Source: Candidatus Woesearchaeota archaeon (GTDB lineage Archaea > Nanobdellota > Nanobdellia > Woesearchaeales > UBA525). From it: a stretch of 32,678 nt of DNA. The position numbers were made by a program, and so were the translations under genes. The stretch is from positions 1-32,678 of the forward strand of contig DAHXMN010000002.1 in assembly GCA_027371725.1 (NCBI GenBank), in the 5' to 3' direction. A model generated the notes under the pieces. The model was not told the DNA's origin and did not search any database. It was given only the letters and a program-made list of their open reading frames with translations. Below, piece after piece: positions 1 to 32,678 of the stretch (the first letter of the stretch is position 1; each line of letters opens with the position of its first letter).

Positions 1-1
1 C

Positions 2-595
2 TTGTGGATTAGTTTTGGCAGGGTCGACGACATCATACGGGACAGGAAGGTCGACGAGTACCTCCTCGGGCGTCTCGCGCAGAGCGGCTGCTGCGAACTC
101 ATCTACGGATTCGAGACCGGCGACGAGAAGCTCTCAGGGAAAATCGGCAAGGCAGGACTGACATTCGGCAAGAAAGTGATGGCGGCGAAGGCGACCGCGG
201 ATGCAGGCATCAGCGTTGCAGCGGCGATGATGATCGGACTGCCAGGGGAGACGGAAGAGAGCCTCGCCGCCACCCGGCGATTCTTGGAGACGATCCCGTA
301 CGACCGGGTGCGGATGGCCTTCGCGACGCCGTTCAAGGGGACGAGCCTTTACCGACTTTGCGAACGGGAAGGACTGCTCCTGACAGGGGATGATGGCGCA
401 TATACGAGCGAGACGCCAGTCATCAAGACACCGGTCGGGAGCGAGCGTCTCACCGAGTTCCGTCGGGAGACCTTGCGTGATCTCTATGGCTCGCCAGGAT
501 ATCTGGCGCGGTGCCGTGCGCGAATCGAGAAGGATCCGCGATTCGCGAAGGCGTACGACGAATGGTTCGCATATCTTCGCCAGACGCTGGAATGA
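2..595 (+). CDS. radical SAM domain protein, C-terminal fragment (5' end outside window)
   Basis: The frame is open from the window edge. AAAMMIGLPGETEESLAATRRFL and RMAFATPFKGTSLY resemble the C-terminal half of radical-SAM (B12-binding-type) enzymes. Codons are GC3-rich. Stop TGA at 593-595. Confidence 0.6.
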   Translation: MWISFGRVDDIIRDRKVDEYLLGRLAQSGCCELIYGFETGDEKLSGKIGKAGLTFGKKVMAAKATADAGISVAAAMMIGLPGETEESLAATRRFLETIPYDRVRMAFATPFKGTSLYRLCEREGLLLTGDDGAYTSETPVIKTPVGSERLTEFRRETLRDLYGSPGYLARCRARIEKDPRFAKAYDEWFAYLRQTLE

Positions 596-870
596 GCAAG
601 AGAAAGACGAATACGGAGGGAAAGAGAATGAATGGACCGTACAGCCGTTTCGGCCTTGAACTGACAACGATGGTGGCAGAGAACAGATATCAGCAAGGGG
701 TCGCTGAAGGAGTCGAGCAAGGATACGCACGACTCTTCGAACAGCTGAAAAAACTCGAAGAGACGCATCAAGTCGAGATTACCGGACTTGACGCCACGAC
801 CAGCGAGCGAAGAACCCTCGCGCTCGATGAGCTCGTGAAGAACGCAATCGAGATGGCAAGGAAACGCTGA
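592..870 (+). CDS. hypothetical small protein (92 aa)
   Basis: ATG 592 overlaps the upstream stop (ATGA), suggesting translational coupling. No recognisable family. An alternative ATG lies at 628. Confidence 0.4.
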   Translation: MSKRKTNTEGKRMNGPYSRFGLELTTMVAENRYQQGVAEGVEQGYARLFEQLKKLEETHQVEITGLDATTSERRTLALDELVKNAIEMARKR

Positions 871-896
871 GAGAGCGACCGACAAGCGACGCAACC

Positions 897-904
897 ATTT
901 TAAA
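897..904 (+). promoter_or_regulatory. TATA box (ATTTTAAA) of the PIN-rpoE'-spt4-rps24e-rps27ae operon
   Basis: 23 nt upstream of ATG 927, with no SD. This is leaderless geometry. Confidence 0.6.
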
Positions 905-926
905 CCGTTTTCTTCTCCTCGCCATC

Positions 927-1379
927 ATGCTCATCAAGAAGACGACGGTCGTCCTCGATACGAACGCGCTCCTCCTCTTCGGGACGGAGCACGTCGACGT
1001 CTTCTCGGAAATAGGAGGAGCCGTCCTGGAACCGCACGAGATAGTGATTCCCGAACCGGTCCTGAAAGAGCTGGAGAAGCTCGGCCAGAAGAATTCTCGC
1101 GACGCCTGGGCGGCGAAGCTCGCGTACAGCCTCGTCCATGAGAAGCTGAAGATGCAACGGGAGCCGCTCATCGCGAAGCTCCTCTTCCCGCAGAAAGAGA
1201 TACCTTTAAAAACGGTCCCGAGCTCCAAGCAGCACGCTGATGACGCAATCCTGGCGATTGCCGAGGACGATCCTGCACACGCGGTCGTCGTGACCCTGGA
1301 CCGGGGCTTGCAGGGACGTCTTCTCGCGAAGAAGGTGCGCGTCATCGGGTTGAAGCAGCGACGATTGGCGTTCGTATAA
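927..1379 (+). CDS. PIN-domain protein, Fcf1/Utp24-like (COG1412-type)
   Basis: VVLDTNALLL, HADDAILAIA and VVTLDRGLQGRLL give the acidic PIN residue pattern. The gene sits in the conserved archaeal position directly upstream of rpoE'-spt4-rps24e-rps27ae. TATA 897-904 lies 23 nt before the ATG. Confidence 0.75.
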   Translation: MLIKKTTVVLDTNALLLFGTEHVDVFSEIGGAVLEPHEIVIPEPVLKELEKLGQKNSRDAWAAKLAYSLVHEKLKMQREPLIAKLLFPQKEIPLKTVPSSKQHADDAILAIAEDDPAHAVVVTLDRGLQGRLLAKKVRVIGLKQRRLAFV

Positions 1380-1400
1380 AAAGAGAACGAGGGGTGCCAC

Positions 1401-1985
1401 GTGTTTTACGCAGTCAAGGTGAAGGACCACATCCGCGTCCCGCCGGCCATGTTCGGGCTCGACCTGAAGGAGTCGGTGGTGAAGGCGGTCAAGACCCAGT
1501 ACACCGGCCACATCAGCAAGGACATCGGCATCGTCATCGACGTCCTCGAGGTGACCGCGGTCAAGGAGGGCATCATCATCCCGGGCGACGGCGCGAGCTA
1601 CTACGAGACCGAGTTCGAGCTCCTCACGTTCATCCCCGAGATCCAGGAGGTGCTCCTCGGCACGGTGCGCGACGTCGCGGAGTTCGGCGCGTTCCTCAAC
1701 ATCGGGCCGATCGACGGCATGATCCACGTCAGCCAGGCGATGAACGACTTCGTCTCCAGCACCAAGGAGAAGACGCTCCAGGGCAAGGACACCGGGCGCG
1801 TGCTCAAGGTCGGGGACAAGTGCCTGGCGCGCATGGTCGCGATCAGCTACAAGGACGCCGCCAACCCGAAGTTCGGCCTGACGATGCGTCAGGACGGGCT
1901 GGGCAAGGACGAATGGGTAGTCGACGATCTGAGCGGCGAGCCCAAGGCGAGGAAGCGGCCCGGCAAGGAGAAGGCCGCGGCATAA
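1401..1985 (+). CDS. rpoE: DNA-directed RNA polymerase subunit E' (Rpo7)
   Basis: N-terminus MFYAVKVKDHIRVPPAMFG is followed by the S1 domain (GTVRDVAEFGAFLNIGPIDGMIHVSQ). GTG start is preceded by GAGGGGTG. K/R-rich C-terminal tail. Confidence 0.9.
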   Translation: MFYAVKVKDHIRVPPAMFGLDLKESVVKAVKTQYTGHISKDIGIVIDVLEVTAVKEGIIIPGDGASYYETEFELLTFIPEIQEVLLGTVRDVAEFGAFLNIGPIDGMIHVSQAMNDFVSSTKEKTLQGKDTGRVLKVGDKCLARMVAISYKDAANPKFGLTMRQDGLGKDEWVVDDLSGEPKARKRPGKEKAAA

Positions 1986-1997
1986 GGGTGAACGGTC

Positions 1998-2186
1998 ATG
2001 GCGAAGAAGCAAGCATGCAAGAACTGTAAGATTTTCGTCGACGGCGAGGTCTGCCCGCTCTGCAAGAGCACCAACCTGAGCCCGAACTGGCAGGGCAGGA
2101 TCTCGTTCGTCGACACGGAGAAGAGCTTCATCGCGCACAAGATGGGCGTGGAGCAGAAGGGCGAGTACGCCCTGAAAGTCAGATAG
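1998..2186 (+). CDS. spt4: transcription elongation factor Spt4 (RpoE'')
   Basis: 62 aa with a Zn ribbon (CKNC...CPLC) and NWQGRISFVD. Sits in the canonical position after rpoE'. GGGTGA SD lies 7 nt upstream. Confidence 0.9.
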   Translation: MAKKQACKNCKIFVDGEVCPLCKSTNLSPNWQGRISFVDTEKSFIAHKMGVEQKGEYALKVR

Positions 2187-2195
2187 GGGTTGATC

Positions 2196-2537
2196 ATGAT
2201 GGAGATACAGATCGTCAGCAAGGACGCGAAGCTGCTCCTCAGCCGGACGGAAGTGAAGGCGCGGATTGCGTTCCAGGGAGCGACTCCCACGAGGAAGGAT
2301 GTCATCAAGGCGTTGGCGAAGGCGCTCGGCGCGAAGGAGGACCTCATCATCCTCCGGAAGATCGAGACTGCGTTCGGCAGCCAGAGCGGCAAGGTCCTCG
2401 GCTATGTCTACAACGACCGGAAGGCGCTTGAGACGCTCGAGCACGAGTCCGTGCTGAAGAAGCACGGCGCCGGGAAGGGGACGAAGGCCGACGAAGGGGA
2501 TGCGAAGACCGCAGAGAAGACCGGAGGCGATGAGTGA
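2196..2537 (+). CDS. rps24e: 30S ribosomal protein S24e
   Basis: [34 protein letters not shown] and KVLGYVYND are typical S24e. The track ORF begins at TTG 2190; I chose ATG 2196 (2199 is also possible). Confidence 0.9.
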
Positions 2538-2770
2538 TGGCGGCCCCTGCAAAAGGCGGAGCGAAGCCGGGCGCGAAGCCCGCGGCCGGCGCGAAAGGCA
2601 AAGGTCCTGCGAAGAAGCCCTCGTCCAAGAAGGCCTCGTGCTACGAGGTGACGGGGAACGAGCTCAAGCGGAAGAACAAGAGCTGCCCGAAGTGCGGCCC
2701 GGGCGTTTTCCTGGCGAAGCACAAGGACCGCGTGACGTGCGGCAAGTGCGGCTACATGGAGAAGCGCTGA
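2537..2770 (+). CDS. rps27ae: 30S ribosomal protein S27ae with K/A/P/G-rich N-terminal extension
   Basis: C-terminal Zn ribbon [27 protein letters not shown] 2537 overlaps the rps24e TGA (TGATG). About 30 aa of [15 protein letters not shown] low complexity precede the core. Confidence 0.9.
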
Positions 2771-2779
2771 GCACCAACC

Positions 2780-2832
2780 TTTTTTCTCGCAATCCTTTTT
2801 CGTTCTCATATTTTCTCGTCGGGCTTTCTTTT
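2780..2832 (+). terminator. T-run / CT-rich terminator region after rps27ae
   Basis: T6 (2780-2785), T5 (2796-2800) and T4 runs begin 10 nt after the stop, in the style of archaeal oligo-T terminators. Confidence 0.6.
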
Positions 2833-3255
2833 CTCCAAGTCAGATACATCTGTCCGAAAATCCTACATTTTTCTTGAATAATCTTTATATATGATGAGGT
2901 GTGATTAGTGCGTATGACGTGGAACGTCGACCCGAACGGCGACCTCGTCGAAGAGGACGAGGAGCTCGAGAAAGAAGATAAGCACTCATACCGAGAGTAT
3001 GATAGTTTCTGCGCTATGGGTCCCGTTCCGAGGAGAGTTCTCCGAGAAGAAACACGCCAGCAGAGAGCGTGCTGAACGAGTGCCGCCGCCGGCCTCAGGG
3101 CGAGGCGTTGCGGAAAGGGAAGCGGAGAGGCCAGGGGGACGCCCCATACGGGGATGGCCGTTGCCGGGAAAGAACATGCGATACGCCGAGCAGCCCGCGG
3201 CGGCACGAGCGGGTCTAACAAAAACTACAAAAAGAGAAGCCCAGAACCGGACAGC

Positions 3256-3666
3256 ATGGCCCGCGTCATGGTCTTCGGCAGCTTCGACCCGCTCCATGAG
3301 GGGCACCGGTCGCTCTTCCGCCAGGCGAAGCGGTACGGCGACGAGCTCGTCGTCGCGGTGGCGCGGGACGTGAACATCCGCAAGCTGAAAGGGCACGAGC
3401 CGCGGCAACCGGAGCGACAGCGGCTAGCGACGGTCGAGCGGGAAGGGTCCGTCGACCTCGCCATCCTCGGCGACGAGAAGGACTTCCTGAAAGTAATCGA
3501 GCGATACCTCCCGGAGACGATCGTCCTCGGCTACGACCAGGAGACGTTCACGGACGAGGAACTCCGTGAGAAGCTCGCGAAACGAGGACTCCATCCGGAG
3601 ATCAAGCGCGCAGTGGCGTTCCGGCCCGAGACGTACAAGAGCAGCAAAGTCGGGAAGAAAGAGTGA
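3256..3666 (+). CDS. ribL: cytidylyltransferase-fold FAD synthase, RibL-like
   Basis: GSFDPLHEGH (HxGH), DELVVAVARDVNIRKLKGHEP and TIVLGYDQETFTDEELREKLAKRGLHPEI are colinear with archaeal RibL as I recall it. The track ORF (3154) has a non-homologous R/G-rich extension. I chose ATG 3256, preceded by an A-rich TATA-like box at 3225-3234. Confidence 0.7.
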   Translation: MARVMVFGSFDPLHEGHRSLFRQAKRYGDELVVAVARDVNIRKLKGHEPRQPERQRLATVEREGSVDLAILGDEKDFLKVIERYLPETIVLGYDQETFTDEELREKLAKRGLHPEIKRAVAFRPETYKSSKVGKKE

Positions 3667-3669
3667 ACC

Positions 3670-5184
3670 TCACTTCTTCGGCTCGGTGATGATGCCGTAC
3701 CCGATGAGCCGGAAGCGCGTGCCCACCCTGCGCGAGATCGTCACGCGGCTGCCGGCAGCGGCGCAGATCGGCTTCTTCAGGCGGCAACCGACCTTGTTCT
3801 TCGAGAGATCCGTGACGATCCCGACCGTCGCGGCCGAGTTCACGTTGAGCATGAGCAATTCATTGGGGGTGAGCGGGTTCACCTTCAACTCCTCCGCCGC
3901 GCCGACGACGCGTTCCAGGAGCTTCGTCTCGAGCAGGAGGTTGTCCCAGACGGGGGGCAGCTCGCCCGGCCGGCCGACGACGCTGCCCGTCAGCGAGTCC
4001 GCGCGGACGATCGAGTGGTCGAGCGAGGTCATCAGCGCGAGCGAACCGCCCGGGGTCGCCTGCTCGACCGGCTTGCCGCCGGTGACGATGGAGTTGATGA
4101 CCGCGAACAACGGCTTCGCCTTGATCTTGTTGGCCTCCTCGACGATCCTGCCAGGACGGATCTCGACGCGTTCGCCTTGCTTGAGAATGCCTTGCTTGAG
4201 CGCGCCGCCGAGGACGCCGCCTTTGAGCTGGCCGGCCTTCGCGCCGGGCTTGTTGATGTCGAAACTGCGCGCGACCACCATCAGGGGCGCAGCCGTGCTG
4301 TCGCGCGCCGGCACGGTGAACGTGTCGAGCATCACCTTGATGAGGACGTCGACGTTGACGCCGCGCTGCGCGCTCAGCGGGACGATCGGCGCGTCCGCGT
4401 ACTTCGTGCCTTTGAGGAACTCCCTGATCTGCTGGTAGTTCCGCATCGCCCGCTCCGTGGAGACGAGGTCGATCTTGTTCTGGACGACGACCACCTTGTC
4501 GATGCCGCTGATCTCGAGCGCCATGAGATGCTCCTTGGTCTGCGGCTGCGGACAGAGCTCATTCGCCGCCACGAGGAGGAGGGCGCCGTCCATGATGGTC
4601 GCGCCGGAGAGCATCGTCGCCATGAGCGACTCGTGGCCCGGCGCGTCGACGAGGCTGATCTTGCGGAGCGGCTCGGTCGCTATCTGGTGCTCGGGGCAGA
4701 TCGCCTTGGTCGTGTACGCGGCTTCGCCCTCGCACGCCGGGCACTTCCGGAAGACGAGGTCCGCGTACCCCAACCTGATCGTGATGCCGCGCTTGACCTC
4801 CTCGGAGTGGGTGTCCGTCCACTTCCCTGACAAGCGTTCGGTCAGCGTCGTCTTGCCGTGGTCGACGTGGCCGACAAGGCCGATGTTCATCAGCGGCTGG
4901 ACGGGTTCATCATAAGAAACGGGATACGTGCCCGTCACCTTTTTGGACGCGGCTTTCGGCGCGGCATTCGATTCGGCCTTGTGCTCCGCCTTATGCTCCG
5001 CCTTATGCTCTGCCTTCTTTTCTGGCTCGTAGTCATGCTTCGGCTCTTCCGCCATCGCTTCGGGAGCCTGAGCCCCAGGAGCCTCGAGCGTCCCTTTCTT
5101 GACGGCTTTCTTAGCGGTCTTCTTGACGGCCTTCTTCGGCTTCTCCACGGCATCCGCAGGCTCGTTCGCTTTCTTGGCAGGCAT
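3670..5184 (-). CDS. eif2g: translation initiation factor aIF2 gamma with ~90-aa Lys-rich N-terminal extension
   Basis: G domain NIGLVGHVDHGKTTL, Zn knuckle CPACEGE...CPEH, and DAPGHE, NKID motifs. Start ATG 5184 was chosen because TATA 5207-5215 lies 23 nt upstream. The 649-aa track ORF extends across that promoter. Confidence 0.9.
   Translation of the reverse strand: MPAKKANEPADAVEKPKKAVKKTAKKAVKKGTLEAPGAQAPEAMAEEPKHDYEPEKKAEHKAEHKAEHKAESNAAPKAASKKVTGTYPVSYDEPVQPLMNIGLVGHVDHGKTTLTERLSGKWTDTHSEEVKRGITIRLGYADLVFRKCPACEGEAAYTTKAICPEHQIATEPLRKISLVDAPGHESLMATMLSGATIMDGALLLVAANELCPQPQTKEHLMALEISGIDKVVVVQNKIDLVSTERAMRNYQQIREFLKGTKYADAPIVPLSAQRGVNVDVLIKVMLDTFTVPARDSTAAPLMVVARSFDINKPGAKAGQLKGGVLGGALKQGILKQGERVEIRPGRIVEEANKIKAKPLFAVINSIVTGGKPVEQATPGGSLALMTSLDHSIVRADSLTGSVVGRPGELPPVWDNLLLETKLLERVVGAAEELKVNPLTPNELLMLNVNSAATVGIVTDLSKNKVGCRLKKPICAAAGSRVTISRRVGTRFRLIGYGIITEPKK
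4976..5023 (-). repeat. in-frame 12-nt tandem repeat (4 units) encoding (K)AEHK repeats in the aIF2-gamma N-terminal extension
   Basis: The plus strand reads ggccttgtgctc cgccttatgctc cgccttatgctc tgccttcttttc. The protein reads KKAEHKAEHKAEHKAE. Confidence 0.8.
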
Positions 5185-5206
5185 TCGTCGACGGAACGAC
5201 AGGCGC

Positions 5207-5215
5207 TTTATAAAA
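5207..5215 (-). promoter_or_regulatory. TATA box of eif2g
   Basis: TTTTATAAA on the minus strand, 23 nt upstream of ATG 5184. Confidence 0.6.
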
Positions 5216-5375
5216 GTTACTGAGGGAAAAGGCGAAGGAAAATCTCCAGCGCCGCCGAGGCGGCTGTGCGAATGACGCCCTGCTGACAAGAGCGATTGGT
5301 TGACGGTCAGGGCTGACGGCCATAGCCGCCGCTGCGCAGGAGATGCTCTCGAAGGAAGGCGGCGAGAAAAAAGCA

Positions 5376-5567
5376 CTATTCCGGCACTGGCGTCCGGCAA
5401 GTGGCGCGGCACGGGCCGTGCCCCCCGCACGTGCAGCCGAGGAACCGCAGCCGTCTGCGGGGCATCCGGCGCAGGTAGCTGTCGCTGACGCTGCCGCCCG
5501 CAGAGGCGTACCCGTCGCCGGAGCGGTTGCTGCACGCGTAGCCGGAACCGTTCGACGCGTATTCCAT
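5376..5567 (-). CDS. hypothetical small G/S/Y- and Cys-rich protein (63 aa)
   Basis: TATA 5591-5599 lies about 24 nt upstream of ATG 5567. Codons are GC3-rich. A T6 run (5372-5367 on the minus strand) follows 3 nt after the TAG. No family recognised. Confidence 0.45.
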   Translation of the reverse strand: MEYASNGSGYACSNRSGDGYASAGGSVSDSYLRRMPRRRLRFLGCTCGGHGPCRATCRTPVPE

Positions 5568-5793
5568 GGCGGACGGTGTCCGCGATGCCGTTTATAAAAA
5601 CTGGGTTGAAGCCGATCAAGCACGGCGTTCCCGCGCCGCGGCCGCAGCGACGGCCATCGCAGTCTTCCTCGACGGGGAACCGAGTCTCGTAGCGATCGAA
5701 GTTGACGCCGCCTCGCCGTCCGGGCGGCGGCTGCGGCGCTCTTTGCGTCGGGAAAGATGGAAGAGAGAAGATACTGATTAAGAGGAAGAAGAG

Positions 5794-5857
5794 AAAAAAA
5801 TGGCCTTCACGATGGTTTTCGGGGGGTTGGGGGGTGTGAGAACGGCATCGTGAAGGC
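5794..5857 (-). terminator. 12-bp perfect hairpin followed by T7 (intrinsic-terminator-like)
   Basis: GCCTTCACGATG at 5803-5814 pairs with CATCGTGAAGGC at 5846-5857. On the minus strand the hairpin is followed after 2 nt by T7 (5800-5794). Confidence 0.5.
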
Positions 5858-6047
5858 AGAGAAATCCTTTCGGAAGAAAGGAGCGTGAATCCCTGCTGGC
5901 CGTCCGAATGTTTTGAAAGATGTTAAGCGGGGCCGGTCATCACTGCACGTTACGCGCCCGTCGTCGGTACGTTGTCGTCGCTATGGGCGGTTCACTGTCG
6001 TCACTGTCGACCCCTTTGTCACCACCGGTGAACATGGAAAAAGCCGT

Positions 6048-7121
6048 TTAGCGGACGATCTCGATGCCGAGGTCGTCGCTGAGCTGCTGCCGGGCGACCG
6101 CGCGTTCCTTGGCGGACTGCTTGCCCAGGATCCACGGGCTCTTGACGCCGGTGACGATCGTCATGACGGTGATCTTGCCCTTCATGTTGTCGTCCACGCG
6201 CGCGCCCCAGATGACGTTCGCATCCTCGTCCATGGATTCGGTGACGAGTTCGCCGACGCGGTTGATCTCGTCCAGCGTCAGGTCGGGTCCGCCGCTGACA
6301 TGGATGATCGCGCCGCTCGCGCCCTCGTAGCTGATGTCGAGGAGCGGGTTGGAGAGCGCGCCCTTGACCGCTTCTTCGACGCGGTTGTTCGTGTCCGAGA
6401 CGCCGACGCCGATGGCCGCGACGCCGCCGTCCGTCATGATCGCCTTGACGTCCGCGTAGTCGAGGTTGACGAGCGAGGGCACGGCGATGATCTCGACGAT
6501 GCCCTTGATCATGGTCGCCACCAGCTCGTTCGCCACGGCGAAGGCCTGCTGCACGGGAAGGTTGCCCGCGATCTGGACCAGGCGGTTGTTGTCGATGACG
6601 ATGACGGTGTCGCTCACCTGCCGGAGGCGTTGGAGGCCGAATTCGGCCTTGTCGACGCGCGCGCGCTCGATCTTGAACGGCATCGTGACCGTGCCGATGA
6701 CGATGGAGCCAGTGTCCTTGGCGACCTGCGCGACGACCGGGGCAGCCCCTGTGCCGGTGCCGCCGCCCATGCCCGCGCAGACGAAGCACATGTCGCTGCC
6801 GCGGAGGTGCTCCTTCAGCTCCTGGATGGACTCCTGGGCCGCTTCCGCCCCCTTCTCCGGGAAGCCGCCGCAGCCGAGGCCGCGCGTGACGTCGCGGCCG
6901 ATCAGGAACTTGCGATCGGATTCGGTGATGTCGAGGTGCTGCTTGTCCGTGTTGCACGCGATGATCTCGGCACCCTTGATCCCCTTGTTGTAGAGCCAGT
7001 TGACCATGTTGTTGCCGGCGCCGCCGACCCCGATGACCTTGATATTGGCCTGTCCAACTTCAAGCTCTGGCGTTGCGTTCCTCTGGGGCTGCTGGGCAGC
7101 ACGGTTCACGATGAAGTCCAT
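6048..7121 (-). CDS. ftsZ: cell division protein FtsZ
   Basis: IKVIGVGGAGNN and the tubulin signature GMGGGTGTGAAPV. GAGGGGGAG SD lies 6 nt upstream of the ATG. A T5 run follows 5 nt after the TAA. Confidence 0.95.
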   Translation of the reverse strand: MDFIVNRAAQQPQRNATPELEVGQANIKVIGVGGAGNNMVNWLYNKGIKGAEIIACNTDKQHLDITESDRKFLIGRDVTRGLGCGGFPEKGAEAAQESIQELKEHLRGSDMCFVCAGMGGGTGTGAAPVVAQVAKDTGSIVIGTVTMPFKIERARVDKAEFGLQRLRQVSDTVIVIDNNRLVQIAGNLPVQQAFAVANELVATMIKGIVEIIAVPSLVNLDYADVKAIMTDGGVAAIGVGVSDTNNRVEEAVKGALSNPLLDISYEGASGAIIHVSGGPDLTLDEINRVGELVTESMDEDANVIWGARVDDNMKGKITVMTIVTGVKSPWILGKQSAKERAVARQQLSDDLGIEIVR

Positions 7122-7463
7122 TTTTCGCTCCCCCTCAATGTTTTTGCTGTCTCCTGTCGTCGGTCCAAGGTCGCGCGAGCACCCGGAGAGCGCCAGCTAG
7201 CTCGTAGCAGCGTCCCTGTCTAAAAGCGGCCTGCGGCGTCGCCGGGTCGCCTCGCCATTCCCCTGTCCGGACAGCCTTCCCAAGCAGACCAGACCGAAGA
7301 ATGTTTAGTTCTCGCCAAAACCTTTTTGTCATTTCTAGTCTTAGCTTATATATAAACCTTGTCGTTCTAAAAAATATATGTGCGGTATACTATACTAGAG
7401 AAAATATAATATGGAAAGGAATTCGTGCGACCGAGCGGGAAACAGCAGGAAGAGGAAAGACGA

Positions 7464-7997
7464 TCAGCGACGGAAGAGGACGAGCTTCTCGCCCGCGTAG
7501 AGGCCCATGCTGCTCATCTGCTCGTACTGGTCCGGCGCGAGCGTGAGGATCAGGACAGTGAACCGGTACTGCGCCTTGATCTCGCCCACGATGAGCGACA
7601 GCGCAGCAGTGTCGACCTCCTGGCCGATCACGAGGATGGAGACCTTCTCCTTGGCGGCCTTGCCGTGCTGGATCAGCGCGTCGACGCCCCGGACTCCGGA
7701 AGCCCGCTCGACGAACTCCTCGATCGCGCTCTTCTTGACCGCGAGCAGCTCGTCCAGGAATTTCGTCTCTTTCGTGAGGGCCAAGCGATAGAGGCGGAGC
7801 TTCTTGATCTTCCGTTCGTCCACGATCTCGAGCTTCACGAGAAGGCGTATGATACGGTATGCGGTGGCTGGCGAGAGCCTCGTCGCCTTCGCCGCTTCGC
7901 GCACCCCGTACTCCTGCTCAGGGTGGTCAAGGAACAGCCGAATCAGCGTCATCCGCTTCTTGTCGAAGAGCCCTTCCAGGAGCTTTGTCGGTTCCAT
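7464..7997 (-). CDS. winged-helix DNA-binding protein (putative transcription regulator), 177 aa
   Basis: The N-terminus RMTLIRLFLDHPEQEYGVREAAKATRLSPATAYRIIRLLVKLEIV is wHTH-like. The C-terminal domain is unassigned. ATG 7997 has a GAGGA SD and an upstream AT-rich TATA at 8030-8044. The track ORF start (8171) crosses that promoter. Confidence 0.55.
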   Translation of the reverse strand: MEPTKLLEGLFDKKRMTLIRLFLDHPEQEYGVREAAKATRLSPATAYRIIRLLVKLEIVDERKIKKLRLYRLALTKETKFLDELLAVKKSAIEEFVERASGVRGVDALIQHGKAAKEKVSILVIGQEVDTAALSLIVGEIKAQYRFTVLILTLAPDQYEQMSSMGLYAGEKLVLFRR

Positions 7998-8050
7998 CGT
8001 GTTTCCTCTTGAACACTCCAGGATGGCACAAATATATAAATATACCGTTT

Positions 8051-8270
8051 TTGAAACAACGTTCCAAAAATGAAACATTACTTTTCCAAACGAAACAGAG
8101 GGGGGTGTCCGCACAGTCCGGAAAAACGTAGACTGGACGGGCGGGAGAAAGGAGAAGGGATCATGCCGCACCCCCCGAAATAATAACTTTTACAAAATAT
8201 ATTTTTTAATTATAATAATTATAATATATATACATTTTCATTCAATTATTACTATATCTTACGCAACCAT
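8051..8270. other. candidate replication origin: ORB-like repeats + G-strings + ~12% GC unwinding-element-like island
   Basis: TTCCAAAAATGAAAC at 8062-8076 and TTCCAAACGAAACAGAGGGGGGTG at 8084-8107 resemble archaeal ORB / mini-ORB elements (TCCA..GAAAC..G-string). The inverted CACCCCCC at 8169-8176 abuts an extreme AT island at 8177-8262. lig is adjacent and orc1/cdc6 lies 3 kb away. Confidence 0.3.
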
Positions 8271-8287
8271 ATCCTACTCGAGAAAGA

Positions 8288-10051
8288 TCATCGTCCACGC
8301 TGATGCTCAAAGGCGCGACGGACCTCGTCCAAGGTGGTGATATCTTCAGGGGAGCGGTCGTCGCGGAGGTTGACCACGCGCGGGAACCGGAGGGCGTACC
8401 CGCTCGCGTAGGCCGGGCTCCGCTGGATCTCCTCGAACGCGAGCTCCAGCACCAGGGCGGGATCGAACGTGACCTCGCGGCCGTGCTCCGCCACGATGGC
8501 GGGCCGCAGCAGGTCAGTCACCTGCTGGAACGTGACGCCACCCTCCCGCTCCAGCTCCTTGAGGCCGGTGCCGACCTTCCCGATCGCGAGGAATTCGCCG
8601 GTCTCGTCCCGGCATGCGACGGTGAAGCTGGTGAGCCAGCCGGAGCGCTTCCCTTCGCCCCACTCAGCGGCAACGATCACGAGGTCCATGGTGTCCAAGA
8701 CGGGTTTGACCTTGACCATGTGGCCGACGCGACCGCCGGGCTGGTACTTCCCGGACAAAGACTTGCACATGATCCCTTCGTTGCCCGCGGCGAGGCTCTC
8801 CTTGTAGAACCGCTCCGCCTCCGCCGTCGAGCCGGTCAGTAAAAGCGTGCTCAGCTTTATTCTCTTCAGCAAAGGCCGTCTCAGTATCCTCTCCAGCAAT
8901 TCCCGTCGTTTCTCGAACCCGGTATCGAGGAGCTCCTCCCCGTCGAGGTAGAGGAGGTCGAAGACGTTCAGCTCCACCGGGAGCTGCTCCCGCAGCTTAT
9001 CGATGTCGTACTTCCGCCGGATCCGCTGGCCGATGTGCTGGAACGGGGTATACTTCCCCGTCGCCGGGTCGAACCCGACGGCTTCGCAATCGAGGATGGC
9101 GGTCTCCGCCTCGACATGCTCTTTGGCCGCGTCCACGACTTCCGGGAACTGCTGCGTCACGTTCTCCAGGCGCCGGGTGAAGATGGTGATTGCATCCCTC
9201 TCCTTGTGGACCTGCATCCGGAAGCCGTCGTACTTGTACTCGAGGGCCGCGGGCCGTCCGACGCGATCCATGCCCGCTTCCACGGACTGCTCTTTCTGGG
9301 CGAGCATCACCCTGATCGGGACGCCGAGCTCGAGAGAGATCCCCCTCAGAGCGGCGACGCCGGACTTGGCGGCTTTCGCGACGGCGGCGTAGTCGTTGCA
9401 TCGGTCGTACGCCTGCTGGACGGCGGCGATGAGCGCATTGTATGCTTCGCGGCCGTTCTCGTCCGGGAACTCGATATCATTCTTTTCCATATTGTAGTTC
9501 ATCTCAGGGTTGAGATACGCCCAGCAGATCGCGTCCCGCAACGTGCCTTCCGCGATGCCGACGCGCAACGTCTCCAGGACCGTACGGATCAGGAAGCGCG
9601 CCTCCTCCGCGGAAGCGTGGCCGAGAAGCGCGGCGAGCGACTTCACCTTGAGGTCGACGCTCCCCTTCCCCTCCATCCCGGGGAACTTCTGGAGCGTGAG
9701 GAAGACGTCCTTCGCGTCGAGCTCCTTCGTGACGAGCGTCGCTTGCTTCTTCTTGCCGACGAGGAGGCCGGCCACTTTCCCGAGGTCGCCCTCCTTCTTC
9801 CACAACGAGGTGACCTTGCGTTCGGTCTCGCCGGACGCGACAGCTATGGCTTTCACCGCGAGCGCGGTCGAGAAGCCGAGCGTGCGCGGGTCCCACGGCG
9901 GGAACAAGCGGCCCTGCAGGAGCAGGATGACCGTCTCGAGCTCGGCAGCAGGCACCTCCTTCAGGAACGAGGCGAGGACGTGGGTCTTCTCCAGCCGTTT
10001 CGACGTGGACTCCACGCGCCGGTAGACCGAGACGAGGGAGGCGTAGCGCAT
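8288..10051 (-). CDS. lig: ATP-dependent DNA ligase
   Basis: Adenylation motif EYKYDGFRMQVH, a typical N-terminus MRYASLVSVYRRVESTSKRLEK, and OB-domain motifs (LDLVIVAAEWGEGKRSGWL). TATA 10075-10082 lies 24 nt upstream of ATG 10051. The track ORF start 10213 was rejected. Confidence 0.93.
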   Translation of the reverse strand: MRYASLVSVYRRVESTSKRLEKTHVLASFLKEVPAAELETVILLLQGRLFPPWDPRTLGFSTALAVKAIAVASGETERKVTSLWKKEGDLGKVAGLLVGKKKQATLVTKELDAKDVFLTLQKFPGMEGKGSVDLKVKSLAALLGHASAEEARFLIRTVLETLRVGIAEGTLRDAICWAYLNPEMNYNMEKNDIEFPDENGREAYNALIAAVQQAYDRCNDYAAVAKAAKSGVAALRGISLELGVPIRVMLAQKEQSVEAGMDRVGRPAALEYKYDGFRMQVHKERDAITIFTRRLENVTQQFPEVVDAAKEHVEAETAILDCEAVGFDPATGKYTPFQHIGQRIRRKYDIDKLREQLPVELNVFDLLYLDGEELLDTGFEKRRELLERILRRPLLKRIKLSTLLLTGSTAEAERFYKESLAAGNEGIMCKSLSGKYQPGGRVGHMVKVKPVLDTMDLVIVAAEWGEGKRSGWLTSFTVACRDETGEFLAIGKVGTGLKELEREGGVTFQQVTDLLRPAIVAEHGREVTFDPALVLELAFEEIQRSPAYASGYALRFPRVVNLRDDRSPEDITTLDEVRRAFEHQRGR

Positions 10052-10074
10052 ATAGAACCGGTCAAGCGACAGGA

Positions 10075-10111
10075 TATTTAAACCTTCTTCGTTAAAATTT
10101 ACCATTAAATA
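10075..10111. promoter_or_regulatory. divergent promoter pair (lig on minus, hypothetical gene on plus)
   Basis: TATTTAAA at 10075-10082 lies 24 nt from the lig ATG 10051. ATTAAATA at 10104-10111 lies 26 nt from ATG 10137. The spacer is AT-rich. Confidence 0.55.
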
Positions 10112-10136
10112 GTAACAAAAATGAAAAGATTTATAT

Positions 10137-11228
10137 ATGTGGACCGTGATTAAGAGGGATATGACCGATGGACTCTTCAGATCCAACGCCCGAGCGATCG
10201 TCTTCAGAGACAAGAATGACGTAATCCACCCCGAAGAGGTCTTCGCACGGCTCTATGGCGGACTGGAACACGCAGTCAAACTCAATCTCCGCAACAAGGA
10301 ATCCAGAACGATAAAGGCCCCCTCGATCAGGGACGAGATATATACCGATGAAGCAAGCAAGATAATCTCCGGATGGCTCGTCAAGAACGGCCAGAACATC
10401 ACCGCAGAAATAACATATGACGACGGGAAGAGCCAGACCTATACCGTGAAGCGCAGGGAGAACTTCGACGCGAAGAGGCTGATGAAGATCCCGAACATCG
10501 TCCGGCTCCACGACGACAACGGAGGGGCGCTCGTCCTAAGAGAGGCGAGGAAACATCCTTTCGACGAGACCGTGATGATGCACGCGGCGAAGCACATCAG
10601 CGATTTCGACAAAGCAGCGAGCAAGCAATTCTACGAGGAGAACGAGAATCCCATCCGTCCAGCAAATGGAAAGAGAGCCATGCTCATCCCTGAACCGAAC
10701 CTGCTCAGCGCCCTCCAGCGAATATACAACGATGGCTTCCCACAGATAACGCCCAAGGTCAAAGCCCTCGATGCTGACGGGACAAGGCTCTGGTACGTGA
10801 GGGATTTCCTGCCCGCAGCCATAGACACGAGCCTAGGGGCGAAGGCGCTCGGCGCATATTTCGGGTCGCTGCATGCGCTCGGTCTCTTCGAGCCTGTCGA
10901 CCGCCAGTTCATCCACTATGCGCTCCAGCGAGGCATCATCGTCAATTATGATCCTGACTTCATCTGCCACACGATGAATCCCCAGAGGGTTCTGCATTCC
11001 GAACTGGGGGACATACGGGCGACCCTGACAACTGATGCCGACCTCAGAAACAACATCCCGATGGACATCGGGGAATACCAGAAGCGGCTGAAGGCGAGGA
11101 TTCACGAGGTGAGAGAGGTCCGCACACAGGAAGGGTACAACCCGGGCACGCTTTTTGATCATCTCTTGCGGAAGCCCTCGATCGAGCCATTCCCGGTTAT
11201 GGACCTCGCCGGAAGAAAATATGTTTGA
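10137..11228 (+). CDS. hypothetical protein (363 aa), compositionally atypical
   Basis: Long uninterrupted ORF. ATTAAATA at 10104-10111 lies 26 nt upstream of the ATG. Rich in ATA/AGA/AGG and A/T-ending codons, unlike its neighbours. No family recognised. Confidence 0.6.
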   Translation: MWTVIKRDMTDGLFRSNARAIVFRDKNDVIHPEEVFARLYGGLEHAVKLNLRNKESRTIKAPSIRDEIYTDEASKIISGWLVKNGQNITAEITYDDGKSQTYTVKRRENFDAKRLMKIPNIVRLHDDNGGALVLREARKHPFDETVMMHAAKHISDFDKAASKQFYEENENPIRPANGKRAMLIPEPNLLSALQRIYNDGFPQITPKVKALDADGTRLWYVRDFLPAAIDTSLGAKALGAYFGSLHALGLFEPVDRQFIHYALQRGIIVNYDPDFICHTMNPQRVLHSELGDIRATLTTDADLRNNIPMDIGEYQKRLKARIHEVREVRTQEGYNPGTLFDHLLRKPSIEPFPVMDLAGRKYV

Positions 11229-11240
11229 GGCACCATCACC

Positions 11241-11248
11241 TATTTAAA
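11241..11248 (+). promoter_or_regulatory. TATA box of orc1/cdc6
   Basis: TATTTAAA, 24 nt upstream of ATG 11272. Confidence 0.6.
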
Positions 11249-11271
11249 CGTCTTCAGTCTGCTCCGACACC

Positions 11272-12327
11272 ATGGGCCTGTTCGACGAGGTTCTCGGCGC
11301 GGGGGAGTCGCTCTTCCGGAACGAGGACGCGCTGGAGTACGAGTTCCTGCCAAAACTCTTGCCGTTCCGCGAGAACGAGCAGCGCGAGCTGGCGCGGTGC
11401 GTCAGCCCCCTCTTCCAGGGCAGGAACGGGCGGAACGTCCTGATCCACGGCGCCCCGGGCATCGGGAAGAGCGCAGCCGCGAGATTCGTGCTCCGCGAGC
11501 TCGAGGAGAAGAGCGACGAGGTCGCGGTCGTCTACGTCAACTGCTGGCAGACGAACACGAGCTACAAGGTCTTCCTCGAGGTGTGCGACCAGCTCGGGTA
11601 CAAGTTCACGCAGAACAAGAACGGCACCGAGCTGATCAAGGTCATCGCGTCCATAGTCAACAAGAAGAGCGCGGTGATCGTCTTCGACGAGATCGACAAG
11701 GCGGAGGAGTTCGACTTCCTCTACTCGCTCATCGAAGAGATCTACAAGAAAGCCATCATCCTGATCACGAACTACAAGTCCTGGCTCATCGAGCTGGACG
11801 AGCGGATCAAGAGCCGGCTGACGCCGGAGCTGATCGAGTTCAAGCAGTACACGGACAAGGAGACCGCCGGGATCCTGAAGGAGCGGCAGCAGTACGCGTT
11901 CGTCCCCGGCGTCTGGGAGGAAGCGGCGTTCACGCTCGTCTGCCAGCGCGCAGCGGCGGCGAAGGACATCCGCACCGGGCTGTACCTGATGCGGCAGGCA
12001 GCGCTGAGAGCGGAGGACGCGGCCTCGAAGAAGGTGACCGAGGAGCACGTCAAGCGGGCGTTGTCCACGATGGACGAGTTCACGATCAAGAGCAGCGCCG
12101 ACCTCAACGACGAGGAGAAGTTCATCTACGAGGTCGTGAAGAAGCACGACGGGAAGAAGATCGGCGACCTGTACAACGCGTACAAGAAGGACGGCGGCCA
12201 AGCGTCGTATAAGACGTTCCAGCGGAAGATAGCGGCGCTCGACGAGGGCCGGTTCATCACGCTGGAGCGGAAGACGGGCGACGGCGGCAACACGACCATC
12301 GTCAACCGGAAGATCACGGAGTTCTAG
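11272..12327 (+). CDS. cdc6: Orc1/Cdc6 replication initiator (AAA+ with C-terminal winged helix)
   Basis: FRENEQRELA, Walker A HGAPGIGKSAAA, Walker B AVIVFDEIDK, and a C-terminal wH. TATA TATTTAAA at 11241-11248 lies 24 nt upstream of the ATG. Confidence 0.93.
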   Translation: MGLFDEVLGAGESLFRNEDALEYEFLPKLLPFRENEQRELARCVSPLFQGRNGRNVLIHGAPGIGKSAAARFVLRELEEKSDEVAVVYVNCWQTNTSYKVFLEVCDQLGYKFTQNKNGTELIKVIASIVNKKSAVIVFDEIDKAEEFDFLYSLIEEIYKKAIILITNYKSWLIELDERIKSRLTPELIEFKQYTDKETAGILKERQQYAFVPGVWEEAAFTLVCQRAAAAKDIRTGLYLMRQAALRAEDAASKKVTEEHVKRALSTMDEFTIKSSADLNDEEKFIYEVVKKHDGKKIGDLYNAYKKDGGQASYKTFQRKIAALDEGRFITLERKTGDGGNTTIVNRKITEF

Positions 12328-12587
12328 ATCGCGGGGCGCTCGTTCGGCCGGCGCTGCGGAACATCTCTTCTCCTCCGCCCGGAGGCCTTGACGAGCGCGC
12401 GCAATCATGGCGTCCGCGCCATACTCTCGCCAGGATCTCGTTCCGAGACGGCGCCGCGGCGAACGTCCAGAGCCATACGATGGACACGGGAACTGGACGA
12501 GGGAACGAAGCGGCTACGGGGTGAGCGGTGCAGGAACGAAGCGACTGCGTCCTCCCGGAGCGAGAGCCGGCATCCACGAGAGAGAAG

Positions 12588-12620
12588 AAAAAGGGAAGGG
12601 AAAAGAGGTTAAGGAAAGAC
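12588..12620 (-). terminator. CT-rich T4/T5 terminator after the pilin gene
   Basis: The minus strand reads TAA gcagtctttccttaacctcTTTTcccttcccTTTTTc directly after the stop. Confidence 0.55.
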
Positions 12621-12623
12621 TGC

Positions 12624-13103
12624 TTACTGCTCCACCGAAGAGGTGATGCTGCCGGACGCGGTGTGCGTCACGTCCTCGCCGTTCTTCGTGTAGATGACAT
12701 TCACGTTCGCCTTGAACTTGTCGCCGACATTGGCCGCGGCGGTGTTCGTGCAGCTGAAGGTGAAGACCTGCTTCTGGCCGTTCGCGAGGGAGATCTGCGT
12801 GGTGTTCGCGATCTGGCAATCGACGGCGCTGCCGAGGTTCGTGGTGTTGACGTCGGTCTCGTTGATGGTGATCTGGTCGCCGATGTTGTTGATGATGCCG
12901 AACGTCAGCGTCGCGGGCATGCCCGCGGAGACCTTGTACTCGCCCGCGCTGATGCCGCCGGTCATCGTGAAGCTGCTCGGCAGGAACTTGCTCGGGCTGA
13001 GGATGCCGAAGTAGGCGAGGGCGCCGATCGCCGCGAGGACGACGAGGATGGCCCAGCCGTACGTCATCAGGAACTCCATTGCCGCTTGACCCTTTCTCCG
13101 CAT
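12624..13103 (-). CDS. archaeal type IV pilin (class III signal peptide), candidate major pilin
   Basis: MRRKG|QAAMEFLMTYGWAILVVLAAIGALAYF is followed by a beta-rich domain with 2 Cys and several N-x-S/T sequons. GGTGAGGTGA SD lies 5 nt upstream. It has its own TATA (13174-13181) and a CT-rich T-run terminator. Confidence 0.85.
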   Translation of the reverse strand: MRRKGQAAMEFLMTYGWAILVVLAAIGALAYFGILSPSKFLPSSFTMTGGISAGEYKVSAGMPATLTFGIINNIGDQITINETDVNTTNLGSAVDCQIANTTQISLANGQKQVFTFSCTNTAAANVGDKFKANVNVIYTKNGEDVTHTASGSITSSVEQ

Positions 13104-13374
13104 GTGTTTCACCTCACCTGTTTCCTCAGGCTTATGGAGAGGAAATGGTTCTATCCAATCCCCCATTGGAACATTTATAAAGCTTTCGCTTCGATGGGCC
13201 GCGGTGAAAATCTCGTTTCACTCAGGCACCGGCTTCTCGCCAGTCATTGCCCCCTTCGCTGCATCGACGTTCCCGGAAGAGGGCCGACCAGGGTCTCTTC
13301 GCTTCGTTCTTCGCCATGCCCGACCTTGACCGGCGCCCTACGCTTTTTCCGCGGCCATGACGGCACGAAGCGGC

Positions 13375-14865
13375 CTACGCGAGTGAGCCGAGCGTCGCGG
13401 CGAGGGCGGCCGCGGCCAGGAAGTAGATCGTGAGGCTCACGACGAGGAAGATCGGGAGGTTGCGGATCCCGTCCTTGACGTTGCCCTTCCGGATGACGCT
13501 CACGATGGAGGCGCTCATGATCGCGCTGACGCTGAGCATCATCACGCTGAACCAGCGGAAGTTCGTCACCATCTGCGCCGACGTCTTGATGTTGAGCTTG
13601 AGGAAGCCGTTCGATGCGCCGCCGAGGTTGAGCGAGCCGGTGATCTTCACGATGATGGTGAGGAGCGTCGTGGCGAGGGCGAAGAGCAGGGGCGCCATGA
13701 CGATCGAGGCGAAGGTGATGAAGATCGCGTACGTCGCGACGTTGGCGCTCATCTCCTTCTTGAGGATCTTCGTCTCCTGGATGTCCAGCGCGATCTTGCT
13801 GAGCAGTTCGGCGATCTCGCCGCCTGCGGCCATCCCCTCGAGCAGGATGCTGACGCTGCGCCGCAGGATGAGGGAATCGTACCGCTCAGTGAAGCGGATG
13901 AGGCTCTCGCTCAGCTCCTCGCCGGCGAGCGTCTCCTTCGCCACCTCCTCAATCTCCTTGGCGAGCACGCCGAAGTTCGGCCGGACGGCGAACCAGAGGG
14001 CGCGGTCGATGGGCATGCCCGCGCTGATGTTCGCGCTCGCGAGCTGGAGGAAGTCGGGGAGCACCTCCTCGAGCTCCTTGGTGCGGCGGTAGATCCTGAT
14101 GTCGAGGTAGACATAGATGACCATCCAGGTGAAGAGGTAGAAGAAGGCGAAGACCGCGGTCCAGACGCCGAGGTAGAAGAGGAGCAGGCCCATCGCCGGC
14201 TTCCCGGCGAGCGCAGCGAGGATGAGCGTGGAGAGCGTGAAGAGGGCGGTGACCGTGAACGCGATGTAGAAGACGGCGCGTTTCACGTCGTCCGGGTCGG
14301 CGGTGTAGCCCGCCTTGAGCAGCAGGGCGGAGAGCATGCGCTTCCGGTACTGCGCGGTGCGCCGTTCCTTGCGCTTCCGCAGGGTCTCCTGGCGCTTCAG
14401 CCTCCGCCGCGTGCGTTCCAGCGCGGCGTCGTCGGCCGCCGTGCGGCGTTCCATCTCTCTCGAATGGCCGACAGCGGCTTCCGGCCCAGGCCTCTCAGCA
14501 GGATCCGCGGAGGGTTTCTCGGCCGGCTTCCGAACGGGTTTCTTGATCGCTTCCCCGGTCGGTTTCACGACGGGCCTCTCGGCCGTCTCTTCAGCAGGTT
14601 CCTTGCTGGACGCTGCCGCACGGTCGCGGCGGAAGAGCCGAGTGAACGAAAAACGACTGCGAGGATCCTTTGAAGGAGGAGAAGGGAGGGACGGAGGAAC
14701 TGGTGAGGAAGGGGAGGGGAGGGAGGAGAGGGATTCTGGAGGCGTGGAGACGAGAGGCGCGGAAGCGCGAGAGGGCTTCTTCGGCCGAGGCTTGCGCGTC
14801 GTCACGGCCTTCTTCGCAGCCAGAGGTTCTTCCGCAGTCCGGACTCCCTTCTTCGTCGCCACCAT
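13375..14865 (-). CDS. T2SSF-domain platform protein (TadC/EpdK-like) with ~195-aa disordered N-terminal extension
   Basis: Single T2SSF-type domain (LPDFLQLASANISAGMPIDRALWFA and ILLEGMAAGGEIAELLSKIA) flanked by TM helices. The N-terminus is P/S/K/R/E-rich. I chose ATG 14865; the track start GTG 14874 is possible. Confidence 0.8.
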   Translation of the reverse strand: MVATKKGVRTAEEPLAAKKAVTTRKPRPKKPSRASAPLVSTPPESLSSLPSPSSPVPPSLPSPPSKDPRSRFSFTRLFRRDRAAASSKEPAEETAERPVVKPTGEAIKKPVRKPAEKPSADPAERPGPEAAVGHSREMERRTAADDAALERTRRRLKRQETLRKRKERRTAQYRKRMLSALLLKAGYTADPDDVKRAVFYIAFTVTALFTLSTLILAALAGKPAMGLLLFYLGVWTAVFAFFYLFTWMVIYVYLDIRIYRRTKELEEVLPDFLQLASANISAGMPIDRALWFAVRPNFGVLAKEIEEVAKETLAGEELSESLIRFTERYDSLILRRSVSILLEGMAAGGEIAELLSKIALDIQETKILKKEMSANVATYAIFITFASIVMAPLLFALATTLLTIIVKITGSLNLGGASNGFLKLNIKTSAQMVTNFRWFSVMMLSVSAIMSASIVSVIRKGNVKDGIRNLPIFLVVSLTIYFLAAAALAATLGSLA

Positions 14866-14914
14866 GAATCGCACCAGTCTACCGTGTTTAGTTATTATTC
14901 CCGTTCGTTCCTCC

Positions 14915-15709
14915 TCACATGTCCATCGGCGGTCTGCTGCTCCTGATCACCGCGAGGAACATGAATTGGATGAACCCGATGAAGAGCGCGATGAAGAGGT
15001 AGGCGAAGAGGCTGAGGTTCAGCCCGAGGAAGCTCGTCAGGACGATGAGCATGATGGTGCCGAGGCTCGGCACGATGATCGCGATCATCATGTAGAACAT
15101 CGCCATCGGGTTGAGCTTCCGGCCGTACTCCTTCACCGCGATCTGCTGCTCCCGGACGACCTGGTCGAAGACGGCGGAGAGCGCGGTCGTCACCTCGCTC
15201 CCCGTGCGCATCGAGTTGAGGAGCTGCCAGAGCATCTTCCGCAGGTCGGGGCTTGGCGTGACGATAATCATCTCATTCAGCGCGTCCTCCATCGGCGTGC
15301 CGAGGTCGACGCGCTCGACCAGCTCCTGGAAATAGATGCCGATCGTCTCGTAGTTCTTCGCGAGGTTGCGGAACGCCTGGTAGAGCGGCACGCCCGACTC
15401 GAGCTCGATGATGAGGAACCGGCCGGCGTAGACGATCTCCTTGTTGATCTCCTTGTTCAGCTTCTGGATGCGGAGGTCGACGTACCCCATGAGATAGAGG
15501 AAGGCGAGGAAGAAGACGATCGGGAAGAAGAGGAAGACGATCGGCTTCGGGATGAAGAGGAAGATGACGATGGAGAGGCCGAAAGCGAGGACGAAGCTCG
15601 TGAACGCGGTCTTCCGGACGTAATACTCCGGCGTGTCCGGCAAGCGCGCCTGGAGCAGCTTCAGCTTCAGGCCGGGGACGCTGCGCGCGATGATCTTGTA
15701 GAGCTCCAT
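14915..15709 (-). CDS. T2SSF-domain platform protein (TadB/EpdJ-like)
   Basis: Single T2SSF-type domain (YFQELVERVDLGTPMEDALNEMI and LLNSMRTGSEVTTALSAV) plus TM helices. I chose ATG 15709 with an upstream GGAGGA/GAGG; the track start GTG 15733 lacks an SD. Confidence 0.8.
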   Translation of the reverse strand: MELYKIIARSVPGLKLKLLQARLPDTPEYYVRKTAFTSFVLAFGLSIVIFLFIPKPIVFLFFPIVFFLAFLYLMGYVDLRIQKLNKEINKEIVYAGRFLIIELESGVPLYQAFRNLAKNYETIGIYFQELVERVDLGTPMEDALNEMIIVTPSPDLRKMLWQLLNSMRTGSEVTTALSAVFDQVVREQQIAVKEYGRKLNPMAMFYMMIAIIVPSLGTIMLIVLTSFLGLNLSLFAYLFIALFIGFIQFMFLAVIRSSRPPMDM

Positions 15710-15755
15710 GCGAACTGCCTCTTCCTCCGGCACGGACGGGCGCGACGTCCCGCGT

Positions 15756-17399
15756 CTACGGCGCCGGCCGCGGGGGCGCCGCGACGCCCTTCGGCTCGCC
15801 CTGCTCGCTCTCCAGGAACGGCTGGTCCGCCTTGATGAAGCGGAACAGGTTCTCCTTGTCCGTGTAATACTCTGCGATGACGCGGCCGACGGCGTCGACG
15901 GTGAAGATGCTGTGCTTCACCAGGTAGTCGATGACGCGGCGCTTCTCCGCGATCTCCGCGGCCACGTCCTTGTCGGTGAGGCCGGTGTAGAGCTTCAGCG
16001 TCTGGAGGAAGCTCCTGCTCTTGGCGACCTGGACGAGCCGGTCCTTCTTCGGGTCGTACTGGAGGATGACATTGAAGCCCGCGTTCGGGAGCGTCTCCGC
16101 AATCTGGAAGGTGCGGCGCTGGCCGCTACGCCGGTTACGGAACTGGACGATGATGAGCGAGATCGCCGGCAGCATGACCTTCGGCACCTCGATCGGCGGA
16201 TTGGTGAGACGCTCGATCGCCTCCTCCGCGGTGTTGGCGTGGAACGTCGCGTAGACGGAGTGGCCGGTGTGGATCGCTTCGAAGAGCGTCTCCGCCTCCC
16301 TCTTGCGGCGGACCTCGCCGACGATGATGCGGTCCGGCCTCATACGGAGGCTGTTGACGAGGAGGTCGCCCATGGATATCTCCCCCTTGCCCTCGGCGTT
16401 CGGCAGCCGCGTGTTGAGCGGCACCCAGTGGAGGAACCGCGGCAGTTGGATCTCGCGCGTGTCCTCAATGGAGAGGACGCGCTGGTTCGGCGGGAAGAAG
16501 TTCGCGAAGCAGTTGAGCGCGCTCGTCTTGCCGGAAGCGGTGCCGCCCGCGATGATGGCGCTCATCTCGTAGTGCATCGCCATCCAAATCCACGCGGCCG
16601 CCTCGCTGCTGATCGTGCCGTACTTGACGAGCCGGGTGATCGTCCACGGGTCGCGGCTGAACTTGCGGATGGTGATCGTGTTGCCCGCGGTGCTGATCGG
16701 CATCAGGGTCGCGTTGACGCGGTCCCCCTCGTTCAGGTGGGCGTCGAGCAACGGCTCCAAGACGCTGATCTGCCGGCCGACCTTGCGTCCGATGAGCGCG
16801 GCGTAGTGCCTGATCTGCTCCTCGTCCTTGAGGAAGACCGTCGTCTTGAGCCAGCCGTGCTTCTTGTGGTAGACCCAGACCGGCTCGTCCGACTGGTTGA
16901 TGACGATCTCCTCGAGCTGCGCGTCGTCCATGAGGAGCTCGATGTTGCCGAGGCCGAGGGAACGCGCGATGAGGTAGCTGGTGAGGAAGCCGCTCGTCTC
17001 CTCGTCGGCGTCCGGGAAGTGCTTGCGGATCAGGTCGGCGATCGTGTCGGCGAAGACGCCCTCGACCTGGCCGGTCTTCTTCGCGTCGAGGATGTCCACG
17101 ACGCCGAGGCTCACCTGCTTGATCAGCTCCTGGCGGATCTTCTCGAGCAGGAATTCGGTCGTCTTGGAGATGGAGCTGATCCGCACCTCGTAGATCGGGA
17201 CGAACTCGCCCTTCACCTTCTGGACGGTGATGATGATGGGGATGTCCTTCGACTTGTACTCGTACTGGTCGATGACCGCCTCCTTGACGGCGGCCTTCGG
17301 GTTCCGAGAATCACGGGAAGAAGCCTTGCGGACCGCTTTGCGGGGACGAGAAGAGTTCGCCTTCTTCCGCTTCACAGTAGACTTCGCGCCGCGTGCCAA
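15756..17399 (-). CDS. type IV filament assembly ATPase (FlaI/TadA/VirB11 superfamily)
   Basis: Walker A AGGTASGKTS, Asp box VLSIEDTREIQLP, Walker B PDRIIVGEVR, His box HTGHSVYATFHANT. TTG start is preceded by GAGGTGA at 7 nt. Basic ~40-aa N-terminal tail. Confidence 0.9.
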   Translation of the reverse strand: MARGAKSTVKRKKANSSRPRKAVRKASSRDSRNPKAAVKEAVIDQYEYKSKDIPIIITVQKVKGEFVPIYEVRISSISKTTEFLLEKIRQELIKQVSLGVVDILDAKKTGQVEGVFADTIADLIRKHFPDADEETSGFLTSYLIARSLGLGNIELLMDDAQLEEIVINQSDEPVWVYHKKHGWLKTTVFLKDEEQIRHYAALIGRKVGRQISVLEPLLDAHLNEGDRVNATLMPISTAGNTITIRKFSRDPWTITRLVKYGTISSEAAAWIWMAMHYEMSAIIAGGTASGKTSALNCFANFFPPNQRVLSIEDTREIQLPRFLHWVPLNTRLPNAEGKGEISMGDLLVNSLRMRPDRIIVGEVRRKREAETLFEAIHTGHSVYATFHANTAEEAIERLTNPPIEVPKVMLPAISLIIVQFRNRRSGQRRTFQIAETLPNAGFNVILQYDPKKDRLVQVAKSRSFLQTLKLYTGLTDKDVAAEIAEKRRVIDYLVKHSIFTVDAVGRVIAEYYTDKENLFRFIKADQPFLESEQGEPKGVAAPPRPAP

Positions 17400-17437
17400 C
17401 CGACCCTCACCTCTCTGACCAGCCCCGGGAGAGGCTG

Positions 17438-17509
17438 TTTATAAACGTTTCGACAGCTTGCGCGAAGGAAAAACGCGGCGCGAAGAAAGAGCGACAAAAC
17501 GTTTATAAT
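17438..17509. promoter_or_regulatory. divergent promoters sharing an inverted 12-nt AAACGTTTATAA module
   Basis: TTATAAACGTTT at 17439-17450 is the exact reverse complement of AAACGTTTATAA at 17497-17508. One faces the ATPase operon and the other faces the phosphatase remnant. Confidence 0.5.
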
Positions 17510-17524
17510 CGTGCGACACAGTCA

Positions 17525-17826
17525 ATGGCCTCGGGGCGGCGAGGAACACGTATTCTGTCCACGGACCGACGATGGATAACGAACAGGGCCTCGCCGCGGG
17601 CTGGGCGCCGGGAAAACTCCCGGAAACGGGAAGGAAACGGGCACGAGAACTGGGACGAACCGTCTCTCACGAGGTCTTCGATGCGGTCTTCTGCTCCGAC
17701 CTGAAGAGGACGCTCGAATCCGCGGAGCCCGGTTCCGCGGATAAATATAGAATCATCCAAGATAAGAGATTGAGGGGAATGCGATTAAGGGATTGTGAGC
17801 GTTCCGTGCGACGGATGATTTCCTGA
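17525..17826 (+). pseudogene. decayed histidine phosphatase (phosphoglycerate-mutase family) remnant
   Basis: HGPTMDNEQGLAAGWAPGKLPETGRKRARELG...FDAVFCSDLKRTLESAE matches the N-terminal third of the family. The catalytic Arg of RHG is Val. The plausible N-terminus (MASGRRGTRIL, ATG 17525) is in another frame. Conserved G/W/G residues of the next motif read RGMRLRDCER. The frame stops at 17826, well short of full length. Confidence 0.45.
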
Positions 17827-17887
17827 TATCGCTCCAAGGCAACGCTGGAGAAAAGCGCGATATTTGAGGGCGAAGACGGTAGAACGC

Positions 17888-19042
17888 TCACTCCTTGCTG
17901 CCGATGAGGTCGCGGAGCTTGCCCAGCTCATCCTGGAAGAGCGAACGCTTCTTATCGTACTCCTTGTAGCCCTTCTCGAGCTCACCCATCTGCTTCTTGA
18001 TGTCCGTCTCCTTGCTGAGCAGGTTGAACGCGATCGCCTTCTTCTTCAGGCCGTCGAGCTCGTGCGCCATCTCCGCCTTGTGCTGCTCGAGGCCGTTGAG
18101 CAGCTTCTCCGTCTCCATCCGCTTCTTGAAGAACGTGTCGAACTTGTCCACGATGCCTTGGGCCTGTTTCTCATAGGTGGTGATCGTGCCCTTCCGCTCG
18201 CGGACCTTCTCGAGGATGGAGTCCTGCACCTTGAGTATCTTCTCGCCGTGCTCCTTGGACGCCTTGATGAGCGGGTCGAGCTCCTCCTCCTTCTTGCGTT
18301 GGATGTCGTGCTGGATCGTGTCCGCGATCTCGTGGAGCCGTGCGAGCCGGTCCTCCTCGTCGGTGATGGACTTCCCCGCGTTGGCGATCTCGCCGTCGAT
18401 GGCGTCGACCACCTCTTTCAGCGCGGCCAGCCGTTTCTGGAGCGAGGACTCCTTCTCCTCCATCGTCTTTGTTTCCTCGCGTTCCTGGGTGAGCTTCTCC
18501 TCCTCGCCCTTGATCTCGTGGAGGAGCTTCTCGTACCGCTTCTCTTCCGCGTAGAGCTTGCGGTGGACGTCGTCCACCATCTTCTCGTAGTCGACCTTCT
18601 GCTGGATGATGTCCTGGTCGATGGACTGCTTGAGGGACTCGTAGTGCTTCAGCTCGTCGAGCTCGTGCTTCACTTGGTCGATCTCGTCCCCGATGTCGCC
18701 CTTGAGCGAATTGTAGGCGCGCTTGATGTCCTCGAAGCCGGACGTCTCCTTCTCGAGCTGCTTGAGCGTCGTGTCGACCTTCCGGACGAACGCCTCTTTC
18801 TTCTGCTCGTACTCCTTGGATTTCTTCTCGACCTCGCGCTTCGTCAGCTTCTTCTCCACCAGGTAGGTCTTGCTGAGGCTGTACTCGATGCCGATAAGGC
18901 CTTCCTCGTCGAGGAACTCCGCCCACTCGCGCACCACGTCCTTGGAGACGCCGAGCTCCTTCGAGGCGTCCTCGAGCGCGATCTTCTTCCGTTCGGAGAC
19001 GATCTCCACGAGCTTGTCCACGCCGGTCTCGATCTTCGCCAT
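17888..19042 (-). CDS. winged-helix N-terminal domain + ~320-aa coiled-coil protein
   Basis: MAKIETGVDKLVEIVSERKKIALEDASKELGVSKDVVREWAEFLDEEGLIGIEY is wH-like. The remainder is continuous E/K/L/D-rich and heptad-like. TATA 19065-19072 lies 23 nt upstream of ATG 19042. The track ORF start 19141 crosses the promoter. Confidence 0.75.
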   Translation of the reverse strand: MAKIETGVDKLVEIVSERKKIALEDASKELGVSKDVVREWAEFLDEEGLIGIEYSLSKTYLVEKKLTKREVEKKSKEYEQKKEAFVRKVDTTLKQLEKETSGFEDIKRAYNSLKGDIGDEIDQVKHELDELKHYESLKQSIDQDIIQQKVDYEKMVDDVHRKLYAEEKRYEKLLHEIKGEEEKLTQEREETKTMEEKESSLQKRLAALKEVVDAIDGEIANAGKSITDEEDRLARLHEIADTIQHDIQRKKEEELDPLIKASKEHGEKILKVQDSILEKVRERKGTITTYEKQAQGIVDKFDTFFKKRMETEKLLNGLEQHKAEMAHELDGLKKKAIAFNLLSKETDIKKQMGELEKGYKEYDKKRSLFQDELGKLRDLIGSKE

Positions 19043-19064
19043 GGTTTTCCCAGCCGTCCGGGCG

Positions 19065-19072
19065 TTTAAATA
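19065..19072 (-). promoter_or_regulatory. TATA box of the wH-coiled-coil gene
   Basis: TATTTAAA on the minus strand, 23 nt upstream of ATG 19042. Confidence 0.6.
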
Positions 19073-19187
19073 GTTATCGTTGGGGAAATCGCCAGGAAGG
19101 AGATTCAGGAAAGGATCAAAAAGAATTCGAGAAGATTTCAAAGAAAAACAGTCGAGGAACGGTCCCTGCTCAGCCGCGATCCCCCGC

Positions 19188-22100
19188 TCAGCTGCTGTCT
19201 TCGCACGGCGACCACGTGTAGACGTGCATCGTCACCGGCTGGCCCGCGTAATAGACGACCTTGGTGAACTGGATGAGGTCCTTCATGCACCCGTTCACGC
19301 CGGTCACGTTGAGCGCCTCCTTCGTCTGATCGCCGAGACAGCAGCTGATGTAGTTGGCCGTCCCGTTCGGCACCCACTCCCCGACTGTTGCACCCTCGCA
19401 TGCCTGAGGCACGGTGGCGTTGCAGAGCTTGGTGTTGCTGCACGCGACGCTGCATCGGTCCTCCCAGTCTGCGCAGTCGCTGCAGTCGCCGTCGTTCAGC
19501 GTGAAGTTCTGCTCGACGCGGCCGGCCATGGGGAAGCGGACGTTCAGCGTCTGCGCCCGGTACCCGTCCATGCGCGCCACCACGGAGTGGTTCCCTGACG
19601 ACACGTTCGCGATCGTGTAGCCGCCGGAATAGTTCGTCAGGTTCGCGAACGCGCCGCTGATCGCGACGCTCACCGACGCGCCGTCCAACGGCGAACCGGA
19701 CGAGTCAGTCACTCGCCCGTACAAGTCGGCGACCATCGGGCACGGGCCGAGATGTTCGCAGCCGTTCTGGTCGTTGCCGTCACAGTTCGAATACCCGGGA
19801 CTGCAGTTGTACTCGCACTTCGGCGCGCTTCCCGGAGGCAGGCTGCAGTTCACGACGAGCGTGCGCGTCGTGTCGGCCGACAGGCTGACATCATCCCCCG
19901 GACACAGCGTCGAATTCGGCGGCACCGCGCCCGTGCACACGTACGGGACGCACTGCGTCAGGTTCGACGCGTTGAGATGATAATAATTCCAGCACGCGAC
20001 CGTGCAGTTCGCGGCGCAATCCCCGTACGCGAGCGTCGTCCCGGAGTCGCACGAGGCGCCGCAAGAGCCCGCCGCGCAGATATAGGCTGGCGGCCCGTTG
20101 ATGCAGATGCCGCTCGGGTCGGCGGGCGAATAGTACTGCGTCGGCTTCGCGCCGTCGCACGCGTTCGGCGTGCGCGGATCAGTCGAGTTGTACACCCACG
20201 AACACCCCGTCGTCGCCGAGCAGTTCGTGGGCGTCGTCTGCACCGAGCAGCACGACGACCCCATGGCGAGCGTCGCAGTACGATTGGAGCCCGACTGGTA
20301 CGACCTCGTCGTATCCACGGAACACTTCCCCGTCAGCGACCCCGAGAAAGAAGCGGGAACCGCGCACAGGAAGGAGGCGGTGGTGCCGGACCAAGAAGAA
20401 GCGACGAACGTGCACGACGACCCGTTCACGGAGGCGAGGATGCTGTTCACGTTCGTGACCGACGACGTGCACTTCAGCGTCACGTTCTCCCCCGGACAGA
20501 ACGACGCGTTGGCGAACGACGCCCCGGTCACCGCCACCGGACAACCGCTATCGCCATGCGGCGACGGACCCTGACCGCCACGATTCAACGTGTCATAATC
20601 CCACTGGCCGTTGCAGTTATTATCATACCCATCCGTGCACATCGTCGAACCGGACTCGCTCAGGCTCGTCGCCCACAACCAAGAAGAACCGGTATAATGG
20701 CATCGGAGCGTGGTGAGACCGCCGCATTGCCACGTCGACAACGAGCACTCATTGGCTGACGTGCACGACTGGGACTGCGGTCCGCACGAAGACGAGCTTG
20801 TGCAGACACCACTCTGACACACGGGGGAGAACTGCTCACGCGTCGCATTATTGTAATACGCATAATCATTGTATGTCTGCACGTTCGTGCACGAATCAGA
20901 CGCGCACGGCGTCGCCGGACCACACACCGTCCCGTCCGCATTGTTCTGGCACGAGCCGCCGGAGCACGTCTGGCACACGCCACACGACCCGCAGCTACCA
21001 CCGCAACCGTCAGGACCGCACGTCTTCCCCGCGCAGTTCGGCGTACATGTATTGCACGCCCCGTTGCTGCAACCATTGGGGCAATAGTTGCTCGTACTGC
21101 TCACTGCGCCGGTAGAATCACAGAAATATTCGTGGAGAGTATAGGCGTCAGAGCAGAAATCGGTGTAAGAATTGCTGCCGACAGTCACCGTCCCTTGCAA
21201 GTTGAAATTCTGGGTATACTGATCAGTCCCGTCATTGTCGGAGTCGGAACAGGTGCCGCCGCCGCTGCACGTGCCGCCACAGGTCGAGTCGTTCACGTAC
21301 GAACCGCCGGTCGTCGGAACACAACTCGAACCGCTGCAAGCATACGACACCGTACAAGCATTATTGCAATTCGACGTCGTATAAGAACCGGAAGCATCAA
21401 CAGCGCACAAACCGCCAGCACCGGAACAAGAATAATGAGTAGTGCCGCCGCTGCACGTGCCGCCGCTGCACGTGCCGCTCGAACAATACGTTCCATAACC
21501 ACAAGAAGTGCCGCAAGAATCATTATACTGGTTGCCGCAAGCATAACTGGAGGCGGACAAGGATGAACAAGGCGTGGAGGGAGTCGGCGTGCAGGTGTTC
21601 GCGGAAGGCGACCAGGCGCTGGCGTTGCAGACCTGTGCAAGGCTTCCCTGGCAGTTGCCTGAGCCGCAGGTGATGGTCTGTTCAAGCTGTTTGGGAGTCG
21701 TCAGGTTCCAGGTCGCATAGATTACACTAATCTTATTTGGGTCAGCCTTCGCGTTTTGGCATTCTGTCGTGGAAGTGCTGACATATTTGTACTTGAAATT
21801 TGTACCGCTCTTATCGAGCTTGAATTTGCAGGAGGCGGGCAACCCGCCGGACGCGGGTATCCATTTCATGTATGTGTTGTAACTGTGACCGTTTTGCATC
21901 GTATTGACGCTGAAGCACTTGGTCTTGCCGATGCTAGCGAAGGTGTAGCAGACAGTAAACGGAGGAGCGCCGGCGTTAACGGCCACATCATTCGCGATTT
22001 GCGTCGTGGGGACCAGGATCCCGTCGACCACCCCGTCGCAGTTGTCATCGACGCCGTTGCATGTTTCCTGGTTGTCGTTCGAGTATTGACAGTAGCTGTA

Positions 22101-22403
22101 GCCATCGCCATCAGCTACGCAAGAACCGGTCAGGCAAGGCTTCGGGGGGTTTGTGCAGTCGCTATCTGATGTGCAAGAGACATTATCGTAGTAGTAGAAA
22201 CCGCAAACAGGCGCGAACTGGTAAAGGACGCAGTTGCCGGAGATGTCCGTCTGTTCGCAATACCATGCGGCGCACATCGCGTGCGCCGGCTGCGGCGCAT
22301 GCAACAGGAAGAAGAACGCGAAGACGATCAAGAAGAGACCGACGAACCGGAGAGTCCCCGTCAGGAATGAATGCTTGCCCACCACGATACTCGCCTCCCT
22401 CAT
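19188..22403 (-). CDS. large secreted cysteine-rich surface protein (~1071 aa)
   Basis: Signal peptide MREASIVVGKHSFLTGTLRFVGLFLIVFAFFFLLHAPQPAHA. About 98 Cys by my count. CNGVDDNCDG and CTDGYDNNCNG metal-binding-like motifs, a CxPNCAGKTCGPDGCGGSCGSCG repeat, and a CarboxypepD_reg-like domain (LYGRVTDSSGSPLDGASVSV...GGYTIANV...). Many N-x-S/T sequons. A TATA-like box at 22433-22441 lies about 30 nt upstream of ATG 22403. Confidence 0.85.
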   Translation of the reverse strand: MREASIVVGKHSFLTGTLRFVGLFLIVFAFFFLLHAPQPAHAMCAAWYCEQTDISGNCVLYQFAPVCGFYYYDNVSCTSDSDCTNPPKPCLTGSCVADGDGYSYCQYSNDNQETCNGVDDNCDGVVDGILVPTTQIANDVAVNAGAPPFTVCYTFASIGKTKCFSVNTMQNGHSYNTYMKWIPASGGLPASCKFKLDKSGTNFKYKYVSTSTTECQNAKADPNKISVIYATWNLTTPKQLEQTITCGSGNCQGSLAQVCNASAWSPSANTCTPTPSTPCSSLSASSYACGNQYNDSCGTSCGYGTYCSSGTCSGGTCSGGTTHYSCSGAGGLCAVDASGSYTTSNCNNACTVSYACSGSSCVPTTGGSYVNDSTCGGTCSGGGTCSDSDNDGTDQYTQNFNLQGTVTVGSNSYTDFCSDAYTLHEYFCDSTGAVSSTSNYCPNGCSNGACNTCTPNCAGKTCGPDGCGGSCGSCGVCQTCSGGSCQNNADGTVCGPATPCASDSCTNVQTYNDYAYYNNATREQFSPVCQSGVCTSSSSCGPQSQSCTSANECSLSTWQCGGLTTLRCHYTGSSWLWATSLSESGSTMCTDGYDNNCNGQWDYDTLNRGGQGPSPHGDSGCPVAVTGASFANASFCPGENVTLKCTSSVTNVNSILASVNGSSCTFVASSWSGTTASFLCAVPASFSGSLTGKCSVDTTRSYQSGSNRTATLAMGSSCCSVQTTPTNCSATTGCSWVYNSTDPRTPNACDGAKPTQYYSPADPSGICINGPPAYICAAGSCGASCDSGTTLAYGDCAANCTVACWNYYHLNASNLTQCVPYVCTGAVPPNSTLCPGDDVSLSADTTRTLVVNCSLPPGSAPKCEYNCSPGYSNCDGNDQNGCEHLGPCPMVADLYGRVTDSSGSPLDGASVSVAISGAFANLTNYSGGYTIANVSSGNHSVVARMDGYRAQTLNVRFPMAGRVEQNFTLNDGDCSDCADWEDRCSVACSNTKLCNATVPQACEGATVGEWVPNGTANYISCCLGDQTKEALNVTGVNGCMKDLIQFTKVVYYAGQPVTMHVYTWSPCEDSS

Positions 22404-22432
22404 GACCGTGAAGAGCACCCTGAAGACCATTG

Positions 22433-22441
22433 TTTTTAAAT
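22433..22441 (-). promoter_or_regulatory. TATA box of the Cys-rich surface protein gene
   Basis: ATTTAAAAA on the minus strand, about 30 nt upstream of ATG 22403 and only 3 nt from the alternative ATG 22430, which it therefore excludes. Confidence 0.55.
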
Positions 22442-22474
22442 GTTGTGTCGAGCGCGGGAAAAAGCGGGCCGCGT

Positions 22475-22804
22475 TCAGAACCGCACGAGGTCGCCTTTCT
22501 TGAGTGAGAGCAGGCCTGCTTTCGTCTCGATCGCGTAAGAGAAGCGGGCTCGCGGCCGGTATGCGGCGAAGGGGCGGAAAGAGCATTTCGCGTCGACGAC
22601 GCGCTTCCGTTCGTCGAGAAAATAGACGTCGATTGTCCAGAAGACGAAGAGCATGTGGAACCCGACGTTGACCTCGCGGCCGAAGTCGAAGACGTACGCG
22701 ACGCCGTCCCGCGGCTTGCGGAACATCAGGCCCCAGCCCTGCGTCCACCCGTTCCGGAAGAAGATGAGGGCGGGCGTCCTGCCACGCGTGTCGGTGAGGA
22801 CCAT
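22475..22804 (-). CDS. DUF192 family protein
   Basis: GWGLMFRKPRDGVAYVFDF and FHMLFVFWTIDVYFLDERKRVV fit the DUF192/COG1430 pattern. ATG 22804 has a weak TATA (ATAAAAAC) upstream. The track ORF's 74-aa extension was rejected. Confidence 0.7.
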   Translation of the reverse strand: MVLTDTRGRTPALIFFRNGWTQGWGLMFRKPRDGVAYVFDFGREVNVGFHMLFVFWTIDVYFLDERKRVVDAKCSFRPFAAYRPRARFSYAIETKAGLLSLKKGDLVRF

Positions 22805-23114
22805 GATTGTCCTGGCGGAAGGGCGGTTTTTATGGTTTGTGATTGCGCCTCTGCCGCGGATTCGCTCCGCGGTCTTGCCGGCTGCTCGCGTCTCGCTGTG
22901 CTGATTGAGAGACCTCCTCCCCGTAGGTCCTCGGTAGCGGGACGCTACCGGGACCACGGCGAGCCTCGTGCTCGCCTGTGGGGGCAACCCCCCGTCGGCC
23001 TTCGCCGTTCTTTTCTTCACGCTCACCCTTTGGCCGGCGAGACATCATCCGCGATGAATCCTCGCTCGAAGAAGGGAGGCGGGACGCTGCATCTGTCGAG
23101 GGCGGCTGTTCCGC

Positions 23115-24095
23115 TCAGCAGATGGTCGCGTTGAGCTTGCTGAGGCCGTAGTCATGCGCCGGGTCGTCGTAGTGCGTCGCGTCCAGCTTGAACCAGGAGG
23201 GGAGCGGGCTTCCCTCCGTCGGGCAGTAGAGCGTCGCGTTCCGTCCGGAGAAGTAGTACGCGTCCACGGTGGAGCGGTCGGTGTAGACCGGGAGCCCTTG
23301 CGCGTTGAGGTCGTCGAGATTGATGATCGAGGCGATGCCGTACTTCGACGTGCCGTTCAGGTCGCCCTGGAGGCGTTGGAGGTAGCTCGGCGCGTACGGG
23401 TCTTCGCGGTAGTAGCCCTGCTGGATCTCGTCGTCCAGGTTCGCGGTGTTGTTCCCCGTGACGAGGTCGGAATTGTTGTAGGGGCTCTCCCGGATCGTGT
23501 TCGGCAGCTTGCCGTCGGTGGAGACGCTGTACGCCGGGTCGCGGAGGTCGAGGATCGAGACCTCCGTGGTGAACCATTTCTGGTAGTCCCAGCGGGCGAG
23601 TCCGCGCGTGTCCGTCACGTTGACGGTCATGAGGAACGAGACGTCGATGCTCCATGGCGTCGATTGGTTGAGCGCGATGTCCTGCACGGTGACGTTGAGC
23701 GCGATCCCCTGCTGCCGCGCCTCGTCGTTGACGCGGCCGAGGTAGTCGCCGAAGGTGCTGTTCGTGAGGATGTCGTACGGCTGCCCGTCGACCGTGCCGT
23801 TCATGAACGCCTCGATGAAGAGCGGCGTCGCGTTCGTGACGTACACGCCTTCCTGACTGGTGTACTGCTCGATCGCGATCAGGCTGCGGAAGCCCGCGAT
23901 GTACGTCGCCCGCGGCACGTCGCCGTGGAAGTCGCTCAGGAAGTCGCTCATCGCCTGGATGCGGGTGACGACGCTCCGGCTCCGCTCCTCGCCCGTCGGA
24001 AGGGTCCGCGCGTACATGATGGCGAGGAGGATGGCGACGATGAGGAGCGCGGAGATGAGGTAGACGACGCCCCGCCGTCCGGGAAACGCGGTCAT
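23115..24095 (-). CDS. prepilin-like (pseudopilin) protein, 326 aa
   Basis: MTAFPGRRG|VVYLISALLIVAILLAIMY, then an N-glycosylation-sequon-rich extracellular domain. ATG 24095 overlaps the upstream stop (ATGA). The 997-aa track ORF is a composite running out of frame through the VWA gene. Confidence 0.75.
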   Translation of the reverse strand: MTAFPGRRGVVYLISALLIVAILLAIMYARTLPTGEERSRSVVTRIQAMSDFLSDFHGDVPRATYIAGFRSLIAIEQYTSQEGVYVTNATPLFIEAFMNGTVDGQPYDILTNSTFGDYLGRVNDEARQQGIALNVTVQDIALNQSTPWSIDVSFLMTVNVTDTRGLARWDYQKWFTTEVSILDLRDPAYSVSTDGKLPNTIRESPYNNSDLVTGNNTANLDDEIQQGYYREDPYAPSYLQRLQGDLNGTSKYGIASIINLDDLNAQGLPVYTDRSTVDAYYFSGRNATLYCPTEGSPLPSWFKLDATHYDDPAHDYGLSKLNATIC

Positions 24096-26791
24096 CGGTC
24101 CACCTCCAGCGCCGCTTCCGTCGGTCCCCAGAGGTAGGGCACCTGCTGGACGAGCGTCACGATGATCTCGAGGTCCTGCTGGTCGAGGTTGACGAAGACG
24201 CGGCCGTCGCCGTTCAGGTCGAGCTGCTGGAGGATGTGGTAGACGCCGTAGTCGTACGCGTCGTTCGGGTCGTAGCTGCCCGTGCCGTGGCTCGCGTTCG
24301 TGTACGTGCAGTTCTTCGCGCCCGTGTAGGTCGAGGGGATGGAGAAGTTGAGGAAGTGGCCGTCCTCGAACTCCACTTCCCAGTTGCACCCTTCCGTCGT
24401 CGAGAGGACGGCGCTCCGGGGGATGGTGCTGTTGATCATGCCCGTGTAGATGATGGAGTTGTTGCCGCTGCAGTTCGTCGCGTTCCCCGAGTTGTCGGCG
24501 ATCATCATCCTGATCGTGTTGTTCGTCCCGTTGAGGAGCGCGGCGGGGATGGCGACGAGGAACGGGTCGCCGAGCGTGACGAAGTCGGCGTTGTAGTCGC
24601 TCAGGTTGTAGACCGGCTGGCCGTTGACCGAGAGGAAGGTCGTCCAGTACGGGCCGGAATAGCTCGTCACTGCTGCGTCGGTGATCCTGAGGCCGGGCGG
24701 GATGGCGAGCGTCGTCGTGCAGTTCGCGAACTGCGGCGTCTCGAACTTCACCTGGATCTCGTTCGGCGACGGCGGCGTGACGATGGGGGTGTAGTTGAAG
24801 CTGAGCGTGCTGCCCGCGAGGAGGTGGCTCGGGGCGTAGCTTCCGTTGATGACGAGCGTCTGCGCGGAGAAGTTCGCGATGAGGAGTATCTGGTCGCTGA
24901 TGTTCTGGTATATCTGTTCCAGCTGCGAGACGTTCGTCGCGTCGTAATAGAGGGAGGAGTTGCACGCGACCTGCTGCAGCAGCGTCTTGTTCGCGTCGGC
25001 GCCGAAGCCGATGGTGAAGACGGTGATGTTGTAGTTGTCGCACGCGTTCTGGCCGGCGTCGATGGTGGACTGCGGCGCGCCGGCGGTGTCGGCGGTGCCG
25101 GCGTAGTCGTCGAAGTTGTCGCAGCGGTAGTTCGGCTGTCCGTCGGTCATCACTATCATGAACCGCTTGTTCACGGAGCCATTGAGCATGTTCTTGGCGC
25201 GGTTGATGCCGCAGCAGATGCACGTGCCGCCGTTCGCGGTGTAGCCGTCGATCTGCGTGCCGAGCGCCGCCTGGTCGGTGGTGAGGTCCATCGCGTTCGT
25301 CACCTGGTCGTTGAAGCTGTCGAGGCCGACGCGGTCGCCCGAGACGTTGAGGATGATGGACGCGGCGAGCTTGTCCGCGGACTGCGCGATCTGGAGCTTG
25401 GTCCGGTTGCAGATCGTCGCGGTCGGCGTGGAGTAGCTGCCGGCCGTCCAGCCGGGGTTGCAGGCGCCGCACTCCTGGTTGCTGCAGCTCCCCGGGTAGG
25501 CGCACTGCAGGTAGTAGGAGAAGAACCACCAGCTGCACTTGTACTTGCAGAGCAGGCCGGTGTAGTTCTCGCCGCAGTCGCCCATGCTGCCGGAGACGTC
25601 GGTGACGAGCGTCGTGTCCGCCGGCTGCCCCGCCTGGACGAACGTGACGTTGGTGAAGTTCGTCGTGCCGAGGCGGAGCGGGATCGTCGCCGGCGCCCAG
25701 GAGAGGTTGTGCGCCTCGAGGATGATGTTCTGGGTCGCGTTGCTGCCCGGGCTGCTGAAGACCGTCTGGTTGCCGATCCTGAGGAAGACGGTGTAGTTGC
25801 TGTCGTACGAGAGGTTGAGGTACCAGTCGGTGATGATGCCTGGCGCGTAGAACGAGTCGTACAGGTTGATGATCCCGTCGATCTGCGGGAAGGCGTACTG
25901 GCCCCAGCCGGTCGGCGTCGTCGAGTCCTGGAACGCGTCGGTGAGGTAGCTGAGCTTGAGGTAGCCGCCGGCCACGTAGGAGTCGGCGAGCGCTCCCCGC
26001 TCGACGAGGGTGATATTGTTCATGCCGGGGACGATGTCCCCCTTGCAGCCGGTGAGGTTCCACGCCTGCACGGTCATCAGCGTGGCGTCGCTGGTGAGCG
26101 TCGTGCACGCCGCGCCGTTGACGAGGAGGTCGAAATCAGCGACGGTGTCGAGCTGCGCGGTGATGTCCGTGATCGCGGTCGCGTTGACGTCCGAGGGGAC
26201 GGGGCCGAGCTGCACGGTGATGTTGCCCTGGCCGGTGAAGCCGCCGAAGTACGCGATGACAAAGCTCTTCTTGTCCCTGATCCGCTTCAGGTAGGCGGTG
26301 CTGGTGCTGCCGGAGAGCGCCTCTCCCTGCTGGATGCCGGTGATCATGCGCTGCGCCGCCGCCCGTTCGCCGATGGCGCCGCTCCGGTTCTGCTGGAACA
26401 GCGCATCCCCGCCCATGCTGAGCGTGACGCCGACATCGCCGGGAAGGAGGCCCTGGAGCGCGTCGCGGCTGAGGTTGACGGCGAGCCCGGTCTGGTTCGT
26501 CGCCCAGAGGTCGCCGATCGCCTGGAGGACGGACACGGAAGGGTCGGGGATGGTGCCGTTGCTGACAAGCTGCTGGGCGAGCGTGCTGTTGAGATCGCCC
26601 GCCCTGATCGTCGAGAGAGCGAGGAGCGCATCCTGGGCGTAGTGGCTCGTCTGCGTGAACGGCGGCGCTTCCGCACGGAAATGGAGCGCGACGACCAGGG
26701 CGGCGAAGAGGAGGAGGCTGGCGAGGAGCGCGTCGAGCGTGAAGAGGATGGCCCGCCGGCCGCCGTGCCCTGTCCTCGCGTTCGTGGTCAT
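24092..26791 (-). CDS. prepilin-like N-terminus + von Willebrand factor A domain protein, 899 aa (TadG-like architecture)
   Basis: N-terminus GHGGRRAILFTLDALLASLLLFAALVVAL. MIDAS LVTDVSGSMGD, RFMIVMTDGQPNY and ITVFTIGFGADAN. A Cys-rich insert follows the MIDAS motif. Many sequons. GGTG SD upstream. Confidence 0.85.
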   Translation of the reverse strand: MTTNARTGHGGRRAILFTLDALLASLLLFAALVVALHFRAEAPPFTQTSHYAQDALLALSTIRAGDLNSTLAQQLVSNGTIPDPSVSVLQAIGDLWATNQTGLAVNLSRDALQGLLPGDVGVTLSMGGDALFQQNRSGAIGERAAAQRMITGIQQGEALSGSTSTAYLKRIRDKKSFVIAYFGGFTGQGNITVQLGPVPSDVNATAITDITAQLDTVADFDLLVNGAACTTLTSDATLMTVQAWNLTGCKGDIVPGMNNITLVERGALADSYVAGGYLKLSYLTDAFQDSTTPTGWGQYAFPQIDGIINLYDSFYAPGIITDWYLNLSYDSNYTVFLRIGNQTVFSSPGSNATQNIILEAHNLSWAPATIPLRLGTTNFTNVTFVQAGQPADTTLVTDVSGSMGDCGENYTGLLCKYKCSWWFFSYYLQCAYPGSCSNQECGACNPGWTAGSYSTPTATICNRTKLQIAQSADKLAASIILNVSGDRVGLDSFNDQVTNAMDLTTDQAALGTQIDGYTANGGTCICCGINRAKNMLNGSVNKRFMIVMTDGQPNYRCDNFDDYAGTADTAGAPQSTIDAGQNACDNYNITVFTIGFGADANKTLLQQVACNSSLYYDATNVSQLEQIYQNISDQILLIANFSAQTLVINGSYAPSHLLAGSTLSFNYTPIVTPPSPNEIQVKFETPQFANCTTTLAIPPGLRITDAAVTSYSGPYWTTFLSVNGQPVYNLSDYNADFVTLGDPFLVAIPAALLNGTNNTIRMMIADNSGNATNCSGNNSIIYTGMINSTIPRSAVLSTTEGCNWEVEFEDGHFLNFSIPSTYTGAKNCTYTNASHGTGSYDPNDAYDYGVYHILQQLDLNGDGRVFVNLDQQDLEIIVTLVQQVPYLWGPTEAALEVDR

Positions 26792-26883
26792 TCGTGCAGC
26801 ACCGTTCCGTCAGTCTTCATCGTTTATCGTTTATCGTCGTTCAACACCCTCGTCGTTCAATGTCCGCTCCGCACATCTCATTC

Positions 26884-28029
26884 TCATCGGTTCTCCCACA
26901 CCGTGACCGTCATGATGAGGATGCGTCCTTGGTAGGCGACGAGCCGCCGGACGGCGACGAGGTGCTGGACGCCCGTCGAAGGGATGGCGACCGCGGCGCA
27001 GTCGGCCGAGTCCTGCAGGCTGGTCGCGTTGAGGCGGTCGGCGGTGTAGTTGAGGAGCGGCTCGCCGGTCCCGTTGATCGTACCCGCGAGGCCGCCCAGG
27101 TAGTAGACGTCGCCGTCCCCGTCCGTGAAAGCGGCGGCGTAGTCCTGCTCCGCGGTGGACGCGACGAGCGACTCGTAGCGCGACTCGTTCGTGAAGGAGA
27201 TCATGGAGGCCGTCGCCGGGATGGAGCTGATGGTCTGATTGGAGAGGTTGAGGAACGTGTCGTTCACCCCCGTCCCGGCCGCGCTCGGCGAGAGGTTCGC
27301 GGGCGTGAGGTTGAGGCCGTAGAGCTCCGGCAGGCTGACGTTCCCGATGAGGAAGAGGGTGCCGCCGCGCTGCACGAAGTCCTCCAGGTCCGCGGCCTTC
27401 TGGGCGTCGTACGGCGGGGTCGTCGCAGAGAGCCGCGGCTCCTCCATGACGATGAGGTCGTAGTTCGTCCGGTCGGTGAGGAGCGCTCCCAGCCGGTCGC
27501 CCTCATAGACTGTCGCGTTGAGCGCCTCCATCGCGGGGAGGAGCTGCTCGCCGCCGGCGTCGTACGCGTAGTACGCGGTCCGGACCGGCCGCCGGAGCGG
27601 CGTCTGCTGCGCGCTCACCGACGGGCTGCCGATGAAGCAGGAGGCGCCAATCGGCACGTAGGAGCCGTCCCGCTCCTGGAGCGTGATCGCGTACTCGTAC
27701 CTCGTGTCGAGGAGCGCCTTGCTGCCGTCGTAGTCGCCCTGGGCGAGCGCCGCCAGGTATCCTGCCTTGCGCATGCTCAACCCGTCGTCGGTGAGGAGGC
27801 CTGCGGAGATGACGTCATCGCTGCGCCATGAGGGAGGGTAGCCCGCGCCCATGAGCCGCTGGGAGACGGCGTCCGCGCTCCGCGCCACGTCGCTGAAGTC
27901 GTCCGGGACGAGGACGGTCTTGACGAGCGTGGAGAGGACGACGAGGAGCGCGAAGAGGAAGAGGAGGAAGCCGACGGTGTAGTCGAAGGTCCAGACCTGC
28001 CCCCGCCGCGCGGCCCTCGTCCTCGTCAT
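26884..28029 (-). CDS. prepilin-like protein, 381 aa, with possible GATase1-like (ThuA/BatD-type) middle domain
   Basis: MTRTRAARRG|QVWTFDYTVGFLLFLFALLVVL. The middle segment NYDLIVMEEPRL...DLEDFVQRGGTLFLIGN resembles non-catalytic class-I amidotransferase-like folds (weak, by eye). GAGGAG SD lies 6 nt upstream. Confidence 0.7.
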   Translation of the reverse strand: MTRTRAARRGQVWTFDYTVGFLLFLFALLVVLSTLVKTVLVPDDFSDVARSADAVSQRLMGAGYPPSWRSDDVISAGLLTDDGLSMRKAGYLAALAQGDYDGSKALLDTRYEYAITLQERDGSYVPIGASCFIGSPSVSAQQTPLRRPVRTAYYAYDAGGEQLLPAMEALNATVYEGDRLGALLTDRTNYDLIVMEEPRLSATTPPYDAQKAADLEDFVQRGGTLFLIGNVSLPELYGLNLTPANLSPSAAGTGVNDTFLNLSNQTISSIPATASMISFTNESRYESLVASTAEQDYAAAFTDGDGDVYYLGGLAGTINGTGEPLLNYTADRLNATSLQDSADCAAVAIPSTGVQHLVAVRRLVAYQGRILIMTVTVWENR

Positions 28030-28161
28030 GGTCTTCTCCTCGACACCGTATTCAGCTCGATAGGATGTACGGAATATAAATAATGGAATATATATTTTTA
28101 AATAATTTTTATTAAATATATCATTGAAAATGTATCTTTTATAATGTATTGTTGCCGGGCA

Positions 28162-28554
28162 TCATGGTTGCGTGATGATGATGGAGCCGCCGATGGTCTT
28201 GATGGTGTCGCTCCCGATGGCGAAGGAGCCGCTCACGGGCGGGATGTCGCGCGAATAGGTCGTGCCGTCGTCGAAGGAGAGGGTGAGCGTCGAGGCATCG
28301 TTCGCGATCGCGTACTGCCTGCCGTCCAGCTCGTCGGGGAGGAGGATGGTGCGCCGGTAGCCGTCCTGCACGTTGGAGGCGAGGAGGAGCTCCTGCTGGA
28401 GCGAGGAGGCCTCGTCCTGGAGCGCAGCGAGCCCGGTCTGCCGGGAGGCGTACTCGAGGTAGGCGGCGACGAGGATGAGGACGACGGCGAAGAAGACGAA
28501 GGCGAGCATCACCATGAAGGAGAACTCGACCGCGATCTGTGCCGCGCGCGCCAT
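28162..28554 (-). CDS. minor pilin-like protein (class III signal peptide), 130 aa
   Basis: MARAA|QIAVEFSFMVMLAFVFFAVVLILVAAY. The start lies 3 nt after the stop of the upstream pilin-like gene. Confidence 0.8.
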   Translation of the reverse strand: MARAAQIAVEFSFMVMLAFVFFAVVLILVAAYLEYASRQTGLAALQDEASSLQQELLLASNVQDGYRRTILLPDELDGRQYAIANDASTLTLSFDDGTTYSRDIPPVSGSFAIGSDTIKTIGGSIIITQP

Positions 28555-28557
28555 CGT

Positions 28558-29031
28558 TCAGCCCTCCGTCACGTTGACCCGGCCGTCCGGGAGGGCGGTG
28601 ACGACGAGCGTGTGCGGCCCCTTCGTGATGCCGACCGAGCCGGTGAGATTGGCGGCGCTCCACCCGTTCTGGTCGTAGTCGCCGTGGGACGAGGAGACAG
28701 TGAACGTGACCGACGTCCCTTGGAACGAGACGGACTCCACATCGGCCGGGAGGTCGACGGTGATGGTGCGTGAGCTCGGCGCGCCGAGGTAGTAGACCGT
28801 GTCCGCGGCGTCGACGATCTGCGTGGCCGCCCGCTCGATCGAGGCGCTCGTCACCTGGTCCTGGAGCTGCGCCGTCTGGGTGAAGTAGAGGATGATCAGC
28901 GGCAGGGCGAGGAGGAGCGCGAAGCCCATGACGAAGAGGTACTCCATCGAGACCTGTCCGCGGCAGGAGAGCGGACGGCGGACGCGGAAGGGCGCGCTGC
29001 GTTGCCGACGGAGAAGCCCACCTCTTTCCAT
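28558..29031 (-). CDS. minor pilin-like protein (class III signal peptide), 157 aa
   Basis: ...RPLSCRG|QVSMEYLFVMGFALLLALPLIILYF. TATA TATTTAAA at 29054-29061 lies 23 nt upstream of ATG 29031. The pre-cleavage segment is unusually long (26 aa), so the true start could be internal and non-ATG. Confidence 0.75.
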   Translation of the reverse strand: MERGGLLRRQRSAPFRVRRPLSCRGQVSMEYLFVMGFALLLALPLIILYFTQTAQLQDQVTSASIERAATQIVDAADTVYYLGAPSSRTITVDLPADVESVSFQGTSVTFTVSSSHGDYDQNGWSAANLTGSVGITKGPHTLVVTALPDGRVNVTEG

Positions 29032-29053
29032 GCGGTGCTTCCGGGACGGCCGA

Positions 29054-29061
29054 TATTTAAA
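29054..29061 (-). promoter_or_regulatory. TATA box of the pseudopilin/VWA operon
   Basis: TTTAAATA on the minus strand, 23 nt upstream of ATG 29031. Confidence 0.6.
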
Positions 29062-29223
29062 GGTGATGGTGGAAAGAGAAAGACAGGCGGATGGAGCGCC
29101 GCCCCCGTCCTTAAGGGCGAGCATCCTTCGAAGAGAGGGGCGGGCGCGTCGCGGGGGACGCCCCCACGGGGATGCAGCGCCTACGAGCAAAACAGTGAGA
29201 TGCGAGCAGGACGGGGCGGCGCG

Positions 29224-29253
29224 GAACGAACAGTAGACGAACGAACAGTAGAC
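29224..29253. repeat. perfect 15-bp tandem duplication GAACGAACAGTAGAC x2
   Basis: Read directly at 29224-29238 and 29239-29253, in the spacer between the nop10 3' end and the pseudopilin operon promoter. Confidence 0.8.
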
Positions 29254-29277
29254 GTAAGAAATAGTGAAGAGAGATTC

Positions 29278-29538
29278 TCACTCCGCCGCTTTCCGTTTCT
29301 GGACGAAGGACGGGACGTTCGCCGCGGGCCGTTTCTCGCTCGCGGCCTTCTGCGGCACGAGTTCGGCGCGGCGCGCCTCCTCGGGGTGGAGCTCCTTGTA
29401 CTGCCGCCGGTAGTCCGCGTACCGGTCCTCAGGGCTGTATTTCGGCGGCCGCGGCGGCACCCGCCGGGAGCCGCAGGAGCACGCCTCCCCGAGGCCGTAG
29501 CTGCCGCACGCGGGGCAACGGAGTATCTGGCTCGCCAT
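29278..29538 (-). CDS. nop10: H/ACA RNP protein Nop10 with ~30-aa C-terminal extension
   Basis: LRCPACGSYGLGEACSCGSRRVPPRPPKYSPEDRYADYRR is the Nop10 Zn ribbon plus PP(K/R)FSPED motif. Sits in the conserved position after eif2a. The track ORF start 29619 overlaps eif2a and was rejected. Confidence 0.85.
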   Translation of the reverse strand: MASQILRCPACGSYGLGEACSCGSRRVPPRPPKYSPEDRYADYRRQYKELHPEEARRAELVPQKAASEKRPAANVPSFVQKRKAAE

Positions 29539-29587
29539 GGGCGCGCAAGAACCGGGGAACGTTAATAAATCTTCTGCCGGAAGGGAA

Positions 29588-30364
29588 TCACTCCCTCGCG
29601 AACGCGACCGCGCCACCATCGGTCCGCTTGACGATCGCTTCCGCGGCGGCGACCGCCCGGTCGAGGACCGCTTCGGCCTCCTTGTACTCCTCGGCAGTCA
29701 CCTCGACCTTGTAGCCGCCGCTGCCGAGATAACGGATCAAGACGCGCTTGTCGGTCTGCTCCGCGGCGGCGAGCGCCGCCTTCACCTTGTCGACGCCGTC
29801 CTCCGCGTACGTGGAGAGGGAGAGCGTGCCGCTGATCGTGACGGACTTCGGCTTGATCTTGTCGACGACGCGCGCGATGAGGGGCTCGAGGTATTCCGTC
29901 GGGATGGCGAGCGAGCGGAGGTCGCCTTCGCCGTCGACGTGCTCCTGGAACGCCATGTGGATGTACTCGTACTGCTCGAGGATCGGCTTCGCGATGGCGT
30001 CGTACAGCTTCTTCGGCTCGATCTTGAGCTCGGCGGCCATGTTCTCGATGATCTTCTCGGCCTTCTGCTCCTGCTTGATCAGCATGTTCTTCTCGCGGCG
30101 CTGGTTCTCATTGGCGCGGCGGAGGGAGAGGTCGATGTGGCCGCGCTCCTCGTTGATGCGGAGGACCTTGCAGACGATCTTCTTGTTCTCGACGACATAG
30201 TCGCGGATGTTCCTGATGCGGCCGGGCGCGACCTCGGAGATGTGGATCATGCCGCTCTTGCCGTACTCGTCGAGCACGCAGAACACGGAGTTGTACTGGA
30301 CGCCGGTCACGGTGCACATGACCAGCTCGTTCTCCTCCGGGTAGCCGTCCTTGTGGTAAAACAT
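29588..30364 (-). CDS. eif2a: translation initiation factor aIF2 alpha
   Basis: S1 domain ELVMCTVTGVQYNSVFCVLDEYGKSGMIHISEVAPGRIRNIRDY and RGHIDLSLRR. TATA 30388-30395 lies 24 nt upstream of the ATG. Confidence 0.92.
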   Translation of the reverse strand: MFYHKDGYPEENELVMCTVTGVQYNSVFCVLDEYGKSGMIHISEVAPGRIRNIRDYVVENKKIVCKVLRINEERGHIDLSLRRANENQRREKNMLIKQEQKAEKIIENMAAELKIEPKKLYDAIAKPILEQYEYIHMAFQEHVDGEGDLRSLAIPTEYLEPLIARVVDKIKPKSVTISGTLSLSTYAEDGVDKVKAALAAAEQTDKRVLIRYLGSGGYKVEVTAEEYKEAEAVLDRAVAAAEAIVKRTDGGAVAFARE

Positions 30365-30387
30365 GCCTCCGGGGCAACCGGCCGTGC

Positions 30388-30395
30388 TTTATATA
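30388..30395 (-). promoter_or_regulatory. TATA box of eif2a-nop10
   Basis: TATATAAA on the minus strand, 24 nt upstream of ATG 30364. Confidence 0.6.
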
Positions 30396-30453
30396 GTTTC
30401 CGAGAGAGAAACGAGGGAAACAAGGATTTTTTCAGTCGTATCAGCGTCTTCAG

Positions 30454-30578
30454 CAGCATCGTCGCCTTGGCACGAAACCCGGGCGCGAAGATGGTCGAGC
30501 GTTTTTGCGAGACCATGATCCTGAGCGCCCGACGAAACCTCGGACCGGAGGGAGATTGGCTAGGCCGCGACGATGCTG
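30454..30578. ncRNA. structured element A (125 nt), paralogue of element B; candidate novel ncRNA or structured repeat
   Basis: 12-bp closing stem CAGCATCGTCGC (30454-30465) pairs with GCGACGATGCTG (30567-30578). Inner stem CGGGCGC (30480-30486) pairs with GCGCCCG (30525-30531), flanked by GAA and UGA. Third stem ATGGTC/GACCAT. Shares blocks with element B. Confidence 0.4.
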
Positions 30579-30585
30579 TGCAGGG

Positions 30586-30672
30586 AAAAAAACGAAGAAG
30601 AAGAAAATGATGCGAAGAAGAACGGAAGAGGAAGAAGCGAAGAAGAGAGAGAAACGAGAAGAAAGGAGAAGT
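30586..30672 (-). terminator. long CT-rich tract ending in T7 after rps27e
   Basis: On the minus strand a pyrimidine-rich stretch starts at the stop and ends in T7 (30592-30586). Confidence 0.55.
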
Positions 30673-30673
30673 C

Positions 30674-30853
30674 CTACTCGAGGACTTCGAGGGCGCGCGC
30701 GACGACCTTCGTCTTGCCGCCGCTCGGCTCGGCGAGGACCTCGCCGCAGACGAGGCACTTGACCGTGGTGGCGGTCTTGCCGAAGACGATCTGCTCGTTC
30801 TTGCACTTGTTGCAGCGCAGCTTCAGGAACTTGCTCGTGGGATTGTTCGCCAT
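30674..30853 (-). CDS. rps27e: 30S ribosomal protein S27e (59 aa; below the ORF-track length cutoff)
   Basis: Hand translation of the minus strand gives MANNPTSKFLKLRCNKCKNEQIVFGKTATTVKCLVCGEVLAEPSGGKTKVVARALEVLE*. C4 Zn ribbon. GGAGGA SD lies 7 nt upstream. Confidence 0.9.
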   Translation of the reverse strand: MANNPTSKFLKLRCNKCKNEQIVFGKTATTVKCLVCGEVLAEPSGGKTKVVARALEVLE

Positions 30854-30900
30854 GATGACATCCTCCGTGGAACGGGATGCCCTCGAGGAACAGGGGGGCT

Positions 30901-30908
30901 TTTATAAG
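30901..30908. promoter_or_regulatory. near-palindromic TATA box (TTTATAAG) usable in both directions
   Basis: On the minus strand it lies 48 nt upstream of the rps27e ATG (leader with GGAGGA SD). On the plus strand it lies 20-27 nt upstream of the first base of structured element B (30928). Confidence 0.5.
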
Positions 30909-30927
30909 GGTTGTGGTCGGGGGAAGA

Positions 30928-31100
30928 GCGTCATCGCCGCCTTGGCATGATGGCCGGGCGCGAACATCGAACATGCGGGAGCGACGAGTTATACGAGTCG
31001 GCCAGGAACGTAGCGACTGGCCCTGAGCGACCGCATAATCGTGAGCGCCCGACAATCGTCCCGGGCTGAGCGAGGGCAGCTTAGGCCGCGGCGATGATGC
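30928..31100 (+). ncRNA. structured element B (173 nt), paralogue of element A; candidate novel ncRNA
   Basis: 13-bp closing stem GCGTCATCGCCGC (30928-30940) pairs with GCGGCGATGATGC (31088-31100), with one G-U that is only valid on the plus strand. The same inner stem CGGGCGC (30955-30961) pairs with GCGCCCG (31045-31051). A plus-strand TATA lies 20-27 nt upstream. Confidence 0.4.
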
Positions 31101-31165
31101 GAGGAACCGGGAGAAGAGAATGACGGACGCAAACGTTTTTAACCTCCGAAGACGAGGAAGGCGTC

Positions 31166-31462
31166 ATGGACGGGATGAAGGCGCGGCTGTTCGCGCTCGC
31201 CGCAGTCGCGGTGTTCGGGCTCTTCCTCCTCAAGGGGGTGACGACGGGCTTCGTGGTGAGCGAGAGCTGCTGCACGCCGCAGACGCAGGGGTGCGTGGCG
31301 GAGAAGGCGTGCCCGTTCCTCCAGCAACCAGCGGTCGTCGACGACAGCAGCGTCGTCGGGTTCCTGATCCTCCTGACTGCCGGGGCGCTCGTCGTCGGCG
31401 AGGTCGCGTGGCGGCGGCAGAGAAGGAAAGGGAAAGAAGGGATGACGATGCGCGTCGTCTAG
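31166..31462 (+). CDS. hypothetical small membrane protein (98 aa; two hydrophobic helices, Cys-rich loop)
   Basis: GC3-rich codons. MKARLFALAAVAVFGLFLL, SESCCTPQTQGCVAEKACPF, VVGFLILLTAGALVVG, then RRQRRKGK. A T-rich TATA-like box lies about 25 nt upstream. Its TAG shares the palindrome CTAG with the convergent rpl44e stop. Confidence 0.55.
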   Translation: MDGMKARLFALAAVAVFGLFLLKGVTTGFVVSESCCTPQTQGCVAEKACPFLQQPAVVDDSSVVGFLILLTAGALVVGEVAWRRQRRKGKEGMTMRVV

Positions 31463-31770
31463 ACGAACTCGACCTTCTTCGCGCGGAGGCCGCCTTTCTG
31501 GACGGACATCTTCTTGCACTCGGTGCACTGGTAGCGGAAGTCGGTCTTCTTGGAGAGCTTCTTGCCGGTCATCTTCGGCTTGGGCGGCTTGGAGTACTTG
31601 CCGAGATTGCCTGAGCCGCGGCGCTCGCCCCTGAGGCGGACGCGCACCTTGCTGCCGATGCTGAGCGGGTGGCTCTGGTTCCTGCCGCGGCTCTTCGACT
31701 GCGTGACCTTGTGCAGCGTGTGCTTGTTGCACCGCGGACAGTGCCGGTTCATCTGCTTCGGGACCTTCAT
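31459..31770 (-). CDS. rpl44e: 50S ribosomal protein L44e
   Basis: MKVPKQMNRHCPRCNKHTLHKV and YQCTECKK give the Zn ribbon. TATA 31794-31801 lies 24 nt upstream of ATG 31770, so the track start 31794 was rejected. Confidence 0.9.
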   Translation of the reverse strand: MKVPKQMNRHCPRCNKHTLHKVTQSKSRGRNQSHPLSIGSKVRVRLRGERRGSGNLGKYSKPPKPKMTGKKLSKKTDFRYQCTECKKMSVQKGGLRAKKVEFV

Positions 31771-31793
31771 GGCAGCGCTGGAACAGGGAGCCA

Positions 31794-31801
31794 TTTAAAA
31801 A
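31794..31801 (-). promoter_or_regulatory. TATA box of rpl44e
   Basis: TTTTTAAA on the minus strand, 24 nt upstream of ATG 31770. Confidence 0.6.
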
Positions 31802-31959
31802 CCTTACTGTTGGACGGGGGATGGCGTCCGAGCAGAAACGCGGAAACGGAAGGGAGAGGGGAAGAGAAAGGGACGAAAGGAGGAAAGAAGAAAGGGGAAG
31901 AAAGGATGAGCGGAATAAGCAGGAAATTACCATATAGAAGGAAATTTGTGCAAAGCAAC

Positions 31960-31968
31960 TTATATAAA
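31960..31968 (+). promoter_or_regulatory. TATA box of the 31991-32521 gene
   Basis: TTATATAAA, 23 nt upstream of ATG 31991. Confidence 0.6.
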
Positions 31969-31990
31969 GAGCGGGGACGCAGGACGAGCC

Positions 31991-32521
31991 ATGGAAGTCA
32001 ACGGGAAGACCCTCACGCTCTGGGCGGCCATCGTCGCCCTCATCATCCTCACTATCATCTTCTGGGCCAGGAGCGAAGCGAACGTCGCGAAAGCCGACGC
32101 CGCGAACGAGATGAGCACAGCCCTCGTCGGCCTCTTGACGCAGCAGGGCTACCAGCGGGCGTACCCCGCCTGCCGGACGATCGCCCCCGGCAATTATCCC
32201 GCGCTCGAGGCGTGCCTGCAGCAGGCGAAACAGGGAGCGGACCTCACGACGCTGTTCGAGCGGAGCGACCTCCAGAAGCCGGACGCGAAACGCAACCTCA
32301 CCGGCTACATCGTCATCGAGAACACGCGCGGCGGCCGCACCTTCGCGAGCGCGAACTTCACGCTCAGCCACAACAACCAGGAGATTGCGCAGGGCTGCGT
32401 CACGCCCGGGGACATCGCGCCCGGCTACACGTGCCGGTTCGACTTCACCCAGCCGTGCGCCGCGGGCGACAACCTCGAGATCAAGTACGACGGCCAGCGC
32501 GCGTATCTCGAGACGTGCTGA
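31991..32521 (+). CDS. membrane-anchored hypothetical protein (176 aa) with pilin-like C-terminal beta domain
   Basis: TATA TTATATAAA at 31960-31968 lies 23 nt upstream of ATG 31991. N-terminal TM helix LTLWAAIVALIILTIIFWA. GC3-rich codons. The C-terminal Cys pattern resembles the globular part of the 12624-13103 pilin. Confidence 0.6.
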   Translation: MEVNGKTLTLWAAIVALIILTIIFWARSEANVAKADAANEMSTALVGLLTQQGYQRAYPACRTIAPGNYPALEACLQQAKQGADLTTLFERSDLQKPDAKRNLTGYIVIENTRGGRTFASANFTLSHNNQEIAQGCVTPGDIAPGYTCRFDFTQPCAAGDNLEIKYDGQRAYLETC

Positions 32522-32678
32522 ATCCTTCTCCGTGTACCGTTCAAGCACCAAATCTCATACTCAGGAGATCATTGTTGTGCGAGCCCGGTCCGCGCCAGGC
32601 GCGGTCGTGCGTGATGGACTGTGCGTCGTCGACGCACACAAGTCTCACGCAGAAAAAAATGATGATAACGAACCGATA

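Follow-up and report, generated by a model that had tools for sequence, protein, structure and literature searches.

We interpret this region as the gene set with which a tiny archaeon of the Woesearchaeota (DPANN) builds a type IV pilus, biogenesis machine and subunits alike, most similar to the "Epd/system 1" pili with a split platform and Q(+1) pilins, and give this reading a probability of roughly 80%. The window, i.e. the whole 32,678-nt stretch of DNA analyzed, contains a complete-looking type IV pilus gene cluster. An ORF and start-codon check verified 12 of 12 genes, all on the minus strand, at the coordinates proposed in an earlier sequence-only reading or a few codons off. Their order is g1-g2-g3-VWA-g5-(DUF192)-cc-ATPase-F1-F2-pilin, where cc denotes a winged-helix/coiled-coil protein, and here a gene for a Cys-rich protein lies between DUF192 and cc. 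At the gene level, the interpretation is based on an ATPase with its catalytic motifs, a split T2SSF pair, a pilin with its own predicted promoter, five further pilin-like proteins, and synteny across related genomes.

Motor, platform and pilin-like proteins

The FlaI/TadA-family secretion ATPase (547 aa, TTG start; 15756..17399, minus strand; Pfam T2SSE, 2e-32) begins with a K/R/S-rich tail of ~40 aa and carries the four motifs that the sequence-only reading had listed, namely Walker A (GGTASGKT, residue 285), the Asp box (IEDTREI, 311), Walker B (IIVGEVR, 358) and the His box (GHSVYATFH, 379). Compared to PDB sequences, it scores 248 bits against afGspE, 197 against FlaI, 176 against CpaF and 79 against VirB11, and its closest relative by sequence thus appears to be afGspE, an archaeal secretion ATPase outside the archaellum. 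The platform is encoded by two genes with one T2SSF domain each: F1 (264 aa; 14915..15709, minus strand; Pfam 1.9e-17) aligns to positions 26-253 of the 484 in the UpsF profile, corresponding to the N-terminal half of a canonical FlaJ/UpsF, and F2 (496 aa; 13375..14865, minus strand; Pfam 6.9e-14) aligns to positions 275-458 of 484, corresponding to the C-terminal half, so that these two half-size proteins jointly equal one FlaJ/TadC. A Pro/Ser/Lys-rich extension of ~190 aa precedes the T2SSF domain of F2, and the basic disordered N-terminal tails of both the ATPase and F2 are kept in relatives.

The putative major pilin (159 aa; 12624..13103, minus strand) has an N-terminus, MRRKG/QAAMEFLMTYGWAILVVLAAIGALAYFG, that is nearly invariant across 43 orthologues, and profile and PDB sequence searches returned no Pfam family and no PDB sequence relative. 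Its ATG is preceded by a Shine-Dalgarno-like GGTGAGGTGA and by a BRE/TATA-like motif, GAAAGCTTTATAAA (13174..13187, minus strand, exact match), and a T-rich tract lies 3' of the stop codon (about 12570-12620), in agreement with the earlier suggestion that this gene has its own promoter and terminator. A second exact copy of the motif, GAAACGTTTATAAA (17438..17451, minus strand), precedes the TTG start of the ATPase by ~40 nt, the chance expectation of this search being 0.29 for up to 2 mismatches. The pilin gene and the ATPase operon are each preceded by their own predicted BRE/TATA motif.

Five additional genes, all on the minus strand, encode pilin-like proteins. The first, g1 (157 aa; 28558..29031; N-terminus ...CRG/QVSMEYLFVMGFALLL), weakly matches DUF7289 (7e-5) and Class_IIIsignal (0.015) in Pfam, and its orthologues carry [KR][GAS]Q/VSMEY in 23 loci. 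Starting 3 nt past the g1 stop, g2 (130 aa; 28162..28554; MARAA/QIAVEFSFMV) has a conserved [KR][GA]Q/IAxEF N-terminus and a weak match to DUF7266 (1.7e-4), a family also matched by 9 orthologues. The match of g3 (381 aa; 26884..28029; RRG/QVWTFDYTVGFLLFLF) to DUF7287 (8.4e-6) is slightly below the cut-off; its N-terminus is kept in orthologues, and its C-terminal domain is DUF4350/DUF7408-like. The fourth protein is a VWA adhesin (899 aa; 24092..26791; RRA/ILFTLDALLA; Pfam VWA 3.9e-14), in which an intact MIDAS motif (DVSGS, residues 398-402) and 39 N-x-S/T sequons fit an extracellular location; a ~60-aa insertion containing 9 Cys comes after the motif. Finally, g5 (326 aa; 23115..24095; RRG/VVYLISALLIV), whose start overlaps the VWA stop (ATGA), matches no Pfam family, as is true of 34 orthologues, and its AF2 model (pLDDT 86.7, pTM 0.77) yielded no significant PDB fold match, none having E < 0.007. 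All six pilin-like N-termini consist of [KR][GA] followed by a hydrophobic helix, as had been noted for the five besides the pilin. Meanwhile, the G/QxxxE[FY] signature previously attributed to these N-termini holds for the pilin, g1 and g2 only: in g3 the pattern is Q..D, and there is no Q in the VWA protein or in g5. The Class_IIIsignal family matches 23 of 65 g1-g3 orthologues, and class III-type N-termini are conserved. Overall, the matches and motifs support the type IV filament assignment first proposed, from the FlaI/TadA-type ATPase and split platform to the Q(+1)...E(+5) pilins and the pilin-like VWA protein, and the locus is neither an archaellum nor a VirB11 system.

Conservation of the locus and its accessory genes

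The gene order of the locus, with DUF192 as an optional member, is found again in dozens of DPANN assemblies. The ATPase is followed by two T2SSF genes in 57/60 loci, the pilin is present in 34/50 and g5 in 36/54, the VWA N-terminal region is conserved in 29/44, and g1-g3 are present in 22-24/42 (for g3, in 24 of the 42 loci whose flanking sequence suffices). A cluster common to this many related genomes suggests a lineage-typical adhesion machine rather than a one-off oddity. The window genes flanking the locus encode Rpo7, S24e, aIF2-gamma, FtsZ, DNA ligase, Orc1/Cdc6, Nop10 and aIF2-alpha, and the locus adjoins aIF2-alpha even in genomes with 57-60% g5 identity and 48% GC. This retained position argues against a recent island, and the description of the locus as an "accessory island" in the sequence-only reading is not supported.

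The same reading had linked three further genes to the motor genes, and the outcome differs between them. The linkage is clear for cc (384 aa; 17888..19042, minus strand), which lies before the ATPase in 54/65 loci when surveyed from the ATPase side; starting from cc, the ATPase comes next in 39/43 loci, or about 40/43 once L143 is counted, a locus flagged by the script merely because its cc and ATPase ORFs overlap. Hence, cc is a conserved partner tightly linked to the motor genes. The AF2 model (pLDDT 75) places three long helices after an N-terminal winged helix, consistent with the original description, and Foldseek matches are exclusively to winged-helix proteins. Weak HTH_DeoR matches were obtained for 17/35 homologues, and the family defined by the winged-helix part comprises, at 50% identity, at least 276 clusters, mostly of ~380 aa. 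Sequons, Cys and TM segments are all absent from cc, which fits a cytoplasmic location.

For DUF192 (COG1430; 109 aa; 22475..22804, minus strand; Pfam DUF192 2.6e-10, NCBIfam PRK03760 2.3e-15), the linkage is limited to a sub-clade. The 5' end of this ORF is at either 22804 or 23026, with the same Pfam match (2.6e-10) either way, and neither a signal peptide nor a TM segment was found in the protein. The third gene encodes a secreted protein (19188..22403, minus strand; ATG at 22403) of exactly 1071 aa and 98 Cys, matching the earlier estimates of ~1071 and about 98, with a Sec-type signal peptide (..PAHA/MC) rather than a class III one. Its N-terminal modules are variable, and its conserved C-terminal ~190 aa consist of a Pfam CarboxypepD_reg domain and a Cys-rich module. 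Comparison with a strain sharing 95.5% nucleotide identity in the ATPase and F1 genes gives a dN/dS of 0.32 for the Cys-rich protein vs 0.04-0.09 for cc, ATPase and F1, and the N-terminal part of the Cys-rich protein is rapidly evolving compared to its neighbors.

These patterns bear on the strongest alternative, which we consider possible although unlikely: that the core is indeed a pilus but the Cys-rich and DUF192 proteins are unrelated passengers in permissive, rearrangement-prone spacers. In its favor, DUF192 occurs between g5 and cc in just 9/54 loci (ATPase side) and 17/46 (cc side), i.e. in the closest relatives. Similarly, the full-length Cys-rich protein has a single orthologue, its gene is missing from L002 and L003, the nearest relatives of full length, in which DUF192 is directly followed by cc, and proteins sharing just its short Cys-rich modules sit outside type IV pilus loci. 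In the closest strain, the Cys-rich/cc gene pair has a different upstream neighbor and lies between 2-Hacid_dh and an intact His_Phos_1 gene, and a shortened His_Phos_1 relic is present in the 488-nt cc-ATPase spacer of the window. However, DUF192 holds its position between g5 and cc across relatives with ATPase identity down to about 69%, and about ten DPANN type IV pilus loci carry the C-terminal domain of the Cys-rich protein, at several positions and once in the identical slot between DUF192 and cc (L084-L086), in a genome with no more than 60% g5 identity and 48% GC. For the Cys-rich protein, the proposed linkage is thus maintained for the C-terminal domain and not for the whole protein. 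The passenger explanation overlaps in part with the pilus interpretation, and the His_Phos_1 relic can be likened to such passengers.

Relation to known filament systems

The closest counterpart is the Epd pilus of Methanococcus maripaludis, designated "clade 1" (Makarova 2016, PMC4858521) or "system 1", the latter reported in DPANN (Sivabalasarma & Albers 2026, bioRxiv 10.64898/2026.04.22.720090). Both loci combine one secretion ATPase with two separate platform genes, about five minor pilin-like genes, a large adhesin-like protein, and G/Q...E pilin N-termini of the Class_IIIsignal/DUF361 type. Unlike the Epd locus, the woesearchaeal one includes no dedicated EppA-type peptidase or MinD/FleN ATPase, its adhesin contains VWA instead of DUF2341, its 159-aa major pilin has a globular part where the ~70-aa Epd pilin is headless, and the winged-helix/coiled-coil, DUF192 and Cys-rich genes are extra. 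DPANN type IV pilus islands with two platform genes and unrecognizable pilins are described in general terms in passages of PMC6393860 and of the 2026 preprint, and the original statement that the accessory gene set is not explained by known loci was therefore too strong. Specifically, the DPANN "dark matter island" (Makarova, Wolf & Koonin 2019, PMC6393860, Fig. 2A) shares the FlaI-like ATPase and TadB/TadC-like genes, along with surface proteins and signal-peptide proteins matching no known pilin family, and, as presented there, almost certainly represents a locus of this very kind. The available text on this island does not discuss a winged-helix/coiled-coil partner, DUF192, or the Cys-rich C-terminal-domain family.

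More distant similarities were found with a haloarchaeal PilB4-type/"system 2" locus (Halobaculum halophilum plasmid NZ_CP058531, 55.8-64.2 kb), in which the ATPase and platform genes are followed by five pilin-like genes (DUF7287, DUF7288, DUF7261-like, DUF7266 and DUF7289). Here, g3, g2 and g1 and their orthologues weakly match DUF7287, DUF7266 and DUF7289, all below Pfam cut-offs, and no similarity was detectable for g5 or the VWA N-terminal region. This locus differs by its single 679-aa platform gene, its 989-aa ATPase with large extra domains, and pilin N-termini without the Q...E[FY] motif. Bacterial Tad/Flp systems share the split platform and an ATPase clearly related to CpaF (1.2e-50), and TadG displays the same fusion of a pseudopilin to a VWA domain, an architecture that does not imply homology. 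Yet the ATPase scores only 192 against the TadA-family model (cut-off 373), no Pfam match to Flp or TadE was obtained, and TadZ, TadV and secretin genes are absent from the locus. By analogy only, the T4aP minor-pilin/PilY1 tip complex and T2SS GspH-K offer sets of four or five low-abundance pilin-like proteins, some without E5, which are thought to prime assembly and sit at the tip, with PilY1 providing a large VWA-containing adhesin; no sequence or fold match to these was found.

Another reading is that the machine is a short pseudopilus, T2SS- or bindosome-like, that secretes or displays surface proteins instead of a long adhesive pilus, with the Cys-rich protein as cargo. We regard this as improbable: there are indeed five minor-pilin-like genes to one major pilin, the locus includes the gene of a large secreted protein, and NCBIfam profiles hint at BasC for the pilin (1.3e-4) and BasE for the ATPase (1e-46), but the scores are far below cut-offs (21.8 vs 260 and 160 vs 1000, respectively) and no substrate-binding proteins with class III signals were found. 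The presumed cargo has a Sec signal and is missing from most loci, and the strong-looking predicted promoter of the pilin is as for an abundant filament subunit. Less probable still is a DNA-uptake (competence-type) pilus, in which incoming DNA would be handled by cc together with the K/R-rich cytoplasmic tails present on the ATPase and on F2. Competence depends on type IV pili in ultrasmall Saccharibacteria, according to passages of PMC10187176, the cc domain resembles DNA-binding winged-helix regulators, and the basic tails are kept in relatives. Nevertheless, the locus encodes no ComEC/ComEA-like channel or DNA-binding pilin, winged-helix domains also serve protein contacts or transcriptional control, and a VWA/MIDAS tip protein suggests adhesion. 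Lastly, a degenerate archaellum is barely conceivable and fails on gene content: although the archaellum FlaI model is the top NCBIfam match of the ATPase (5.4e-80), the score (269.6) is under the 550 cut-off and afGspE outscores FlaI, the platform is split in two, the pilins have Q(+1), and the window genes, flanks included, comprise no archaellin genes and, as previously noted, no FlaH, FlaF, FlaG or FlaC/D/E genes.

A candidate adhesive pilus

In the pilus model, subunits would be cleaved after [KR][GA] by a prepilin peptidase encoded elsewhere. The window contains no A24 peptidase, in line with the sequence-only reading, since F1 and F2 are the sole multi-TM ORFs matching genes, and a crude regex and TM screen identified no prepilin peptidase within 10 kb in 80 related loci. 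The ATPase hexamer would dock on an F1/F2 heterodimer and drive the 159-aa pilin into a filament, for which g1, g2, g3, g5 and the VWA protein may form a priming or tip complex. Similar to bacterial PilY1 and minor pilins, or to TadG, such a complex could present a metal-dependent (MIDAS) VWA adhesin. From its genomic linkage, cc may be a cytoplasmic partner of the ATPase, acting as a scaffold, a positioning factor or a DNA-binding regulator of the locus, and DUF192 an accessory factor confined to a sub-clade. Likewise, the Sec-exported Cys-rich protein could be a disulfide-stabilized surface protein, whose conserved C-terminal domain would attach it to the pilus or the cell surface while the fast-evolving modules at the N-terminus contact a partner cell. 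The overall function would be attachment to surfaces or host cells, and cc, DUF192 and the Cys-rich protein would represent three undescribed accessory components of an Epd-like, split-platform adhesive pilus.

Gene content and conserved gene order

The gene set named by the sequence-only reading is real: all genes lie on the minus strand, and Pfam and NCBIfam confirmed one T2SSE domain, two single T2SSF domains, and VWA, DUF192 and CarboxypepD_reg domains. The row begins with five pilin-like genes, namely g1 (28558-29031, 157 aa), g2 (28162-28554, 130 aa), g3 (26884-28029, 381 aa), the VWA protein (24092-26791, 899 aa) and g5 (23115-24095, 326 aa), the ATG of which overlaps the VWA stop. Next come the DUF192 protein (22475-22804, 109 aa), a secreted Cys-rich protein carrying CarboxypepD_reg (19188-22403, 1071 aa), in which a direct count bore out the 98 Cys first reported, and a winged-helix (wH)/coiled-coil protein, here called cc (17888-19042, 384 aa). 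The motor genes encode an ATPase (15756-17399, 547 aa), whose TTG start codon is shared by relatives, and two half-size platform proteins with a single T2SSF domain each, F1 (14915-15709, 264 aa) and F2 (13375-14865, 496 aa), which are the only multi-transmembrane ORFs of the window that match genes; the pilin gene (12624-13103, 159 aa) closes the row. Housekeeping genes flank the locus (Rpo7/E', S24e, cytidylyltransferase, aIF2-gamma, FtsZ, an HTH protein, DNA ligase, Orc1/Cdc6, Nop10 and aIF2-alpha). The window has a G+C content of ~62% and hence contains many spurious ORFs, and Rfam at gathering thresholds and tRNA scans returned nothing in it. Two plus-strand ORFs without a Pfam family were also seen, one of 191 aa with an N-terminal membrane anchor and several Cys (31946-32521), the other encoding a soluble protein of 363 aa and lying between the genes for DNA ligase and Orc1/Cdc6 (10137-11228).

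An ATPase-based scan with one genome per species yielded 80 related loci, labelled almost exclusively Woesearchaeota, Nanoarchaeota or Pacearchaeota, with Micrarchaeota and Aenigmatarchaeota as remoter relatives and some TPA records wrongly labelled "Methanosarcinales". The top match, 98% identical, came from Ca. Woesearchaeota isolate A_NAN_12. Gene order was then compared by tblastn and jackhmmer with twelve window proteins, counting loci with enough flanking sequence. The sequence-only reading had asked whether the whole order is kept in relatives, and across DPANN-type loci it is: g1-g2-g3-VWA-g5-(DUF192)-cc-ATPase-F1-F2-pilin is shared widely. Two T2SSF genes come after the ATPase in 57/60 loci and cc comes before it in 54/65, while g5 is present in 36/54, the N-terminal region of the VWA protein in 29/44, g1-g3 in 22-24 of 42, and a downstream pilin in 34/50. 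A second, independent scan, with cc as the query against metagenome contigs, placed the ATPase immediately downstream in 39 of the 43 informative loci; one more (L143), the fortieth, was flagged solely because the cc and ATPase ORFs overlap, and the exceptions were one locus with an inverted motor operon and two with a pilin but without an ATPase. Upstream of cc, the same scan found g5 in 31/46 loci.

In six Micrarchaeota or Anstonellaceae loci (L066, L067, L071-L074), the distance from the ATPase start to the first T2SSF gene is 2.4-3.7 kb vs ~1.6 kb in the window, leaving space for up to ~2 kb of additional coding sequence, and cc-like matches are found either upstream at a greater distance or on the other strand. 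This altered placement of cc indicates that the architecture differs outside Nanoarchaeota-type lineages.

The winged-helix/coiled-coil protein and the variable genes around it

The sequence-only reading had pointed to three unexplained genes between the pilin-like genes and the motor genes, and these fared differently. Judged by the frequency of its linkage to the ATPase in both scans, cc belongs to the conserved parts of this type of pilus. A winged helix takes up its first ~65 residues, with weak HTH_DeoR matches in 17 of 35 homologues, and three long helices follow (AF2 pLDDT 75). The model retrieved only wH proteins in Foldseek (TFE-alpha, MarR/ArsR-type regulators, S25e), none at E < 0.007, and at the sequence level cc matched nothing in the PDB beyond coiled-coil noise and, weakly, an LrpA-type HTH. 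The protein has no transmembrane segment, Cys or N-x-S/T sequon. The 100 homologues retrieved are all unnamed or misnamed "chromosome segregation ATPase", and those with a source label are nearly all of DPANN type; the wH part alone recovered at least 276 clusters at 50% identity (E <= 1e-10), mostly of 377-390 aa. In the remoter loci L060, L069 and L070, the wH is a separate ~150-aa protein followed by one of 400-500 aa. A coiled-coil family, arCOG07564, is known from haloarchaeal subclade 4F (PMC4858521).

The DUF192 protein, small and without a signal peptide, is linked far less often, in only 9/54 loci between g5 and cc in the ATPase-based comparison and in 17/46 upstream of cc in the cc-based scan. 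It occupies this slot in the closest relatives (ATPase identity of at least ~69%); in the others it is absent or lies at another place. Our literature search found no link of DUF192/COG1430 to pili, and tblastn with DUF192 against plasmids gave no match.

Of the Cys-rich protein, it is one domain that recurs. A single full-length orthologue was found, the 1233-aa P0102 of strain A_NAN_12. Between the two strains, cc (98.4% amino-acid identity, dN/dS 0.04), the ATPase (98.9%, 0.04) and F1 (97.7%, 0.09) are nearly identical; the Cys-rich protein is 76% identical over aligned columns, with a dN/dS of 0.32, a higher dS, an indel of 120 aa and a middle region that diverges strongly. Its last ~190 residues are conserved and comprise CarboxypepD_reg and a Cys-patterned module ending ...K..Y.G.P. 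This C-terminus is 35% identical (E 9e-26) to that of a 668-aa protein with 62 Cys, DUF4215 and CarboxypepD_reg in the identical DUF192/cc slot of loci L084-L086, and jackhmmer detected the domain in about ten DPANN T4P loci, including short versions of ~300 aa upstream of g5 (L055, L056, L060, L070). All copies have Sec-type signal peptides. A second Cys-rich CarboxypepD_reg copy was observed upstream of g1 in L084-L086 (JGI contigs, 1554-5393), with lengths of 543+556, 918 and 1279 aa among samples that share an identical g5 protein, which indicates fast module turnover within one population.

The surroundings of cc are plastic. The 488-nt spacer between cc and the ATPase holds, on the plus strand, what is left of a truncated His_Phos_1 (phosphoglycerate-mutase-like) gene (17509-17823; Pfam 8.4e-14, covering positions 6-87 of the 194 in the profile); at the position of this relic, A_NAN_12 (L081, JACWAN010000022) has an intact 163-aa His_Phos_1 gene. 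In that strain the Cys-rich protein and cc genes form a pair between a 2-Hacid_dh gene and the His_Phos_1 gene, and the ~125 nt after ATPase-F1-F2 resemble the g5-DUF192 spacer of the window, not its pre-pilin sequence. The relic and these rearrangements mark the spacers around cc as sites of gene gain, decay and rearrangement, and such plasticity favours an alternative for the variable genes, namely that the Cys-rich protein and DUF192 are unrelated passengers in rearrangement-prone spacers of a pilus locus. On the other side stands the recurrence of the Cys-rich C-terminal domain in T4P loci, outside of which we found proteins having only short Cys-rich modules in common; from these sequence comparisons, an association of the domain with T4P loci is suggestive but not proven.

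The 310-nt g5-DUF192 spacer also contains a GC-rich, hairpin-forming element of ~130 nt (22914-23040, minus strand), 79.5% identical to the end of JACWAN010000064 (L001 4369-4492), where it comes after F2. Compared with shuffled sequence, the spacer folds better (z = -3.26), and the element gave only a weak C/D-box sR30 match in Rfam (E 0.041). Repeat searches found no MITE-like repeats to account for the rearrangements.

The chromosomal position of the locus is itself stable. In locus L003, aIF2-alpha and Nop10 precede g1; in L084-L086 (48% GC, 60% g5 identity), S27e, aIF2-alpha and PAC2 are followed by a variable Cys-rich surface-protein gene and then g1, and the pilin closes the locus next to enolase. 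This shared position indicates that the locus is ancestral to the lineage. The initial view of an accessory island inserted between informational genes thus falls, with both position and composition conserved.

Relation to known type IV filaments

The locus encodes what defines an archaeal T4P: a PilB/FlaI-family ATPase, a T2SSF platform and class III-type subunits. The ATPase matches Pfam T2SSE (2e-32), and the Walker A, Asp box, Walker B and His box motifs, read from the sequence beforehand, were all located in it. Among PDB proteins it is closest to afGspE of Archaeoglobus fulgidus (2OAP, 248 bits), ahead of FlaI (197), CpaF (176) and VirB11 (79). It falls below the curated cut-offs of the FlaI (NF058587, 269.6 vs 550 bits), TadA-family (TIGR03819, 192.5 vs 373), VirB11 (TIGR02788, 143.7 vs 250) and BasE models. 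The two separate platform genes were confirmed by Pfam and by alignment to the 484-position UpsF model, of which F1 covers positions 26-253 and F2 275-458, making them two halves of one canonical archaeal platform protein. Exact copies of the BRE/TATA-like GAAANNTTTATAAA occur twice only in the window, at 13174-13187 before the pilin gene and at 17438-17451 before the ATPase operon (chance expectation 0.29 even with two mismatches allowed), which suggests that the abundant subunit and the motor are separate transcription units. Long, apparently disordered K/R/S/P-rich tails were observed at residues 1-40 of the ATPase (17280-17399) and 1-190 of F2 (14300-14865), with comparable basic ATPase tails in relatives L003, L004, L010 and L012; these cytoplasmic tails are unusual for FlaI/TadC-type proteins and could possibly mark an interaction surface.

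By inspection, the N-termini of all six pilin-like proteins carry a class III signal pattern (a short basic leader with [GA] at -1, followed by a hydrophobic helix), conserved in orthologues. The pilin N-terminus has [KR][GAS]Q|AAMEFLMTYGWAILVV, with Q6, A8, E10, Y15, W17 and A18 invariant in 42 sequences, and orthologue N-termini read Q|VSMEY for g1, Q|IAxEF for g2, Q|VWxxD for g3, KK[GA]|xFFTxDALLA for the VWA protein and KKG|xFFT for g5. The G|QxxxE[FY] signature initially ascribed to these subunits therefore holds for the pilin, g1 and g2, which conform to Q(+1)/E(+5), and fails for g3 (Q at +1, D at +6), the VWA protein and g5. Pilins of the Q(+1)/E(+5) type (DUF361/Class_IIIsignal) are reportedly, after Szabo et al. 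in 2007, EppA-type substrates. The absence of an A24 peptidase and of archaellum accessory genes from the window was upheld, and a screen for transmembrane segments and GxGD found no A24 peptidase within 10 kb in the 80 related loci; in one Micrarchaeota genome, an A24-like gene lies distant from any T4P genes.

Class_IIIsignal matches 23 of 65 g1-g3 orthologues, among which sub-threshold matches to DUF7266 (9), DUF7287 (7) and DUF7289 (4) recur. No Pfam family was found for g5 (34 orthologues) or for the N-terminal region of the VWA protein (24 regions), and hhalign of both profiles against haloarchaeal DUF7288 and DUF7261-like proteins gave no match. The g5 model is confident (AF2 pLDDT 86.7, pTM 0.77), with no PDB neighbour in Foldseek at E < 0.007. 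The pilin has a conserved, Cys-containing globular part, and its profile has no Pfam or PDB sequence relative. The VWA protein has a MIDAS motif (DVSGS) and, by direct computation, 39 N-x-S/T sequons; an insertion of ~60 aa with 9 Cys directly follows the MIDAS (residues ~403-465, window 25400-25600), so that the Pfam VWA match begins only at residue 467. Additional pilin paralogues were seen in several related loci, in the g5-DUF192 or cc-ATPase interval or as tandem copies downstream of F2 (L003 7532-7972, L015 8854-9792, L069 11404-12486, L056 9501-10654), hence the copy number and position of the pilin vary. An AT-rich, 132-nt spacer between g2 and g3 (28030-28161) contains several promoter-like matches, which suggests an internal promoter within the minor-pilin gene row.

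A split platform and Q(+1)...E(+5) signals are hallmarks of Epd-type clade 1/system 1 (PMC4858521; bioRxiv 10.64898/2026.04.22.720090), and the window resembles this type in its two platform genes beside the ATPase and in the signals of the pilin, g1 and g2. Unlike the Epd major pilin, which has ~70 aa and no globular domain (arCOG06620), the pilin here has 159 aa, and unlike the Epd locus, with its dedicated EppA, MinD/FleN ATPase and DUF2341 adhesins, the window has no A24, MinD or DUF2341 match. The PilB4-type clade 2/system 2 layout (PMC4858521) is matched by a Halobaculum halophilum plasmid locus (L083), with an ATPase of 989 aa, only one platform gene (679 aa) and the series DUF7287, DUF7288, DUF7261-like, DUF7266 and DUF7289. 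The same DUF families are strong there and sub-threshold in window-type g1-g3 orthologues, and by this measure the minor pilins look remotely related to the euryarchaeal set; in contrast to system 2, the window platform is split, and g5 and the VWA protein have no match to the haloarchaeal set. A bacterial Tad/Flp system was rejected, with TIGR03819 under its cut-off, no Pfam Flp/TadE match, and no TadZ, TadV or secretin. The failed ATPase cut-offs and the gene content of the window likewise exclude an archaellum (no FlaH, FlaJ, FlaF, FlaG, FlaC/D/E, FlaX or archaellins) and a conjugative VirB11/type IV secretion system (no VirB genes).

The sequence-only reading held that known loci do not explain this one, but the kind of system had been noted before: PMC6393860 describes DPANN T4P islands with FlaI, TadB/TadC and unrecognisable pilins, and DPANN loci that have two platform genes are placed in system 1 or subsystem 4A by a 2026 preprint (bioRxiv 10.64898/2026.04.22.720090). 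The window is a typical Woesearchaeota example of this known kind. Undescribed as far as we searched are the wH/coiled-coil partner, which is near-universal, the link between DUF192 and the locus in one sub-clade, and the Cys-rich family, which has a conserved C-terminal domain and an N-terminus that evolves fast; the mixture of clade-1-like platform and signal peptides with system-2-like minor-pilin bodies is likewise undescribed.

Proposed function and significance

Most DPANN archaea have not been cultured, and they are believed to live in attachment to other cells; to our knowledge, how they attach is largely unknown. Starting from the observed parts list of a type IV filament (TFF) machine, from how it is conserved and from where each product is predicted to be located, the processing, polymerisation and tip-complex steps can be sketched on the basis of what is established for T4P, T2SS and Tad. 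An A24 peptidase whose gene lies elsewhere would cut after [KR][GA], and an ATPase hexamer on the F1/F2 platform would polymerise the 159-aa pilin. Products of g1, g2, g3 and g5, together with the VWA protein, would form a priming or tip complex exposing the MIDAS adhesin, analogous to minor pilins with PilY1 or to TadG. More speculatively, cc may be a motor-bound scaffold or regulator, with the K/R-rich N-terminal tails of the ATPase and F2 as candidate contact sites, and the Cys-rich proteins may be surface adhesins, the variable part of which meets the partner cell. The likely function, again at a more speculative level, would be attachment to hosts or surfaces, which fits the episymbiotic lifestyle of cultivated DPANN.

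A broader proposal, to which we give roughly one chance in four, is that Nanoarchaeota-type DPANN pili constitute a distinct TFF subtype, jointly defined by an obligatory wH/cc component of ~380 aa and by a Sec-exported, disulfide-rich family that would combine a C-terminal docking domain with N-terminal host-recognition adhesins. Under this proposal, the cytoplasmic wH/cc protein may act together with the ATPase, for instance as a scaffold comparable to FlaX/ArlX in the archaellum.

That T4P serve adhesion is expected basic biology and not surprising. A groundwater study considered T4P components "missing in DPANN genomes" and used pili to tell CPR from DPANN cells in cryo-TEM images (bioRxiv 10.1101/2020.05.14.094862), a premise that widespread DPANN T4P loci contradict. 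A well-conserved and nearly complete pilus system is standard in Woesearchaeota and relatives, with a conserved gene set now defined as five minor pilins (one of them a VWA/MIDAS adhesin), a pilin with an almost invariant N-terminus and an ATPase partner of wH/coiled-coil type, and with a fast-evolving Cys-rich surface protein family as candidate specificity factor. These components offer concrete targets for metaproteomics, for predicting the structures of complexes and for cryo-ET. If the distinct-subtype proposal is true, the fast-evolving, module-shuffled N-terminal parts of the Cys-rich proteins would set the host range of these episymbionts.

Follow-up and report, generated by a model that had tools for sequence, protein, structure and literature searches.

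What is a secreted protein with 98 cysteines doing inside a type IV pilus locus of an archaeon? The question was raised by a stretch of 32,678 nucleotides (the window) from a Candidatus Woesearchaeota archaeon, a tiny organism of symbiotic type. The DPANN archaea, Woesearchaeota among them, are believed to live attached to other cells; hardly any of their contact molecules has been described, and studies of a Woesearchaeota pilus are lacking. A preliminary description of this DNA, made from sequence alone, reported a huge secreted-type ORF with about 98 Cys and its own promoter. We found the ORF to be intact: from ATG 22403 to the stop codon at 19188-19190 it encodes 1071 residues, 98 of which (9.1%) are Cys, all C-terminal of residue 43. 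Among the neighbors in the locus the share of Cys was 0–2.2%. The gene and the elements around it are as follows.

19188..22403, minus strand: gene of the 1071-aa Cys-rich secreted protein (ORF and Cys count, alignment with P0002, dN/dS 0.32, start comparison with the orthologous locus)
22433..22445, minus strand: TATA-like promoter ACATTTAAAAACA, kept in the orthologous locus, the DNA homology with which begins here
19108..19150, minus strand: oligo-T runs past the stop codon, archaeal terminator-like (read from sequence)

The TATA-like element bore out the promoter claimed earlier. Since terminator-like oligo-T runs come after the stop codon, the Cys-rich gene is probably monocistronic. Its true start codon is uncertain by a margin of a few codons, as judged from the two orthologous sequences: ATG 22403 of the window is GTG in the orthologue, ATG 22430 (the database call) is ATC there, and GTG 22385, preceded by GGGAGG, is kept in both.

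The window has a GC content of 62%, and long spurious ORFs are abundant on both of its strands. Besides, GC3 of the family gene was 0.1–0.2 below that of the neighboring genes in all 5 loci examined. Both features favor the view that the sequence is non-functional, either a long spurious ORF or a pseudogene decaying in GC-rich DNA, to which we nevertheless give practically no chance. When relatives were checked for frameshifts and stops, intact orthologues and paralogues were found in at least 8 loci; the orthologue P0002, from a related Woesearchaeota MAG, was itself intact. In the comparison with this orthologue, dN/dS was 0.32 for the Cys-rich gene (below 1 in each of its segments) and 0.037 for the adjoining coiled-coil gene, and Cys was kept at 93 of 97 aligned positions (96%) vs 74% for other residues. 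Together with the conserved TATA element and a Pfam domain above its cut-off, these data refute the spurious ORF or pseudogene reading; the Cys-rich ORF is a real gene under selection.

The sole hydrophobic segment of the 1071-aa protein, at aa ~13–35, is followed by HAPQPAHA↓M and belongs to the following feature.

22278..22403, minus strand: Sec-type signal peptide, aa 1–42 (K10/R19, h-region FVGLFLIVFAFFFLL, AHA↓M), the only hydrophobic segment, conserved in P0002

Judged by eye, this N-terminus has what characterizes a Sec signal peptide, namely positive charge in the n-region, ~15 hydrophobic residues forming the h-region and small residues at −3/−1, and the signal peptide proposed in the preliminary description was thus upheld. 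Analogous signal peptides with AxA-like ends recurred across the family (P0167, P0170, P0172, P0182, P0188 and the ORF in L008). Type IV pilins (class III) are recognized by a short charged N-terminus and a (K/R)(G/A)(Q/other) cleavage motif directly before a hydrophobic helix that is retained in the mature protein. This pattern was shown by five neighboring proteins and not by the Cys-rich protein, in which the N-terminus (...VGKHSFLTGTLRFVGLFLIVFAFFFLLHAPQPAHA↓M) puts the AxA site after the hydrophobic stretch, again by eye; on this N-terminal sequence it is a non-pilin. As also noted at first, a C-terminal TM anchor and a sorting signal were missing: no C-terminal hydrophobic helix was detected in the hydrophobicity analysis and no sorting-signal match in NCBIfam, so a PGF-CTERM/archaeosortase or C-terminally TM-anchored protein was rejected. 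There were 26 N-x-S/T sequons vs 17 ± 3.6 in shuffled sequences. The even number of Cys and their 96% conservation support disulfides indirectly; a scan of window genes detected no thiol-oxidoreductase.

Most of the mature protein is made of short Cys-rich modules.

22023..22079, minus strand: first MopE-like CxxxDDNCDG motif, aa 109–127 (regular-expression match; PF11617 below cut-off)
20702..21453, minus strand: variable central mosaic, ~aa 318–567, with CSGG runs, YTDFC..EYFC module and CGPDGCGGSCG block (blastn gap)
20259..20651, minus strand: second MopE-like motif and Ig-like beta domain, aa 585–715 (module common to many relatives)
19776..19955, minus strand: 4-Cys module CxPYVCTG...KCEYxCxxGY, aa 817–876 (single here; in tandem in relatives, with 9 stretches in P0168 and 17 in P0169)

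All motifs named in the preliminary description were present, i.e. CNGVDDNCDG at aa 115, CTDGYDNNCNG at aa 589, CGPDGCGGSCG at aa 462, four CSGG and YTDFC...EYFC at aa 413–450. However, self-BLAST detected no internal repeats in the Cys-rich protein, and its supposed Cys-repeat character has to be replaced by that of a mosaic. The central part had no DNA-level homology to the orthologue (blastn gap between window 20702-21453 and L001 2505-3667), dS was 1.7 over aa 396–580, and P0002, although the closest orthologue, has a module insertion of ~120 aa relative to the window protein. In a representative search relatives were similar over aa 580–800, with L006 and L008 similar in the aa 585–715 module; here, a match to an Ig light chain was weak (aa 631–696, E 0.004). 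The N-terminal halves differed among L008, L017 and L019, one family member carries FG-GAP integrin-like repeats, and a catalytic domain was found in none of the 7 family members scanned. Short Cys-rich modules (CxxxDDxCDG, CGxDGCGGSCGxC and YTDxC..EYxC) are common to ~1100 proteins, including proteins with enzymatic domains (PAD_porph, PPC and M43).

The CxxxDDNCDG motifs raise the possibility of a metal-binding protein, such as a MopE-like copper scavenger or redox protein, in which these motifs and the many Cys would bind metal instead of forming disulfides. The MopE likeness pointed out earlier is real at the level of the motif; membership in PF11617 (Cu-binding_MopE) was not supported, as the weak match to this "putative metal-binding motif", in two stretches, scored 22.1 bits, under the cut-off of 27. 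A cupredoxin-like gene in the equivalent slot of another locus (L011) also speaks for metal binding, which we consider very improbable given just two such motifs in 1071 residues, no His- or Met-rich Cu sites noted, an even Cys count and a Cys spacing like that of small disulfide-knotted extracellular modules. Moreover, the D/N-rich motif resembles Ca-binding TSP3-type loops.

The preliminary description named no feature of the C-terminal end beyond a CarboxypepD_reg-like domain nearby. We found that a conserved module, which defines the family, had been missed there.

19497..19724, minus strand: CarboxypepD_reg (transthyretin-like) beta-sandwich, aa 894–969 (PF13620, E 1.5e-12), first half of the constant module
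19191..19508, minus strand: ~105-aa 10-Cys C-terminal domain, aa 966–1071 (alignments A2 and A4, profile search)

The CarboxypepD_reg assignment itself held, with a PF13620 score of 48.1 bits vs a cut-off of 32.3 and an agreeing predicted fold (AF2 pLDDT ~85–93), for which Foldseek matches were transthyretin-like domains of carboxypeptidase D/N and teneurin. The Sulfolobus SlaB S-layer protein was also among the many structures matched. The 10-Cys domain has the pattern NFTLxDGxCxxCADWExRC...CC...GCMxDL..F.RLV.Y.G..VT..VYTWxPC. Its profile (A4) matched 24 proteins, in all of which the domain ends 0–3 residues before the C-terminus (3 residues in the window protein, domain E 2.6e-45), and CarboxypepD_reg precedes it in the window protein and 23 others. 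No Pfam match, no PDB sequence match and no fold match (best E 2.7) was obtained for the 10-Cys domain. The last ~180 residues, made up of these two domains, are the constant module of otherwise mosaic Cys-rich proteins. When the family was defined by an A4 match at most 3 residues from the C-terminus, preceded by CarboxypepD_reg, sequence comparison delineated a new family, undescribed before, in which the tail is fixed and the front changes fast.

The surroundings of the gene include the following features.

22475..22804, minus strand: DUF192 protein, upstream border of the slot (Pfam; synteny in L008, L009, L011, L017 and L019)
17888..19042, minus strand: coiled-coil protein of 384 aa, cytoplasmic, weak N-terminal HTH (conserved; gene most tightly linked to the family)
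15756-17399, minus strand: FlaI/TadA-like ATPase (Pfam T2SSE; NCBIfam below the FlaI equivalog cut-off)
14915-15733 and 13375-14874, minus strand: two TadC/T2SSF membrane proteins (Pfam T2SSF)
13375..17399, minus strand: pilus assembly core overall (Pfam T2SSE and T2SSF)
23115..29190, minus strand: five proteins with prepilin-like (class III) N-termini, namely a 326-aa protein, an 899-aa VWA protein, DUF7287, DUF7266 and DUF7289 (Pfam)

These assignments confirmed the pilus neighborhood noted earlier. The conserved order of the type IV pilus locus is pilins, VWA, ~327-aa protein, DUF192, slot, coiled-coil, ATPase, TadC and TadC, and the Cys-rich family fills one facultative slot between the DUF192 and coiled-coil genes. 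The N-termini of the pilin block read RRG↓V, RRA↓I, RGQ↓V, AAQ↓I and RGQ↓V, and the block is syntenic in L008, L011, L017 and L019. The coiled-coil protein is 99% identical (aa) to its L001 copy and has weak HTH_DeoR and SMC-like coiled-coil matches; its gene has its own TATA ~26 nt upstream. Scatter of the homologues would have spoken against a link to the pilus genes. Instead, the coiled-coil gene lay directly downstream of bona fide family members in 8 of 9 informative loci (the window, L001, L008, L012, L013, L016, L017 and L019; the exception is L014). The full arrangement of DUF192, family protein and coiled-coil was present in four of these (the window, L008, L017 and L019), T2SSE/T2SSF genes follow in four, and these loci span 77–86% ATPase identity and 50–62% GC. 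In L017, a second family member was located at the opposite end of the pilin block. This gene order supports a tie between the family and the pilus locus.

Several loci depart from the pattern. In L009 the slot is empty, and in L011 it holds the small cupredoxin-like gene; P0172 (L014), a bona fide member, is followed by DUF3179 and YceI and not by pilus genes; the protein/coiled-coil pair of L001 is flanked by unrelated genes, apart from other pilus genes; and in L019 NUDIX comes after the coiled-coil gene. The variable slot and P0172 are consistent with a general protein of the envelope or matrix, or one associated with the S-layer, that occupies a recombination-prone slot, may share regulation and is not physically tied to the pilus; it would act by itself, perhaps as a coat that protects the surface or gives it cohesion. 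The promoter and terminator of the gene's own, the lower GC3, suggestive of frequent exchange or of evolution under another regime, and the SlaB match also favor this explanation, as does the observation of Makarova et al. that S-layer-like proteins accompany T4P loci only in certain genomes (PMC4858521). We regard it as somewhat unlikely: those 8 loci retain the family gene just upstream of the coiled-coil gene despite considerable divergence, the pairing survives departure from the rest of the locus in L001, an essential coat protein would not be missing from sister lineages, and the protein has neither a membrane anchor nor a known archaeal sorting signal.

The same locus could instead suggest a type II secretion-like system, in which the protein, once Sec-exported and folded, would be cargo that a short pseudopilus made by the locus pushes through the S-layer, with the C-terminal module as recognition signal. 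In favor of such cargo, mosaics that are otherwise unrelated pair a Sec signal peptide with a conserved folded module that is strictly terminal. The position of the gene, fixed beside the ATPase operon, and the second same-tailed protein in the L017 locus also fit. T4P-associated secretion of a matrix protein reportedly occurs in Clostridium perfringens. Even so, we think this quite unlikely, as T2SS substrates generally have no linear or terminal signal, we know of no archaeal T2SS-like secretion of non-pilin cargo, and the data do not separate secretion from simple docking. It is also possible, if unlikely, that the constant module is a new kind of archaeal surface-display/secretion tag read by the Woesearchaeota type IV pilus-like machine. 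In that case the pilus locus would display or secrete exchangeable, disulfide-knotted cargo that binds hosts, and would be the archaeal equivalent of T2SS or of sorting by T9SS-type C-terminal domains.

With moderate confidence we propose that the Cys-rich protein is a Sec-exported, disulfide-stabilized, probably N-glycosylated, non-pilin accessory adhesin of the conserved type IV pilus locus, a role that we infer from gene context only. The preliminary reading as a matrix, adhesin or filament-associated component is supported in the same way, with the linkage, the intact ORFs and the signal peptide all in its favor. As an accessory adhesin, the protein would be carried across the membrane by its signal peptide, and ~49 disulfides would lock its small Cys-rich modules. 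The constant C-terminal module may serve as a handle that docks it on a conserved partner, most likely the VWA/minor-pilin complex of the pilus or else the envelope, and the long, module-shuffled, fast-evolving N-terminal part would be exposed and bind a host cell or substrate. Counting against an adhesin are the facultative slot and the three loci (L014, L001 and L019) described above. Besides, having its own promoter and terminator, the gene need not be co-expressed with the pilus genes, and the most tightly linked gene encodes the coiled-coil protein, which is cytoplasmic and therefore cannot be the extracellular docking partner. The family nevertheless provides a concrete candidate for a contact molecule that is fast-evolving, module-swapping and genetically tied to a conserved pilus locus. 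Its constant tail, which contributes a domain lacking both annotation and any counterpart in Pfam or PDB, could be used as a search handle, as an antibody or pull-down target, and as a marker with which to catalogue the host-binding repertoires of metagenomes. The ~49 disulfides predicted for an archaeal extracellular protein also raise the question of how such organisms oxidize cysteines outside the cell.

Among known systems, the protein resembles the bacterial type IV pilus tip adhesins PilY1/PilC: it is large, is not a pilin and starts with a Sec signal peptide, and its gene is located in a T4P locus among those for minor pilins and assembly. In PilY1, too, a conserved docking domain lies at the C-terminus and the N-terminal part varies, and a vWA domain is part of both systems, although here it is located on the neighboring 899-aa pilin-like protein. 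However, there is no sequence or domain homology, and the transthyretin-like sandwich, the new Cys-rich domain, the extreme Cys content and the archaeal host all set the present protein apart; identity with PilY1/PilC was rejected, as no beta-propeller family was found among Pfam/NCBIfam matches at E ≤ 1 and the C-terminal fold differs. The protein is a proposed functional analogue of PilY1 and not a homologue, its pilus association being predicted from gene context. With CarboxypepD_reg surface proteins the relationship is that of a bona fide member, both by Pfam score and by predicted fold; yet this domain, a generic beta-sandwich spacer or binding unit, covers just 7% of the sequence and is not what defines the function. 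MopE/TSP3-type giant surface proteins of DPANN, CPR and myxobacteria have short Cys-rich modules in common with it, but such modules are promiscuous and not a family of defined function, whereas the C-terminal module that defines the present family is confined to a few dozen proteins.

The closest precedents are those of Makarova, Koonin and Albers 2016, who reported that the T4P loci of archaea frequently encode signal-peptide proteins predicted to be adhesins or S-layer-like, none of them characterized (PMC4858521). The earlier statement that no characterized archaeal pilus system has such a partner accordingly stands, but the idea is precedented by these predictions. Similarities include a large secreted protein encoded within a T4P locus of an archaeon, association with the locus in some genomes only, conserved cysteines proposed to form disulfides in Thermoproteales components, and a cytoplasmic coiled-coil protein beside the ATPase in subclade 4F, which is marked by such a protein (arCOG07564) (PMC4858521). 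In contrast, the proteins belong to other families, some with C-terminal TM anchors, and an architecture with a constant C-terminal module and a module-shuffled part of 9–10% Cys is not described there; Woesearchaeota are outside that census, in whose text the words "DPANN" and "Woesearchaeota" are absent. In Nanoarchaeota, surface proteins and T4P parts are reported to diversify fastest (PMC6142677).

The open reading frame of the Cys-rich protein lies on the (-) strand, ends at 19188 and remains open upstream as far as 22748. Translated from the ATG at position 22403, it yields 1071 aa, mostly S, G, T, C, A and N, and the 98 Cys counted (9.1%, all after residue 43) agree with the number given in the preliminary description; proteins of the neighboring genes contain 0–2.2% Cys. 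The only hydrophobic segment is an export-signal-like stretch at the N-terminus (aa ~13–35, then HAPQPAHA↓M), and, as had been proposed, there is no C-terminal TM anchor, no hydrophobic stretch being found at that end. All Cys motifs named earlier were recovered. Of the two domains suggested, CarboxypepD_reg (aa 894–969) exceeded the Pfam cut-off and the MopE “metal-binding” motif fell under it; because of the latter, little argues for a metal-binding protein, a reading we consider very improbable. An NCBIfam scan added nothing to the Pfam result, and a PDB sequence search with the whole protein returned only a marginal Ig light-chain match. Internal repeats, anticipated earlier, were not detected by self-BLAST; the protein is thus a mosaic, built from Cys-rich modules that each occur once. 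It contains 26 N-x-S/T sequons versus 17 ± 3.6 in shuffled sequences.

The window is archaeal, encoding eIF2 alpha and gamma, Orc1/Cdc6, an ATP-dependent DNA ligase, FtsZ and RpoE', and the nearest relatives of its genes were found in Candidatus Woesearchaeota MAGs. The locus around the Cys-rich protein gene is composed of:

(-) strand, DUF7289, DUF7266 and DUF7287 proteins
24092–26791, (-) strand, 899-aa VWA protein
(-) strand, 326-aa protein
(-) strand, DUF192 protein
19188–22403, (-) strand, 1071-aa Cys-rich protein
(-) strand, 384-aa coiled-coil protein
(-) strand, FlaI/TadA-like ATPase
(-) strand, two TadC/T2SSF proteins

Prepilin-like N-termini, (K/R)(G/A)(Q)↓hydrophobic, are present on the five proteins encoded upstream of DUF192, so the earlier statement that the gene lies in a pilus locus, together with the ATPase and both TadC/T2SSF proteins, was correct. 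The Cys-rich protein lacks this N-terminal pattern and was rejected as a pilin. An archaellum was also rejected, as the ATPase scored below the FlaI equivalog cut-off and no archaellin genes were present. The locus type matches the description of subclade 4F, in which a cytoplasmic coiled-coil protein adjoins the ATPase and whose ATPase clade is found in nanoarchaea too (Makarova et al. 2016, PMC4858521). Many archaeal T4P loci have been reported to encode signal-peptide proteins predicted to be S-layer-like or adhesins (PMC4858521).

Several other features of this region were observed. The N-terminus of the 899-aa VWA protein is prepilin-like (GGRRA↓ILFTLDALL...). This protein contains 20 Cys, is conserved in L008, L011, L017 and L019 (loci of relatives), resembles large pilin-like adhesins of the TadG/PilY1 style and is the obvious candidate partner of the Cys-rich protein. 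Ahead of the ATPase gene, the intergenic region (17400–17887, (-) strand) is unusually long, ~490 bp compared with 47–62 bp in L009 and L017, and two near-palindromic TATA-like elements, GATTATAAACGTTTT and AAACGTTTATAAAC, lie ~45–110 nt upstream of the ATPase start. The ~310 bp that separate the 326-aa gene from the DUF192 core (22805–23114, (-) strand) hold no convincing gene; L011 and L017 have one of 146–147 aa at this place; the longest DUF192 ORF (183 aa) is probably over-extended N-terminally. A few kb from the pilus locus, the Orc1/Cdc6 gene (11272–12327, (+) strand) stands beside a 363-aa ORF with no Pfam match (10137–11228, (+) strand), and a replication origin may be located nearby.

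One full-length orthologue of the Cys-rich protein was found, P0002 (1233 aa), in the Woesearchaeota MAG A_NAN_12. In their alignment 93 of the 97 aligned Cys are kept (96%), compared with 74% for other residues. Substitution rates were as follows:

Whole Cys-rich protein: dN/dS 0.32, dS 0.50; dN/dS below 1 in every segment
Its aa 396–580: dN/dS 0.28, dS 1.7
Adjacent coiled-coil gene: dN/dS 0.037, dS 0.21; protein 99% identical

The Cys-rich protein is encoded by a real gene, and its reading as a pseudogene or spurious ORF was excluded. The segment at aa 396–580 corresponds to DNA for which blastn gave no match in the orthologue, and P0002 carries an extra module of ~120 aa in this region; the central part of the protein has thus been replaced by recombination. 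Rapid evolution of surface and T4P proteins has been reported in a related DPANN group (PMC6142677).

A HMMER scan of 1.84 billion representatives with the Cys-rich protein gave 1115 matches, nearly all confined to individual Cys-rich modules, which are promiscuous, being present in enzyme-domain proteins as well. The best non-orthologous match (E 3e-129, 7 stretches), P0165, a 4898-aa protein on an ENA contig of 26 kb, shares the region of aa 537–804. The last ~180 residues, CarboxypepD_reg followed by a ~105-aa domain with 10 conserved Cys, recur terminally in proteins that otherwise differ. The Cys domain has the consensus NFTLxDGxCxxCADWEGRCSxxCSG..C..VP..C.GA.PG.W...CC.G...GCMxDLV.F.RLV.Y.G..VT..VYTWKPC, and its profile matched 24 of 304 collected proteins, in all of which the domain ended 0–3 residues from the C-terminus. 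Family members had intact ORFs and 6–10% Cys, and those with a complete N-terminus carried Sec-type signal peptides, in line with the signal peptide first described. None of 18 members had a Pfam match in the Cys domain, nor did the domain have a match in a PDB sequence search. AlphaFold models (pLDDT 83 for the 185-aa module, 77 for the Cys domain alone) show a transthyretin-like sandwich and then a small mixed beta domain; with Foldseek only the sandwich of the C-terminal module found matches, the Cys domain giving nothing significant (best E 2.7). Among seven members scanned, none had catalytic Pfam domains and one had FG-GAP integrin-like repeats. A metagenome scan with the alignment of the protein and its orthologue (A1) detected no relatives, and a scan with six sequences (A3) detected two loci only. 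A word-index search with the C-terminal domain alignment (A4) had no match, which probably reflects a limit of the index since the full HMMER library search had recovered the family. A constant tail of this kind could also be a secretion signal, the protein being cargo of a T2SS-like activity, which we regard as improbable.

Contexts of ATPase relatives and of family members were gathered. The occupancy of the position between DUF192 and the coiled-coil gene (the slot), or the surroundings of the family member, were as follows:

Window: 1071-aa protein described here; full locus visible
L008: 1350-aa member (JGI call only 958 aa; full ORF with signal peptide); full locus visible
L017: 1355-aa P0182, with a second member, P0201 (468 aa), at the opposite end of the pilin block
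L019: 838-aa P0188
L012, L013, L016: contigs begin inside or just before the family gene, coiled-coil gene directly after; in L012 then ATPase and TadC
L001: orthologue and coiled-coil gene together, flanked by 2-hydroxyacid dehydrogenase and histidine phosphatase
L014: family member (P0172), then DUF3179 and YceI
L009: otherwise syntenic pilus locus, slot empty (467–531)
L011: otherwise syntenic pilus locus, slot taken by a 121-aa cupredoxin-like gene in opposite orientation (8287–8652)

The core order pilins, VWA, ~327 aa, DUF192, slot, coiled-coil, ATPase, TadC, TadC is syntenic in the window, L008, L011, L017 and L019, and in L011 and L019 it extends upstream to eIF2alpha-Nop10-PAC2 genes. 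Co-localization with pilus genes, suggested earlier, held in that the coiled-coil gene is immediately downstream of the family member in 8 of 9 informative loci; its presence in the pilus locus is facultative. P0217 (L018) was first taken as a distant member outside any pilus locus; it had no match to the C-terminal domain profile and was therefore excluded from this tally. P0201 (L017, 2071–3477) has the same C-terminal module as P0182, so one pilus locus can carry two same-tailed proteins. L001, which belongs to the closest relative, is a 7.7-kb contig (JACWAN010000022.1) with non-pilus flanks at 1–1517 and 6473–7734, and in L019 a NUDIX gene (13909–14430) follows the coiled-coil gene; either the locus is able to split after the coiled-coil gene or these short contigs are misjoined. 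No ATPase orthologue of the A_NAN_12 MAG was found, with no match closer than 86% identity.

Cys-rich genes were also seen in two other settings. In a Woesearchaeote of low GC content (40%; L006, 232–3311), such a protein has in common with the protein described here the module made up of CxDGYDNNCNGQWDYDT and an Ig-like part (43% identity), has a LamG-like domain at its end, and is directly followed by a protein whose archaeal Pilin_N-like N-terminus is fused to a LamG-like domain. L002 (1–13984) has three tandem genes for giant Cys-rich proteins (>1975, 1355 and 1327 aa); these carry MopE and TSP_3 motifs, match the protein described here in short modules only, and adjoin peptidase M54 and central-metabolism genes, not pilus genes.

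The TATA-like element ACATTTAAAAACA lies directly upstream of the Cys-rich protein gene, and DNA homology with the orthologous locus starts exactly there. The promoter proposed earlier is thus upheld; the position of the start carries an uncertainty of up to 6–9 codons, as ATG 22430 is not kept in the orthologous locus, ATG 22403 is GTG there, and GGGAGG-N9-GTG (22385) is common to both. Downstream of the stop codon there are oligo-T runs, and ~26 nt ahead of its ATG the coiled-coil gene carries a TATA element of its own; a separate transcription unit is supported. Rfam and tRNA scans of the window gave no matches. GC3 of family genes was 0.1–0.2 below that of neighbors in all five loci compared (window, L001, L008, L017 and L019), for example 0.76 versus 0.90–0.95 in the window, which could be due to amino-acid/codon composition, to a lower level of expression or to genes being exchanged often between lineages. 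Facultative presence, a separate promoter and lower GC3 would all suit a coat or matrix protein that acts independently and whose gene occupies a variable slot, a possible explanation to which we give limited credence.

The explanation we favor, at about even odds and from gene context alone, is a Sec-exported, disulfide-knotted, probably glycosylated non-pilin accessory adhesin of the pilus locus. Its constant C-terminal handle would dock it to a partner, and its variable, recombining N-terminal part would bind targets. The family gives a lead on DPANN cell-cell contact that can be put to the test. Large secreted proteins of T4P loci predicted as adhesins are a kind known in bacteria and predicted in archaea (PMC4858521). 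This family appears to be undescribed with regard to its terminal Cys domain (for which these searches gave no counterpart in Pfam, among PDB sequences or by fold), 9–10% Cys mosaic architecture and fixed slot in a Woesearchaeota locus, and literature on cysteine-rich pilus or surface proteins of Woesearchaeota/DPANN gave no account of it. Bacterial PilY1/PilC have no homology to the protein and follow the same logic as proposed here, a docking C-terminal handle combined with a variable N-terminal binding part.

Follow-up and report, generated by a model that had tools for sequence, protein, structure and literature searches.

The window (the whole 32,678-nt stretch of DNA analysed here) carries a predicted type IV pilus operon. 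Its first three to four genes are pilin-like and have class-III signals, and the gene in fourth place codes for a VWA-domain protein of 899 aa (Table 1). One T2SSE gene and two T2SSF genes lie downstream on the same strand. The operon order is conserved across DPANN archaea as pil-pil-pil-VWA-pil-(DUF192)-coiled coil-ATPase-TadC-TadC. Among 84 related loci, many of which are cut by contig ends, a counterpart of pilin-like gene 1 (pil210) lies upstream of the VWA gene in 66 and a counterpart of pilin-like gene 5 (pil340) lies immediately downstream in 71, while pilin-like genes 2 and 3, the coiled-coil gene (at the same position), the ATPase gene and the two TadC-like platform genes have counterparts in 53, 52, 47, 56, 46 and 43, respectively. 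The ATG of pilin-like gene 5 overlaps the stop codon of the VWA gene (ATGA). Pilin-like genes 3 and 5 each encode 11 sequons (2 and 2.9 expected), and pilin-like gene 2, whose L001 homologue has a weak Class_IIIsignal match, is a candidate for the major pilin, judged by size.

Between positions 13375 and 29190, we found one ATPase, a two-gene platform and at least five class-III proteins, which is the gene content of 'clade 1 / system 1' in the classification of archaeal type IV pili (bioRxiv 10.64898/2026.04.22.720090 and PMC4858521). Two platform genes also occur in subsystem 4A of some DPANN (bioRxiv 10.64898/2026.04.22.720090). With its one ATPase (NCBIfam FlaI-like, 5e-80, under the equivalog cut-off) and two TadC-like platform proteins, the pilus machinery appears, from gene content, to be like that of clade 1 / system 1. 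No prepilin peptidase (peptidase A24) was found among the scanned window ORFs. The VWA protein's source is a mine-drainage sample, and the gene belongs to a tiny DPANN (Woesearchaeota-like) archaeon that probably depends on a host.

Table 1. Features of the pilus locus, with subfeatures of the VWA protein by residue; a slash marks the putative cleavage position
Feature	Position	Strand	Basis
Pilin-like gene 1 (DUF7289-like; ...RG/QVSMEYLFVMGFALLLA); start codon uncertain	28558..29031	(-)	Pfam DUF7289 E 1.4e-4, below cut-off
Pilin-like gene 2, 130 aa (DUF7266-like; MARA/AQIAVEFSFMVML)	28162..28554	(-)	Pfam DUF7266 E 1.7e-4
Pilin-like gene 3, 381 aa (DUF7287 + DUF7408; MTRTRAARRG/QVWTFDYTVGFLL)	26884..28029	(-)	Pfam
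Class-III-signal VWA-domain gene, predicted pilus subunit, 899 aa	24092..26791	(-)	ORF list and translation; ATG start
Class-III (prepilin-type) signal-like N-terminus, aa 1-37, MTTNARTGHGGRRA/ILFTLDALLASLLLFAALVVAL	26681..26791	(-)	
N-terminal ectodomain, aa 45-385: short helical bundle, two beta-sandwich (jelly-roll-like) domains	25637..26659	(-)	AF2
VWA strand beta1 and first MIDAS loop, aa 391-403 (ADTTLVTDVSGSM; D398, S400, S402)	25583..25621	(-)	
Cys-rich insert (arm), aa 404-463, 60 aa, 8 Cys, from DxSxS loop to helix alpha1	25403..25582	(-)	
Rest of VWA domain (alpha1 to alpha7), aa 464-640	24872..25402	(-)	Pfam VWA and profile/fold matches
GGTCICCG, aa 521-528: MIDAS Thr523, then C524-x-x-C527 at helix N-terminus	25208..25231	(-)	
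MTDG, aa 548-551: end of beta4 with MIDAS Asp550	25139..25150	(-)	
C-terminal beta-rich domain(s), aa 641-899	24095..24871	(-)	AF2 secondary structure
DxDxDG-type loop, aa 858-869, in C-terminal region	24185-24220	(-)	Weak EF-hand_5 match
Pilin-like gene 5, 326 aa (MTAFPGRRG/VVYLISALLIV)	23115..24095	(-)	Start at 24095
Conserved coiled-coil (SMC-like) cytoplasmic protein, upstream of ATPase gene	17888..19141	(-)	Weak SMC-type matches
Type IV filament assembly ATPase (FlaI/PilB/TadA family)	15756..17399	(-)	Pfam T2SSE 2e-32
Two TadC/PilC-type platform genes (14915-15733 and 13375-14874)	13375..15733	(-)	Pfam T2SSF 2e-17, 7e-14

Architecture of the VWA protein

A word-index search found 86 homologues of the 899-aa protein, and 908 related cluster representatives were found at a threshold of E<=1e-30; relatives occur in 370 GTDB species genomes, most of them labelled DPANN. 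Residue conservation and insert lengths were counted over a set of 129 homologues. The open reading frame and the motifs that a first-pass annotation had quoted are all present (LVTDVSGSMGD at aa 395-405, GGTCICCGINR at 521-531 and VFTIGFGADAN at 591-601); FMIVMTDGQPNY occupies aa 544-555.

The N-terminus (GGRRA/ILFTLDALLASLLLFAALVVAL) has the short charged stretch, [K/R][G/A] motif and hydrophobic helix of a class-III signal. Across the family, the consensus runs [K/R][G/A], x-x-F-[S/T]-x-D-A and then a hydrophobic helix, with D20 in at least 90% of the family and the helix at residues 19-37 in the AF2 model. The Pfam family Class_IIIsignal (PF04021) was not matched by the VWA protein even at E<=10, and the N-terminal match to DUF7288 is insignificant (E 0.24). 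The ectodomain that comes next (AF2 pLDDT mostly 85-97) is modelled as ~340 aa of helices and jelly-roll sandwiches, and neither AF2 nor Foldseek gave it a pilin fold; its Foldseek matches are to BcsB carbohydrate-binding, PNGase F and GH2 sugar-binding domains (probability ~1, TM only 0.15-0.27). The earlier reading of a prepilin-like helix holds for the class-III N-terminus, and the pilus gene context, which that reading could not include, is very strong, but the reading does not extend to the ~340 aa beyond: in the predicted structure, the pilin-like part of the protein is the N-terminal signal and helix only.

The flanks of the VWA domain had been described as unassigned, beta-rich and laden with sequons, and the description is borne out. 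We found no Pfam or NCBIfam family for the regions N- and C-terminal to the VWA domain, AF2 models them as beta-rich, and the protein has 39 N-x-S/T sequons, compared to 11.0 +/- 2.9 in 2000 shuffles (maximum 21), a 3.5-fold excess that is expected of an archaeal surface glycoprotein. The C-terminal region contains two covarying Cys pairs (691/774 and 802/828, r = 1.00) and the DxDxDG-type loop, where D858 is kept in 117 of the 129 homologues and the family consensus is D-F-D-x-D-G-K-I-D. Within aa 641-899, Pfam gave no PilC/PilY1 beta-propeller match, only the weak EF-hand_5 match, and at 259 aa the region is presumably too short for a PilY1-type propeller. The DxDxDG-type loop recalls the EF-hand-like Ca site in the C-terminal domain of PilY1.

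The VWA domain and its cysteine-rich arm

The HMM search confirmed a VWA domain. The Pfam VWA match (PF00092) scores 53.7 bits (cut-off 23.8, E 3.9e-14) and covers only aa 467-629, or profile positions 19-173, because the insert splits off the first 18 positions, which hold beta1 and DxSxS. All five MIDAS residues are present, each in at least 94% of the 129 homologues (D398 in 125, S400 in 123, S402 in 126, T523 in 122 and D550 in 127). D398, S400 and S402 align with D204, S206 and S208 of PilB, which are crystallographic metal ligands (PMC8179133), T523 aligns with PilB T291, and D550 aligns with PilB D319, whose mutation to Ala abolishes metal binding (PMC8179133). The AF2 model has an alpha/beta Rossmann-like VWA fold (pLDDT ~90 over aa 390-640), and Foldseek matched it to many VWA structures with a probability of 1.0 and a target-normalised TM of up to 0.85, including Mfa5, PilB, SpaC, LapA, RrgA and ANTXR. 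In profile comparisons with the PDB, the best E-values for the VWA region were 6.5e-16 (Mfa5), 6.5e-13 (4rck) and 5.4e-8 (PilB). By profile and fold together, the nearest solved relatives are VWA domains borne by pili or adhesins (Mfa5, PilB, SpaC, LapA and RrgA).

The segment CGEN...NPGW, which had been reported as a 7-Cys insertion just after the MIDAS motif, is present at aa 406-448 with seven cysteines, but its DNA coordinates are 25448-25576, a shift of 3 nt, and the full insert (aa 404-463) holds eight, at positions 406, 415, 419, 430, 436, 441, 444 and 461. The remaining 839 aa of the protein contain 12 (binomial P = 2e-6). Mfa5, 4rck and PilB have no such segment between DxSxS and alpha1, where the gap in solved relatives (Mfa5, PilB and a BatA-like protein) is ~2-14 residues; as first proposed, the segment lies outside the canonical VWA fold, and characterised VWA families do not have it. 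The AF2 model gives the insert four beta strands (pLDDT ~86-92).

A long insert (53-99 aa) occurs in 63 of the 129 homologues, about half of the family, and its Cys count is even in 58 of those 63 (P ~ 8e-13); the other homologues have a roughly 25-aa loop with one Cys. Therefore, whatever the family has as its core function does not require the long arm. Within long inserts, C415 and C436 occur together (r = 0.97). Near T523, C524 and C527 are each found in 118/129 homologues with perfect co-occurrence (r = 1.00), and the AF2 model has a helix at 525-537. Outside its cysteines, the insert has the lowest identity of any region (21%, compared to 43% in the VWA core). On sequence comparison, the insert is one clade's version of a loop whose length has shifted repeatedly within the family.

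Proposed role and alternative explanations

We favor, with moderate confidence, a mechanism whereby the protein is a modular pilin-like subunit of a DPANN type IV pilus that binds a ligand at its MIDAS, with a disulfide-braced variable arm alongside. The class-III signal and hydrophobic N-terminal helix would route the protein through the pilin pathway and, most likely, it would join the four neighboring pilin-like proteins in a priming or tip complex. Its exposed part would be a jelly-roll stalk bearing the VWA domain, where the MIDAS would hold a divalent cation whose coordination is completed by an acidic group of the ligand. This putative ligand binding is extrapolated from MIDAS adhesins (PilB, RrgA and integrin I-domains), and the ligand could be a host-cell surface protein or glycan, or the substratum; we likewise infer the tip location, the adhesion and the disulfides. 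By VWA topology, the arm must sit on the MIDAS face because it departs one residue past DxSxSM and re-enters straight into alpha1. It would most likely consist of four beta strands locked by three to four disulfides, with a variable non-Cys surface that would shape ligand specificity and cross-links that would add robustness, both mechanical and chemical, under the oxidising conditions of mine drainage. With a 60-residue, eight-cysteine arm beside its metal site, the protein is a good candidate for the attachment molecule of these cells. In other family members, the same VWA domain harbors nested lectin-type domains (Laminin_G_3 and DUF2341), which fits a ligand-binding scaffold; the protein in the window has no DUF2341.

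An assembly role is one alternative. The protein would then be mainly a priming or anchoring component that nucleates the filament together with the other minor pilins or holds the pilus base in the membrane, with the VWA domain contacting machine proteins. The VWA gene's fixed place among four pilin-like genes, its translational coupling and the conservation of the core domains across DPANN, with variation only in loops, are consistent with such a role, as are the lower piliation upon loss of CpaL (PMC12607857) and a proposal, cited by Makarova et al. (PMC4858521), that TadG anchors the pilus in the membrane. However, priming and tip adhesion are compatible, as the minor pilin-PilY1 priming complex ends at the pilus tip (PMC12607857), and the sequon load, the variable MIDAS-side loops and the nested lectin domains of relatives point to outward-facing ligand binding. 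We consider a mainly assembly-related function unlikely.

Two further explanations concern the arm itself, and we give little credence to either. It could be a metal-binding or redox module (Zn, an Fe-S cluster, or a thiol switch with C524-x-x-C527) that regulates the metal site, as suggested by its one CxxC (C441-G-A-C444), the strictly co-occurring CxxC at the helix N-terminus beside T523, and the altered force response and signaling of PilY1 upon single Cys mutations in its vWA (PMC8806160). Yet C444 is found in only 28 of the 63 long inserts and only where C419 is present, the pattern of a disulfide pair rather than a metal knuckle, and the even Cys counts in the inserts and over the whole length of mature proteins (110/129) fit paired cystines. 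The predicted extracellular location and the mine-drainage source also argue against the module, and no zinc-ribbon or similar Pfam match was found in the protein. The chance is similarly slim that the insert is a neutral expansion, tolerated in a freely varying loop, whose cysteines merely keep its fold. Loop length changed ~10 times on a crude tree of the 129 homologues, some members are nearly loopless (e.g. P0071, 9 aa), and only 3 of the 40 differences between the protein and its 96%-identical relative fall in the arm, which is no excess. Against neutrality, the Cys scaffold is kept in a large coherent clade at 30-40% identity, the insert of P0009 is a tandem duplication (99 aa, 12 Cys), and a position directly on the MIDAS loop would, from VWA topology, make neutrality in ligand binding unlikely.

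Comparison with known systems

On the best reading, the protein is an archaeal analogue of PilB, PilY1, CpaL/TadG, RrgA and Mfa5, and a member of none of those families. PilB of Streptococcus sanguinis (PDB 7B7P; PMC8179133) similarly fuses a pilin-type N-terminus to a bulky MIDAS VWA module; the two proteins align at all five metal ligands, and PilB is the fifth-ranked Foldseek match. Protruding arms border the MIDAS of PilB, and one of these arms is a beta sheet of four strands (PMC8179133). PilB differs in being bacterial, in having an N-methyl-Phe-type class III signal and in placing a true pilin fold ahead of its VWA domain, where our protein has ~340 aa of helices and jelly rolls, with ~260 aa following the domain. 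The large arm of PilB follows the MIDAS Asp (beta4 loop), only ~14 aa separate DxSxSM from alpha1, and PilB is not Cys-rich. The Cys-rich insertion, initially considered new, is so in this form, but pilus-borne VWA adhesins with arms beside the MIDAS are already known (PilB and RrgA; PMC8179133), and the insertion fits that theme and is not a new principle.

Mfa5, the type V pilus tip protein of Porphyromonas gingivalis (PDB 6TNJ/6TO1), is the best solved relative by sequence and a top structural match; it, too, is an accessory or tip subunit of a pilus and has a VWA domain with a MIDAS. However, its pilus is assembled by strand exchange, only ~2 aa separate DxSxSMGG from alpha1, and its roughly 85-aa insertion follows the MIDAS Asp. 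The sortase-pilus tip adhesins RrgA, SpaC and GBS104, also Foldseek matches, have a pilus-tip VWA domain whose MIDAS is cradled by two inserted arms, but they belong to Gram-positive pili that are polymerised covalently and have Ig-like or CnaB stalks and isopeptide bonds; the resemblance is convergent.

The parallel with TadG drawn by the first-pass annotation stands as analogy, but the protein has no Pfam or NCBIfam match to Tad / TadE N-terminal families, and its closest solved relatives are Mfa5 and PilB. CpaL/TadG of bacterial Tad pili is a vWA minor pilin predicted to occupy the tip with two other minor pilins (PMC12607857), and it shares a minor-pilin-like N-terminus, a MIDAS VWA domain interrupted by a beta-rich inserted module, and a pilus locus with an ATPase and platform of the archaeal-related Tad type. 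The CpaL insert (aa 204-383) lies later in the VWA domain, ~40 residues past the DxTxS loop, is not Cys-rich and is described as pointing away from the MIDAS (PMC12607857). PilY1/PilC of bacterial type IVa pili is a tip-associated vWA protein partnered with minor pilins, and its vWA is unusually Cys-rich (7 of 11 Cys), with cysteines that govern a force-induced conformational change (PMC8806160). PilY1, however, is no pilin; it carries a beta-propeller (PilC family) at its C-terminus, and its Cys positions are unrelated.

Among archaea, PMC4858521 describes clade 1 (Epd-type) pilus loci with large predicted tip adhesins (arCOG03508, DUF2341), for which the section consulted mentions no VWA domain. 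These loci are of the same kind, combining an ATPase with two TadC genes and at least five class-III proteins, and a DUF2341 domain lies nested in the VWA domain of longer members of the present family.

An extended first MIDAS loop in the VWA domain

The VWA gene starts with ATG, and its 899-aa translation contains every motif quoted in the first-pass annotation: LVTDVSGSMGD (aa 395–405), GGTCICCGINR (aa 521–531), FMIVMTDGQPNY (aa 544–555), VFTIGFGADAN (aa 591–601) and the quoted Cys segment (aa 406–448, DNA 25448–25576). Pfam VWA scores 53.7 bits against a cut-off of 23.8 and matches aa 467–629 only, corresponding to profile positions 19–173. Because this match begins at profile position 19, the first strand and DxSxS loop are split from the remaining domain by extra sequence.

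We built a profile from 59 full-length homologues and searched it against all PDB sequences, matching Mfa5 (6.5e-16), the BatA-like 4rck (6.5e-13), Streptococcus sanguinis PilB (5.4e-8) and mussel PTMP1. The family profile was required, as a single-sequence search returned one marginal VWA match only. In the printed alignments, the spacing from DxSxSM to helix alpha1 is about 2 residues in Mfa5, about 12–14 in 4rck and PilB, and 60 in the VWA protein; relative to these three structures the Cys segment is extra, bearing out the earlier view that it lies outside the canonical VWA fold. The crystallographic metal ligands of PilB, S206, S208, T291 and D319 (PMC8179133; S171, S173, T256 and D284 of the chain), align with S400, S402, T523 and D550, and its first Asp aligns with D398. 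The MIDAS is therefore complete, and the additional residues fall precisely between its first loop and helix alpha1.

We refer to this 60-residue insert (aa 404–463) as the arm. The insertion proposed by the first-pass annotation stands, but its count of seven cysteines does not: the arm contains eight, the earlier count being one short because C461 falls beyond the quoted stretch. The cysteines are strongly concentrated here (8 in 60 residues versus 12 in the other 839; P = 2e-6). A derivation of the arm from the neighbouring 98-Cys protein was rejected, the only matches being composition-driven, with composition correction off.

An AlphaFold2 model on a 59-sequence alignment (mean pLDDT 86.7) predicts the domains in the table, and Foldseek against the PDB returned ITIH1, Mfa5, PilB, SpaC, LapA-vWFA, anthrax-toxin receptors and RrgA. 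The arm is predicted to sit on the MIDAS face solely by VWA topology, which invariably has the beta1-alpha1 loop as its first MIDAS loop. A second model, covering aa 15–390 (pLDDT 84.7), matched BcsB carbohydrate-binding domains, PNGase F and sugar-binding domains of GH2 enzymes with high probabilities and low TM scores (0.15–0.27), which supports describing the N-terminal region as probably beta-sandwich and sugar-binding-like, without a specific family. The same search matched no pilin fold, so only the extreme N-terminus is pilin-like.

Searches of the flanking regions at Pfam E≤10 gave insignificant matches only (DUF7288, EF-hand_5, CUB_2), an NCBIfam scan matched neither the VWA protein nor its four pilin-like neighbours, and a paralogy test found no similarity between its N-terminus and the 381-aa pilin-like protein. 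The noted richness in sequons held up, with 39 against 11.0 ± 2.9 in shuffles. Separately, the C-terminal domain carries a DxDxDG-type loop with family consensus D-F-D-x-D-G-K-I-D (D858 in 117/129 aligned homologues), where the VWA protein has F at the position of the last Asp in many relatives; we take it to resemble the EF-hand-like Ca site of the PilY1 C-terminal domain.

Features of the window and of the VWA protein (blank where no value applies)
Feature	Window position	Residues (aa)	Strand	Remark
eIF2 gamma	3670–5619		minus	
DNA ligase, ATP-dependent	8288–10213		minus	
Orc1/Cdc6	11272–12327		plus	
Two TadC-type genes			minus	end of operon
FlaI/PilB-type ATPase gene			minus	after coiled-coil gene
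417-aa coiled-coil protein	17888–19141		minus	weak SMC-like matches, possible N-terminal HTH
98-Cys, very large secreted protein	19188–22748 (listed ORF)		minus	between DUF192 and coiled-coil genes
DUF192 (COG1430) gene	22475–23026		minus	
326-aa pilin-like gene			minus	fifth, downstream of VWA gene
VWA gene	24092–26791		minus	fourth
381-aa DUF7287/DUF7408 protein			minus	third
130-aa DUF7266-like pilin-like gene			minus	second
DUF7289-like pilin-like gene			minus	first of operon
eIF2 alpha	29588–30364		minus	
Helix		19–37		AlphaFold2 model; then weak linker
Four short helices		49–112		AlphaFold2 model
Beta-sandwich domains		121–377		AlphaFold2 model
VWA domain		391–640		AlphaFold2 model
Arm	25403–25582	404–463	minus	
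Arm, four strands		406–421, 424–431, 449–454, 457–464		AlphaFold2 model, pLDDT ~86–92
Helix alpha1		465–480		AlphaFold2 model; arm runs straight into it
C524-x-x-C527 segment	25208–25231	521–528	minus	
C-terminal domains				AlphaFold2 model; beta-rich
DxDxDG-type loop	24185–24220	858–869	minus	

Family-wide conservation, loop forms and cysteine pairing

A word-index search found 86 homologues, the named ones being 'VWA domain-containing protein' from Woesearchaeota, Nanoarchaeota, Pacearchaeota, Parvarchaeota, Aenigmarchaeota and Altiarchaeales. An exhaustive profile search gave 908 cluster representatives at E≤1e-30, and when each GTDB species was scanned through a single genome, at least 370 genomes contained relatives, with a DPANN label on most of 80 loci among the matches listed. 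The best match listed is 96% identical ('Ca. Woesearchaeota archaeon A_NAN_12'). No paper describing the family was found in the literature searched, and 'VWA domain-containing protein' is its only name in the sources. Across 129 aligned members, D398 is kept in 125, S400 in 123, S402 in 126, T523 in 122 and D550 in 127; each MIDAS residue is thus present in at least 122/129, contrary to the lack of conservation that would have refuted the first reading. The VWA domain therefore has a complete and conserved MIDAS.

The loop after DxSxSM exists in discrete forms. The long form (53–99 aa) occurs in 63/129 members and has an even number of cysteines (6, 8, 10, 12 or 14) in 58 of the 63 (parity P ~ 8e-13). 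In the short form (~25 aa) the only Cys corresponds to C441, a position kept in 121/129, and a Cys in alpha1 (column 471) usually occurs with it. Some few have nearly no loop, while in one homologue (P0009) the arm is duplicated in tandem, reaching 99 aa and 12 Cys. In a crude neighbour-joining tree, members with the long form make up one large clade and several small ones, and the ~10 state changes indicate an evolutionarily labile loop. Excluding cysteines, mean pairwise identity is lowest in the arm (21%), compared to 43% in the VWA core and 71% in beta1 and DxSxS. Strain-level hypervariability of the arm was absent in comparison with the 96%-identical locus L005, where the whole VWA gene has 75 synonymous and 40 non-synonymous codon differences. 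The arm on the first MIDAS loop is structured and Cys-scaffolded, and otherwise variable.

Cysteines come and go in pairs: C415 and C436 covary (r = 0.97), C444 is confined to members with C419, and C406 and C471 exclude each other (r = -0.84). Away from the arm, C229/C249, C691/C774, C802/C828 and C524/C527 covary at r = 0.97–1.00, and 110/129 mature proteins have an even Cys count. From these covariation and parity patterns we infer probable disulfide partners rather than a zinc knuckle; C419 and C444 disappear as a pair, so a zinc-ribbon reading of the arm was rejected. Together with the sequons, these patterns strongly suggest an exposed glycoprotein whose cysteines are paired. C524-x-x-C527 directly follows the MIDAS Thr523 at a helix N-terminus; its cysteines always co-occur, each in 118/129 homologues, and could form a structural disulfide or a redox-active CxxC. 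Just past the MIDAS Asp loop, C557 is kept in 124/129.

In relatives of 1150–1500 aa (P0069, P0081, P0084 and others), the VWA domain takes a second insertion, placed between the MIDAS-Thr helix and strand beta4. A Pfam scan of seven long variants found Laminin_G_3 or DUF2341 lectin-type domains nested there, making the VWA domain a scaffold that accepts different binding modules. For Makarova et al., DUF2341 is the basis for proposing tip adhesins of archaeal clade 1 pili (PMC4858521).

The pilus operon

All genes from 29190 down to 13375 lie on the minus strand. The VWA stop codon overlaps the start of the 326-aa pilin-like gene in a four-base ATGA (24092–24095), which suggests translational coupling. 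Each pilin-like protein opens with charged residues and [K/R][G/A]; the hydrophobic helix that follows has an acidic residue near position +5 or +6. A strict class-III regular expression matches 91/129 VWA homologues and the others visibly carry the same motif; as the expression is too strict, we judged the motif by column conservation, and the VWA protein has a class-III-type N-terminus. No prepilin peptidase was recognised among the window ORFs scanned.

A tblastn search of the window proteins against 84 related loci showed gene order to be alike nearly everywhere, with many loci ending at a contig edge. Of the 84, 71 have the downstream pilin-like gene, 66 the first upstream pilin-like gene and 56 the ATPase; one Parvarchaeota locus retains the pilin-VWA block with no ATPase next to it. 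The VWA gene is thus linked nearly everywhere to a type IV filament machine and four pilin-like genes. With one ATPase, two platform genes and at least five class-III proteins, the operon has the gene content of 'clade 1' (Epd-type) archaeal pili, for which Makarova et al. proposed large tip adhesins (PMC4858521). A 2026 preprint names clade 1 'system 1' and adds that two platform genes likewise occur in subsystem 4A of some DPANN (bioRxiv 10.64898/2026.04.22.720090).

Other genes are interspersed. DUF192 directly follows the fifth pilin-like gene in 22/84 loci. The 98-Cys protein has a CarboxypepD_reg domain and a weak MopE-like metal-binding motif; its listed ORF overlaps DUF192, which makes M107 or M116 (near 22430/22403) the probable true start, before a signal peptide. 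By tblastn its gene occupies this place only in the two closest relatives (L005 and L006), a third match (L048) lying upstream of the operon, and it looks like a lineage-specific insertion into an otherwise conserved pilus operon. The coiled-coil gene, immediately upstream of the ATPase gene in 47/84 loci, encodes a protein with no sequons and no Cys that may be an uncharacterised cytoplasmic component of the pilus machine. The eIF2 alpha and gamma, DNA ligase and Orc1/Cdc6 genes of the window identify its organism as an archaeon. The window has a G+C content of ~53–69%; its source is a mine-drainage metagenome, and its sequence occurs in mine-drainage metagenomes.

Proposed role and comparison with known pilus VWA proteins

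The VWA protein would enter the pilin pathway, join the neighbouring minor pilins in a priming complex and finally reside at the pilus tip. Bulky modular pilins such as PilB have been argued to reach the tip via a priming complex (PMC8179133), and a tip location is predicted for CpaL (PMC12607857). There, the MIDAS cation would bind an acidic group of the ligand, while three to four disulfides would hold the arm, which would shape specificity and withstand load. The vWA domain of PilY1 has Cys-dependent mechanics (PMC8806160). This precedent makes a mechanical or redox role conceivable, and C524-x-x-C527 is notable in that light.

To our knowledge, how DPANN archaea find and hold hosts is largely unknown; pili are the usual suspects in attachment. 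The VWA family is a concrete, widespread candidate for the attachment organelle or its adhesive tip, and its five MIDAS residues, discrete arm forms and CxxC beside the metal site are handles on adhesion. A bolder proposal, which we consider improbable, is that the family is the host-capture adhesin of DPANN type IV pili, with a redox- or force-sensitive gate at the metal site. The disulfide-knotted, hypervariable arm on the DxSxS loop and the near-invariant C524-x-x-C527 beside the MIDAS Thr would form this gate, controlling the timing of binding by the metal site and the choice of host surface, and host or substrate specificity would lie in the type of arm: long Cys-rich, short one-Cys or nested lectin domain. 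[quoted passage not shown]

In function the VWA protein seems to resemble PilB, CpaL/TadG, PilY1, RrgA/SpaC and Mfa5, in which a pilus presents a MIDAS VWA domain, often with arms around the metal site. The parallel to TadG drawn in the first reading holds as this functional likeness but not as family membership: with neither a TadE-type N-terminal match nor a PilC-propeller match, the protein falls outside the TadG and PilY1 families, and it has no recognisable pilin globular fold. PilB and Mfa5 have a large insertion after the MIDAS Asp, whereas the arm lies in the beta1-alpha1 loop. The archaeal pilus-linked vWA proteins described in PMC4858521 are cytoplasmic ArnB-type regulators. The principle of a pilus-borne MIDAS VWA domain with arms is already known and not surprising; distinctive are the archaeal (DPANN) setting, the arm's site in the beta1-alpha1 loop and its construction rich in cystines, the CxxC next to the MIDAS Thr, and the modular exchange among family members of what the VWA scaffold carries.

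Follow-up and report, generated by a model that had tools for sequence, protein, structure and literature searches.

What are the two similar, strongly paired segments that stand on either side of rps27e in this archaeal contig? The window, by which we mean the whole stretch of 32,678 nucleotides analysed here, has a base composition of 58–69% G+C, is identical to a contig (L001) of ENA assembly ERZ27233560, and encodes an eIF2-alpha whose closest annotated homologues come from Woesearchaeota or Nanoarchaeota. Element A (30453–30579, 127 nt) and element B (30928–31100, 173 nt), both complete copies on the plus strand, enclose rps27e (30674–30853, minus strand; an ORF with Pfam Ribosomal_S27e assigned to the identical protein), in a neighbourhood that also holds eIF2-alpha (29588–30364, minus), a gene for a small conserved membrane protein (31166–31462, plus), L44e (31459–31794, minus) and Nop10 (cluster L44e-S27e-eIF2a-Nop10). 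We find that A and B are two members of a lineage-restricted family of dispersed structured elements in some Woesearchaeota, without precedent in Rfam 15 or in the literature searched (the literature on repeats and non-coding RNAs of Woesearchaeota and DPANN archaea yielded nothing relevant), and that compensatory substitutions maintain the base pairs of this family, also where two species carry it at an orthologous locus.

Elements A and B and their relation to rps27e

Alignment of A and B recovers three common blocks (GCCTTGGCAYGA-NNN-CCGGGCGCGAA, ATCNTGAGCGCCCGAC and TAGGCCGCGRCGATG), the second of which is present within the window in these two elements only, and a single nested fold for both. 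The closing helix P1 joins 30453–30465 to 30567–30579 in A (13 bp including a terminal G-U; 30454–30465/30567–30578 form 12 perfect pairs) and 30928–30940 to 31088–31100 in B (13 bp, one G-U), and the differences between the two stems are compensatory, T:A in A becoming C:G in B, G:C becoming T:A and A:T becoming G:T. Inside P1 follow a CUU bulge (30466–30468 in A, 30941–30943 in B), the helix P1b (GGC/GCC in A, 30469–30471 with 30564–30566; 30944–30946 with 31085–31087 in B) and the 7-bp inner stem P2a, which is CGGGCGC/GCGCCCG in both copies (30480–30486 with 30525–30531; 30955–30961 with 31045–31051). In both elements P2a is flanked 5' by GAA and 3' by UGA, as GAAG (30487–30490) opposite CUGA (30521–30524) in A and GAAC (30962–30965) opposite GUGA (31041–31044) in B, and beyond them stands P2b (AUGGUC/GACCAU, 30491–30496 with 30511–30516, in A; AUGCGG/CCGCAU, 30973–30978 with 31031–31036, in B). 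A further shows a GAUC bulge (30517–30520), a hairpin P3 (CCUC/GAGG, 30538–30541 with 30548–30551) with the loop GGACCG, and an internal T5 run (30502–30506), and B carries a branched insertion of ~60 nt in arm P2. The blocks, the common fold, the compensatory changes, the identical inner stem and the T5 run are as the initial annotation described them.

Compared with dinucleotide shuffles, A folds on the plus strand with z = −5.7 and B with z = −5.0 (0 of 200 shuffles as good), against −3.7 and −3.1 on the minus strand, which bears out the earlier choice of the plus strand as the better RNA strand for both. RNAalifold, applied to a MAFFT alignment not fitted to the structure, independently returns the A/B fold, and the family covariance model described below scores A at 135.8 bits (E = 1e-28) and B at 54.7 bits (E = 2.7e-10), both being training copies. 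That no known RNA family fits these elements also holds: the whole window gave 0 matches to Rfam 15 at the gathering score, the region 30300–31250 gave a single 11-bit low-complexity match at E ≤ 10, six further copies (C, D, E, G, H and I, introduced below) had no Rfam match, and ARAGORN found no tRNA. A blastn comparison of A and B with phage and plasmid collections was likewise without a match.

A TATA box upstream of B had been read as that element's own promoter. The box (30900–30907, minus strand) lies outside B and precedes the rps27e start codon (ATG at 30853) by 47–54 nt, a GGAGGA Shine-Dalgarno sequence standing in between; the same box with its GGGTTRYGGTG flank occurs in relatives without the element, box and flank being conserved in L002 and L003, and the box, TTTATAAGGGTTRYGGTG, is kept in all relatives that have S27e at this locus. 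Because it is conserved and so placed, we assign it to rps27e and do not take it as evidence for a transcript of B. At the other end of the gene, a pyrimidine-rich 3' tail with a T7 run (30581–30672, minus strand; read from the sequence) is probably the rps27e terminator and separates rps27e from element A; similar purine/pyrimidine-rich tracts follow the gene beside copy G in L016 and rps27e in L002.

The special tie to rps27e that had been proposed for the pair is contradicted by comparison with relatives whose eIF2-alpha is 70–80% identical, which lack A and/or B, and by the many unrelated genes that other copies adjoin. In the closest relative (L002/L020; eIF2-alpha 80% identical) a real gene of 288 aa takes the place of A, and the place of B is held by a 125-nt element with a 14-bp closing stem and almost no sequence similarity to B. 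In L003 and L021 (eIF2-alpha ~70–72% identical) S27e abuts eIF2-alpha, the divergent promoters of S27e and the membrane protein lie ~30 nt apart, and neither flank of rps27e carries an element; in L004, a third such relative, S27e is absent from the locus. Relatives retain the gene cluster without the elements.

A dispersed family in Woesearchaeota

Copies A and D, together with the trimmed cores of B and C, served to build a covariance model, R1, with which every covariance scan was made; filters were switched off and all related loci were covered. The scans yielded at least 11 significant members (A–J and L; E from 1e-28 to 4e-3) in Woesearchaeota contigs, so that the further homologues for which the initial annotation had proposed a search exist. 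The notion of two paralogues bracketing one gene already gives way within the window itself, where a third, more diverged copy, F (12345–12463, minus strand; cmsearch 49.2 bits, E = 4.8e-9), lies directly downstream of cdc6/orc1 (11272–12327, plus), and other copies stand beside unrelated genes in related genomes. With at least 11 dispersed copies conserved in fold, A and B are not an rps27e-specific regulator.

The richest locus is contig JACWAN010000018.1 (L016), which carries C, E, G, H and I within 20.6 kb and has a copy in five of its eight spacers longer than 150 nt. E (16161–16284, plus; 101.6 bits, E = 7e-21) has P2a as CGGCGGC/GCCGCCG, a compensated form of CGGGCGC/GCGCCCG; G matches at 3363–3493 (plus; 41.5 bits, E = 2.5e-7), the full element spanning 3244–3491 with a 105-nt insertion in P2; H lies at 7087–7237 (minus; 28.7 bits, E = 2e-4) and I at 12989–13100 (minus; 25.9 bits, E = 9e-4). 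J (L002, 2079–2188, plus; 22.3 bits, E = 4e-3) and L (L022, 8289–8401, plus; 34 bits, E = 8e-6) come from contigs of JGI sample 3300013232. Two borderline matches were also obtained, M (L023, 6560–6670, plus; 16.7 bits, E = 0.06) and K (L002, 2496–2628, given without strand; 13.7 bits, E = 0.5). A distant, borderline member was seen as well at 1600–1770 of L023.

Copy C was found by an exact-pattern scan with the 5' block of the GTDB representative genomes, in which it was the one true match, three others being bacterial and due to chance; it belongs to the Woesearchaeota MAG A_NAN_12 and lies between marC (minus) and ORF217 (plus), followed by dus. The only homologue of ORF217 (55% identical) is on a 3-kb contig that shares its ENA sample with the window's twin, and that contig carries D (L018) at the orthologous position. 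The same 5'-block pattern gave in JGI metagenomes chance matches only, without block 2, and scans of viral contigs gave zero matches or chance ones that the covariance model rejected.

All matches are intergenic except L, which falls within the 5' end of a leuS-like ORF; we consider that ORF call over-extended. The neighbours are unrelated to one another (cdc6, dus, marC, leuS, L44e and metabolic genes), both orientations occur, and density in the loci seen is roughly one element per 4–10 kb. No copy was found in L003, L004, L021 and L024 (~59 kb in total). Pairwise identity among copies is 45–78%, with no near-identical pair, and every copy found is structurally intact, G being complete despite its large insertion.

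Fold, covariation and comparison with known classes

The elements are 105–250 nt long and share a three-way-junction plan. P1 is a terminal helix of 10–16 bp with the loose consensus CATCGYCGCC/GGCGRCGATG, and is followed, always on the 5' strand, by a pyrimidine-rich bulge of 3 nt (CUU, UCU or CCU) and by the short helix P1b, which is GGC/GCC or longer. The distant copies confirm P1b in variant form (GGAG/CUCC in I; CGGAAC/GUUCCG, preceded by a UCU bulge, in F; GGCGAG/CUCGCC in J; GGCGGCC/GGCCGCC in M). After the bulge and P1b come the junction motif GGCAYGA, the variable arm P2, which tolerates inserted hairpins, and the small hairpin P3 (CYC-GGACCG-GRG) with GGAGR after it. The main subfamily has a P2 made up of CGGGCGC, a tandem G·A, an A-U pair, a further covarying pair that we call S:S', a 4-nt bulge and AUGG/CCAU. 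The structure that RNAalifold returns from the unfitted alignment equals our manual one (P1, 3-nt 5' bulge, P1b, junction, P2, P3), with P2 in the order P2a, G·A, A·G, A-U, S:S', 4-nt 3' bulge, P2b.

Sequence is conserved most strongly in the unpaired parts, with GGCAYGA, the P3 loop GGACCG and then GGAGGGAG foremost, and seven copies carry the 13-mer GGACCGGAGGGAG without a mismatch. Sequence conservation is lowest in the terminal repeats. P2 differs most between copies, B and G having large insertions there and H, I and L another, simple arm, and C has two extra hairpins in the junction. The apical loops of A and G are nearly identical, as are the P2 arms of I and L. No reading frame is conserved: D runs into a stop 7 codons along the frame left open in A and C, which also disposes of a small conserved protein as an explanation.

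The homologues also covary, as the initial annotation had proposed to test. In the 10-copy model alignment 88.9% of stem cells are paired, compared with 29–52% when partners are slid by 1–3 columns, and 28 of the 37 pairs have changed on both sides, figures that are somewhat inflated by the fitting of the alignment to the model and that come from related copies, which are not independent samples. None of 500 shuffles attains any of the observed covariation measures. P1 and P2b are unambiguous helices, with which the unfitted alignment agrees, and P1b and the S:S' pair covary.

In two species the marC | ORF217-dus locus carries an element, C in one and D in the other (Dus 88% and ORF217 55% identical at the protein level). 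Their element blocks are ~90% identical and both promoters are kept, whereas the adjoining spacers are unalignable, and P2b has changed by compensation. Retention of the element while the spacer decayed, together with the compensated P2b, indicates that the fold is constrained at individual loci and not only in a master copy. In L024 the marC-dus spacer is 75 nt long and has no element.

A kink-turn, which had been considered for the GAA/UGA region, comprises a canonical stem, a 3-nt bulge and tandem sheared G·A/A·G pairs that open a non-canonical stem on the bulged strand, and binds L7Ae. A C/D-like K-turn (GAA bulge, G·A, A·G, U·U, G-C) can be formed by A and E, but B, C, D and G have C where G(1b) is required, and the flanking residues covary: the residue after GAA and that before UGA form G:C in A and E and C:G in B, C, D and G, which points to a continuous helix. 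The best supported description of GAA/UGA is therefore a tandem G·A within a continuous helix, followed by a 4-nt bulge, and not a conserved K-turn. The motif is absent altogether from F, H, I and L, and a register that puts the bulge on the 3' strand instead requires a 2x6 loop and is non-canonical.

Archaeal C/D sRNAs are abundant, lie in spacers in either orientation, often lack a canonical promoter of their own, and show terminal pairing and tandem G·A. Box C (RUGAUGA) and box D (CUGA) stand by the terminal stem of such RNAs, with internal C'/D' boxes and single-stranded guides. The present family is likewise spacer-dispersed in either orientation with terminal pairing and tandem G·A, but has no C/D/C'/D' boxes or conserved K-turn, is 2–4x longer, and has its variable parts base-paired. 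The best C-like boxes are AAGAUGG in A (5/7) and AACAUCG in B (3/7), a D-like CUGA occurs in A and E only (elsewhere GUGA), and Rfam gave no C/D match. Archaeal H/ACA sRNAs carry ACA (ANA) directly behind the lower stem on its 3' side, have a pseudouridylation pocket and show a K-turn or K-loop in the upper stem; here the trinucleotides after P1 (GCA, GAG, CGG, CGA, GGA, ACG, GCA) hold no conserved ACA, and the 3' side of the would-be pocket is ~40 nt long and contains a hairpin.

Several smaller likenesses were rejected in the same way. Split or intron-containing tRNA, 5S RNA and minimal RNase P are discounted by the lack of a T-loop, a CR motif or an Rfam signal. A hammerhead-like CUGA...GAAA in A lacks G8/A9 and is not kept in B, C and D, and a BHB splicing motif at P1-bulge-P1b would have a central helix of 3 to 7 bp and has no second bulge. 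For the resemblance of GGACCGGAGGGAG to SRP helix 8, covariation of P3 favours CYC/GRG pairing instead, and the RNA upstream of the DGR-type reverse transcriptase in L016 is a separate Rfam RT-16 motif.

Among repeats, REP, BIME and REPIN sequences are high-copy, extragenic and palindromic, with stems that vary by family, and many are believed to function within transcripts as RNA hairpins for stabilisation or termination; a REP is a single hairpin of 20–40 bp with an unpaired GTAG/CGTC tag, frequently arranged as inverted dimers in a genome that encodes a RAYT, and the CGTC type has no known transposase (PMC3733652). Our family is also multi-copy, intergenic and palindromic with variable stems; it differs in being archaeal, REPs being known from bacteria, and in its size (105–250 nt), its three-way junction and the lack of a tag or dimers, CGTC being found only within paired P1. 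ERIC/IRU, Correia/NEMIS and Rickettsia palindromic elements and archaeal MITEs are dispersed repeats of 100–170 bp with terminal inverted repeats, often co-transcribed and folding as RNA; they have conserved termini, usually target-site duplications, and many near-identical copies. With MITEs the family shares small size, a terminal inverted repeat of 10–16 bp (P1) and the lack of a conserved ORF. Many identical copies with target-site duplications had been named in advance as the mark of a MITE; the copies are indeed many but 45–78% identical, their terminal helix varies by compensation, and no direct repeats or common flanking motif or tetranucleotide were seen beside 11 copies. Integron attC sites, which conserve structure over sequence, are recognised as folded single strands and flank genes, have R''/R' core sites (RYYYAAC/GTTRRRY) and a uniform orientation in a cassette array with an integrase. 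Our elements also conserve structure over sequence and flank genes; they differ in having no R''/R' sites, array or integrase, their ends being CATCG...CGATG, their orientations mixed within 13 kb of L016 and their neighbours housekeeping genes with their own TATA boxes.

Strand, function and competing explanations

Tandem G·A, the one-sided bulge and the G-U pairs would weakly favour the strand as written. G-U outnumbers A·C in the stems by 12 to 7, copy I has three G-U pairs in P1, and A and B are 7–11 kcal/mol more stable on the given strand; folding energy clearly favours that strand only for A, B, I and J, however, 5 of 11 copies fold as well or better on the opposite strand, and overall strand asymmetry is weak. 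Gene context is mixed: H, I and J follow a same-sense gene, much as a 3' UTR would; E, flanked by two genes of its own sense, stands past the T-tract of the upstream one; F lies between convergent genes, and B, C, D, L and M between divergent TATA boxes; A and G run antisense to the genes on both sides. About half of the copies have an A/T-rich box 17–32 nt ahead of P1 (22–28 nt in A, B and E), and a T5–T6 run in the P2 apical loop of A and G is a potential archaeal terminator on the given strand. Given the mixed orientations and a box in only about half, expression of every copy is not assured; expression of the elements is plausible but unproven.

Selection on pairing rather than on sequence suggests that the element works as a folded single strand, most probably an RNA of the given strand. 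Such an RNA could be made by read-through from a neighbouring gene or from the A/T-rich boxes 17–32 nt upstream of P1, and P1 with the conserved junction and loops would hold it as a stable, protein-bound module. On sequence evidence we give about even odds (a probability near 0.5) to this reading, in which the elements are RNA-level, protein-bound modules with a general role. That role would likely be protection, processing or insulation of transcript ends, or a shared protein-binding scaffold, and not regulation of rps27e; it would be analogous to that of bacterial REP/ERIC-type elements or of the abundant archaeal C/D sRNAs.

The elements might instead be non-autonomous mobile DNA (MITE-, REPIN- or IS200/IS605-derived), selfish insertions into spacers, the sole DNA left free in a compact genome, whose fold is read as single-stranded DNA by a transposase or HUH nuclease, an explanation that we hold to be doubtful and yet deserving of weight. 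It would account for a family that is multi-copy, spacer-restricted and lineage-restricted, present in both orientations and patchy among close relatives (L003, L021 and L024 have no element at the compared loci; L002 has a gene for A and a barely recognisable element at the position of B, yet has J where the window has no spacer), with ends that are terminal inverted repeats of a loose common consensus and with subfamilies common to different genomes (A and G by their apical loops, I and L by their P2 arms). It sits poorly with termini that are the least and internal loops that are the most conserved in sequence, with the lack of target-site duplications or a conserved flanking tetranucleotide, with a maximum identity of 78% and hence no sign of recent activity, and with an element kept in place at the orthologous C and D locus while the spacer decayed. 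A multi-branched fold with hairpins at permissive sites is moreover typical of RNAs and not of transposon ends, and no transposase occurs among the Pfam labels of the called genes in ~166 kb of related sequence.

A role as double-stranded DNA palindromes, cruciform or protein-bound, that relieve or insulate supercoiling and transcription between close promoters and terminators is improbable. B, C, D, K, L, M and the L023 element at 1600–1770 do lie exactly between two divergent TATA boxes, other copies stand between a T-tract terminator and the next promoter, and many fold with similar energy on both strands, but the conserved features are strand-specific (the 3-nt bulge on the same strand, tandem G·A, G-U), the unpaired motifs are conserved and asymmetric, and a cruciform needs no three-way junction with covarying side arms. 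We regard as very unlikely the narrower view that A and B are locus-specific small RNAs or regulators of rps27e, with an L7Ae-binding K-turn and, for B, its own TATA promoter: the K-turn that A and E can form and the A/T-rich boxes ahead of A, B and E speak for it, and against it stand the homologues beside unrelated genes, the relatives that keep the gene cluster without elements, the C in place of the K-turn G in B, C, D and G, the covarying S:S' pair, and a TATA box that is the rps27e promoter and is conserved where the element is absent. Finally, a genome of 58–69% G+C and the short inverted repeats that are frequent across the window invite the suspicion that similarity and stems are a chance product of GC-rich sequence, but the odds of this are negligible, with cmsearch E-values down to ~1e-21 for copies outside model building, folding z-scores of about −5 and covariation above every control.

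A bolder form of the RNA-level reading would make the elements an abundant RNA class of the Woesearchaeota lineage: three-way-junction RNAs bound by a dedicated protein through GGACCG/GGAGGGAG and the CUU bulge, with a genome-wide role. We put this forward as tentative and possible. Were it true, these RNAs would belong to an RNP peculiar to DPANN archaea and about as abundant as C/D sRNPs, and might serve across the genome to define transcript ends or to insulate the tightly packed promoters of a reduced genome.

To our knowledge, almost nothing is known of the non-coding RNA and repeat content of the small, tightly packed genomes of DPANN archaea. The present family occupies most of the longer spacers in the loci examined, and its fold, kept by compensation and conserved in place between species, marks it either as a new and abundant class of RNA or RNP or, among archaea, as a persistent structured repeat of a new kind. 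It gives a way to ask how reduced archaeal genomes separate promoters and terminators, and the covariance model and motifs are a searchable means of annotating DPANN genomes. The family also explains spurious ORF calls across the elements.

Genes adjoining the elements

The junction between the genes for S27e and eIF2-alpha differs between the window and the locus of its closest relative (L002, in which eIF2-alpha is 80% identical): the place held by element A in the window (30453-30579, + strand) is taken in L002 by an inserted gene of 288 aa (3041-3907, - strand in the locus), which lies on the opposite strand to S27e and eIF2-alpha. The presence of a gene in one genome and of element A in the other at the same place identifies this junction as a hot spot of change. 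Elsewhere in the window, copy F of the element family (12345-12463, - strand) lies directly downstream of the stop codon of a Cdc6/Orc1 gene (11272-12327, + strand; domains Cdc6_lid and AAA_16), and from this immediate 3' position a replication origin might be close by.

Elements of the family can also give rise to over-extended gene calls, as suggested by copy L in the related locus L022 (8289-8401, + strand), which falls inside a called tRNA-synthetase ORF of 1160 aa (4946-8428, - strand); the true start of this gene seems to lie before copy L, given a TATA box and an ATG close to position 8240. By mechanical ORF calling, the Nop10 ORF of the window (29278-29619, - strand) has 113 aa. Gene callers assign it 86 aa on the identical contig, and Nop10 of relatives has 51-73 aa; the 113-aa form is probably an N-terminal over-extension.

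Other inverted repeats and repeats

At 5803-5857 of the window, within the spacer 5623-5913, GCCTTCACGATG and CATCGTGAAGGC form a perfect hairpin of 12 bp whose 31-nt loop is G/T-rich; the family covariance model R1 gave no match to it. A spacer of ~400 nt without a long ORF contains, at 17382-17508, a nested pair of perfect inverted repeats, CTTCGCGCCGCGT/ACGCGGCGCGAAG (13 bp) and the TATA-like TTATAAACGTTT/AAACGTTTATAA (12 bp). Among related loci, L023 (DASH01000042.1) holds a structured element at 1600-1770 with a 16-bp closing stem, GACGACAGTACCGTCC / GGACGGTACTGTCGTC, which is flanked by two TATA-like boxes, has a G/C-rich interior like that of the borderline element K of L002 (2496-2628), and may be distantly related to the family. 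In L004 (JBMXOK010000033.1), the motif GGACCGGACGGTG occurs three times with a period of 66 nt (5830-5974) within a 1.2-kb stretch without called genes, a pattern that would fit a CRISPR array or a tandem repeat.

Reverse transcriptase locus and purine-rich tracts

The Woesearchaeota contig JACWAN010000018.1 (L016), which carries five copies of the family, encodes a reverse transcriptase (RVT_1; 17432-18604, - strand) within 17432-18900. It is preceded by the Rfam RT-16 RNA motif (18721-18889, - strand), which at 61 bits exceeds the gathering score of that family; gene and motif appear to have no relation to the element family. An AAC-rich stretch, similar in look to a DGR template repeat, also precedes the gene. 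Long purine-rich (GAA/GGA) tracts lie on the + strand 3' of several window genes (5745-5800, 12560-12620, 30581-30672, and 31840-31930), and are pyrimidine-rich when read on the strand of adjoining - strand genes. Similar purine-rich tracts follow genes in L002 and L016, and those of the window are probably markers of archaeal 3' ends or terminators.
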